64,000 bases of DNA from Octopus bimaculoides (taxonomy: Eukaryota). The stretch covers positions 42,149,000 to 42,212,999 of the forward strand of contig NC_068985.1 in the NCBI RefSeq assembly GCF_001194135.2, in the 5' to 3' direction. Below are positions 1-64,000 of this stretch, one piece after another (position 1 is the stretch's first letter; each line of letters opens with the position of its first letter). Made by a program: the position numbers and the translations under genes. A model generated the notes under the pieces. That model did not search any database. It saw nothing but the letters and a program-made list of their open reading frames with translations, and was not told where the DNA came from.

Positions 1-69
1 CATGATAGCACCTCCAATCAGTTAAGATAAGAAGCCATGGGAACCACTGTCTGGTACTGCATCAGGGCA

Positions 70-105
<36 letters not shown>

Positions 106-119
106 TTTTTTTTTTTACT

Positions 120-362
120 TTAGTTCAGGTTCGGTCTTATTCCACAAGTTTTCAACAGGCTTTCGAGTGCTTAGTACCCTCCCGATAATCCTTGCTGTCC
201 CTAAAAGTCAAACTTTCTGTAGGAGCTTTACCGGGCATTCTGTTTCAATCTACTTCAGCCATTTGTCTATATTTGGCTTACTGTTCCCAACTCACCAATC
301 ATTACGGGCACGACCTTTACTGTTCGCATGCTCCAAATTCTTCTTATTTCAAACTTCAAGGG
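120..362 (-). mobile_element. R4/Dong-like non-LTR retrotransposon 3' fragment (RLE C-terminus), decayed
   Basis: Minus strand reads LKFEIRRIWSMRTVKVVPVMIGELGTV...PVKLLQKV*LLGTARIIGRVL. Flanked on both sides by (ATT)n. Confidence 0.75.
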
Positions 363-363
363 A

Positions 364-394
<31 letters not shown>

Positions 395-399
395 GTATT

Positions 400-429
<30 letters not shown>

Positions 430-430
<1 letters not shown>

Positions 431-600
431 GCACGCCGAACGAAATGCTTAGCCGTATTTCGTCTACCGCTACGTTCTGAGTTCAAATTTCATTCTTTCG
501 GGGTCGATTAAATAAGTACCAGTTACGCACTGGGTTCGATGTAATCGACTTAATCCCCACGCCCAAGCTGCTCGTGTAGCAAAAATTTGAAATCATTACA

Positions 601-689
<89 letters not shown>

Positions 690-1680
690 GAGTAGTAGTA
701 TTTTAAACTTGGGTTTTGTCGGAAACTCCTGGAGTTTTGCATGCATAGCGGACTTGCTACCTGCAGCCTATGGTACCATGGTATTAGCTCTTTTCAACTA
801 ATACTTTTCTGATTATTCTAGCCATACCAAAGAGGCAAACCTTTTGTAACAGTTCTACTGGGCATGCTATTCCGATTTCCTTTATATTCCTCTTGATGCC
901 TTCTAATACCAAGGACCCAACAATAATTGGCGCTATCTTCACCTTCTTCATTTCCTGTAGTCGTGGTATTTCGTACTTAAGGGGATTGTATATGTCTATT
1001 TTTTCTCCTTTTTTCTTGGGGAGGCGGCGAGCTGGCAGAATCATCAGCACGCCGGGTAAAATGCTTAACGGCATTTCACCCGTCTTCATGTTCTGAGTTC
1101 AAATTCTGCCGAGGTCGACTTTACCTTCCATCCTTTCGGGGTCGATAAATTAAGTACTAGTGGGATTTCTATAATCGACTAGTCCGCCCCCACCAAATTT
1201 CAGGCCTTGTACCTATTGTAGAAAGGATTATTATCATTAAAACGGTGAGCTGGCAGAATCGTTAGTGCACTGGACGAAATGCTTAGCGGTGTTTCGCCCG
1301 TCGCTGCGTTCTGAGTTCGAATTCTGCCGAGGTCGACTTTACCTTTCATATTTACGGGGTTGATAAAATAAGTACTAGTTGAACACTGGGGTTGATGTAA
1401 TCGACTCATCCCTTTCCCCAAAATTGCTGCCCTTGTGGCAAAATTTGAAACAATTATTACTAAAATGGCGGGCTGGCAGAGTCGTTACCATACAGGGCAA
1501 AATGCTTAGTGGCATTTCGCCCGTCTTTACGTTCTGAGTTCAAATTTCACCGAGGTCGACTTTGCCTTTTATCATTTCGGGGTCGATAAAATAAGTACCA
1601 GTTGAGCACTGGGGTCGATGTAATTAACTTCCTACTTCCTTCAAAATTTCTGGCCTTGTGCCAAAAAATTAGAAAGCTAT
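430..1680 (+). mobile_element. Cluster of four copies of an abundant tRNA-derived SINE (about 430-600, 1025-1235, 1243-1460, 1465-1680)
   Basis: Repeated gagctggcagaatcgttagc...gaaatgcttagc...gttctgagttcaaat..gccgaggtcgactttgcctttcatcctttcggggtcgataaa.taagtacc. Further copies at about 3655-3790, 3830-4020, 7840-8050, 29000-29180 (-), 34075-34280 (-) and 58605-58815. Confidence 0.85.
700..1015 (-). mobile_element. R4/Dong-like non-LTR retrotransposon 3' fragment
   Basis: ORF 784-1089: KIDIYNPLKYEIPRL...VKIAPIIVGSL...LLQKVCLFGMARIIRKVL. Its 3' end runs into (TAC)n(TAA)n. Confidence 0.75.
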
Positions 1681-2519
1681 AATGAAGCCGTCTATTTCTG
1701 ATTTAAGTCCAGATGCAGCCAACCATTAATGGGTCATGTTTGTATCAACATCAGGATCACTGGCCCTTGCAGGGTATTTTTATGTAATGCTTTACTTTTC
1801 CATCTATTTCTCAGCTCTAAGATTCCGTTTGATTTAGGCAGTATTTTTATCCGTTTTGCTATTACAGTGGGTTCTGTTCAATCTAGTTGGGCCTGTCTCA
1901 GTGTCTCAGTGATTTTTAATTCCTTTACATAGTTATCTGCTTTTGATATTTAGCACAGTTTCTTGTTACCTTCTCACTTGCAGACAAGCTTAAGTATCCA
2001 GTCATTGGTTTTAAATAGGTGTCCAGCCCTATGGTTGCTGTCTTTAGGGGCAGTTGCAGCTGCATCAATCCACATTCTCCAGTCTGTCTACGTCTGCTTT
2101 TACGTAATGCAAGTGACGCATTGTAAGAAAGTTGCGTACTTTTGTGTCAGATTTACTGTTCTCATTGATTGACCATTATTTTATATTAAATCTGTAGGTC
2201 ACAACTAGCATAGTTAAGGTGTTGGTTGCATCAATCCTGTTTCTCAAATTTATTTCGTTCTTTAGGATAGCTCTAATTCTACGATAACATTCTCTACGTA
2301 ATTTTTTTATGCATTTGTGAGTGCTAGATGTCACCCCACCCCTTTACACACACTTAAATATTTGCAATTTTTATTCAAGATCCATGATAGACTTGTCTAT
2401 CCGTAAGTTTTCTGTTTTCAAGAGTTTTCTCTTAAATAATGAGGCTTTAGCACAGTTATTTAAGCCGACTCCATTCCAGTATCGTCACGGAACTGTTTTG
2501 CTATAGTTAAAAGCCTTTC

Positions 2520-3005
2520 CACTTGTTAATCATTATGGGCCATCATGACTGACCGTACGCCAGGTACATGCATCAATCACAACGATATATGCGCGACATG
2601 GTAATCTCATATCAAGATAAAACAGCGCATGACCTTGCAGGTGGGGCCCAGTTAGTATTTTCTTCTGGCCGAGTAGCTCACCCCGCTCAAAAAGTCCCCG
2701 AATAAGGGTTGTTTAAGGACGTTGAACAGAATACCCATGCTTCCAGAGATGAATTATTCAAACCCCAAAGAATTCCTCTCAACACATTACTGTGATGCGC
2801 CCCCACTACTTCTGCTCGTGATCAGAGATGTATATATCAGCAGCCACCAAGGGACATGCTCAACTGGTTAAGGTCAAACAACAGACAGGCAAATATGTGG
2901 TATTGAGCAGAATATTTGCTGTATACCAAGACAAAATATGTACATGATGACACTTCCAATCAGTTAAGATCAGAAGCCTTGAGAGCCAGTGCCTGATATT
3001 GCATG
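2520..3005 (+). mobile_element. Interspersed repeat (SINE/LINE-tail-like family) ending in (ATT)n
   Basis: The same 3' end (ccaatcagttaagat.agaagcc.tg...actg.ctg.ta.tgc) occurs at 1-70. A reverse-complement piece lies at about 55695-55860. Confidence 0.7.
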
Positions 3006-3073
3006 AGAGTATTTATTATTATTATTATTATTATAATTATTATTATTATTATTATTATTNNNNNNNNNNNNNN

Positions 3074-3610
3074 CTGGTGTTTTTGTTATATATTTGTCTG
3101 AATATTTTTTTATTATACCTAAGGCACCTACTATGATAGGAATTGTTTCTGTTTTTAGATTCCACATTCGAGTTACCTCTATTTCCAGGTCTTTGTATTT
3201 TGAAAGTTTTTCCATTTCTTTTAGGGAAACCTTGTCATCTGCTGGTATTGATACATCAATTAGAAAGCATTTTTTGTTCTTCATGATCTTTGACAACTAT
3301 ATCTGGTCTATTTGCCTTAATTATTATGGATGTGAAGATCTTATAAGTGGTGTTGATACATGCTATTGGTCAGTAATTCTTCGGGCGTTTTGTATCATCA
3401 GCTTTTAGTAGTAGGTGGGTAGTTCCTTCAGTCAACCAGGCAAGTATTTACTTTGGTTTCTAAACGACATCAGTTAGAGTTACAGCGAGATTTTCGTGTA
3501 CTTCTGTCAAAAAATTCAGCCAAAAGTTAGGGATCCGGTCAAGTCCTGGAGTTTTCCACTTTGAGACTTTCTAAAAACACACCTTAGTTCTTCTATTCCT
3601 GTTGCTTCCA
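3074..3610 (-). mobile_element. R4/Dong-like LINE relic: RT N-terminal part joined to RLE (internal deletion)
   Basis: Minus strand KWKTPGLDRIPNFWL...WLTEGTTHLLLK...PKNY*PIACINTTYKIFTSII, followed by ANRPDIVVKD and (frameshift) CFLIDVSIP...LSKYKDLEIEVTRMW. Confidence 0.8.
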
Positions 3611-5864
3611 CTTCTGTTCAATTTCATTCAGTCTCTCTTTCTCACGTTCTGTCCAGTCAAATTCCAACGAGGTCGACTTTGTCTTTCATCCTTTCGAAGT
3701 CGATAAAATAAGTACCAGTTGAATACTGAGATCGATATAATCGACTAGTCTCCGTTTCCAAATTTCAGGCCTTGTGCCTATAGCAGAAAGGATTATTATT
3801 ATTATTATTTATTCTTGAACCTGCGACCTGGAAGGAACGTTAGCGCATCGGTCAAAATGTTTGGCGGCACTTCTGGCTCTTTACGTTATAAGCTCAAATT
3901 CCGCCGAGGTCGACTTTGCCTCTCATTCTTTGGGACCGATAAAATAATGTACCAGTCAAGTACTGGGGAATTATACCCTCCACTCAAAATTACAGTTTTT
4001 GTGCCAAAATTAGGTAGAATTATTTATTTTAAGATAAATATTAAGGAATATATTTAAAAATAAAAATTAAATATCTTCACTCGTCATCACTCAGAGAAAG
4101 CAAAGTAGCATTTACAACCGCTTATGACATTACAAGAATCCATAAAGCAACCTGGTGTAGTGACACATGGATATTCTTCAGTATTTACTTTATCATCCAC
4201 AAGTCTTCAGCGTCAACAAAAAACTTGTCATGTCACCGAAATATTTTGTTGTTTTTTTTTTCATTGAAATAGGTTTTGTTCTATATTTTAACACTTTTTA
4301 TTTTTTGTTTCAACACTCTTTCTATCCCGCCATTTCAACTTCTCCCATGACACATGCATATGCACAACTAATAAAACGAAAGCAAGTTCTGAAATCGCCA
4401 ATTTAAAGCCTCGTATGTTGTGATAGATAATAGAACTTATCAGTGCAAACCAGCTGTTCAAAGCTGTTCATACCACTTCAGTATGAGAGCACAGTTTTCG
4501 TTCATTTTCTTAAAAGACATCTTGTTAGCTGTCAGCTCAGAACATAAGAGGACCGCAGAATGAATTGCAGGGAATGACATTTTGAGCAAAAACCAAGTCT
4601 CGAGTGACAGAGACAACGTTAAAGAAGAGAGGTACTGCTAAACCGGCTTGCTAACTCTTGCATTTAATTATGTCGCAAAAGCGATTTACGCTTAAAAATA
4701 ATTTCCAATGTTTGAGATAATTCATTTAGTTGATACATGTATAAATATTTTGAAAGCAAGTGGAATAACTTGTTTTGTTGCCACATTTGCCTGGAAGTAC
4801 GTTTTAAAAGAAGTCATTCTTGTTTAGTTGAAAAGTTTGGAGGGAAAAACGTAATTAAATGAATTTAAGAAAACTGAACGAAACATGTGACAACAGGGTT
4901 AGCGTGGGGAACAATTAGTTAAGTTCGAGCGAGACAAAGGAATCGAAAATTCTATAACAAGAGATTTGAGTTCAGCTTGTACCAGCACTATGTTGGCAAT
5001 TTATTTATCGCTCCACCCCCGCCTCCCGAAAGGAAAAAGGCAATACAGTGAACGGGAATAAATATGGCACGCGCGCACACACTCACACACACATATACAC
5101 ACACATCTGTATACATACACACATACACATGCATATATACATACATGTATATATATATATATNNNNNNNNNNNNNNNNNNNNNNNNNNNNNNNNNNNNNN
5201 NNNNNNNNNNNNNNNNNNNNNNNNNNNNNNNNNNNNNNNNNNNNNNNNNNNNNNNNNNNNNNNNNNNNNNNNNNNNNNNNNNNNNNNNNNNNNNNNNNNN
5301 NNNNNNNNNNNNNNNNNNNNNNNNNNNNNNNNNNNNNNNNNNNNNNNNNNNNNNNNNATATATATATATATATATATATAATCAGTATGTGATTTAACTT
5401 ATTAAACACAGTTCAGCAAATTCATTCATATTTATGTAATAGAGGAGATTAGATGTGAAAATGGATTATAGTTTTTATTTTTCATGTTGCTATACAATTT
5501 GTTTCATACAAAAGGACTCAGATATTCATAAATAGAATATCGTAACAGTAGCATTTGTACTCGTCAGTAGCTGATATAAAAACTAAAAAGGACATTAGAA
5601 ATACATAGATTTTCTCTTAGTTATCATTGTAGAATTATTGTATTCGTCTTTGCAGTCATGTCTATTTCAATCAAGTCTTGATTCAAATGATTATTCACAT
5701 CATCAGTGAGTTAAATTGGGATTGCCGAACGACAATGTAACCTTCATATAATTAAGATATCTTTGGCCAGACGAGTAGTTATCTGAGTAATCATTACATG
5801 GGTGAATTTACCAGGTAGGAAACGTACATAGGCTGGATATTACCTGCTCCAGTCCCTCAATTTG

Positions 5865-6012
5865 GATATATTTCAGTTTCTGTGTACCAAATCCACTTAG
5901 AAGGCTTTGGTCGGCTCGATGCTATGGTAGAAGAGGTGCCACGCAGTGAGACTGAACCCGGAACCATGTGGTTAGGTATCAAGCTTCTTACCACACAGCC
6001 ACTCCTGCGCCA
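5865..6012 (-). mobile_element. Second tRNA-derived SINE family (gtgtggtaagaagcttg...ggttccgggttcagtc.cactgcg.ggcacc)
   Basis: Related copies at about 26520-26790 (+), 44585-44740 (+), 48325-48570 (-) and 56350-56620 (-). Confidence 0.75.
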
Positions 6013-6564
6013 ATGTATATAATAAGATATCATTAACCAATATGCAATTGTTTATAGTGCGAAATATGAGGCTTTGGAGAGTTGACTCTTCTTTCTGGCA
6101 TAGATGATGTATATTCTTTACACCCTAAATTTTCATGTATATTAACCTATATTGGTTAAGCTTGCAGGCCACTTTATTGTTATTATTTATAATAATAATG
6201 ATATCTTAGTTTCTAAATTTTACTTACTCACTATTGTTCGTTTTTGAATGTAGCGGGGTCATCCAAACGAACAGACGCGCGTGTAGTGTATATATTTTGA
6301 AAAAATAGTTATATGCAGTAAGCTCGGATGATAATCCTAAGTGCTTGGCACTAAAGGTGAAACCAATTTGATACTGAGACGACTGTACTTTTCTTTGTGT
6401 TTTTGCAAAGGTAAGGGTTATTTTTTTCTTATATTCACTACATTAACTGTGCGTGTTTTGTTTATAGTGAGAAATATGAGGCTTTGGAGAGTTGATTCTT
6501 CTTTCTAGCGTAGCTGGTATATATTTTTATAGCCTAAATTTACACACACACACACACACACACG

Positions 6565-6607
<43 letters not shown>

Positions 6608-7088
6608 NNNNNNNNNNNNNNNNNNNNNNNNNNNNNNNNNNNNNNNNNNNNNNNNNNNNNNNNNNNNNNNNNNNNNNNNNNNNNNNNNNNNNNNNNNNNN
6701 NNNNNNNNNNNNNNNNNNNNNNNNNNNNNNNNNNNNNNNNNNNNNNNNNNNNNNNNNNNNNNNNNNNNNNNNNNNNNNNNNNNNNNNNNNNNNNNNNNNN
6801 NNNNNNNNNNNNNNNNNNNNNNNNNNNNNNNNNNNNNNNNNNNNNNNNNNNNNNNNNNNNNNNNNNNNNNNNNNNNNNNNNNNNNNNNNNNNNNNNNNNN
6901 NNNNNNNNNNNNNNNNNNNNNNNNNNNNNNNNNNNNNNNNNNNNNNNNNNNNNNNNNNNNNNNNNNNNNNNNNNNNNNNNNNNNNNNNNNNNNNNNNNNN
7001 NNNNNNNNNNNNNNNNNNNNNNNNNNNNNNNNNNNNNNNACGCTGTGCGTATCTATGTGTGTAACAATTTTAGAGTTCGGATTCTAGA

Positions 7089-7173
7089 GTTAGGGTTAGT
7101 TTTAGGGTTAGGGTTAGGGTTACGGTTACGGTTAACAGTCTAGTTGGGGTTAGGGTTAGGGTTAGGGTTAGGG
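7089..7173 (+). repeat. Interstitial (TTAGGG)n tract, partly degenerate
   Basis: Two runs of ttagggttagggttaggg with ttacgg variants. Confidence 0.85.
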
Positions 7174-7683
7174 GATTAATACGATATACACCGTTACAGC
7201 GCTAACTGTTTTCAACTGAATAGACGTCAGTGATTAGTAGAAATTATCGAAATAAGACAATTTTTTACATGAAATAAATTCGAATACAAAAATATTTTTC
7301 TGTTCTATAACACAAAATAGATAAGTATACGAAGTTTGAAAGTCTTTCCGTACCAAAAACACTACATAAAACATAAATGAAAACTGGCGCCCCCGTTTTA
7401 AAATAGATCCGAATATCGTAATGGTCAAATTTGTATTCTTCAGTTGGTAACATTTTAAGGAAAATAAAAAGACGTTTAAAATATACATAGATTTTTATCT
7501 TAGTTATTATATTAGGGACTTTATATATTTATTATTCCAGTCACGCTTATTTGTAAAGTATGAAGGAAAGACATTAGAAATCTAAGGAAAAAATTCCAAT
7601 TAAAGGACGAACATACATTCATCCGATAAAATATATATAATATATAAATGTATATATATATATATATCTATATACAAACACAT

Positions 7684-7744
<61 letters not shown>

Positions 7745-8114
7745 AAAAATGAGAACCAGTATAATCGCTGGATCTTCTATAACTGTAAAACACACACGAC
7801 GCATATGTGGCAACATTATTGAAATAATGGAGGAAGTTGGCGAGCCGACAGAATCGTTGACACGTCGAACAAAATGTTTCGATGCATTTATTCCGGCTTC
7901 ACGGTCTGAGTTCGAATTCCGCTGAATTCGATTTTGCCTTCATCGTTTCGAGGTCGATAAATAAATACCAGTTGAGCATTGGGGTCGCCATAATCGAATA
8001 GCCTCATTCCCCAAATTTCAGGCCTTTTGTCTATCTTATCAAGAATTATTTTGAATAGAAAATAGCACCCAATATTACGACAGTACCCGTAACATGTATG
8101 CTTGTATGTAGATA

Positions 8115-8640
8115 CAGGGTGTCCCAAAAGCCACTGATGGGTTTTAATTTTTAATAACTTCTTTAACTTTACAAATAAATGCAGAAAAATTTAATACAAT
8201 ATAAAGGACATAATGAAAATTAATATGCACAAGTCAAATTTTGTAACACCGCTACATCACATATGAAAAATGACATCGCTTAAATGGCAGCCATTTTCGG
8301 CTTCGCTCGCCCGTGCTCTTTCCAAAACTTGCACCATAACACTCTCAAGAGTTTCAGACTCCGCTTTTCTGATTTCTCTATTGATGTTTTTCTTCAGTTG
8401 CACCAGGGTCTCCGGTTTGTTGACGTAAACCCTCTCTTTCAAATATCACCACAAGAAAAATCCGGGCTAGTCAGGTCTGGGAAACGTGAAGGCCAGTTGA
8501 TATTGCCGTAGCGGGAGATTGTTCTCTCTCCAAAGCACTGCCGTAGCAACTGCATTGTTTCTTTTGCAGTATGAGCAGTTGCCCCATCTTGCTGGAATCA
8601 TGTGCGAGGTCTATTTTGAATGGCCTTCGCATTCCCCAGT
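8115..8640 (-). mobile_element. Truncated DD41D (rosa/Visitor-type) Tc1/mariner element
   Basis: TA + CAGGGTGTCCCAAAA terminus at 8113-8129. Minus strand FQQDGATAHT...WPSRSPDLTSPDFF has 41 residues between the 2nd and 3rd Asp, then KERVYVNKPETL...GCHLSDVIFH. Confidence 0.8.
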
Positions 8641-8935
8641 CAGTTGTGTCAATCTTGCATTCAGTCAGAATCTTTCACACAATCCTTAAAATGTAATTTT
8701 GGCTTATCCCATACAAATACCAGTTCGCCATAAAGGATTCGTTTTGGAATTCTACTGTCATCTAGTCGCATGCCAAGGCCTATCTAACGAGTCTGTGTTT
8801 ACGGATGTGAACTTCAATGCTCAGTACTTCAGAATCAGGCATATGAGTATTACATACATACATACATACATACAAGATCGTAATATAAACCTTCGTATTT
8901 TTTATGACTAAAATCTTGCTTCGATTAATTTACAG

Positions 8936-11900
8936 GCGGAGATGGAAAAAACTGGAATAAGTCTGCATTTAACAAGGATTCAAAAGACTTCAATATTGCC
9001 ACACAAGATTATATCCCGCATGATCTAAATTATCGGACAAAAATATTCCAAGGGTCTCAGAGCAAGAAAGACAGCTATAAATCAACGAAGAGAACGTTCT
9101 TCGAAAATCCAGCCTCAACTCATGCAGAAAGCGCTGATAGTTCACAAGAATTTAACATGAGACGTTATTATAATACAATGAGTTCTTTGCGAAATACTAG
9201 GAGGAATAGTAGAGATAAACAAACGGTGAATGGGAAAAATTCGACAGAGAAAAACGTTGGTCGGCAAGAGCCAAATGCAAAGAACTATAAAAGACCAATG
9301 AAAATTATGACCTTAAACAAAAACGGTCGGTTGAATATGCGCAATAAGAAGACTGACATCCTGCAAATGTACAGGCAACTACTTTTAAAAACTGGACAAA
9401 TGGAAAAATTTAGAAAGTTAGGAAAAGTTAAGCAACGTCAGTTTATTCGACGTTTAATGCTTAAAAACCGCAAGATAGCTAAATTAAAAACTCAAAATGA
9501 AATGAACCATATTCATCAGATAAGTCGAGTACCGGAGCTAAATCAAGATACTGAGACAAGTCATGTGACTGGGCTGAGTCATGTATCTGAAAAAGCAACA
9601 ACTGAAAGTTCAAACAGATTCTCAAATACTCCAACTTCTAGAAATACCACGTTGTTGAATGTTTGGACAGATGGGATGCACAATGACAAACACGTTTCTT
9701 TAAAGAATGAACCCAGTTATCGAAGCACATCTCATCCTCTAAAATCTTACAAAAAAGATTATAGATATTCGCCGGAAGAAAATCAAAGATCACAGAAACA
9801 TAAAAAGGAACAAGTTATGCAGCAAAAGTTCGATAGTTTCCAACGTGAGAAAGGAAAAAATAGAAAACCATTTCTTGTCATGACTTCTCCAAATATGATA
9901 GATTCCGGAACACATCAACCAAATGCATTTATGTTTAATCAAAATGGCGATGTCGTCCATTACAGAGGCTCTTCTTATCAAACGATTTATCCCGAATTTG
10001 AACAACAAAGATCATTTACCTTCAAAAATAATATGCCATATCTAAGAGATATTCCTAACACATCACAAGCTGATATTAAGACTAAAAAAGAAGAGGAAAA
10101 TTCGTCTGAAAACAAAATAGACGATGAAAATAATGCGAAAAAAAGACAAGATGAAAACGCAGACAACGAAGATGATGTAGATAATGAAATAAAGAAATCA
10201 TCTGCAGAAGATAAAGACAAGTATGATTCTCATCAGCAGACTCAAACCCGACTCCCTGCCACCTTTACAATACGAGCTAAAAATTACAATGATATGAGTC
10301 CAAGCTTTCGGACACCTCGATACGATTTTACTCAACAATTTAATCGGCGCCAAAAGAAAAAACGTTTAATTCAAAGAGGAAAACTTCATTTACCTTCAAA
10401 AAACCTTCCTCTTAAAACTTTTAGAAATAAGTTCAGAGTAAATCGAAGACAAAACCGATATGGCATGCTCAGAGAAACACCACCTTGGTCTAAGTTCCGT
10501 GCAAATATTGGTCAGCCTTCTCAGTTTGTCATGATTTCAAGCGACCGTAGAAAAGATATGCCAATTCCTAGGAAGGAAGATCAAGATTCCTCGGAAGACA
10601 CTTCAGAAAGTGAACAAAGTCAATTTTCCCCTCCTTACTATCACACGTTGTCCCCGGGTCTAAATTCAATGGATATTGCCGGGGGGTTTCAATATAACTA
10701 TCATCCTTATGCTGGTAACGATCAACTAGATCAGCAAAACAAAGTGGATTATTATCAACAATATCCCATTACACATGTTGAGGACAATAACGAAGATAGC
10801 TCTGATGAAAACACTTCTATAGAGCAAGAGCAAGGAGACGAGACAGATTACCAAGAACCACCCTCATATGTAGGCATGCACGGGTCAGATGTTGCTCTTG
10901 ATACAGGTAGAGTAAATGAAGTGAACCATTTTTACGGTGAAAGTACGATTGTACCTTTAGGTCAATTGAAACATGATCAAGATGATGACGACCAGGATGA
11001 CAATATCAACTCCTCAGAGAACGCAGTGGAAGAAACATCGGAAGAGCAAGATAATCAAAAACAAATGCCGGAAAATATCCACAAAAATCGTGATTCACCT
11101 GACACTCTCCTAATCGTACTAGATAATGACTCAAAGACAAAGAAAAATATTGATAATGAAGAACATAATCAATTCAAACAATCCTCTGCCGAAGACTTTA
11201 CTGAAGGTAAAAAAGCTAGTCCAATAATGAAAGCCGATCACTCATTATCAAATGGAATATTAGTTATACTAGATAATGATGGAGAAAAACCAATAAGCAC
11301 AATAAAACCCACTCCAGCAATAGAGAAAAGTAAACACTTTCCTGAAGATAAACCTAAGCAATCTGCAAAGACAATTAAAATAAACGTTAGTAGTAATTCT
11401 AGTTCTCTTGAAATGTCTAACAAATACTCGTATTCATTTTTAAACGAGACCTCAAATAAACATTCATATAAACCTCTGAATATCACAAAAAGCAATGAAT
11501 CATCAAACAACAGCAGTAACAATTTCACCAAAACTATAACCTCTATTAATGATATTTCCTTTAGTTTAAATAGTTCTGATCAGAGTCATCGACCATCTTT
11601 TAGTGTAAACAGTTCTAATCAACTTTACAGAACATCTTTGAAGCCCCTGCGGCCATCAAGTGAAAAGAAAAATTCTTTGAATAATCTTTTGATTGAATTA
11701 GGAACTAAAGATAACATATTCAACATCCGAACGCCCAGTAGAGGAATTAGCCAACGTGCTGGAGATTACCATAAAGGAATATCGGAAAGCAAATCACTAA
11801 GAAAAGATCAACGTTTCCGACTTGTAAACAAATCACGCCCTGTTACAAACCGTTACAAAAGCAATGGGCGTAAAATAAAAAAGAAATTTAGGTACAAAAA

Positions 11901-14900
11901 CATTGGCCATCCTTTCAAAAACGTTCGTCGCACTGGAAATAGTAACATTTCTATGAGGAAAAGATTTAGGAAATTATACCCAAATATTCACTTCCAAGCT
12001 GATACTGAACTGTTTGGTAACCGTGTTAGAGAAGTCGTAGAAATTCCTGACATTGATTGGACATTAAATGGATCGACTTTGGAAGGTGATAGCATTAATT
12101 TATTGAAGAAATCAAAATCAACTGAAAATAAAACCATAACCTCCGGTCATTTACCTCAAGAAGATCTTTCAGAAAGATTACCTCAAAATAATAATGTAAT
12201 CCGAGGTATACATGCCATCAACACAAATATATTAGATTCCCAGAAAACCGATTCCCAGTCCATTGAAGATGACAACAGATACCGGAAAATACCCTTGGAG
12301 TATCCAAAAGATGTTGACGAATACAGACTTGATCACTTACATGGAATTCCGAACGTGTTCACTGTGGTGTCAAATACGAAAGATGATGATGACGATGATG
12401 ATTCTGCTGAATATAGTCAGTCGAATCATAACCTAGTGATCAACACGATTAAGTATAAATCACCCAATATAGATATGAATCCCATTGATTCTTTAAATCC
12501 TGTCTATTTAAATACCTTAAAAGATATTCGAAACTTTGTAGATACACACAGCGAAGATAAAGATGATTTCAATGAAAGACTAGATGAAGAAAGAGAAGAA
12601 GTGCAAGAAAATATGGAATACTCAAATAAACAGCCAGCATTTCATCCACTTTTGGCGAGAGGCAGAGAAGATTCGTATAAGACCGTATCTAATATTCAGT
12701 TAAATAATGAAAAGATGTCTCCTGTTTACAGGGAAATAAGCGGCTCACAAGAAGAATTTCCCGATATTGAGAGAGATCATGTTATTGGCGACTATCATTA
12801 TCCAAAATTCGATCAATTGAAAACAAAGATACAGCTTCCCACTGAACTATACCAAGATAGACTATATGGAATCGATTCGGATGACGAAAATGAAGAATTG
12901 CCGCTGATGTACAGAGATATAATGTACAAAAAGCGCTTATCCAAACACGACAATAATAGAATGTCGCATGATAATGACGATACATTTTCTACATCGGAAA
13001 GAGTAAACACAATGAACACAAATAAGCAAAATAATCTGAACAATTTCTATGTGCTGGGCAATAAGCCAAGTAAATTAAACCATACAGTTGGTGATTTCCA
13101 CAACAATAGTAGAATAAAAGTCAACCACCCACTAATGTCACACAATTCAATAAGTGCTCTCTATGGACAATCTCCATTAAACCCTGACGAAACATATGAT
13201 TCAGTCGAGGATAGCAACTTGGACTCCACTAGTATGGCGGATGAATTAAACTATCGCAATAAAAAACGGAAGTTGATTTCTTCAAGTTCACACAGTTTGC
13301 ATAATAAAATACTTGTTACAGGCGCTGATACACCTGGATTATTAGGTTCAACGAAAAGTGAACGAACATTAAACGAGAATCGTCTGAAAAATACTTTGCA
13401 AAAGAAAACTTCCAGCCTTTTCAAGAGTCATCTACGTAACCGTGATAAATTGTCAGATGATGCTTCCATCCGTTCTATAGAAGGGGTTCGATCTGACCAA
13501 GAATTTTATAGAACCTCGTCTGGCAGAAAAAGTCAGATTCTCGGTCAAGAAAATCGGGAAATCTATTTGCCCAGAGATTTTCATAGCTCCGAAATGATAT
13601 GGAGAAACGGAAAAAGTCCTTTACGTGGGATAGAGACTCAAGATATACCTCGTCAATATTGGCGAATTTATCAACTTCTAAAGAATGGAAATTTACCAGA
13701 AAAATACAGACCGTTATATTATCACTTAAAAGACGAAATAGATAAAATTGCCAATAAATCTTCGCAAGGTGACATCTATAAAACCAATGCTCATAATAAC
13801 CTTTCAGATCCAAATGAAACCTTGAATGAATTTGATATAAAATTAACTAATAGATCTGGTAGTTCTCCATTGTGGGACAACAAAAATGAAGTAGATATTC
13901 TTAAGAGAAACGAGTATGAGAAGAAAACAGATAAGGAAGCTACCGATATTGGTCTAGCAATGCAAAAGAGCAAAAAGAAATTGAGTGTAGTTGATGTTCA
14001 TGATGACACACAAATCGCTTTAGAAGGAGTTTATCTGAAGGGTGGTTTAGACTCTAATAATAAGGATTTGGGGACACCAGAATTTGGTGGTCGGCCATTG
14101 GAAGATGAAAGTATTTCTGGAGATTTTGGAACCAATACATTTGAGGAAAATAATAAAAACTGGAGGGATACAAGTTTCGATATTGGCATTTCAAATCCAA
14201 AGTGGAACGATACATTAGCTTATGAAGAATCCAGGATGAAGGAGAAAACTGCATTTCTGAATGATAAGGACTACAATATGAATAGCATGGATTACCAAAA
14301 ACTGCACAAAAACTTTTCTGATTATGAATTAACAAAAGGCCATAAGAGCGAAAACAGTTATCCGTTAGTTGATGAACAATTGCATAAAACACAATATAAA
14401 AATTACTTCGATGAAAATAGTCCTGGACTCTTTGAGAATGGAGTTCATTTTGGGGTTCATGGCAAAGCAGATAAAGGCCAGCAGAAACACGATATAAATA
14501 CAAATTCTCGAGGACCAAACAGCAAAGTTCTCGGTCCTAATGATCAAGAGAGTATACAGTATCCCACAGAAAACGGAAGTCCACTCACGGATATTATTGA
14601 GAATCATCAATATGAAAACGTATATAATTATCATGGGAGTATATATGACCCATACGATTACCTAGGGGAAGTGGATATCAGCCAACTGGACCCAGTTGAA
14701 AAGGCTTTTCAAATACCTTACAACAGTGTTCCAGAGAGTACACTCACTAAATTTGATAATCAAGGAAATCATTTAGAATCTTCAGATTTAACAAACACAA
14801 ATTTACAAAAAAATAGGTTAATGAAAGACAATTCAAATTTATTGACCCAGTATAGTGATGAAATGAATTTAAACGGTCGGGTAAGCCCAGAAAAACAGAC

Positions 14901-17900
14901 CCCTAGTATCGATAAAGATACAGAAAAGATCAAGAGCATGAGTAGAACCATAAACATAGATAAACCAGGAATCTTTGGTAGTGATTTTCAAGAGAAATCT
15001 GATCAAGTTGTATTAGATAAATATTTATCACATGATGTATTCCAAAAAGTATACGAAAGTCAAGGGGAAGGTAAACGCTTACATGAAAGCCATGAGGGAA
15101 GAAAACACTTGCAAGACAGCCACGGGGAAAAAAAACGCTTGCAAGACACCCATGGGGAAAGAAAACACGTGCAAGACAGCCATGGGGAAAGAAAACACTT
15201 GCAAGACAGCCACGGGGAAAGAAAACGCTTGCAAGACACCCATGGGGAAAGAAAACATTTGCAAGACACCCATGGGGAAAGAAAACATTTGCAAGACAAC
15301 CACGGGGAAATAAAACACTTGCAAGACAGCCATGAGGGAAGAAAATATTTGCAAGACACCCATGGGGAAAGAAAACACTTGCAAGACAGCCATGGAGAAA
15401 GAAAACACTTGCAAGACACCCATGGGGAAAGAAAACACGCACACGACAATCGTAGAGAAAGAAAGCAAGGACAAGGTAGCCATGAAGAGAAAAAATATTT
15501 ACATGGTAATTTTTGGGAAGGAAAGCATTCTCAAGACAGTTCTAGAGGAGATAGAAAACCTTCGCATGATAGTCTTTGGGAAGGAAAGCACTCAAAACAC
15601 AGTCGCAGAAGAGCAAAGCCGTTTCAACACAGTCGCAGTGAAGCAAAAATTCTACAAAGCCATAGGGATATTAATGATGATGAAGATGATAGTAAAACAC
15701 AAGAAATAGATATTGCCAAGCCAAATGATAATGAGTTAACAGAAGACATTGACGATGGCGATGCAAAACATTATTCTGGAAATAACTACTATTCTGATAT
15801 CATTGTCCAGCCATTAGGCTTAACAGAGAAAAACTTGCCAAACACATTTCAAATATCTCCAAGTAACGTCTTTTCAACATCGGCAACAATAATACATCGG
15901 AATAAAACTACAGAGGAGAGCAGAACTGATGCTAAAGAAACTGATGTTAAATATATTGATCACAAAATGTTTTCTGTAACTCAGAAGAAAATTTTCAAAT
16001 CATCGTTACCTGTCTCTGTAAGTAACTTAGAAGGTACTGACAACAAATGGCTTTATTCTAGTACGGATAACGGAGATGCAATTCGAAATGTCTCTTCCGA
16101 AGAAAAACAAGGAAAACAATTTGTTGACGTAGGTGTTCCGCTGACGTCTTCACATCCATCACAATTTCAGAATATCTCTAGGACATCAGATGCTATTGAT
16201 ATAGATGGAAGTCGATTTAAAGAAATAAGCAATATTACAGAAGAGACTGAATCTCAAGGAAATCAGTCATTGTTTTTAGATAGAATTTCTTTTGAACCAA
16301 CTTTATCGGATTTGGATAGTACGTCTGTCAAAATAAAGAAGTACAACACTCACCAAAGATTAGTTACATTTGGTAAGGATGACCACCAAGTATCAAAACA
16401 TGGCTCGTCTGAGTTAGGAGGAATTTCCAGGAGTGATTTCAATTCAAGCCAAATATATGAGGACCCGACATTTCGCGGAGAGATGGTACAGGCTGATGAT
16501 GCAAATGCGACAGAAATTCCACAACTAACATCAGCAAATGACTTTTTGATATACGATGAGAATTATGATCTTTTACCTGAAGAAAGTTCGAGAGACGAAA
16601 AGAACAGCAGTGAAAATTTAGATGAAGTGCATGATGATAGCATGAACACCTCTGTGCATGTTGAAGGGACTGTAGAAAAATGGGGACGTGGCGGACATTC
16701 GATTAAACCAACAACATCACTATCTGATGATAAAAACATCGATGACATTGCAAAGAAAGACACTGAAAACGATCCGTTAAAATCTCAACCATCGTACATG
16801 GATGAGAGTGAACATCTATTAGCAGAGATAGAACTCGGAGAGTCATTTCCTCAGTTAGAGGATAAAAAGATACCCCATACACCAGAAGAGGAATACCGTG
16901 AACATCAACATCACATGGGTGCCTCCCCTATTAACCGAGATATTCATCAGCTACATCAAATCTTACCAGATATTCTGGTTGAAGAACCTGATATCTCACA
17001 CAAACCAACTGTTCTTCAAACGACAACTGCTTTGAAAGACACTGAAAAGCATGTTAAAATTTCTGAAACAGTAAAAAAAGAAACTGTTCCAGCAATTGAC
17101 ATTGACAAACAGGTGTTCTTTAAGGGATCAGATATAGATAAAGAAAAGAAAAGAATCACTGGAAGAACAGAAGCATCGAAACTGGACTTTTTTGAACACG
17201 ATTCGTTTCAGAAGCCCGAAACACTCATGATGGAGACAACTGAAGAAACTCAAACAGATGCTAAGGATTCTCCGTCTACAAATATTATTGAACAAGAAGT
17301 AACTGGAGAAAGAACTGAAGAGAACATTTTACAAACAGCTGAAGACAAAATACTTCCAACTGATCTCGGTTTTAAAACAAAAGAAGACTCATTTGATTCT
17401 CATAAGAAATCTACTCATGGAGTTAGATCTGAAATACCTTCACTAGGACTTAACACTAAATTTATAACTTATGAAGGATCTGCCTTACCAACAATAACAG
17501 CAGGGCTTCAAGAAAGTCAGTCCTCATTCCTCCATTCATCTAATAATTCCGTCCCAAAAATTGAGACACAAGATGTGCTAGGTAAATTAATCACTGAACA
17601 AGGTGAGAAAACGTCTAAAGAAAGTTATACGGGAACAACACGTGATATCAAGGCTGATCCAGACATGAAAACGTTAGGATTGCTTCAATCTAGGAAAGAG
17701 GTGAAGACATTCAATAAAACAGGCCTGCAAGACAAACTTGATATTGTTAAATCGGATACTACTTTGCTTGGTATCGAAGAACTTATAATACATGAATCTA
17801 AACCACAAAGCACATTGCAAGGTAGTGATAAATCACAAAGTCAACACCATGAATATCTAGATGGTATTTTACAAAGTACTGATAAATCTAGAAGCCGTCA

Positions 17901-20900
17901 ACCGACTACAAAGGTTGGTACTTTACAGAGTGGGGAACCATTTGAAACAGATGTTACCATTAAGGGTTCTGGTAAATTAAAAGAATATGAAGCACCTGCA
18001 AAATATGTTACATTACAGGGTAGACAGACATCAATGAAATCTAAATCAACAGTAATGGATGGTACTGCACACGATATTGATATATCGAGAAGTCCTAAAA
18101 CAATTCAGATTAATGATAGCATATATAGCAGTGGCAGTAAATTACATGGCTATGAATCATCGACACAGCTCCATGATACTTATGAACATAAAGCTACTCA
18201 TGTAGGAGACAGCACTTCATATAGTAGGGAGAAATCAAAAAAATCTGAAACAACTCTGCAAGACAGTATTTCTCAGGCTACAGAAGAAAAACGACTACCT
18301 AGCTTATCTCATCTAGATGGCGCATCACTTGGTGCAGACATATCAAAAATATATGTGGAGCCAACACAAGCAGTCAGTACCTTGAGAGATACATCTCAAT
18401 TACATGAAGCTTCATATGGTAGAGGTGATTCAAGAGGACATACACCGATTCAAGTAAATCATACTATGCAACATATAGAAGAATTAAGAGGACAACAACC
18501 AACTCAGTTATATGGTACCTTGCCGGGTAAAGATGAACATAAACACACACCAGTTCAGCTAGATGACGCATTGCTTGGCATTGATGAATCACATAAACTT
18601 GAATTGTCCCATACAGACAATACCTCACAAGGTCCAGAGAAAGAAATATTTCACGAGGCGAAACTACATAATGCTTCCCATAGTATAGATGAAGTTAGAA
18701 GACATGAGATGATTAAATTGCAAAATATTTCATATGACATTGAGGAATCGAAGAGGAATGAATCGACCCAGGTACTCAACACATCACTTAGTATTGATAA
18801 ATTAAAAGAACATAAACCCATTCAACTGAACACTACCTTAGATAGTACAGATATATCGCATAGACTTGGACCTTCTCTACTAGATGGTAGCTCACATGCT
18901 ACTAGTGAATTCTACAGGCAGGAATCAACTATTGTAGACTATGCTTTGCATGGTATACATGAATCAAAAGAATACGAACCAACTCAAATAGATGGTACGT
19001 CGAACGTTGGTACAAGTAAACTGAATGAATATGAACCGACTATCGATGGTACTTTGCATGATACAAGTGAATTATTTAAGCATAATCAATCTCAGTTATA
19101 TGGTACTTCACATGGTACAGACGCATTTAAAAGGCAAGAACCGGTTCAGTTAGAGGGTACCGTGAACATTGGTTCAGATAAACAGGGCGAATATGAACCG
19201 ACTCAACTAAGTGGTACTTCTCATGATACAGGACGACTTATTAATGATAAATCATCTCTGTTAGATGGTGTTTCAGATGGATTTAATAAGTCCCATGGGC
19301 AGGAACTGATTCAAATAGATGGTATAGATGGTATCTCATACGATACAGGTGGTTTGCATGGACCTAAACTCTCTAAATTAGATGGTACCTTACGTGATAC
19401 AGGTGAGCTGTATGGACACAAGTCAACAGAACTAGCTAGTACTCTTCATGGACATAAACCGACTCAAACAGATGACATCTCTCATATTACAAAAGGATTA
19501 TCTGAACAAGAAGCATCACTGCTAGATAGTTCTACTTATAGTACAGGTGAATTAAATACTCATGGACCAACTCAGTTCGAAAGCATCCCATCACATAGTA
19601 TAGATGGACTACAAAGTATAGGTGGACTACAACTGTCTCAATTAGATCGTAGAAGACAGGAAACAGATGAACTACCTGGACACAAACCATCATCTCCAGA
19701 TAGTACTCCATATAGTACAGATGGACTGCATGGATATGAATCGTCTCAAGTGGATGGTATTTCGTATAGAATAAAAGAATCAACAAGTCATAAATTAACT
19801 CAAGCAAATGGTAGCTTGTATAATGTAACAGAATCAAGAAACCATTCAGAACCGCACCAGTATGATACTTGGCATAGTCTAAATAAATATGAAACTACTC
19901 AATCAGATGGTAATAGACAAAGTAAGGGTATCTTTAGAAGTAGTGAAACTGTTAGATCGGATGTTGACTTACCTTTTAACGAAACATCAAAGCACGGAGA
20001 AGCAACGAAAACAGATGATGGTATTAAATTAACTAGTTATCGAATACCGAAACTAACTGGTGTATCTCTGGAAAGTGATGGGTCCTCGAGACAACATGGT
20101 ACATTACATGTTACAGATGATAATTTACAGGATTCTAAAAGTAATGTAATGGGTGATAGCTCACATGTTACAGACAAAATGAAAAGCCACAGACAATTTA
20201 AATTTGATCATACAGTGAGCAGTTCGGACAAATCTAGAATTACTCAGTCAGCTAAACAATATATTAGCTTGGATGATACTGAGAAATCGAAAACATTGGA
20301 TAGTACTTGGCGTAGAACTGATGAGTTGGGAATGTTTCAAACGCCTAAAACTGACATTATATATCACAGTACTGAAAGACCAAAGAGTTATGAACCTGTA
20401 GGGACATATGACATGTTGCATGGTTCAACTAATATAGATGGTACCTTACAAGATACTGATATATTGAGAGGTTACGATCCATCACAACCAGATGCTAGCC
20501 CATATAGTACAGATAAAGAAGGAGTGTATGTGTCAAAAACTGATGAAGCCTCACATGGAACCGACAAAATAATCAGTTATGATCCAACGAACATTTTCGG
20601 TACCTCACATGATGCAGATAGAATAAAAAGCTCTTATACAATGCAAGTTGATGACACACCACATCATACATCGAAATATATCGATAGAATAAAGAGTTAT
20701 GATCCGACAAAAGTGAGTGATGATTTCCAAGTTAGTGTTAAATCAAAATTTTCTGAACCAACTAAGACAGGAACTTCCATTGCTGAATCAGTGTTAGATA
20801 AACATACACCAACCACATATTCAAAATCTGGTGATGGGATTCTCAGAGAAATCAGTGGATATGAGTTTTTACATCCAGGTTATCGGACAACTATTAAATC

Positions 20901-22918
20901 AAACGGCAGAAGTTGGATAAAGGTACCACCATTAGATAATAGCTTTAGAAAAGAAATCCAAGATACTGATCACCAGATAAGCGATGACACCTTGTATCAA
21001 ACCTCTTTTACTGATAAGCATTTTGACAGAGACGGGATAACGATTTCAGCAACAAAACAAATCAAAGGAGAAAAGGCAGTAACATACGGTGACGTAAGCA
21101 AAAAAGTCGATAGAGGTGAACCGAAATTTGTTAGTTCAACGTCAGAACCATCAAAAGATGGTAAAGTCTTGTCATTGGATGGGGAAACGCAAAAAAAAAC
21201 AGACGAGAATTATGTTGATAGTCATAAGATGCCTATAGACATGCCTGGCGTGAAAACAGAAACTTCTACTGATGCAACATTGAAACTGATTCATGACACT
21301 AGTCTTTCTTCTTCTAAGGAGACTGGACAACATTCGGTTTCTGAACAAACTCATGCCTATCCGTCTCTGGTCACTAGATCGCCAGTCGATAAACAGAAGA
21401 CAGAAAAAGACCTTGCCATTAATGCATCAGCCAAACGGACTGACGATTTATCTTCAGTTATTTTCACTGACAGTATTACTAAAGAGGTGCTATCGACTAA
21501 ATCTGAAGACTTCCCCAAAGAAAATGTGATGGATAGTTTTTCATCTCTTAAACCAAAAGTATCATCTTCTAAAACTTCTGCCCCACACCAAACATTTTCA
21601 GGCATTTCATCAATATTAGACAAGAAACAAGATCAAAAGCAATTAAAAACACTTCTTGATCTTCCTTCAACTTTATTATTCGGTCAGCTAATGGATGTTG
21701 GTCTTACTTCAAAAGGTTCACATCCTGAAAGTCAAGACACGCATTCATCAATAGAGGTTGATGTTGACCGTACAGAACATTTTCCTGGTTTTGATGCACT
21801 CCGACAACTAACGGGATCTGCTCCAAAAGAAAAAGAGAAAATTGTTACAGAAATTGCTTCGGATTTATTTCAGACCAAGCACCAAGATGTGAAACCCTTT
21901 ATTGAAAAGAAAATCCCGACTGTTAAAACTCCAACTGTAAAATTCAAACAGAGTGTTGATAAGTCACGATTTAATGGTCTCAAGAATGTTTCTCTCCGAC
22001 ATCCTGGTAAATCCAACGAAAGTATATTTTCTGACTTTGATACTGAATCTGACCAAATTCCTATTCAACATACCATAACAATGACTCCTCACACTAAAGC
22101 TGAAGGTAGTGTCACAGATATTGATCACAAGTTAAAATCACCTGAAAGAGATGATAGAAAACTTCATAAAATAACGCAGCCATACAGCATTAAAGTAGAA
22201 CCTGGTTTAGAAACGGATTTAATCGATGAAGGTATTCCACTTCCAGAATACACAAGCTTTGTCAATTACCAAGATTCTATTGATCCCGGAGCATCAACAA
22301 GTGAGGTACCTATCCATATACAGAGCACATTTAACAAAAGTTTCACAAAAACAGATGAAAAAGAGAAGTTATTTCCCGAAATGTTACACAGTAATATTCC
22401 ATCATACGAAACACCTGTCCTTGATTTTACAGAAGATGATCGGAAAATCCTTATGGATAGAACAACCCCTAATGCTCATTTAAATATTTTAAGTTCTAAG
22501 AAACAGCGCTTTCATGCTAGTTATTCTCCAGATCAGTATCAAAAACCAACAAAAACTGGAAGACCATACGCTACAACTGGATATCCTTCCATGATTGAAC
22601 ATTTTGACCGAAAAGATATCATGAAATTCCATATTCCAGGTGATACTACAATCAGTACACATCCTGAAAGTACTCTTCCGCACACACCAAAGATTCCTAC
22701 GGAAAAAACAATGCAGTTTAGGAAAGGAACTCCCGGTATAACTAATAATATGAAATCTTTGAGACAACAGTCTGATAGATTTTTGCAGATAGTCACTCCA
22801 TCAATAAGAAGAAGTGATATAAAAAATATATGGGAAGACAATTCAAATTTAATGTTAAACTTATATGAAACTTCGAGATTTACAAAAGCTTCCTTTCTTC
22901 GCAAAAACGAATCTGCTT
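8936..22918 (+). CDS. Giant internal coding exon (13,983 bp, 4,661 codons) of a zonadhesin/FCGBP/mucin-like secreted protein; low-complexity, probably disordered
   Basis: Acceptor tttacAG at 8934-35 lies just after an in-frame TAA (8926-28). The frame is open from 8938 (GDGKNWNK...) into the 9157 ORF. Donor gctt|GTGAGT at 22919. Phase 1 at both ends, length divisible by 3. Confidence 0.9.
15049..15600 (+). repeat. Coding 30-bp tandem repeat (10 aa, consensus LQD[S/T]HGERKH), about 12 core copies plus degenerate flanks
   Basis: Repeated cttgcaagacacccatggggaaagaaaaca; visible in the translation. Confidence 0.95.
18100..20700 (+). repeat. Coding degenerate 18-aa (54-bp) repeat, consensus roughly ELHGYEPTQLDGTSHDTD
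   Basis: Units such as KQGEYEPTQLSGTSHDTG, GLHGPKLSKLDGTLRDTG, ELPGHKPSSPDSTPYSTD, GLHGYESSQVDGISYRIK. Confidence 0.75.
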
Positions 22919-23155
22919 GTGAGTATAAATGTTTTTTTTTCTTCTTTATTCTAATCTCCTTGAGAAAATTTTTTAGACTTTTGAAAGTACAGAGCCTAGA
23001 AATTTCATTTTCATACCTGACTGACTTTCAGCACAAAAATATTTATATAACAAAAAATTGTTTAATCAAACTATCCCTCGGTCTAATAGTTGTCAAAGTT
23101 TCTGTGATACAATCTTTAGTTGTCATAGCAAGTAATCAAAATAGATGAGGATACA

Positions 23156-23188
<33 letters not shown>

Positions 23189-23505
23189 GATGATGAGTAT
23201 TCTAAATAATTTGGAGTAATAATATGAGCAAATATATTAATACTGATCTTATATTAGCGTTAGTACACATATTCGTAGTACACATATTCTCAGTTGGGAA
23301 ATAGAGTTTCGGATATACATACATTCGTACATATGTATGTATTCATTCCAGTGGGTAACATGTTCAAAGAAGCTATGTCCGGTCACTTAAAATAAAAAAA
23401 TTTAAAGATGAACCTGAGAGTGAATAAACGTTTAACTCATAATCGTTAGTCCGACTATATATATANNNNNNNNNNNNNNNNNNNNNNNNNNNNNNNNNNN
23501 NNNNA

Positions 23506-23789
23506 TATTAATCGAAATGTACGATGTAACAAATCCATTACGGCTGATCTTACCAATCAGTTTCGCATTAGAAGTTCAACGGAGTGTTAGGTAAGCCTGC
23601 GCTCATCAGAGCTAGCGGTTATAGAATGAAATATGAAGCTCACCATATTTCATTTCATAACGGCTATCTCTGATGAGCGCAAGGTTACATAATCGGACTG
23701 TTACCTAACGCTCTGTTGAACCCCTAGTAGGAAACCAATTGGTAAGATCAGCCGTGACAGATATATAATACTGTACGCTTCGATTAATA
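23506..23789. repeat. 284-bp fold-back palindrome (MITE-like hairpin)
   Basis: Arm pairs: tattaatcgaa/ttcgattaata; acggctgatcttaccaat/attggtaagatcagccgt; gcgctcatcagag/ctctgatgagcgc; atgaaatatg/catatttcat. Loop near 23636-23643. Confidence 0.9.
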
Positions 23790-25392
23790 TACCCGCTCTA
23801 TTGACAGATATACGAGTGCATTTTTACCTGACTTATAGGTAAATGGTGAACAGGCAGACATACAGACAGATAGATTGGTGGACAGGCAGACAGATAAATG
23901 TTATGCTGCTAGAAGAAGAGATAAAAAAGAGTGAGGAAGTGTTTAGATGAAAACGTAAAAAAGATGAAAGGGAGACAGTGAAAGTGAAGAATGAAGAAAG
24001 AAGAACGCACGAGAAGTTTTTCACAGTAAGATGATTTACAGTCCTAAGAATCTCTCAACTGATGTACTCCAAGTAGTATTTTGCTGTCTAGGCCTTCACT
24101 TTCCGGGTGGAGTCTATTTTCATATAACTTTTGGTATCCTGCCCCTGTATGTTCTGCGTGTGTGGCCTAGCCAAATGAGCTACCATTATTTTGTTTGAAG
24201 GACCATCAAGGATCACTCCGGTGCATTCAGTTTTGTGGTACAGTTCTCTATTTGACACTTTATAAGACCTTAAGATGGCTTAGATGGCTAGACCAGACAC
24301 TCAGAATTAACCGGGACAGGATAACAAAAGTAACTGTTACAAAATTTGAAACTGTAGATCACAATTCGGTAACCTGCGGATAAAAGAATCTATCTTAATC
24401 GAGATACACAAACTAACAATTACAGCTGGCTTGAATTGAATGCATGCCAATGAATACGATAACTCAATATTTAACCTACTTCCTTTTCACACACGTCACT
24501 CTATCCCGACACTTAAGGCTGTGTAACAAACACGGCCCTAAATTTCTATACGTTCAAACATGTAATAATCTTATCACACCGAGGAACCCGACACATGAAA
24601 CAAAAATAAATAAATAAAAAATCAGGGGACGCAGAATTTATTTTCCTTTGCTTCTTTAAAACGTTGAAAGAGAGATTTTAAAACAGAAACATCATAGCTT
24701 ATTAAAAACACTCTTCTGTAAACATATACATTTTGATATGTACACATTTTCTCACTTAAATCTATTTTTTGTCTTAGATTATTTGGTAGAGAGTGTGGAC
24801 AATGTAGCCAGATCTCTGAAGCTCAAACTACTTGAAAGAGAAACATGTATTTGTTATTTTACTAAGCAAACAGTTGAGGTTTCCTGCAAGCAAGAAATGA
24901 TAGGACGTATTATTAAGCTGACTCTACCAAGTAAGGAACGGGATATAAATATAATGTGCAGTGTGAAGACATATGATGATTCTTGGAAAGGTATGAAATT
25001 TTATTTTATTCGAATTCTTCCACTATATCGGCAAAATTCCTCCATCATATCGATCAGTTTAGCCATAATTTGATCGATTTCGCTAGCAATTTCGATCAGT
25101 TCTATTTAGTTTTTTCTTAGTTCCTCCTCGAAGTCGCGTAGTATTTGTTCATTTGTCTGAAACAAACACTTGCTCTGCTGGTGTGGTAGTGGTGGTGGTG
25201 GTTTATTTGTCTGGTGTTTATTTGTCTGCTGTTAAACCCCCAAATCAAACCTCGAAAAGCCAATGAAGAAGATTTCTCGGAGGAGGGGACATAAACATAT
25301 TCTTAAAGAGAAAAATATATTGGCTTAATGTGAACGAAGTAAATGAATCCAACCTTCAGCTTATACCACTTTTAATTGAAATCATAACTATA

Positions 25393-26475
25393 TACGATGG
25401 GAAGCTGAAAAGTTTCTGGCTTTCGGTAAAAGAAAATACAGAAGGATCAATTAATTATGATTTTAATCAACATATTCCCCTTTCGAATTCACACACTTAT
25501 TGCAGTGGTCCTTCAGTTTTTTTTTAAGCCCTGTAAAAAAATCGGAAGGTTGGGCTTTCAACCAGGCCTCAGTAGCAGCGATCACTTCCAAATAGGAGTG
25601 AAATTTCGTTCCCTTGAGATGTTTCTTCAGTTGTGGAAAGAGCTGATAGTTGGAAGGAGCCAAGTCAGGTGAGTAAGGTAGGTGGTCTGCCAATTCGAAG
25701 CTAAAGTCGCATATTTTCCAGCCGACTTCTGAGTCCGAAACTTCTTGGGACGCAGCGAACCGCTGTGACACCACTCCACTGATTGCTGCTCGGTCTATGG
25801 ATCATAATGACGAAGACAAGTTTCATCATTGGTGACTAAACGAGCCGTAAAATCAGCCACTCTCGCTGCAAACCGGTCAAAAATCGCCTTTGATGTCGAC
25901 ACTGGAGCGCTTCTGATCTACGTTCAGGCATTTCGGTACTCATTTTGCGGATAGCTTTCTCATGCCCACAATGTTATGAATGATATGGCCAACTCTTTAG
26001 CAAGAAATCCCCAGCATCCTAGTTATGACTTTAGCTGAAATCTAGCGGTCCTCGAGAATCATGACGTGCACAGCGTCGGCTTTGTCCTCTGTAGTCGAGG
26101 AAGTTGACTGTCCTGACCGGGGTTCATCTATGACTTCGAAATGACCAGTCCGAAACCTTAGCATCCAGATTTTCACTGTAGAGTAAAATGGGAAGCCAAC
26201 CTTCAAGACTCCCTTCATCTTGCCATGGATTTTCGCCGCTTCTTTATCATCCAAAAAGAGAAATTTCATGGCCGCTCGTATTTCAATTTTTCCAAAATTC
26301 ACTATAGGAGCTGCCATCTTGCGCTAAATCTGCAAGAAAGAGAAAGATGTATATTGTATACTATCAAGATCTGTTGCCTATCTTCTAATAGGTTCTCCTA
26401 CCACTCCTGTAAAGGTACCAGCTCTACCCTTTCACTATACCCTTAAAGCCAGGAACTTTCCAGCAGCCCCTCGCA
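25393..26475 (-). mobile_element. Decayed mariner (DD34D, irritans-like TIRs)
   Basis: Imperfect TIRs tacgatgggaagctgaaaagtttctggcttt and aaagccaggaactttccagcagcccctcgca. Fragments IEIRAAMKFLFL...EPRSG and HLPYSPDLAPSNYQLFPQLKKHLKG. Confidence 0.85.
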
Positions 26476-26956
26476 AATTTTATTTATAATATGGTATAAA
26501 TAAATAACGAATAAATGATAGGAGCATGCATAGCCGTGTGACTTAGAAGTGGTTTGGAGTTCAGTCCTACTGCACGGTACTGTAGGCAAGTGCCTTTTAG
26601 GTCAGGGCTATCCAATGACTTGTGAGTGAATTTGTTTGACAGAAAGTGGACGGAAGACTGTCGTATGTGTGTTTACGTATCTATGTATCTGTATATATGT
26701 GTTATTCTTTGTGGTTGTCTCTCACGCTTCAGACTCAGTGTTGGTTTGCTTACGTCCGTTAGTTTGCTTGTAACTTAGCGATTCGGTCAAAAAAAAAAAA
26801 AAGCTATTGAATTAGTCATACATATTAAAATATGTACTGAGGTCGATTTAATCAACTAAGCCCACCAAGGCTAGCGAAACTAGTGAAAGTGTAAATGTGT
26901 TTGCGATGATTTTCCTATGTCGGTCACCCATTAACCCATTACCCTTTTATTTTCAG

Positions 26957-27205
26957 GCTATGAGTCTTGTTTGGAAGGTCATAAGTACTGCGACCATATG
27001 TTTGGAACTCGCTTCCGTAAATGTATGCTGCAACTCGGGCGGGAAAATCTACTGAAGTATTATACGATGTGTAATACAGTGATGTGTCGTGAAACTGGGG
27101 ACATGGAGCAATGGAAGAACGATGCATGCGACGTCATCGATGCATTGGCACACGAGTGTGAAATAATTGGTATCAAAGTATCATGGCGAGAAGTAACCAA
27201 GTGTT
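26957..27205 (+). CDS. Exon: C8 domain 1 (C|YESCLEGHKYCDHMF...WREVTKC)
   Basis: ttttcAG acceptor and GTAAGT donor, phase 1/1. The split codon T|GC gives a Cys that aligns with the first Cys of C8 domain 2, and the Cys spacing and W-R motif match the second C8. Confidence 0.88.
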
Positions 27206-27344
27206 GTAAGTATGAGTGACGGAGTATACGCACAGAAATAAGACGGATTACACAAACATTTTTGCTCAGTTGTTTTGGCGTTACCTGTTTGGTGTCGCTG
27301 ATTCCATGCTTACTTGTTTAACATTAGACGTTTCAATGTTTCTC

Positions 27345-30275
<2,931 letters not shown>

Positions 30276-32555
30276 AGTATGTATGCATGTATGTATGTAA
30301 GTGAGATAATAGTTTCACTTTTACTAGTTTTAGTGATGATAGTGAAGGTATTAAAACTGAAAGTATTATCTCACATAACAATAGAGATGTTATTGTTTCA
30401 CTTTTGACGCATAATACTGAAATAGTGTAAGAAATAAGGGACTGCTCCGGGCTTGCATTAGCTAAGAAGTTGAAAATTGTTTTGGCCCACAACACTGCAT
30501 GGACCCTAAGAAAGGCATGTGTAAAATTTGAATGAAATGGACTGAGTAGTTCTCGAGTTTTAGTGCTGCACACATACAGACACACATACAGAAACATTCT
30601 CAGATTTATATATATAGATATTATAGAATATTGGTTATATTTCTCTTTTCATTTGAAGCTCATTCACGTATTCATATCACTAACATTGCTAATCGCCCCT
30701 TCTAAAATATAGATTTGTTGTAGCTGGCCAAGATACTAATTAATTGCCCTCTTATAGCCATATAACCTTGTTAATACTTTATTTATCTTAGTTCAAATAA
30801 TGTCTTTGTCTCTTCGAAAAACAATTTCTATCTCAACTGATCCGTTAACTCAGTACTCATACCTTCGTCTCTGAATGATACAGTTTGCATCTATCACTCA
30901 CAATATGTTCTTCATACGTTCTTCACATATGTTGTAGTGCAGTTCTAGCGAACCTGATGGCCTTGCCTTTGTCAATGAGACATTTCAATCAATATCTTTT
31001 CTCTTAGCACTACAGACTCCATGGCCAACACATTCAGCTTTTCCAAGTATACAAATCCATTCACTGGAAAAATAAGTAACATGTTAAGTAGTAGAAGTAC
31101 TGGTTTCTTTCTGATTGTTTTGTAGATTTGTAGTGCTGAATTTTGATCCTTCTGCGGATTGGAGATACATTGGTTCTGTCCTCTTTGACTTACTTTGATA
31201 CTGATAGACAAATTCCTTTGTGATGCTCCCCAGTGGCATGACATACACTGACATTTTTATGTCTGTAAAACCTTCAAAAGAGAGTAAATATCATTATTTA
31301 AGAGCTTTCTTATATCTGAGTTGGATGTCTGACATATCTAGGTTAGCTTTAACATACATGTTTGATTAAAAATAGAGGTATCTCTTAGTTTCGCGAGACT
31401 AACAGATGCATCTGCGCCTAGAAAGACCTATTTTGATCTCATTGGTAGAGCAACATCTGCTGTGACCTTGTGAATGACAGTCCCGTCCACAATGACTTCA
31501 ATTGAAGCCGATTTTGTTTTTCTTCATCAACTAATCTCAACTCCACCCCTCGTCTTTTAAAACCGTCATCAATTTCTGGTTTCCACTAGGTGCGCCCATC
31601 AGTAATATCCTTCTACCTTTCAACATACATGTAGAGAGACCTCATGTCTCTCTTGCAGACACCTTTGAAAATGAAGGTGGAGTCACCTATATGTTCTTGT
31701 TGGTGGCCACTTGCCTATACAGAAGGTCTTTCCTGACTCTCTAATCTGACTTACGGTGTGTATAGCGCAGTCTGTGGAGGTGTCGCTGTTGAAGTAGGAT
31801 GAGAAGGCTGGGTATCAGAGCGTGAGCCTGGACCTCATTGTTGGCAACTCAATCAGTTCACTTGATGTCAAAAATCCTTCTCATGTTACATAAATGAAAA
31901 GTGTGGAGACACCGCTTTTATCTGGAATAGATATTCCAGAGATCGGTGTCGTAAAGCAGCGCTAGTGTTGTAAACATTATCGACCACACATACTCAATGT
32001 ATGTGCTTTGCTTGTTCAACAGTACGCTGCGGCTAGCGTGGTGGGGATAACTCCCTCAAAGTGCCGGGTGTTAAAACACTTGAAAGTCATAGACAGGCGA
32101 AACAACTCACCGTAAATTCCATTCAAAAGCGATAGGAATCGTTGTTTCACCCTTGTTGTGGCTTATCAACATCACGTACATGAACCGAATCACAGGTGAA
32201 CTGAATCACCAGTGCATGACTATATACAAATAGTGTAAAAACCATTTGATGATACGATACGACGATGAGTATGTAAGAATTCATTTAAATATGAATTAGC
32301 AGCAGCGCTGGTGTTGTAAACATTATCGACCTCACATATTCAAAGTATTCTCTCCGCTTGTTCGACGGCAGGCCATGGTTTAGTGCGGTGGATATCAATG
32401 TTTCGCCTGAATGGGATTTAGGGCTAGTTGTCTCGCTTGTCTAATCGACTGGCCCCCCCTCCCCCAAAATTTTGAAACTTGTACCTAGAGTAGAAAAGAA
32501 TAGATAATACACACACACACATACACGCACGCACACATACACGCACGCACACATA

Positions 32556-33561
32556 CAGGGTGCGATGGGTAAATTGTCGCTGTTTTATATTTTTAATTTC
32601 GCACATGTGCATTGTTTGTTTTTGATTTTGTCGAATACACAGTATAGTAGGGTTAGCTGGGCAGCGCCTGTGAGAAAACAGCACCATGACGCAGTCCACT
32701 CTTCCAGAAATTTGGAAACGACATGCTGTACTGCTTGGCGTTCACGCCAGAAGCTTCAATACGAACATTTCACAGTGTTTGAGTGTCAATCTGAGAACAG
32801 TGCAGAGGATGCGGAAAGAGTTGGATGAGTCTAATGGTGATTACGAAGGTATGACAGCTCGGAAAATTCACTCTGGGCATTCTAATAAGAAAAGAACTCC
32901 TGAATTTGTTGGTGAGATCCTGGCCAAGTCAATCAGGTCCATCGCCAGGGTCGTGGGAGTGTCTGAGTTTCTTATTAGGCAAGTTGTACACGAAGACATT
33001 CGGTATTCCTCATACAAGATTAAAAAGGGCCAATTTTTGTCCCAGGCCATCAAGGACAAGAGGAAAGACCGCGCTACGAAGCTTTTGGACAAACTTAAGC
33101 ATCCCCTCCAACCTAACATACTTTAGTTTTTCTCAGACGAGAAAAATTTCTGCCAAGATTAGATGGTGAACACAGAACAACCGTTGGCTTGCCGTGTCCC
33201 CAAAACATGTACCGAGAGGGATAAAAATCAAACATCCAGTCAACATCATGGTGTTTAGAGTTATCACTAGTTATTCCTCCATTCATCTTCCCACACGGCC
33301 GCCTCACACTCAACACGGAGGCCTACATCAAATGCCTGGTGAAGGTAGTGTTGCCCTGGGTCAAGAGGGCGGCCACTGGCAACAGGACTCTGCACCATGC
33401 CATACAAGCAAGAGAACCCAGACAATTTCTGCGACCACATCACCCCTAACATCTGGCCACCTAACTCCCCAGACTGCAATCCCCTTCATTATAATGTGTG
33501 GGGCGCAGTTGAGCGAGAGATCAACAAAACTCCTTGTAACACCAAGGAGGAACTGAAAGCA
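32556..33561 (+). mobile_element. Decayed DD37D (maT-like) transposon, 3' end lost at a (TA)n tract
   Basis: TA + CAGGGTGCGATGGG end. Frameshifted transposase MTQSTLPEIWKRHAV...FSDEKNF...WQQDSAPCHTSKRTQ...IWPPNSPDCNPL.YNVWGAVE. Family assignment is from motifs because this copy has deletions in the spacer. Confidence 0.8.
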
Positions 33562-33562
33562 A

Positions 33563-33652
<90 letters not shown>

Positions 33653-34569
33653 CTCGGCAACCGACATTGGTTTGATTACCTCCCCGCATCATACCGGTAA
33701 GGCAATATAGGACTTATAGAATAAGTACCAGGCTTAGGAAAAAGAATAAGTATTGTGGTCGAATTGCTCAACTGAACCCTTCAAAGCGATGCTCCAGCAT
33801 GGCTGCAGTCTTATTACCGAAACAAGAAGAAAGATAAAAGAAAGTTATATAAAATGGGATTAGATTCGCAAGCAGTTGATTATTGGTCTACTGGATCGGG
33901 GTTGGCCTGGGGGTAAATAACTACATAGTGAAGTAATAGGCAGTTTCACAGAGTTCGTAGAGCAACAGACGAAATGCATTGCGAAACTTAGTCACTTCCC
34001 TTTATATGCCGAGTTCAAATTATAGTGAATTTGGCTGATATACAAGGCAATTCTCATCTCATGTAAACTACTATTGGTTTCAAATTTTGGCACAAGGCCA
34101 ACAATTTCAGGTGGGGAGGAGGCGGTTAGTCGACTATATCGACCCTAGTGCTCAATTGGTACTTATTTTATCGACCCCAAAAAGATGAAAGGCAAAGTCG
34201 ATCATTGCAGAATTTAAAGTCAGAATGTAAAGACAGAAGAAATGGCACTAAGCATTTTGCCTGGCGTGCTAACGATTTTGCCTTACCTTTGTACTAATAT
34301 TAGAAATCATTATTTAGAACAATATATGTATTTTTCATTCTGTTTGCACTAAAACTACAATATCATGATAGAAATTATTGAAACTATAAATAAAATAGAA
34401 AAACATTCCGAAAGAAGAAAGTTATTTCTGAATGTCTGCTTGGGAACTGTTTTATTTAATGACACATAATAGTTGATGAACTAGTTCTCAGAATTGTAGC
34501 CAATGCATTGCTCAATGAATGACGCCATCAGTTGCACAACAGATTTCTTGTTATTTTTTATTAGTATCA

Positions 34570-35045
34570 TTATTTTTATTTGTGTAGTTTGAGGGTGTGG
34601 GAATGAAAGAATCTATTGAATGATTGATCTTCGCAGACCTTCCGGGACCTGTGAGAAGAGTGCCGTTAAAATTTCTCTTAAACAGGATGCAAGTGGGCGG
34701 CTGCAAGGAAAACGTGTGCTGAGAGTGAATCTTAAAGGGCAAGAAAGAAAGAAAGATTGACAAAGTGTAATGTGGAGTGGACACGTGTGGGTAAAGGGCC
34801 AAAGAGAAGTGGGGAGGTATGGAAGTCGAAAAAGCTGAAGTGTAAGTGACATGAGGAGCAGGTTCTACTGTAGCAGCGGTGGAAAAAGGCGAAGAGAATA
34901 GCCAGAAGATGAAGTGTGTGAGCGACTTTTTAGCAATTAGTCGAATGATCTTTCTTTGAATGCAGTTTCAGGCGTCTGTATATATGAATAGTAATGTTCC
35001 AGATGTAGGGCAGTACTCCATGGTGGATCTCACCTGAGATTTCTA
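34570..35045 (-). mobile_element. CR1/L2/Jockey-group LINE 3' relic
   Basis: Minus strand KSQVRSTMEYC...CIQRKIIRLI... resembles the post-RT C-terminal region. Heavily decayed. Confidence 0.55.
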
Positions 35046-35440
35046 GAACAGAGCTCACTCACGGCACACATATTCTTTTCAAAATTCGGCGGCACACCTG
35101 AACTAAAAATATAACTAAAAGTATACGGGAAAAAATTATATTCAGGTTACAATACGGCACACTTAGCATAGTCACGTGGCATACTGGGTGCAGAGTACTG
35201 TTCTAGAAGGTTAGTAGATGTTGGAGATAAAGTATTTTCAGGCTTTGAAGTAGGCTAATTTTATGATACAGTTTTTACTATGTTCCGGATGTACATTTCA
35301 TTCGGGAAGATCATCAGTGATTGTGAAACGAGAAATGTCCAAGTTGTGGGTATTCAAACTGAAGTAAAGTACTCCTTACATGAAGTAAAATAAATGTATT
35401 CACTCGAATGTGACGTTCACGTCGTTGCTACTCTGGGTTT

Positions 35441-35482
<42 letters not shown>

Positions 35483-35654
35483 TGTGTGTGTGTGTGTGTG
35501 TGTGTGAGTGTGTGTGCGCGCGCGCGCGCGACAGTCTAGCTGATGATCTGCTACTTCTATCCTAACTATCAAATATCAAATGAATATCTCTTTCCGGTTA
35601 ACCTATCTATCTATCTATCTACCTACCTACCTACCTACCTACCTACCTACCTAC

Positions 35655-35685
<31 letters not shown>

Positions 35686-36112
35686 CAAACATAGAACGTC
35701 AACCTTTTATATTAAGATGGTGCGCTCTCTCTCTCTCTCTCTCTCTCGCTCTCTCTCTCTCTCTCGCTCTCTCTCTCTCCTTTCTCCTCATAGACATACA
35801 CACACACTCTCTCTCTCTCTCTCTATCTATCTATTTTTTTTTCTCTCGATTCCTTTTGATCGAACTCCCCCCCTTTTCCCTTCCTACGATCTCTTTTGAT
35901 CGACACACACCTTTTTTTTTTCTTCTTCCCCCTCCCAAAAAGAAAAGCTCTACATTGTATTTGTCCCATCTTCGTTGAGCCCTGTGTGGCTAATAAAAGA
36001 AATGTATCTNNNNNNNNNNNNNNNNNNNNNNNNNNNNNNNNNNNNNNNNNNNNNNNNNNNNNNNNNNNNNNNNNNNNNNNNNNNNNNNNNNNNNNNNNNN
36101 NNNNNNNNNNNN

Positions 36113-36175
<63 letters not shown>

Positions 36176-36407
36176 CGCGCGCGTGTGTATATGTGTGTGT
36201 GTTTATGTAATTTTATACGTATGAATATGTCTATGTATACGTATCTATGCGTGTACGTGTGTGCATATTTGTAGAGATTCCCTTCAGATCTCACCAAATC
36301 ATTGATTCATTCCTGCAGCCATTACCTTCGTTATAACATACTAAATCAATGTGGTGTCGTGGATTCTTCTCCAAACATGGAACGTCAACCTTTTATATTA
36401 AGATGGT

Positions 36408-36453
<46 letters not shown>

Positions 36454-37159
36454 NNNNNNNNNNNNNNNNNNNNNNNNNNNNNNNNNNNNNNNNNNNNNNN
36501 NNNNNNNNNNNNNNNNNNNNNNNNNNNNNNNNNNNNNNNNNNNNNNNNNNNNNNNNNNNNNNNNNNNNNNNNNNNNNNNNNNNNNNNNNNNNNNNNNNNN
36601 NNNNNNNNNNNNNNNNNNNNNNNNNNNNNNNNNNNNNNNNNNNNNNNNNNNNNNNNNNNNNNNNNNNNNNNNNNNNNNNNNNNNNNNNNNNNNNNNNNNN
36701 NNNNNNNNNNNNNNNNNNNNNNNNNNNNNNNNNNNNNNNNNNNNNNNNNNNNNNNNNNNNNNNNNNNNNNNNNNNNNNNNNNNNNNNNNNNNNNNNNNNN
36801 NNNNNNNNNNNNNNNNNNNNNNNNNNNNNNNNNNNNNNNNNNNNNNNNNNNNNNNNNNNNNNNNNNNNNNNNNNNNNNNNNNNNNNNNNNNNNNNNNNNN
36901 NNNNNNNNNNNNNNNNNNNNNNNNNNNNNNNNNNNNNNNNNNNNNNNNNNNNNNNNNNNNNNNNNNNNNNNNNNNNNNNNNNNNNNNNNNNNNNNNNNNN
37001 NNNNNNNNNNNNNNNNNNNNNNNNNNNNNNNNNNNNNNNNNNNNNNNNNNNNNNNNNNNNNNNNNNNNNNNNNNNNNNNNNNNNNNNNNNNNNNNNNNNN
37101 NNNNNNNNNNNNNNNNNNNNNNNNNNNNNNNNNNNNNNNNNNNNNNNNNNNNNNNNNNT

Positions 37160-37656
37160 ATCAACTGTAACTTCTTAAAACCCAGAAAAGCCATTACTGC
37201 AGAAACACATTGCCATGAAATTGCCAAAATGAATGAAAAACTGCTACTCCTCCGACCCAGACTGGTCAACAGAAGAGGGCCAATCATTCTTCATGACAAC
37301 GTTCGACCACATGTTTCACTAATGACGTTGAGGGAACTTAGCTATGAAGTTTTTCCCCACCCAGCTTATTTCCCAGACTTTTTCCCTACCGACTATCACT
37401 TTTTCAAGCACCTTGATGGTTTCCTACGAGAAAAGGAGTTCGAAAATCAAACCGATGCTGAAAGTGTTTTCAAAGTGTTCATCAGCTCCAGAACTCCAGA
37501 TTTTTATGTTATCAGAATAAACAAACTTGTAACTCTTTGGCAAAAATGTGTTGATTGTAATGGTACTTACTTTGATTAATGAAATTTCGGCATTGTTGAA
37601 ATATATTGTGATGAATTTCATGCTTCAAAACGTTGCTTACTTTTTACTCCGCCTGA
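37160..37656 (+). mobile_element. Mariner DD34D 3' fragment (5' part in assembly gap)
   Basis: PIILHDNVRPH...[19 protein letters not shown]...WQKCVDCNGTYFD*. Terminus ...tactccgcctga followed by TA. Confidence 0.85.
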
Positions 37657-37690
37657 TATCTATCTATCTATCTATTTATTTATCTATCCT

Positions 37691-37722
<32 letters not shown>

Positions 37723-37724
<2 letters not shown>

Positions 37725-38204
37725 GTAAGCCCTCGACTAGCGCGTGTTATATTCCAAAATCACCCGTGATAGTTAAAAATTCGCGAAGTAGAAACAGTAC
37801 TGCATTTTTTAAAATTATTTTTATAATTTGTAAACATTTATTTTATTATAAATGCAAAACAACACCACCCACTCGCCTCCTAAGTTTCATTTCCCATACA
37901 GTATATGCGATTGTTTGTTTACTCATCTACGGTACACTACGTATTTTCTTTTAATATATTTTAATTATACAGTGCAGTACTGTACTGTATTTTCTACATT
38001 TATTAATTTATTAATATTCAGGAGTGATAATGCTTATTTTACCACAGAAATAATTAAAACCTAAAAAAATATAAATACCTATCGGCCGCAGAAACCCGTG
38101 ATATACTGAGGAGTCTGCAATATAAATTTACATAAATTAGCCAGAAAAATCCGTGATGTACTGAGAGCGCGATAGGTGAACCACGATATAGCGAGTGATT
38201 ACTA
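37723..38204. mobile_element. pogo/Tigger-like MITE
   Basis: Imperfect TIRs tagtaagccctcgactagcgcg and cgatatagcgagtgattacta, TA flanks, AT-rich non-coding interior. Confidence 0.6.
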
Positions 38205-38214
38205 TATATATATA

Positions 38215-39368
38215 TCAGGTCATCCCATAAGTTCTGTCCGAATTTTGAATAAAGAAAACAAGCGATCAAATGTTTATTTAATTGAAATTTAATCATCAAT
38301 GTACTTTCCCTGATTATCTATGACTTCCTTCCATCTATTTACAAGCTTTTGAATCCCATCAATGTAAAACTCTTTTGGTTTCAAAGCGAAGAACTCTGAA
38401 ATGTCAGTTTCGACCTCCTCCTGGCTCGCGAAAGTTATGTCCCCCAAATGATTCTGTAAACTACGAAACAAATGGTAGTCTGAAGGNNNNNNNNNNNNNN
38501 NNNNNNNNNNNNNNNNNNNNNNNNNNNNNNNNNNNNNNNNNNNNNNNNNNNNNNNNNNNNNNNNNNNNNNNNNNNNNNNNNNNNNNNNNNNNNNNNNNNN
38601 NNNNNNNNNNNNNNNNNNNNNNNNNNNNNNNNNNNNNNNNNNNNNNNNNNNNNNNNNNNNNNNNNNNNNNNNNNNNNNNNNNNNNNNNNNNNNNNNNNNN
38701 NNNNNNNNNNNNNNNNNNNNNNNNNNNNNNNNNNNNNNNNNNNNNNNNNNNNNNNNNNNNNNNNNNNNNNNNNNNNNNNNNNNNNNNNNNNNNNNNNNNN
38801 NNNNNNNNNNNNNNNNNNNNNNNNNNNNNNNNNNNNNNNNNNNNNNNNNNNNNNNNNNNNNNNNNNNNNNNNNNNNNNNNNNNNNNNNNNNNNNNNNNNN
38901 NNNNNNNNNNNNNNNNNNNNNNNNNNNNNNNNNNNNNNNNNNNNNNNNNNNNNNNNNNNNNNNNNNNNNNNNNNNNNNNNNNNNNNNNNNNNNNNNNNNN
39001 NNNNNNNNNNNNNNNNNNNNNNNNNNNNNNNNNNNNNNNNNNNNNNNNNNNNNNNNNNNNNNNNNNNNNNNNNNNNNNNNNNNNNNNNNNNNNNNNNNNN
39101 NNNNNNNNNNNNNNNNNNNNNNNNNNNNNNNNNNNNNNACTCATAAACATTATGTGCCTTAAATGCTTTTTGGATACTTCCATGTTAGTAAGGGTTTTAA
39201 TCAAAGAAATTTTAATTCTATTATCCTGTAAAATAATATTTAATTAGTTTAAATGTACACAAATGCATAAAAATATTTTTTTTATTCCATTAGACATTCT
39301 AAAACACTATTAAATTTCATTCAATTTTAAAAAAGGTAAAATCGGACAGAACTTATGGGATGACCTGA
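38215..39368 (-). mobile_element. Mos1-like mariner, interior in assembly gap
   Basis: Perfect 27-bp TIRs tcaggtcatcccataagttctgtccga with TA flanks. N-terminus MEVSKKHLRHIM and C-terminus FRSLQNHL...GIQKLVNRWKEVIDNQGKYIDD*. Confidence 0.9.
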
Positions 39369-39642
39369 TATATACATATATATATCTTATCACCATCAGA
39401 AATTTCACTTTCGTTTAATAATTCCTCTATGGATCTGCATCACTCTGCAACTTTCTTCTTGTTCACTTTTTTTAATATAGACGTTGCTCTACAAAAGTTC
39501 ACCATGAACATTAGCAGCATTGAATATTTCACCAATCTAGGAAATCCTAGAGATATCATAATTGGTGCTTTGCTTCGTCTTTATAATTTTACAAAATGTA
39601 ACAACTGATTAATTCAATGATGTTTGGTTTGTCTTTTTTTAG

Positions 39643-39845
39643 ATAAAAAATGTCCCGAGAATATGACGTTCAAGCATAACGTATCTCTGTGTAGAATAAC
39701 CTGTGACAACTATAATACAAAAATAAAGTGTCCTACCGATGAAACGGAGTCTCGGTGTGACTGCAGAGACGGTTATGTTCTGAGTAAAGAAACGTGCGTT
39801 CCAGTCCAAGAATGTGGTTGCATCTACCAAGACTACTTCCTGGAG
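39643..39845 (+). CDS. Exon: TIL domain 1 (KKCPENMTF...CDCRDGYVLSKETCVPVQECGCIY)
   Basis: tttttttAG acceptor, GT donor at 39846, phase 1/0. Canonical TIL pattern CxCxxGYVL..CV...CGC. Confidence 0.9.
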
Positions 39846-39937
39846 GTATTTATATTTATTATCATCATTGCATTCACCCGATATCGAGAATTTGATTCCA
39901 TTGAAACTATCTGTATATTCTAAGATGGTTGAATGAG

Positions 39938-39978
<41 letters not shown>

Positions 39979-40602
39979 NNNNNNNNNNNNNNNNNNNNNN
40001 NNNNNNNNNNNNNNNNNNNNNNNNNNNNNNNNNNNNNNNNNNNNNNNNNNNNNNNNNNNNNNNNNNNNNNNNNNNNNNNNNNNNNNNNNNNNNNNNNNNN
40101 NNNNNNNNNNNNNNNNNNNNNNNNNNNNNNNNNNNNNNNNNNNNNNNNNNNNNNNNNNNNNNNNNNNNNNNNNNNNNNNNNNNNNNNNNNNNNNNNNNNN
40201 NNNNNNNNNNNNNNNNNNNNNNNNNNNNNNNNNNNNNNNNNNNNNNNNNNNNNNNNNNNNNNNNNNNNNNNNNNNNNNNNNNNNNNNNNNNNNNNNNNNN
40301 NNNNNNNNNNNNNNNNNNNNNNNNNNNNNNNNNNNNNNNNNNNNNNNNNNNNNNNNNNNNNNNNNNNNNNNNNNNNNNNNNNNNNNNNNNNNNNNNNNNN
40401 NNNNNNNNNNNNNNNNNNNNNNNNNNNNNNNNNNNNNNNNNNNNNNNNNNNNNNNNNNNNNNNNNNNNNNNNNNNNNNNNNNNNNNNNNNNNNNNNNNNN
40501 NNNNNNNNNNNNNNNNNNNNNNNNNNNNNNNNNNNNNNNNNNNNNNNNNNNNNNNNNNNNNNNNNNNNNNNNNNNNNNNNNNNNNNNNNNNNNNNNNNNN
40601 NN

Positions 40603-40647
<45 letters not shown>

Positions 40648-41728
40648 AATATATACACATACATATACATACTTATGTAGACACACACACACACACACAC
40701 ACATACACATACACACACATGGAGGAGACAAGCATGAGAAATGAAACAAAAAACATTATAAATACGAATACTTAACAACAGTAGACAAATGAATGCATCC
40801 AGAACTGGAAAGGATCGAGGAACCCCAAACATCTCGTACCTTCTGCTCTGGACACTTTTCCTCTCCTGACTGCAATGTTCAAACAAAATTTAATGACTAC
40901 CATTTCGTATGTGCAGATTTGGCAGCTTGCAACCAGCTTTCATCAAATTTGCTTAAGTAAAGTATCTCACACCCAGCCATTATCTATTGCTTCAAATGAT
41001 ACATGTAGCAGTTAATGAGGACTTGGTAGAGAAACATAATTATGTCCTCAACCATTTCTAGGGTGTTTACCATATAACCTTTTTTTTTACCATGACCACC
41101 AGTAAGCGGATAACTGCTACACCCTCCAATTCAAAAGAGAGTGATGGGGCGATCTTTACAAGAGTCTCGGTCAACAACTTAATCCATCCTACATGAACTA
41201 ACAGCCGTTCAACTTAACTCGGCATGTTATCAATGTCACTGAGTGATACTGAATAAGTGTACAGATAATGGGTTCCTTGCTCCCAGTACATATTGGATAA
41301 GCCTGAGTGACAGTACTTTTGTTCTTTCAGAGCTTATCCCAAACTAGTAATGACTCCGTGATATATCACCAGGCTGGGAATATCTGGAAATTGTCCATAA
41401 TTGCTATACGTAAAGTCTTCCAGAATAAACTGCTTAATAAACCGTTAATAAACTCCAGAATGAACTGTTGAGCTTCTTCAACGTCCAGATTCTCCCTGAG
41501 ATTGTTATAACTGATGCCCGCCACTAACCCTCTATAGATTGTTGGTATCTACGTTCCACCATCTTCTTTGTCCGACTTATAGGAAACTGTAAGCGGCTAG
41601 ATATTTCCTGAATTATACAGAACCAATTTTTGGTGTATTTCTTTCAGCTCTCAACAAAACTGCAGATACGAGCGTTCTGCTCTGTAATTTTAAGAGAAAA
41701 CTGTAAAAAGATATTATTTCTATTTCAG

Positions 41729-41879
41729 GTTGGTCAGACGGTAACATTATTTGGCTGTCATATGATGGCTGTATGTGTTAGGGACAAGTTTGGTTGGAGT
41801 AATATAGAGTACCATGAACTACCAGGATGTAGCCCACGAGAATCATGCCATCTTGTCAACGAAAGTTATGAATGCATTG
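41729..41879 (+). CDS. Exon: TILa-like segment (VGQTVTLFGCHMMAVC...CSPRESCHLVNESYECI)
   Basis: tatttcAG acceptor, GTAGGT donor, phase 0/1. Paralogous to exon 54951-55158. Confidence 0.85.
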
Positions 41880-42157
41880 GTAGGTTTCATTTTATGTAAT
41901 CTCCCAGGGAGAAATGTTTAGGTGGAATGGTCGAATGTAAAAGATATTGAACCTGTAACCTTATAGTTCTCCAGTTCAAATCTACTACAGGCGTATATGT
42001 ATATCACTGTGCATATTAGCACAATATTTTATAGTACGCATGTCAGTTCATTAATTCATTTAGCTGTTTGGGAGGAGAAACCAAAACGTGTGAAACTCTA
42101 ATCTTCCAAAATCTAGAATCTCAATTAAGAGAACACTTATATTTGATTCCTTTAATG

Positions 42158-42486
42158 CAGTGGTTCTCAATCATATAATTTTGTGGGGAGGGGGCACGCA
42201 ACAAAATGATAAATTGGGGGTCCACAATAGTATTTCAAGTACCCCTGCCAAAATTTTGCATTAGACGTATGTATTGCTATGTATTTCAAGAAACATTTAG
42301 ATTTCTTTCTCTAACATTTTACATAGTTGAACCTATTCAAAGGAATGTTTGAGAAACAAAATTGGAATTTTGAAAGAAGTTTCTATAAAACTAGTTTTTA
42401 AAATTCGAATAGCTATTGGATGGGATCCATCAGAATAAAATAATAGTCAAAGGGGTCCATAGATAAAAAATGGTTGAGACCCCCTG
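42158..42486. mobile_element. hAT-type MITE
   Basis: TIRs cagtggttctcaa and ttgagaccccctg. Perfect 8-bp TSD CTTTAATG at 42150-42157 and 42487-42494. Confidence 0.88.
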
Positions 42487-42708
42487 CTTTAATGGAACTA
42501 AATATTTTCCATTCTATTAGATTTAGAAAATATATTATGCCAGATCTGAATTGTCATTAAGAGGGTCTTTGGACATTAATGAAAGCAAGTACGTGAGCCT
42601 ATTCATGTTTTATATAATGAAATAATTATATTAAAATTTTCAAGGAGAATTTCAAGTTTTGAAGTAATATTACATTTAAATAATCTACTAAAGAACTAAT
42701 ACATTTTG

Positions 42709-42791
<83 letters not shown>

Positions 42792-43180
42792 TATGTGTGT
42801 GTGTGTGAGAGAGAAAGAGAGACTGTGTGCCCGTGTAAATGTACGTATGTGTGTGTGTATGTGTGTGGCATCTGCTTTAAGAAAATCTCTTAGAAATATT
42901 ATTTTTTAAAAATTGTAAATAATCTGTCGATAACGCCTTCTTTTATTTGAATTAGATGGCATTCTTTTCAATTAGACTGATATTTCGATAAACCTGAAAC
43001 ATGATAGAACAGAGAAACAATAGCGATGAAATAAGATTTGAAACTATGCTGTTGGAGTGACTACATGGAAAGAGTAGATCACGTCATGTAGTCGTCTTCA
43101 ATACCTTGGGGTCTATCTTAAATGCATGTCATTCTTAAATGCATATCTATCTTAAATGCATATCAATATTTCATTTTCAG

Positions 43181-43282
43181 TTCATTGTGGAGGTGAAGTA
43201 TGTCATGAAAATGCTACATGTGAAGAAAACAAATGTAGATGCCATGTAGGACTGTATGGTGATGGAGTTACAACATGTAGAA
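43181..43282 (+). CDS. Exon: EGF-like domain (HCGGEVCHENATCEENKCRCHVGLYGDGVTTCR)
   Basis: cattttcAG acceptor, GTAAGT donor, phase 1/1. Six-Cys EGF pattern with CxC..G..GDG..C. Not in the ORF track because it is too short. Confidence 0.88.
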
Positions 43283-43751
43283 GTAAGTTCATTTTGTTGT
43301 TTTTGCTTTCAGAGGTATTGTAATCCATTGAGGCGGATCAAATCACGGATCATATCACGTGATGGATCAAACTCATAGTATTGCCCCCAATACATTAAAA
43401 CTCGTTGTTATTTCTTCATTATGGACGCATGAATGAATGCATGGTTAAGAAGTTTCTGTAGAAACTACTTGAGTTTGTGTTCAATCCCACTGCATGACAG
43501 CTTGGACAAATATCTTCGGCGCAACTAAAGTCTATTTCAAGTTTAAATTCTGCTGTGAGTGTTTTTTATTCTGACAGGGTCGAGCAAACATCAGTTGAGT
43601 ATTGAGTGAGATTGATTAAGTCAATAGACACCAGTCACAGTATTTGAGGACATATATTTCTTATAAACACTGTCATATTTCTGAAAATTAGGTCTTTGGA
43701 TTAACTTATACCATATTCCTGTCAATAACAAGTGTTATTATCAAGAATAAC

Positions 43752-44061
43752 GGGTATATGGCGTAGTGGTTAAGAGCGCGGGCTACTAATCCCAAGATTC
43801 CGAGTTCGATTCCAAGCAGTGACCTGAATAATAATAATAGTAATAATAATGATAATAATAATAATGATAATGATGATGATGATGATGATGATAACAACAA
43901 CAACAACAACATCGAAAAATACCTTAGGAATGAGAACCCAAGTTCGAAATTTCCCCAAGACACCTGATGAAGGCTGGAGAGTATATCAGCCGAAACGTTG
44001 TGTTAACAACAAACAAGATGAGGACAAATATCCGTCAAATGTAAATAATGTAAATAATGTA
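43752..44061 (+). mobile_element. tRNA-derived SINE with internal microsatellite and Penelope-like tail
   Basis: A box tggcgtagtgg (43759) and B box gagttcgattcc (43802). Tail ctgatgaaggctg...cagccgaaacg. Confidence 0.7.
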
Positions 44062-44225
44062 CAAGAATGTTACACACTCCAAGTTTAGTTCATCTTGTGG
44101 AACAAAAGAGAGAAACATTTATTTGATACCAAAATATGATGTTAAAGATAATAACTATTTTAACCAGCCACATTGTTAATTTTCAATAGTATATATTTTC
44201 TTTGTTGCCGTTTTTCTTCTCACAG

Positions 44226-44488
44226 GCACCCTAGGTGTATGTTCCTGTCTGGTGTCTGGATTATCTCGTTACCGAACATACGACGGTCAGATGATCCACT
44301 ACCTCTCTACATGTCCTGTAGAATTAACAACAACTGTTGGTCAGAGTGATGACACAAAGCTGTCTGTCTACTCCACTACGCTGTTCAGTAATGAACTCAT
44401 GCTGTCATTTGGAACACGGCGCTACAGGACGGCGAATGTCACAATAAATGGACTGAATATTTATATGGACACGAGTGGTAAAGCTTAT
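44226..44488 (+). CDS. Exon: VWD domain, N-terminal half (CSCLVSGLSRYRTYDGQMIHYLSTCPVEL...)
   Basis: ttcttctcacAG acceptor, GTAAGT donor, phase 1/0. The C...Y.TYDG....Y..TC VWD signature is present. Confidence 0.88.
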
Positions 44489-44738
44489 GTAAGTGCCTCA
44501 AGTGATATTATATCATATGTTATAGTGTTATCAAGTAAAATTATATCATATTTTATGACAATATATTTTGTATTTTCTGTTTAGATGTGGTTATGTGGTT
44601 AAGTAGATTGCTTCCTTAACACATGGTTTTGGTTTCAATCCCACTTTGTGGCATCTTGAGCAAGTGTCTTCTACTATATCCCTAGGCTGACCAAAGCCTT
44701 GAGAGTGGATTTGGTAGATGGAAATTGAAAGTTCTCCG

Positions 44739-44770
<32 letters not shown>

Positions 44771-44903
44771 TGTACATGTGTGCGTATGTGTGTGAGAGTG
44801 CGTATGTTTGTGCTCCTTGCCTTGACATCTCGTGATTATTGTAAATGAATGTTTTCATTCATTTCTAATATTTGGCAAAAACATTTCTGGTCACAGCGAA
44901 ATA

Positions 44904-46185
44904 TTAGGTTGTCAAGAAACTTCATGCGGAATTTTTAATTTTAGTTTTAAATGATGTATTTTCAAATTAATTTTCGTTAAATTACTTTGACTTTATATAT
45001 CATTTTAAAGCCCGTTTTTCGCTCTATCTAATCGTGTTACTCTTTTTCTTTTTGAATAATTAGGCCATTTTTTTCCGGAACGTTGAATACAACATGGACA
45101 AAAAGCAAATTCGCACAATTTTCTTATTCCAGTTCAAGCTAGGCCGAAAAGCTGCTGAAACAGCTCGCGATATCAACGATGTGTTTGGCCCAGGAACCAC
45201 TAATGAACGTACAGCACAATGGTGGTTCAAGAAATTTCGTAGCGGTGACGAGAGTCTTGAAGATGATAAGCGTAGTGGTCGGCCATCGGATGTTGACAAC
45301 TATCAACTAAGAGCCTTAGTCGAAGCCAATCCACGCACAACTGTTCGAGAGCTTGCTTCTGAATTAGACGTAACATATACGACAATTTCCTACCACTTGA
45401 AAGAGATTGGTAAAACAAAAATACTTGAGAAATGGGTACCGCTCAAATTGAACGACAAAAAAAAAACGCCATTTCGAAGTGTTGTCTTCCCTTCTTTTAC
45501 GCAACAAGAACAACCCATTTCTCGACCGGATTGTGACTTGCGATGAAAAGTGGATTCTTTACGACAACCGGCGACGCTCAGCTCAGTGGTTGAACACCGA
45601 CGAAGCTCCACGGCACTTCCCAAAGCCAAAGTTGCACCAAAAGAAGGTCATGGTGATTGTTTGGTGGTCTGCGACCGGTCTCATCTATCACAGTTTTTTG
45701 GATCCAGGCGAAACCATTACGGCGGAGTACTGTCAGCAAATGGATGAAATGCATAAGAAACTCCAACAACAACAGCCAGCATTGATCAATAGAAAAGGAC
45801 CAATTCTTCTACACGACAACGCTCGGCCGCATGTCGCACAACTGACCCTGCAGAAGTTGAACGAATTGGGCTATGAAACTCTGTCTCATCCGCCATACTC
45901 ACCAGGCCTCTCGCTTACCGACTACCACTTTTTCAAGCATCTCGACAACTCCCTGCGTGAGAAATGCTTCAAAAACCAAGATGATGCCAAACACGCCTTC
46001 AACGACTTCATCGCTACCAGAACGCAAGATTTTTACGTTACTGGCATAAATAAACTTGTTTCGCGTTGGCAAAAGTGTGTTGATTCTGATAGTGTTTATT
46101 TCGATGAATAAAGTTTCGTTTGAGCCAAGATATGTGCATCTGAATTTAAAGGTTAAAAACCGCAAGAACTTTCTTGACAACCTAA
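44904..46185 (+). mobile_element. Full-length 1,282-bp mariner (DD34D, Hsmar1/cecropia-like), one frameshift from intact
   Basis: TIRs ttaggttgtcaagaaa and tttcttgacaacctaa with TA TSD. Transposase 45094-46111: [31 protein letters not shown] (34-residue spacing). Frameshift at A10, 45457-45466. Confidence 0.93.
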
Positions 46186-46300
46186 TATTACCTTGCTTGG
46201 AAACAGGTAAGGATAGGCGATAGAAAGGGCATCTGGCTGTAGAAAATCTGCCTTATCAACCTTTGCTCGACCCATGCATGCTCGAAAAAGTGGACGTTAA

Positions 46301-46349
<49 letters not shown>

Positions 46350-47222
46350 TTGGTGGTGGTGGTGGTGGTGGTGGTGGTTGTCGTCGTCGTCGTGGTAATG
46401 GTGGTGTCTCATTAAACAAGTACTATCAACAAGTATTCTTGAAGGATGCTTAAATTAAGTTCAGTTGTTATTTCTCATGTAACTATGATGCCATAGTTTA
46501 CTGTTGTTTAAATTGTTACTAAACCCTTTTACAACTGCAATATCATTGATATTTATGGTTTTAGTGTTTGCAGAAAATGATTGGGTTCCTGACCTTCACA
46601 AGACTTCCAAAATTACTTTTGCATGTAATTTTCAGATGGCCCCAGCTACAAGACAATGGCTTTTGTGTAGGAAAATCATGGGTTGTAAAAGAATTCCAAG
46701 GGGTAAACTTCTGAAGGAAGAAGGATTGGGTGTAGGGTAGGTACTAGGGCAGGGCACACCCAACAGGACTGGTGAGAAGAAGAGGTATGCTAGCGGAGGG
46801 GAGGAAGTTAACAAGTTGTTAGGTAGAATGATATGTCACACCATAATATCAATGGGTAGAGGAATATATCACACAGTGATATCGCTGTTGCTATAGGATA
46901 GCTGTTGTGACACAGATATATTTTCTCAAGAATCACGTATTAAGTCTATATTTTAATTTACACAACATATAATGTATCTTCTACCATTGTACTCAATGTT
47001 CTATTGGTATGAAGAATGAAGATCATGATGAAGAACACATATGCACCCCCCCCCCACACACACACACACAAGCACACACACAAGCACACACTCACACTCA
47101 CACGCACACACACACACACACACGAACAAACACCCCCCCACACACACACACTCACACATACACACACACGCACTCATGTGTCTCGAACAGGGACTTTTAT
47201 CTGTTTGTCTTGCACTATTCAG

Positions 47223-47503
47223 GTGAACGACGTGAAGATAACGTTACCTTTCAAAGACAATCAAATCAATGTGAGTATAAGCTACACAGCAGGATGGATA
47301 ACAATCTGCTCAGAAGATGGAGTGACAGTCAGTTATGACAGCAAACATCGAATTAAGATGTTCTTACCAAAGGAATACCGAGGTAAACTGACTGGCATCT
47401 GTGGAAACTGTAACGGTGTACATGACGAGCTCAAAACTAGACATGGCGTAACTACGACGAATTCTGAAATCATTGGCAATAGCTATTCACTGAATACTTC
47501 ACA
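47223..47503 (+). CDS. Exon: VWD domain, C-terminal half (VNDVKITLP...LPKEYRGKLTGICGNCNG...IIGNSY)
   Basis: ctattcAG acceptor, GTAAGT donor, phase 0/2. VWD motifs LP..Y.G...GICGN and GNS(Y/W). Confidence 0.9.
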
Positions 47504-48825
47504 GTAAGTTCAATTTCTCCTTTGTAAACTTTACTTGTCCAGCAAATCAAATAAATGTAAATGTTCACTTTAGAAGTAAATTACCTCTACTGTGGTCATC
47601 TCGCTTGTAACCAGTTTTGGAAATAAACCGGGATTGCATCTTGTATAAGCTAATTCACTTCCTAATAAGTTGCACTATATATAACTCAGTGACTTTCATA
47701 ACCAAGTCTGTCAATTTCTTACTACTATAGTTGCTTTTCTCAATAGCATCACCATGATGAAAATACTGCTCTGCCAATTACTACACTAGATTATTGGCTA
47801 TGCGACTTAACTAATGCAACATGGGATAGCTGGGATATTTGGAACAGTGCCGTAACGTACAGTTCGGGGGCTGGTATAGATCTTGATACCAAAGTTTGAT
47901 GCCAACCCCCTCCAAGATCTTCCACATGTTTATTACTGCATATATTTCCCATCTTCATTCCAGGGAGTAGAGTCGTAACTTTCAATCTTTCCAGTAGCTC
48001 AGCTCTTCCATTGATGTAATCTTCTTGATGTAACACCGTTGAACCGCCTCAAGTTCTGTTATTAACTTGACGCTCTAAGGTGACCACAGTTGAGAGCAAT
48101 ATTCCAGACGGCGGAGTACAAATGTCCTCCATAGAACCAGCATAGTTTCCTGGTCCCTTGTTCTGAAGACTCTCAGAATCCATCTGGCCATGAAACGAAG
48201 TATCGTTACTCACATCAATCCCCAGAGCATGCACTGTAGGTGACTCTGAGATTACCGCTCCTTTATATATGTATATGTATATATACATATGTGTGTGTGT
48301 GTGTCTGTGTGTGTGTGTGTGTGTTCTCCACAACCACTTGACAACCGGTGTTGTGTTTAAGTCCCTGTAACTTAGCGGTTCGGTAAAAGATGCTGATACA
48401 ATATGTATATACGACAGACTTCTTTCAGTTTCCGTCTACCAAATCCACTCACAAAGATTTGGTCGGCTTGAGGATATACTAGAAGACACTTGCCCAAGGT
48501 GACACGCGGTGGGACTGAACTCGGAACTATGCGGTTCTGAAGCAAACTTCTTACCACACAGTCAAGCCTGCAGAATTATCATAAAATTGCATATCAGATT
48601 AACAGACTGGTCATCTTATTTCTACGTGTCTTTTATTGTCTGTAAACTGTATGATTAGTCACACTATAATAAAATGTATGCTTTAGCATAATTAACTGGG
48701 ACTACAAAACAACACTAATAACTGTGTATAGTAACAAAGATGTAATCAAGGGGTTTTATTTATATTTGTACACTGGCCCAAACATAACAAAATATTAGTT
48801 GTTTTTCTTTGTTTTTCTTTACCAG

Positions 48826-49091
48826 TTCTTGCGGGCCAGTATCTATCAAGAAATGCGAAAGAGGTGTTAAACGCTGTGAACTCATGCGATCGGGAATGTT
48901 TGCAGACTGTCATCCTTATTTAGATGATGGTCTTGTACAAAGTTACTATGATTCGTGTATGCATATGACCTGTGCATTTAGATCCTACACCGACTACATG
49001 GATAAGCTAACTTGTGCTGCACTGGAGAGCTTAGACACTGAATGCATGAGCCGTGGTTATATCGTGGAATGGAGATCACAGCGACTGTGCC
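48826..49091 (+). CDS. Exon: C8 domain 2 (SCGPVSIKKC...FADCHPYL...YYDSCMHMTC...ECMSRGYIVEWRSQRLC)
   Basis: tttcttaccAG-type pyrimidine-rich acceptor, GTAAGT donor, phase 2/1 matching its neighbours. Classic C8 motifs F..CH..L, Y..C...C, C...G....WR....C. Confidence 0.9.
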
Positions 49092-49388
49092 GTAAGTATT
49101 TCAGCTTTAAAAGATTATTGTTGCTGCTATTAAAACAAAAATATGTTTTGGGTGCGAAATATCGCTTAAAAGAGTGAGAGGACTTCTTGCCAAACTGATT
49201 TTCCTTAGCCAAAAGTTTCAAAGATGTCCCAACATCCTATAGATATATACACGGCTGTAGTGTCACAACACAGCACCGTTTGACAACATCTCTGATACGT
49301 CAATGTATGGTACCACCATTTCATACTATTCTTTTTTGTAATTAGATTAATCATATATTTTTAGACTGACTTAGGGCATACAGCATAT

Positions 49389-49775
49389 TGTTGTTGTTGG
49401 CACTCCGTCGCTTACGACGTCGAGGGTCCCAGTTGATTCGATCAATGGAACAGCCTGCTCGTGAAATTAACGTGCAAGTGGCCGAGCACTCCACAGACAC
49501 ATGTACCCTTAACGTAGTTCTCGGGGATATTCAGCGTGACACAGTGTGACAAGGCTGACACTTTGAATTACAGGCACAACAGAAACAGGAAGTAAGAGTG
49601 AGAGAAAGTTGTGGTGGAAGAGTACAGCAGGGTTCGCCACCATCCCCTGCCGGAGCCACGTGGAGCTTTTGGTGTTTTCGCTCAATAAACACTCACAACG
49701 CCCGGTCTGGGAATTGAAACCGCGATCCTATTACCGCGAGTCCGCTGCCCTAACCACTGGGCCATTGCGCCTCCA
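49389..49775 (-). mobile_element. tRNA-derived SINE (third family)
   Basis: Minus head tggaggcgcaatggcccagtggttagggcagcggactcgcgg...ggtttcaattcc with A/B boxes; (caa)n tail. Confidence 0.75.
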
Positions 49776-50239
49776 CATACAGCATATATGGCCACTATGA
49801 ATCGTCAGGCTACCTTTAGTGCCCCAACCTGAAAATCCTGATTTAAAAGTTATAGTTATGTTTATGTGGATTTTGTATATTATTTATTTAAAATGTAGCA
49901 AATAAGTAAACAAGGTAAAACTTATAAAATTATTTTAAATCAATGGGCTATAAAATAAAAGGATATAAAAGAAATAAACTATAAAAATATTATTTAAAAA
50001 AACCGACAATATCTTTCTTTATATGCTAAAAAAAAATCTAAAATACATCAAAATTAAAAGTTAGAGATTGGACACTTAATGCAACTTAACAAATAACTAT
50101 TTTAAGCGAAATAGACTCAATTAGATGCATAACTTTCGCTTTTTGAGTACATAGCATTGTTGAAATATAAAAATGATGCGAATATGATATGAAAGAAAGA
50201 AATATTAATGAATATTAAAAGTTATTTTTTGAAAGAACC

Positions 50240-51050
50240 AGGAATCATCTGAGTGAACTCACGGAGCAAAAGATCCGTAACTCAACGGAAGAAGATCGCC
50301 GAGTAAAAGCGGTTGGATTTGCCCACCAAAGACAATAGAAACAAGGACTCGAGCGCCCTCTGTCTTAGAAGAATTCTTGAGTGCTGATCAGAGAAAATCG
50401 TCCTTCTTCCTGTGTTCTGCTGCTGACCTCTTGCCAACCACAAATAACGTTAAAATATGGAGCAAAGAGGAAGACCCCTTCTTGCAAGCAGTGTAGAGGA
50501 ACTCTTTGCACTCCAAACCATATTTTGACCGGATTCCTTAAAGCGCAGGGAGAAGACCAATACAAGTGGAAATACGACACGGTCCTGACAGAATTCACTA
50601 ACTGGACTACCTCCAGAAGGTTAAGGCCAACGAAGAGCAGTTATTACTTCCCAAGAGTATCATATTCCTAAGGTGACAAGGCTCTTGCAGCGAAAGCAAC
50701 GGAAGAGGACTTTTTAAAAAATATTTTGCATCCAGCCTCAAACTAGGAGATGCAGATAAACCTGAAGAGTAGACTCGTCTTATCAGAGGAGAATGCAATG
50801 ACATCACTCTGACCAGACATGTTCCTACTATCTAGCAGTGCAAAAACACTCATCGTAGTGGAATTCACATTGACTTGACATTTCCCACCACCTGAAGTAA
50901 ACCAAACATAAGAACTTGGTCGATCAGGTGTTTGCCAAGCATGCGGCTTCACTCTCTGTTGAAATGGGCAGGTTTCTAACTAGATCGGGGCGCTATTTCC
51001 TCAGGAAGATCGGTTTGGAACACAAACACCTGAAAAAGCCACCAACTATC
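50240..51050 (+). mobile_element. Decayed RLE-type LINE 3' part (HERO/NeSL-like)
   Basis: CKQCRGTLCTPNHILTG...YKWKYDTVL (CCHC knuckle-like); PDMFLLSSSAKTLIVVEFT (RLE PD..E-like); SVEMGR. Confidence 0.6.
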
Positions 51051-51449
51051 ATGATAATTAGCCAAGAAATCATTACTACATTAGATGCATTGAGCAAGAA
51101 GTTGTAATTAATTACAAATCTACCGATTAGATCATTTCAACAAGTCTACCAGGGGCGACAACTCTAAAACTCAAATCAAAAAGTTGACAACACTGAACTC
51201 TTAATTGCTATAGCATAACATGTATAATACACAAACACCTGAAGAAAGCCACTAACTATCATAATAATTAGCCAAGAAATCACTACTACATTAGATGCAT
51301 TGAGCAAGAAGCTGTAATTAATTACAAATCTACCGATTAGATCACTATTTAAATTTCAACAAGTCTACCAGGGGAGACAACTCTAAAACTCAAATCAAAA
51401 GGTTGACAACACTGAAATCTCAATTGCTATAGCATAACGATGTATAATA
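51021..51449 (+). repeat. Tandem direct duplication, two units of about 210-220 bp (51021-51229, 51230-51449)
   Basis: Both start cacaaacacctgaa.aaagccac.aactatc and end gcataac.atgtataata. Confidence 0.92.
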
Positions 51450-52231
51450 CACTTTTTCTCCACCGTATAAAGATGTGTATAATACATGGTATTAGATAGT
51501 GATATTCTGTTCCAACTCGCTAAGACAATTTTTGGAGCATACACGTATTATATATAAAGGTCGGTGGCCGAGTACTTAAGATGATACACTCTCGATCTTG
51601 CAATCGAGGATTTGGTTCTCAGACCAGCGGTGTGTTGTGTTCTTGGTTGAAATACTTCCTTTCACGGCGATAGATGGGTAACCCTGCGACGGACTAGCGT
51701 TCAGCTCAGTGGGTATATTGGCCTACCTGTCTGGCCAACGGAACGGTATCCTTCGCATTGTTGTAACTTTCAAATGATACCGTCCCGTTAGCCAGACAGG
51801 TAGGCAATAATGTATAACAACATCGATAGTCTAATCGATACAGTGATTATACATGTTAGTATAATATTAAACATGGACTTTTACAGTAATTAAGAATGGA
51901 AATAGACATGCAGTGACGGGGGGGGGGAATAAATCTGTTTCTGTATCGTGCAGAGGTAACAAATGGTCTTAACTTGATGATGATGATGATGATGACGACG
52001 ACGACATCAGTGACAAATATGATTATTTCAGTTTTCCAGACCTCTTCAAACAACAATAGTTCCTGTTAGATTCATAGAGAAGAATTATCATATGTATGTA
52101 CAGTAATGCACAAAAGTAGATGTAAAATATGATGTCCAAGTCAAAATAGCCAAAACCGCCATCGACCATTTTTTTTTTTTTTTTTTTTTTTTACTAAACA
52201 AATTTCTGATCTTGTTCTATTTCTGTTTCAG

Positions 52232-52428
52232 CTGTAAGTTGTTGTAGACCAATGATGTATAACCAACACGTTAATGAAACAGAAGAAAGTTGTGTTCCCT
52301 CACTAGAAGTCTGTCCAATAAGACCTGTAGATGGTTGTACATGTGCTGAAGGATATGTATTAGATAATAACAAATGTGTTCTCCCTCGAGACTGTGGCTG
52401 TTGGTACAACAATTCTCTCTATATTCAG
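52232..52428 (+). CDS. Exon: TIL domain 2 (...DGCTCAEGYVLDNNKCVLPRDCGCWY)
   Basis: ctgtttcAG acceptor, GTAATG donor, phase 1/0. TIL pattern. Confidence 0.9.
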
Positions 52429-52967
52429 GTAATGGGCCAGTATATTTTTACTTTATATTTCCATTATATAATTATTTAGGTACAGAACAAGACACTCTAT
52501 AGTCAACTTTTGAAAGGGAAATTAAAATCACCCCTTCTCTCTGGAAATTCAAGTGCAAATAGGACAAGTGCAAATAGCTTCTCAGGCCTTGCCATACCGT
52601 GGTTGAAGTGAAGTCCAAAGTTCAGCAGAACAGAGGTAGTACAGACAGTGTTAAATACTCCCTACAGTTGTGTGATGGCTGCAATAGGTTTGATAATGCC
52701 ATTGTTCTTGGTTGCTGTTTTATTAGTGTTTCACTATCAGGATCTTGGAGATGCTGAAATGCACCAACCTCTCTCACTGCCAGGTGATTCAGTATAATGT
52801 CACTACACTGGCTAGAACCGAAGTTGCAACAGATCAGATCCTCCTCAGCATCCTTCAGGGTGGCTTTGCCAAATTTAGTATATAAAAAGTAGGAGTTACA
52901 ACCACTTGATGCCCTATTTCTGCTATATAAAGGATTTCATGGTAGTCTGAGTTGGCCTTGGTCTCAA

Positions 52968-53002
<35 letters not shown>

Positions 53003-53628
53003 CGACGATGACGACAATAACATCAATGACAACAATGACTATGACTCAGCAATGATGATAATGGCGATGATGATGATGTGGCAACAGTGAGGATGATGAG
53101 CTATTTAAAAAATCAATGGAAATATATTTTCCTTGGTTTGATAAAAACATCGACTGCCATCAATAACATCATACAGCAACTTTTGACGTTTTGCTCTCTG
53201 TTGAATAATCTATTGACCACATTATGTTGCTTTTTGTGATAACCAGCTGACACAGATTCAAAGATTTATGTATCACAGAACACAACAAAATAGGCAGTGA
53301 TTTAGTGTGATGCCCATAAACTAATTTTGATTTAAACTTGGGAGTGGCAAGGTAAAAGATCATAATTAGTGAGTTATTATGGTTCATATCTTCATATTAG
53401 GGCCATGGTGCATTGCTAACAGTAACAGTTAATACTCATTTGTTCTAGCTATATATACTGTAAATAGATAACACATAGAGATGCACTTCTCTACTTTAGA
53501 TATCATATAGGGATGCACTCCTACTCTTCAGAAACCATATAGAGATAAGTGCTCTTTAAGCAGCACTAGAAGCACAAATTAAGGAATGTTTCATTAGCTC
53601 ACCATTCTGTATCCCAATTTCAGCAGTA

Positions 53629-54735
53629 CATCATCATAATCATCATTTAACGCCTGTTGTTCATGATGGCATGGGCTGGACTGTTTGACCAGGGCTGTTT
53701 GACCAGGGCTGTTTGACCAGGGCTGTTTGACCAGGGCTGTTTGACCAGGGCTGTTTGACCAGGGCTGGCAAGCTGGAAAGCTGCATCAGACTCCAGTCTC
53801 ATTTGACATGGTTTTCTATGGCTGGATGCCCTTCCTAATGCCAACCACTCTGAGAGTGTAGTGGGTACTTTTATGTGCCACTGGCACAGGTGCCATTCAT
53901 GTGAAACCAGTATCTACCATGACTGCAATTTTGCTTGGCTTGATGGGTCTTCTTCTCAAGCACAACATAATGCCAAACGTCTTGGTCATTGCCTCTGTGA
54001 GGCCCAAGACTCAAAAGGAACCCAGCCACTTTGTCTCCATGAGGCCCAATGCTCAAAAGGAACTCAGTCACTTTGCCTCCGTGAGGCCTAACACTTGAAA
54101 GGTGCTCTTTATGTGCCATCAGTACAAGTCTCAGTTGCATGACACCAGCATCAGCCATGACTATAACTTCACTTAGCTTGACTGGTCTTCTGAAGCACAG
54201 CATATTACCAAAGGTCTCAGTCACTAGTCATTGCCTCTGTGAGGTTCAAAATTCATGCTTCATCACCTCATTCCATGTCTTCCTGGGTCTACCTCTGCCA
54301 CAGGTTCCCTTCACAGTTACAGATCAGCACTTTTTTACACAGCTATTCTCATCCATACACATCACATGACCATATTAGTGCAGTTGTCTCTCTTGCACAC
54401 CACATCCGATGCGTCTTATACCTAACTTTTCTATCAAGATGCTTACACTCTGTCAAACATGAATACTGACATTGCACATCCAGCAAAGCATACTGGCTTC
54501 ATTTCTTTCAAACCTATGCATTTCCTTAGCTGTCACAGCCCATGTTTCACTGCCATGTAGCATAGCTGTTTGCACACAGGTGTCATACAATCTCCCGTTC
54601 ACTCTGAGAGGTAGGCCCTTTGTTGCCAGTAGAGGTAGGAGCTCTCTGAACTTTGCCCAGCCTAATCTTATTCTCACAGCTATACTCTTGGAGCATCCAT
54701 CTCCACTACTATCTTGGTCACCTAGATTCATATTC
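53629..54735 (-). mobile_element. RTE-clade LINE 3' fragment with (GAT)n tail
   Basis: GDGCSKSIAVRIRLGWAKFRELLPLL...GRLYDTCVQTAMLHGSETWAV...ASMLCWMCNV (54453-54737). The 3' tail contains ggctggatgcccttcct..cgccaacc on the plus strand. Confidence 0.85.
53681..53764. repeat. Six perfect copies of 14-mer CTGTTTGACCAGGG
   Basis: Direct reading. Confidence 0.95.
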
Positions 54736-54950
54736 AAGAAAAAAGTTTTTAGAGCACTAAAACCTATGGGAAGCCCAACATATAGAACCCAAGGTCTTCT
54801 TTTTAATCATTTTTGGGGGAAAAAGTGCATTCTATATGCCAGCAACTACACTAATAATTGAAAGAAATGCAAGTATGCACAAATCTAAAGAATTTGTTGA
54901 AATATTGTCATATGTTTAAATGTCAATTCTACATGTTTTATTATTCCTAG

Positions 54951-55158
54951 CTTGGTGAAACAATACATTTACCCGGTTGTAATACAATGGTCCAATGTCG
55001 TAAGGTTGCAACAGGCAAAAGAAATCTTGTAATAACGAATTTACCTGACGGCTGTGGTAACAACTCTATGTGCATTCTAAAAGACCACAAATACCAATGT
55101 ATATGTGAAGAAGGATTTGCTCGCAATAAGAATGACACATTCTGTCTTAAAATACCAG
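54951..55158 (+). CDS. Exon: TILa-like plus EGF-like segment (LGETIHLPGC...CGNNSMCILKDHKYQCICEEGFARNKNDTFC)
   Basis: ttattcctAG acceptor, GTAAAC donor, phase 0/1. Confidence 0.87.
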
Positions 55159-56829
55159 GTAAACCATTAAATATTGATTAATAACTTGCTCTCTTCAGCA
55201 ACTGGCTAATATAATAGGATCCAGTTATTTAAAACAGAATATTTACATCATTTAGGATTGCATGTAAAAATTTGTAGATATTAAAAAAAGAATTCTGTGA
55301 TATTAGGTCTGATTAATGAGTAAAAGAAATATAATTTTAATATTCTTTGCCTATCATCACCGAAGAAAATATGACACTTGTAGTTTTTATAGATGATATC
55401 TGGTGTTCATGTGCAAGAAATTAAAGCTTAATCTCCTATAAATCACACAATGCAATCTTGAAAAAAAAGGATTGAAAGTAATCCTTAGATACACTGTATC
55501 TAAAAAAAATGACTGTCTTTGGTCAGTAAGCTTTATTTCCTCTTTGCTTCTATCTAGAAATCAAAGCAAGTTATTAATATTTCCTTCAAACATTGTTTTG
55601 TAACCTGGACATCAATGTTTTGAAAATGACTTATTTTCCATTGCATTTCAGACAGTTTCAAAACTGAGGTGTTGAAACAGAAATAATGTTATAACAAATA
55701 TTCTGCTCACTACCACAGATTTGCATGTCAGTAGCTTGATCTTAACCACTTAAGTATGTCCTGTAGTGACTGACAATATATGCATCTCTGATCATGAGCG
55801 GGAGTAGTGTGGGAGCATTATACCCATGTGTTGAGAGGGATTCTTTGATGTTTGAATAAATATAACAAAAGTGGAAAGTATTTTTCATACTTTCTAGGAG
55901 TAAGTAAATAGGAAATAACAGTTGTTACCTAAGGACAAAAATCGTGTTACATAGTGTTATTTACATATTTCACAAAGTAATTGGATGTGTACAAGCTCAT
56001 TAATGAGTTTATTTATCCTTTTATTACCTGAGTTTCTCAATGAATATTTTACAACATAACCACTTCATATATCTTGCACTTAACTTTTTCTGGGGTTCAC
56101 TAAAAATGCAAAAGCATATATCCACAATTTTGATATTTACAGAATTTCTGTTATAATTTGTTTGTTGGTTTTTGTCAAACTCTATTTAAAATGTCCATAT
56201 GAAATAAGTTGTACTTCTGAGCATTAAGTGCTGCAGCAGTATAGTGTACTACTTAAGTAGAATACTCAACTTTTGTTACTTCTCTTTGTTGCTCACTTTT
56301 TCCTTTTCTTTCTCTCCCAAGACACAAAACTGTTACAAAATGACTGTTATATCTTTTACTTATTTCAGTCATTAGACTTCGGCCATACTGGGGCAGTTTT
56401 TAGTCAAGTGAATTGACCCCAGGATTTTTTTTAAGCCTGGTACTTAATCTATCAGTCTCTTTTCTGACAAACTGCTAAGTTATGGGGATGTGAACATGCC
56501 AACACCTGTTGTCAACTGGAAGTGGGGAACAAACACACACACACACACATGACGGGCTTCTTTCAGTTTCCATCTGCCAAATCCACTCACAAGTCTTTGG
56601 TTGGCCTATCTTCTTACCACACAACCATGCCTATAATATTTGCATTTAAAATTATTAGTCAGAGTTTTTTTTTAAACCAGAAATATACCTGAGTCAATGT
56701 GTTTACATGAATTTGTACATATCTACATGTTGACAGTGTCTGTTAAATGCAAAAATCTATCACACTGGGATATGTGATGTTATTTGGGAATATGTACTAT
56801 GTGATAGTATGCATTCCTGTATGACATCA

Positions 56830-57365
56830 CATATCTCAGTGTGGCTTTATACATCCCTGTGCCATTGTACTTACCCTTGTATCCCTCTTCACATCCCTGT
56901 TTCACTGTACATATCTATATGCCACCTTCCACATCACTGGATCTCTGTACACACCCTTATCTCACTAAACACATCTTTGTAACCCTCTATAAATCACTGT
57001 GTCACAATACCCATTTCTGTATCATTGTACACGTTACTGTGTAACTAAACACATCTCTGTACTACTGTACACGTTCTTGTGCCCTTGTGTACATCCATGT
57101 GTCACTGTATGCATCTCTGAATCAGTGTACCCGTCCCTTGTACACATCCGTGTCGCTATCCACATCCCTGTGTCCTTGTACACTTCACTGTGTCATTGTA
57201 CATATCTCTGAGTCCCTGTACAACGTCCTTGTGTTACTATATACATTACTCAGTCACTGTACTCATTGTTGTGTCACTGTACATATCCTTGTGTTACTGC
57301 ACACACCTCTGACATTGTACACACCACTTTCTCTCTATACACAACACTGTGTCCATGTACCCAAA
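56830..57365. repeat. Degenerate ~20-bp minisatellite (gtacacatccctgtgtcact-like)
   Basis: Recurrent cacatc.ctg / gtcactgtac motifs over about 530 bp. Confidence 0.7.
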
Positions 57366-58548
57366 AATGTCCCCAATCCCCTGGGAAATCACCTCACGCC
57401 AACATAAAGCAAGATAGATAGATAGATAGAAACGGAGAGAGGTAATCTAAGGGAAATAACTTCCAACTAGTCTTTTGTAACTACAGAGTAACTTTCCTTG
57501 TTGTGTACACTCGAATTAACAGCAGCTTTCAGAATTACATATTACTTTGACACTCTGTTTTTGCAGATATCAGTTGGTTTTTAGTTTTCATTGGTTCCTG
57601 ATTTTCGAAATATTTTCCTTCAAAATAGAAAGAGTCACTTTAGTAAGCTCTGAGAGGTTTGTCTGAAAGTTCTCTCAGTGCATGTTAGTCCTAATAAGTT
57701 CTTTGCCTTATTTCCCTCAAAGTCCAGTTTCTCCACACAGTTTTTTGTCTTTTCCAATAATTTCCTTTATGCATGTGTGTGTGTGTGTNNNNNNNNNNGG
57801 GGGGGGGGGGTAAAGAAAGGAAAGAAAGATTGAAAATACACTTAGAGTCTTTGAAAAAGATTTATATACATTTACTTAACAAGTTACACAATATCTCAAA
57901 ATTTTAAAAAATAGTGTGAGATGGAGAGATCTGAAGCTAAGTTGTATTTGTCTCAACTTTGACAAGAGTTTGATCAATTGAGCCCTTTTATGGGGAGAGT
58001 ATGGCTCAAATTGTCATCAGTTAAAGTTGGCCACAAGTTTAGAGGACCATGTACTTGCATTAAAGATAATTAAACCATAAGTTAAGGCTGTGTTAGGCCA
58101 GTTATGATGTCATACAGTAGTAAGAACAACAAGAACACACACACACACACATATTTTGAATGGTGAATTTGTTAACTTTGGCTTGTATTAGATAAGGATA
58201 AACAATTTATTACTGTTACTAAATTTTCTTCAGCTAACTTCACATTCCATGACTACCACTGGGATCGATCAGGTATCAGACAAGTATGAAACCTTCAGGG
58301 GTGTTTGACCTCGTGATTGGCATGAACTGATTAGATTTGGGGATTGATCAGATACCAGACAAGAGTTCTGGATTATTTTTCCAGTTTTTTTACTTAATTT
58401 TTGAGAGCAGTCGGGTTCATTCTTAGTATTCTCGCTTGTGAGAGCAGTCGAGTTTATTTCAGATATTCTCATTTTAAAAATCATCTCCAGCTAATTGTTG
58501 AGAGGACATTGGTGTTGCCTTGGTGGAGGTTTGCGCTCCCTGAGTGTT

Positions 58549-58604
<56 letters not shown>

Positions 58605-58816
58605 GACAGTTAGCTGGCAGAATCGTTTGCATGCCGGGTGAAATTCTTATAGGTATTTCATCTGTCTTTACATTCTGAGTTCAAATTCCGCTGGGGTTGA
58701 CTTTGCCTTTCATCCTTTTTGGGTCAATAAACTAAGTACCAGTCAAGCACTGGGGTCAATGTAATCAACTAGTCCCCTCCTCCAAAATGTCAGGCCTTAT
58801 GCCTAGAGTAGAAAGG

Positions 58817-58852
<36 letters not shown>

Positions 58853-58922
58853 ATCATTGTTGCTACTACTACTACTACTACTGCTAAAACTGTATTCATA
58901 ATGGTTTTAATTTCTTGTTCAG

Positions 58923-59485
58923 AATGTGGTGATCAACCAGTGGATGTTGTATTTGTGGTGGATGTCTCTGGCAGTATTAATGTTACCGGACTGAACAGTA
59001 CCAAACATTTCCTCACACATTTTATTAACTCAACAAACATAGGAAAGAACAACATGCAAATTAGCATCTTGTTGTTCAATGATAAACCTCACAGCTTATT
59101 TCAGTTGAACAGATACACAGAGAAAAAACAGATGCTTGATGCTGTCTATAAGATTGGACCACCCGAAGGAACTACTTACCTGGGACGGGCACTTGTGTTT
59201 GTTGCTTTGGTCAGTTTGCAAGAGAAAATGGGTGCTAGAGAACATGTGAACCGAGCTGTTGTTATTTTGACAGATGGTGTTCTCCATGATGCGGAGAGAG
59301 CTGAAAGATGGGGTGCACTGCTTAGAAGACAAAAGAAAGCGGAACTGTTTGCCATTGGTGTTGGAGAAGCTGACCCAGCACAACTACAAAGATTAACTAG
59401 AAACAGAAATAATGTTTTTTATGTTCGAGAATATGTTCAGTTGAATGGAATTATGGATATCTTACTGCAGAGTGTCTGTATGTAA
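58923..59485 (+). CDS. Last coding exon: VWA domain with MIDAS; ends ...LLQSVCM*
   Basis: ttcttgttcAG acceptor, phase 1. Motifs DVVFVVDVSGS (DxSxS), GTTYLGRAL (T), VILTDG (D), LFAIGVG. TAA at 59483-85. The cumulative frame over all 11 exons is exact. Confidence 0.92.
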
Positions 59486-59730
59486 AGAGTATTAACCAAA
59501 ATATTTTGGATACAGAACAAAAACTGTAATATTTTGTTATATTGGATTTTGAAACTTACATTCAGAAGAGGGGTTTATTTTTACTTTTTTTATCTTTTAT
59601 TTTTAGTTATAATTAACTTTATAGGATTTGAGATTAATGTGACTATGTATAATATTAAACATTCTATAATATAAAACACTCTATTTATTCTGATATCTGG
59701 TTTAAGTAGATCCTCTCTTACATATCAGAG

Positions 59731-59736
59731 AATAAA
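59731..59736 (+). promoter_or_regulatory. Candidate polyadenylation signal AATAAA
   Basis: AATAAA 245 nt after the stop. In AT-rich context it could be chance. Confidence 0.3.
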
Positions 59737-60125
59737 ATACTAAACTAAAGCAAATCAATCAACTCATTAATCATAATCATCTTAACGACTCTAATCAAAA
59801 CTATAATATCAAAGCTAACCCATCATTACTAAACTATCGCTAATACTGAAATTATAACCACTCAGTACATGAGATTCAGTTCATCACTAGTAACCATATA
59901 CTAACAATAACCAGTCAAAAACAATTGTCCTATCTTCAAAGACCACATCTTACCATCATTCTAATCTCCAATCATGCTAACCTAAGCATACAGTAAGTCC
60001 CAACATGGTCTTGTTCCTAAAAGCTTCATGCTAACTATATTGACGCTGTAATGATAATAACAAAAATTAATCTTGTCAATTCGAACATTGGCTAAAGAAC
60101 AGTTTTAATTCATAGCTTGCATTTT

Positions 60126-60161
<36 letters not shown>

Positions 60162-61422
60162 AATAAAAAGTTTTGAATGGTACAACAATGCACTATAATA
60201 CAAAAAATGGACTATATACCTGTTATAATTTAGCTATCTATAGTCCGATAATATTTCGGAATACAATTCCTTCTTCAGATATTACCATTCAAAACTTTTT
60301 ATTCTTTACAAATAATACACAATGCTTCAAGCGAACTACAATATTCTCTTATATATATAAGTTTAACAAAACCTTTACATTTCAGACACAAAGGCACATC
60401 CTCAGAAAAAAAACAGTCTGGGAAATGTTTTTCTTCTGACAATGGGCTTTTGTGCCTGATATATAAAGGTTTAACAAAACCTTTGACAATACTTCAAACA
60501 AACTACAATGTTCTTATTTCTTTATGCCTGAACCAGGACATGTTTGCTGGAAAGAAATGTTAGCTAGACATTTCCAAGACTATTTTACTTCTGAAGATGG
60601 GACTTTGTGCCTGAAATATAAAAGTTTTGTTAAACTTTCCACATTGTCAGAAGCTTTCCTATTTACCTTTTTCCCTTCTTCGATATATATATATATATAT
60701 ATANNNNNNNNNNNNNNNNNNNNNNNNNNNNNNNNNNNNNNNNNNNNNNNNNNNNNNNNNNNNNNNNNNNNNNNNNNNNNNNNNNNNNNNNNNNNNNNNN
60801 NNNNNNNNNNNNNNNNNNNNNNNNNNNNNNNNNNNNNNNNNNNNNNNNNNNNNNNNNNNNNNNNNNNNNNNNNNNNNNNNNNNNNNNNNNNNNNNNNNNN
60901 NNNNNNNNNNNNNNNNNNNNNNNNNNNNNNNNNNNNNNNNNNNNNNNNNNNNNNNNNNNNNNNNNNNNNNNNNNNNNNNNNNNNNNNNNNNNNNNNNNNN
61001 NNNNNNNNNNNNNNNNNNNNNNNNNNNNNNNNNNNNNNNNNNNNNNNNNNNNNNNNNNNNNNNNNNNNNNNNNNNNNNNNNNNNNNNNNNNNNNNNNNNN
61101 NNNNNNNNNNNNNNNNNNNNNNNNNNNNNNNNNNNNNNNNNNNNNNNNNNNNNNNNNNNNNNNNNNNNNNNNNNNNNNNNNNNNNNNNNNNNNNNNNNNN
61201 NNNNNNNNNNNNNNNNNNNNNNNNNNNNNNNNNNNNNNNNNNNNNNNNNNNNNNNNNNNNNNNNNNNNNNNNNNNNNNNNNNNNNNNNNNNNNNNNNNNN
61301 NNNNNNNNNNNNNNNNNNNNNNNNNNNNNNNNNNNNNNNNNNNNNNNNNNNNNNNNNNNNNNNNNNNNNNNNNNNNNNNNNNNNNNNNNNNNNNNNNNNN
61401 NNNNNNNNNNNNNNNNNNNNNN

Positions 61423-61480
<58 letters not shown>

Positions 61481-61544
61481 TTATAATTTTCTTTCCAAAC
61501 ACATAGACACCGTAGAAGTGTTCAAGTCGAACCTGAGGCATTAG

Positions 61545-62042
61545 ATAAGTGTAATGAATACAATAGAAAAAGTTAAAATCAGGCAGACTACAGTTAACAC
61601 ATAGATATATGGGTTTAAGATAAAAATAAGAATTGTCCAAGCTGAAATATATATTGATATATTAGAAATATAAAAATATATGAATACTAAAAATATACAT
61701 GGACATATAAATATATGGATATATAAACATAATAATAATGGAATATAGAAAAAAACGTTTTTTTTTTTAAATTAAAATATGGTATAGAAAAAATAATAGG
61801 CATTAACTCTTTTTAGTGCCTATCATTTTCTCTGTACCCTATTTTGATTTTTTTTAAATCGTTTTTATCTATATTACGTTATTATTTTTAACTACATTCC
61901 ATTATTATTATGTTTATATATCCTTATATTTATATGTCTATGTATATTTTTAATATTCATATATTTTTATATTTTTGTATCTCTAACATATCAATATATG
62001 TTTCAGCTTCGACAATTCTTATCTTTATCTTAATTAAACCCG

Positions 62043-62091
<49 letters not shown>

Positions 62092-62141
62092 ACCATAGTT
62101 TGCCTGATTTGAATTTTTTCTATTGTATCCATTATACTTAT
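61545..62141. repeat. ~600-bp imperfect palindrome (fold-back element)
   Basis: Left arm 61545-61802 matches the reverse complement of 61817-62141 (e.g. aagaattgtccaagctgaaa / tttcagcttcgacaattctt; ataggca / tgcctat). The right arm carries a (GT)n insertion. Confidence 0.9.
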
Positions 62142-62167
62142 ATACATATANNNNNNNNNNATGTGTG

Positions 62168-62207
<40 letters not shown>

Positions 62208-64000
62208 TACACACACACACACACACACACATACACACAGAGAGGGTCTTGCAGGTAAATTGAGACATTTTTTATGATGCATAAGACTGGTTATAAATAC
62301 TAAAATAACTGTAGTAGACAGATATTATTTTAAAGCAACATTTATTACAACAAAAATATTTATCACTCAATATGGCCACTCTTTTGGGAAATTACTGTCT
62401 AATTTTTTTGCAGCTACCACAACTTCCACCTTTTTGATTTTACATGTCACATGCACAGTGCAGGTCTTCAAACTGTTGACACTTGAGTGTCACATACACT
62501 GCAAAGCTTACAGATAGGCTGCTGAATTGAAATCTCTATGTTGCTTTGAGGGGAAGGTAAAACTTAACAAACTGCTCCCCCCCTCCGAAGTTGGACTACC
62601 TTGATGTTTTTATGATTGTGATAAAATAATGAAAGCAATATGAGTGTGATAAAATAATGAAAGCAATATTTACTAAGAAAATGAGCACTACCATACAAAG
62701 AAATATTTAGACATAAAATATCATAAAAATTATTAGAATTGGAAATCAAATGTGAAAATATTATCAAGTGGCTAGCAGAAAACCGCCCAGAGGCAGTGTT
62801 TCTGCTAGTATGAATAAATGAATAGATAGAAATGTATTCCAAGATTTTTATGTTTTATTATAATGTAAAATACAGATTATTATCTTAATTTTTAATTTAT
62901 TCTGTTTATCCCATTTTACTTCATTTTATCTCATTTTTGTTTTTACCCCCTTTTAGAACAAATACTGAATTATATACAAATGTATATATACTTAGTATAT
63001 TTAACTGATGCTTAAACATAAATATATATATAAGAAAATATATACACTTACTGTATACATGTATATGTAGGTCTATGTGTATATATATTAACTTGAATAA
63101 TACATCTATTAACGGATGGAATATTCAAATTTAAGTAGATACTAACACATATAAACAATTAAATTTGATTAAATATGATTTGATAAACATGTATACATGG
63201 ATATTTATTAATATCCACTAGTGAGCCAATGAAAATTATATAAATATATTTACTATTTATTATCTATTGTGCATTTTACTAATTTATTTATTTATTTACT
63301 TTATTTTATTACATAATTTTTTTCCCATAAAAATATAACAATATTTTGAATATTCATATATATTTCTAAATATGTTTATTGTATTTTATTTTATTTTATA
63401 TTTATTTTTACATGCTAGATTTATTTCCTTACTAAATACATACACACAATATATATGAAATAACATCTTAACCCTTACGTTACTGTATTTATTTTGAGAT
63501 GGTCTGTGTTTCTTTCAATTACTTTAAATATAACAAAGAATTTAGTAAAATATCATTAAGCTAGTGTTAGGAACATGAATTGTGACTAAGGTTTGGTGGA
63601 ATATTTTAATTCAAAACTTATGAAAACGAGACATTTGTACTCAGAGACAGAGCCAGTTTCAGCCGGGTTGGTAATGAAAGGGTTAAACTTCTTTAGTTCT
63701 GAATTTGAATTCCTACAAGTAAGATGTAACCTTTGTTATAATAACAAAACCCTGAAGAGATTCTACCCCTTACAACTTAAATTCTTAACATTGGATTTAA
63801 CCCAACTGCTTTGAAGTATGTATTACCAAGGGGCCAGAATCGAAACATATGTAGGCTTTCTTTAGTTTTCGTTGTGTTTTTTTTTAAAGTTATTTGTATT
63901 TGTATCCTAAAAACAAACTATGATGCAAATAAGTTAACTATACATTTTTAACTCTCCATTTTCTTACATTATTAATTTATATATATATATATATATATAT

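Follow-up and report, generated by a model that had tools for sequence, protein, structure and literature searches.

Analysis of a 64,000-nucleotide stretch of Octopus bimaculoides DNA (hereafter, the window) leads us to favor, on balance, a single gene in which a giant Cys-free disordered region is joined by in-frame splicing to a disulfide-rich C-terminal cassette of D assemblies and a VWA domain, with a putative role in a secreted material. The giant exon would contribute a hydrophilic, mixed-charge, Cys-free disordered region of ~530 kDa, and the cassette would supply, in order, a partial D assembly (C8-TIL-E), an EGF module, a full D assembly (VWD-C8-TIL-E), a second EGF module and a MIDAS-intact VWA domain. 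By analogy with the roles of these modules in VWF, mucins, FCGBP and mussel byssal VWA proteins, the protein would enter the secretory pathway, its D assemblies and VWA domain could mediate disulfide-linked or metal-dependent self-association and matrix attachment, and its huge unfolded region could serve as a hydrated spacer or as a brush that forms a gel, yielding an extracellular gel, coat or adhesive.

The giant exon (positions 8936-22918, plus strand) spans 13,983 bp and 4,660 full codons, encodes a polypeptide with a pI of 6.05, and is delimited in phase 1 at both ends by an acceptor (ttacag/GCGG) and a donor (GCTT/GTGAGT). It occupies by far the longest open frame of the window (8929-23145, 4,739 codons), which begins 7 nt 5' of the consensus acceptor, and all remaining open stretches above 250 codons cross N runs. 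No in-frame stop is present in the exon, compared to 218-607 stops in the five alternative frames, and the probability of 4,661 open codons arising by chance is ~1e-137 to 1e-153. Cys is likewise absent from all 4,660 residues, compared to ~60 predicted by position-specific base composition (P ~1e-26); the open frame does contain three Cys, but only 3' of the donor, past which the translation at once becomes Phe/Leu/Cys-rich and intron-like. Furthermore, the exon harbors no N run, microsatellite or repeat common to the rest of the window, whereas within-window repeats make up 20% of the non-N bases outside it. Since it lacks stops, Cys and interspersed repeats amid such repeat-laden flanks, the giant exon is genuinely coding and subject to selection. 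These results bear out the initial annotation, which described a stop-free exon of this size with proper splice sites and a Cys-free translation, spared the transposons and microsatellites abundant in the introns, and which argued on that basis for purifying selection; the sole repeats of the exon are its own two in-frame arrays.

These two tandem arrays account for ~26% of the exon (~1,200 residues), qualifying its initial description as mostly non-repetitive. The decapeptide array shows a DNA period of 30 bp at 86% identity and a pN/pS of ~0.47 among 12 units, and the second array, rich in D/G/T/S/H, comprises ~55 degenerate copies, identified by self-BLAST and by autocorrelation with a lag-18 peak ~6 SD over other lags. 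In composition (S 11.2%, T 7.9% and P 4.5%, totaling 23.6%, with K, D and E at 7-9% each) and in repeat units, the exon does not constitute a PTS tandem-repeat mucin domain, in agreement with the earlier view that it differs from a Pro/Thr/Ser mucin exon. Its first 200 residues carry a net charge of +14.5 per 100, and the basic stretch listed in Table 1 is among the few helices (block pLDDT 55-64) that AF2 predicts in the two parts of the exon that were modelled. Both disorder predictions place the region on the disordered side: its mean Uversky hydropathy (0.379) lies below the boundary of 0.421, compared to 0.470 for the cassette, and the mean AF2 pLDDT of the two parts is 32.6 and 32.2, with no residue reaching 70, although these single-sequence runs are weak evidence of disorder. 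The encoded region is thus probably intrinsically disordered. A Pfam search of the exon returned no family, and a homologue search retrieved only its own UniProt entry.

The ten downstream exons encode 62 Cys in 827 residues (7.5%), confirming their reported Cys density. For the proposed order C8-TIL-TILa-EGF-VWD-C8-TIL-EGF-VWA, Pfam recognizes two C8 domains, two TIL domains, VWD (5.4e-17 on the joined protein), EGF and VWA, but does not match TILa in the exon 4 module, for which this label denotes position only. The exon 11 product carries the MIDAS elements VVDVSGS (DxSxS), EGTTYLG and ILTDG in succession. Against solved structures, the best match of the cassette is FCGBP (8rde_A, E 1.1e-117), aligned over query residues 57-612 as one stretch, followed by collagen VI alpha-3 VWA, MUC5AC, VWF, MUC2 and mussel PTMP1. 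Judged by these sequence matches, the cassette reads as an ordinary zonadhesin/FCGBP-type D-assembly set with a MIDAS-bearing VWA domain, upholding the zonadhesin/mucin-type adhesive cassette of the initial annotation. CTCK, VWC and CysD modules were not detected by Pfam in the cassette or the giant exon, and no MAM, WSC or lectin domain was seen within the window. Positions 1-8935 contain no VWD, C8 or TIL exon, and Cys-density and tblastn scans of positions 59486-64000, partly a gap, revealed no Cys-rich or further domain exon. An AATAAA lies 3' of exon 11 at 59731-59736; alternative donors within that exon (59477 and 59481) mean that the gene could run on in the 3' direction. The first C8 has no VWD before it, and no second VWD occurs anywhere in the window. 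Such a VWD-less C8 is atypical, a point absent from the initial annotation.

Table 1. Features of the gene model and gaps in its introns, by position in the window.
Feature	Position	Strand	Details
Basic Lys/Arg-rich stretch	9346..9519	+	Exon residues 137-194
Decapeptide array [ST]HGERKHLQD	15058..15657	+	Exon residues ~2041-2240; ~17-20 copies, in frame
Degenerate 18-mers, consensus near xPTQLDGTSHDTxELxxH	17788..20787	+	Exon residues ~2951-3950; ~1,000 residues
Gap, intron 1	23466-23504		39 N; only gap between giant exon and C8 exon
Exon 2, C8 of partial D assembly	26957..27205	+	Pfam C8 1.2e-6; acceptor and donor phase 1
Gaps, intron 2	27609-28459, 30020-30159, 36010-36112, 36454-37158, 38487-39138		Five gaps
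Exon 3, TIL	39643..39845	+	Pfam TIL 2e-8; splice sites
Exon 4, post-TIL E/TILa-position module	41729..41879	+	34.5% identity to counterpart 54951-55158
Exon 5, EGF-like module	43181..43282	+	Weak EGF_3 match
Exon 6, VWD N-terminal half	44226..44488	+	SGLSRYRTYDG; relatives have GDPH there
Exon 7, VWD C-terminal half	47223..47503	+	GICGNCNG motif; Pfam VWD 2.6e-10
Exon 8, second C8	48826..49091	+	Pfam C8 1.9e-12
Exon 9, second TIL	52232..52428	+	Pfam TIL 2.1e-4; tblastn to Mytilus protein
Exon 10, post-TIL module and EGF	54951..55158	+	Pfam EGF 5e-5
Exon 11, VWA with flanking Cys	58923..59485	+	Pfam VWA 3.1e-34; TAA stop 59483-59485

All 11 exons present consensus splice sites and matching phases, and their joined product is stop-free. 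The initial annotation had proposed a protein of at least 5,490 aa; the eleven exons do join in frame, giving 5,487 aa (~624 kDa) with the 5' end of the gene, and with it any signal peptide, outside the window, and the junction on which the protein depends is one that we infer. This junction (22918/26957) most likely joins the giant exon to the C8 exon, because both sites conform to the splice consensus, their phases match (a 1 in 3 event by chance), the exons are adjacent and neither part appears able to stand alone. Specifically, no signal peptide was found at any early Met of the giant ORF and the cassette would need oxidative folding, so that neither part suffices without the other or additional 5' exons.

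The only public model found for the locus, UniProt A0A0L8GLG0 (4,519 aa; Met at 9178, stop at 23145), presents the giant ORF as a stand-alone gene. The protein had been considered undescribed, which holds insofar as this entry is uncharacterized and lacks the cassette, but the giant ORF itself was already in the database. Following this model, the giant ORF and the cassette could be two genes, the first exons of the latter being unrecognized or located in gaps, and both the first C8 without a VWD and the gap in intron 1, which separates the two parts, are in keeping with such an arrangement. We regard it as unlikely, given that the open frame extends 80 codons 5' of the annotated Met to the consensus acceptor with a composition like the rest of the exon, that the UniProt model closes with 76 Phe/Leu/Cys-rich, intron-like codons starting exactly at the GTGAGT donor, and that exon 2 begins in phase 1, matching the donor of the giant exon, and has no Met. 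In addition, the interval 22919-26956 yielded no exon for a signal peptide or any other domain, and the absence of Cys where ~60 would be expected suits passage through the oxidizing secretory pathway beside disulfide-rich modules.

The window contains 13 N runs, and the flagged gaps are all intronic in the gene model, interrupting no exon, although they may hide additional exons. Five of them fall within the 12.4-kb intron 2, between the C8 and TIL exons, across which the gene model assumes scaffold continuity. A misjoined draft assembly, in which the cassette, wholly or in part, does not really neighbor the giant exon, would be compatible with this distribution, but it is very improbable: only 39 N separate the giant exon from the C8 exon; strand and domain order are consistent, as are the phases of all ten junctions; and the C8/TIL and TIL/E junctions mirror the second unit, where the introns following C8 and TIL occupy identical positions in identical phases. 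The two D units are only 26-34% identical to each other, and hence are not assembly duplicates.

The single-gene reading also admits a variant in which the giant exon is optional, with a common isoform joining a VWD exon upstream of the window to C8 in a conventional zonadhesin-like protein, and the giant-exon isoform restricted to a tissue or stage. The symmetric 1-1 phase of the giant exon would allow in-frame skipping, the C8 exon lacks its VWD, and the giant exon ends within 1-2 codons of where the last VWD exon ends in the second unit. We nevertheless hold this variant doubtful, as 4,661 open Cys-free codons imply translation often enough for strong selection, the phase of the pre-C8 junction differs between units (1 versus 2) and the required upstream exons are unseen. 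Skipping of this kind would bring the C8 exon next to an upstream VWD exon, which might be its usual partner. A more speculative proposal, to which we assign little probability, is that the giant exon constitutes an octopod- or cephalopod-specific orphan domain that, in a zonadhesin/FCGBP-like gene, replaced the VWD belonging to the first D assembly, a ~530-kDa Cys-free polyampholyte forming a hydrogel or adhesive via charge and His/Lys/Asp chemistry instead of O-glycans, and thus a glycan-poor mucin analogue without relatives outside its lineage.

Returning to the favored gene, with the giant exon spliced onto the cassette, its domain grammar points to a mucin/zonadhesin-like design with a charged, Ser/Thr/His/Lys/Asp-rich long region in place of a Pro/Thr/Ser glycan carrier, from which a secreted glue, egg-case or mucus role can reasonably be inferred. 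Confirmation of the junction would show the public model to be wrong, replacing a 4,519-aa orphan with a protein of at least 624 kDa and giving that orphan a context as a secreted product anchored by D assemblies and VWA. It would also provide a clear case of a mucin-like architecture with a charged, His-rich long region, of relevance to cephalopod mucus, egg-attachment or adhesive materials and to the growth of giant exons from short repeats. This gene alone opens no long-standing question.

Mammalian zonadhesin comprises MAM domains, a mucin repeat domain and a partial D0 followed by full D domains (PMC1325057). The octopus model presents the same succession, in which a low-complexity region precedes first a partial D assembly and next a full VWD-C8-TIL assembly with EGF, but zonadhesin terminates in EGF, a transmembrane helix and a short cytoplasmic tail, whereas the octopus EGF is followed by VWA and a stop. 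Relatives of the cassette in protein collections are bivalve proteins named zonadhesin or zonadhesin-like (Mytilus coruscus P0002, Mizuhopecten yessoensis P0003 and Pinctada P0004), with ~29% identity over 72-74% of the cassette and an EGF-VWD-C8-TIL-E unit in common with it. In two of them, the D assemblies are preceded by an N-terminal region that is free of Cys and rich in Lys/His/Ser/Glu (158 and 408 aa), a precedent for the octopus region, which measures 4,660 aa; mammalian zonadhesin has a short PTS repeat. The giant exon shows no significant similarity to these bivalve regions (best E 0.075).

The profile search also retrieved a fish IgGFc-binding-like protein, and the cassette shows FCGBP-like similarity. 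FCGBP, a mucus cross-linker with tandem VWD-C8-TIL assemblies, contains many D assemblies with GDPH and neither a giant disordered region nor a VWA, in contrast with one and a half assemblies and one VWA in the octopus. The FCGBP-like GDPH autocatalytic cleavage motif is absent from the octopus VWD, where SGDPHYRTYDG of the Mytilus relative reads SGLSRYRTYDG (GDPH to GLSR).

VWF resembles the octopus model in combining D assemblies with VWA (D matches ~1e-39, A domains ~1e-12); it differs in that the octopus has a giant disordered region and a single VWA, and lacks VWC and CK. The octopus VWA is similar to those of collagen VI alpha-3 (5e-79 as the sum of six stretches) and of mussel proximal thread matrix protein 1, PTMP1 (3.6e-21), matrix-binding VWA proteins of structural materials, which are VWA-only or VWA with collagen and have no D assemblies or giant disordered exon. 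Finally, the gel-forming mucins (MUC2, MUC5AC, MUC5B, MUC19) and otogelin share with the octopus gene a central region encoded by a giant exon and, around it, D assemblies (matches of 1e-42 to MUC5AC and 3e-25 to MUC2), but the octopus protein has no PTS domain, CysD, VWC or cystine knot, and N-terminal D1-D3 are not in the window. By this analogy, a physical role as a hydrated polymer akin to that of gel-forming mucins is likely. Giant disordered exons beside VWD assemblies are a familiar design, and the octopus gene most likely represents an unusual variant of mucin-like secreted proteins rather than a new kind of system.

The longest open stretch in the window (A+T 59% of called bases, 13 N runs) is an N-free segment of 4,739 codons on the + strand at 8929-23145; all remaining open stretches of more than 250 codons were artefacts of N runs. 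The initial annotation had placed within it a giant exon, stop-free, Cys-free and devoid of inserted repeats, and each of these claims was upheld. The boundaries are exact, with the acceptor (...ttacag/GCGGAG) at 8935/8936 and the donor (...TCTGCTT/GTGAGT) at 22918/22919, and the resulting 13,983-bp exon supplies one codon base on each side (phase 1-1). The reading frame contains no stops, compared to 218-607 in each of the five other frames, and the probability of 4,661 open codons, computed on the base composition of the exon or of the introns, is 1e-153 to 1e-137, ruling out a chance ORF. Similarly, no Cys is found among its 4,660 residues, compared to approximately 60 predicted from position-specific base composition (P ~1e-26). 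All three Cys codons of the open stretch fall downstream of the donor, and translation past GTGAGT becomes Phe/Leu/Ile/Cys-rich and intron-like. Self-comparison of the window revealed no dispersed repeats in the exon, compared to 20% of non-N bases outside it, and the only Tandem Repeats Finder rows inside it are two overlapping ones that correspond to its own in-frame 30-bp array. A transposon- or virus-derived ORF was also rejected: transposase, RT and capsid domains are all absent from the exon, and none of it recurs as a repeat in the rest of the window. The giant exon is real, and its coordinates and most of its earlier description are correct.

Several repeats were noted in the introns and flanks. 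A SINE-like unit of ~223 bp is present in 2.7 tandem copies at 1025-1624 (+), and its signature 'SEFKFCRGRLYLSSFRG' recurs, as judged by eye from open-frame translations, near 3575-4054, 7861-7998 and 58642-58761, suggesting a unit dispersed in flanks and introns and absent from the giant exon. The intron splitting the VWD domain holds a mariner/Mos1-type transposase remnant at 45064-46108 (+), with matches to HTH_48 (2.3e-18) and Transposase_1 (3.7e-28) in different frames, indicating that the element has decayed. In intron 2, a weak match (E 0.039) to the C-terminal part of a Tc1/mariner-type DDE_3 domain, at 33349-33564 (+), adjoins a TA microsatellite, and intronic minisatellites occupy 56851-57353 (20 bp x ~25, 59% match), 53681-53767 (perfect 14 bp x 6) and 53989-54102 (42 bp x 2.7).

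The product of the giant exon is dominated by polar and charged residues (S 11.2%, K 8.8%, D 8.5%, T 7.9%, E 7.1%, L 7.0%, N 6.1%, I 5.6%, G 5.2%, Q 5.2%, R 4.7%, P 4.5%, H 4.2%, C 0), with a pI of 6.05 and alternating basic (residues 1-200, 801-1000) and acidic (601-800, 2401-2800) blocks. It contains 61 N-x-S/T sequons, and its S+T+P content of 23.6% indicates that it is not a PTS mucin domain. Its mean hydropathy (0.379) lies below the Uversky boundary (0.421), whereas that of the ten-exon cassette downstream (0.470) lies above its own. Single-sequence AF2 predictions of residues 1-1200 and 3461-4660 returned mean pLDDT values of 32.6 and 32.2. Every residue stayed below 70, and the few helices predicted, among them a basic stretch at 137-194, were isolated; having been run without an alignment, these predictions are weak evidence of disorder. 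Two RGD tripeptides, at window positions 15544-15552 and 18421-18429 (+; exon residues 2203 and 3162), are close to the number that chance alone would give in a sequence of this length (4,660 residues).

Two repeat arrays together make up ~26% of the exon. Residues ~2041-2240 comprise ~17-20 copies of the decapeptide [ST]HGERKHLQD, with a DNA period of 30 bp, 86% identity and a pN/pS of ~0.47 among 12 units. Residues ~2951-3950 comprise ~55 degenerate 18-residue repeats, with a consensus near xPTQLDGTSHDTxELxxH, an autocorrelation peak at lag 18 (~6 SD over other lags) and many self-BLAST matches, down to 1e-13. Outside both arrays, neither self-BLAST nor autocorrelation detected self-similarity in the exon.

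No Pfam family was found anywhere in the giant exon, and a vestigial VWD at its C-terminal end was rejected on the lack of any Pfam or tblastn signal and of Cys. A word-indexed search of 5.8 billion clustered proteins recovered only its own UniProt entry, and a full HMMER scan of residues 851-2030 against 1.84 billion representatives recovered only itself. Both collections are apparently poor in cephalopod proteins, given that even the cassette search retrieved no octopus protein, and the lack of homologues is therefore not proof that the exon is lineage-specific. Literature searches for the UniProt accession or the octopus exon returned nothing, and papers on octopus skin mucus and oviducal gland name mucins or zonadhesin only generically. 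No Rfam family was found in the window.

Downstream of the giant exon, ten open segments chain without phase conflict. Joined to it, they encode 5,487 residues (~624 kDa) with no internal stop, ending at the TAA at 59483-59485. An AATAAA at 59731-59736 (+), ~246 nt past the TAA, is compatible with a gene end and may be due to chance in this A+T-rich region; two donors, at 59477 and 59481, could allow the gene to extend past the VWA exon.

Exons of the cassette downstream of the giant exon (window coordinates)
Exon	Coordinates	Strand	Evidence
2	26957-27205	+	Cys-dense open segment, consensus splice sites
3	39643-39845	+	Cys-dense open segment, consensus splice sites
4	41729-41879	+	Cys-dense open segment, consensus splice sites
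5	43181-43282	+	Cys-dense open segment, consensus splice sites
6	44226-44488	+	Cys-dense open segment, consensus splice sites
7	47223-47503	+	Cys-dense open segment, consensus splice sites
8	48826-49091	+	Cys-dense open segment, consensus splice sites
9	52232-52428	+	Cys-dense open segment, consensus splice sites
10	54951-55158	+	Cys-dense open segment, consensus splice sites
11	58923-59485	+	Cys-dense open segment, consensus splice sites

Pfam searches of the single exons and the joined cassette recovered most of the domains assigned by the initial annotation: two C8 (1.2e-6 and 1.9e-12), two TIL (2e-8 and 2e-4), a VWD split over two exons (5.4e-17), EGF (5e-5) and VWA (3.1e-34). The exception is the proposed TILa, which Pfam does not recognise; the two modules so named are homologous to each other (34.5% identity) and occupy the position of the E module that follows TIL in relatives. 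The intron junctions that follow C8 (phase 1, directly past its last Cys) and TIL (phase 0) are identical in both D units, an argument for exons 2-4 being contiguous, with no part lost in the large, gapped intron 2. All flagged gaps (23466-23504 in intron 1, five in intron 2, 39979-40602 in intron 3 and 57789-57798 in intron 10) are intronic in the model and cross no exon or reading frame; they could still conceal small exons, and intron lengths are estimates. Using the Mytilus relative and the cassette as queries, tblastn found no VWD, C8 or TIL exons in 1-8935, within intron 1 or beyond the VWA, and scans of 1-8935 for a first exon encoding a signal peptide and ending in a phase-1 donor gave no credible candidate. 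These results place the 5' end of the gene outside the window.

Several features argue that the giant exon and the cassette belong to a single gene, and we regard their splicing at 22918/26957 as likely on sequence grounds. The two share a strand and are separated by 4 kb, in which 39 N form the sole gap; the donor matches the GTGAGT consensus, a strong polypyrimidine tract precedes the acceptor, and the phases agree, as one in three would by chance. Furthermore, the first cassette exon starts in mid-codon and lacks a Met. At its other end, the giant frame stays open over the 80 codons between the acceptor and the start Met of the UniProt model, and its composition does not change there. No signal peptide follows the early Mets of the giant ORF, yet a cassette this rich in Cys requires the secretory pathway for its folding; Cys avoidance makes sense for a region travelling with disulfide-rich modules.

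The public model of the locus differs. A0A0L8GLG0_OCTBM ("Uncharacterized protein", Octopus bimaculoides, 4,519 aa) is 99-100% identical to the giant open frame, which marks the window as draft sequence from this species, but starts at the Met at 9178 and reads through the donor to a stop at 23145, without the cassette. It also excises two in-frame GT..AG pieces, 13768-14079 (312 nt) and 19546-19644 (99 nt), both on the + strand, which may reflect either errors of gene prediction or genuine splicing within the exon ("exitrons"). A further reading holds that the giant exon is optional and that the C8 exon is usually joined to an upstream VWD exon. The first C8 does lack a VWD, the giant exon ends at most 1-2 codons from where the last VWD exon of the second unit ends, and its phase symmetry would allow it to be skipped in frame; however, it ends in phase 1, whereas that VWD exon ends in phase 2. 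The single-gene model with the giant exon included would correct the public one.

Among solved structures, the best match to the cassette is FCGBP (8rde, 1.1e-117, a single stretch over residues 57-612), followed by collagen VI alpha-3 VWA, MUC5AC, VWF, MUC2 and mussel PTMP1. Relatives in the protein collections include a Mytilus coruscus "Zonadhesin" (29% over 72% of the cassette), a Mizuhopecten "zonadhesin-like" protein, a Pinctada VWFD protein and a fish IgGFc-binding-like protein. Unit by unit (EGF-VWD-C8-TIL-E), the octopus cassette can be aligned with the Mytilus protein, which has, before its first C8, the VWD that is absent in the octopus. The octopus VWD carries GLSR in place of the GDPH autocleavage motif of its relatives, and the VWA has a complete DxSxS...T...D MIDAS motif.

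Both bivalve zonadhesin-type proteins bear Cys-free, Lys/His/Ser/Glu-rich N-terminal regions with GHSKEKHSKER-type motifs (Mytilus P0002, residues 1-158, 158 aa; Mizuhopecten P0003, residues 20-427, 408 aa). These precede a WSC or SUEL-lectin domain and then D assemblies; in the scallop P0003, SUEL-lectin and Methyltransf_FA-like domains follow. Their likeness to the basic N-terminal part and decapeptide array of the octopus exon is in composition only (best E 0.075). These comparisons suggest, without proving, that in the giant exon a feature of the mollusc zonadhesin-like family has been expanded to an extreme.

In VWF, mucins and FCGBP, assembly through disulfide links or in a pH/Ca-dependent manner is the task of the D assemblies; VWA domains with a MIDAS recognise matrix ligands, and long unfolded hydrophilic regions retain water and space. 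By analogy, the octopus product is most likely secreted to form an extracellular polymer, coat or adhesive, in which the charged, unfolded region from the giant exon would form the bulk and the C-terminal D assemblies and VWA would cross-link or anchor the polymer.

The octopus design resembles the order of zonadhesin, in which mucin repeats precede a partial D0 and then full D domains (PMC1325057), and also that of gel-forming mucins, in which D assemblies flank a giant central exon (family overview in PMC4948705). It lacks the PTS and the CK or CysD domains that define mucins, and the TM tail of zonadhesin proper was not found in the model. Among mollusc VWD-C8-TIL proteins, it fits the loosely defined FCGBP/zonadhesin-like group, with a VWA added to the D-assembly design as in VWF. 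What sets it apart is an unusually large, non-PTS, Cys-free region inside a mucin-like frame; the architecture is a variation on a known design, not a new class.
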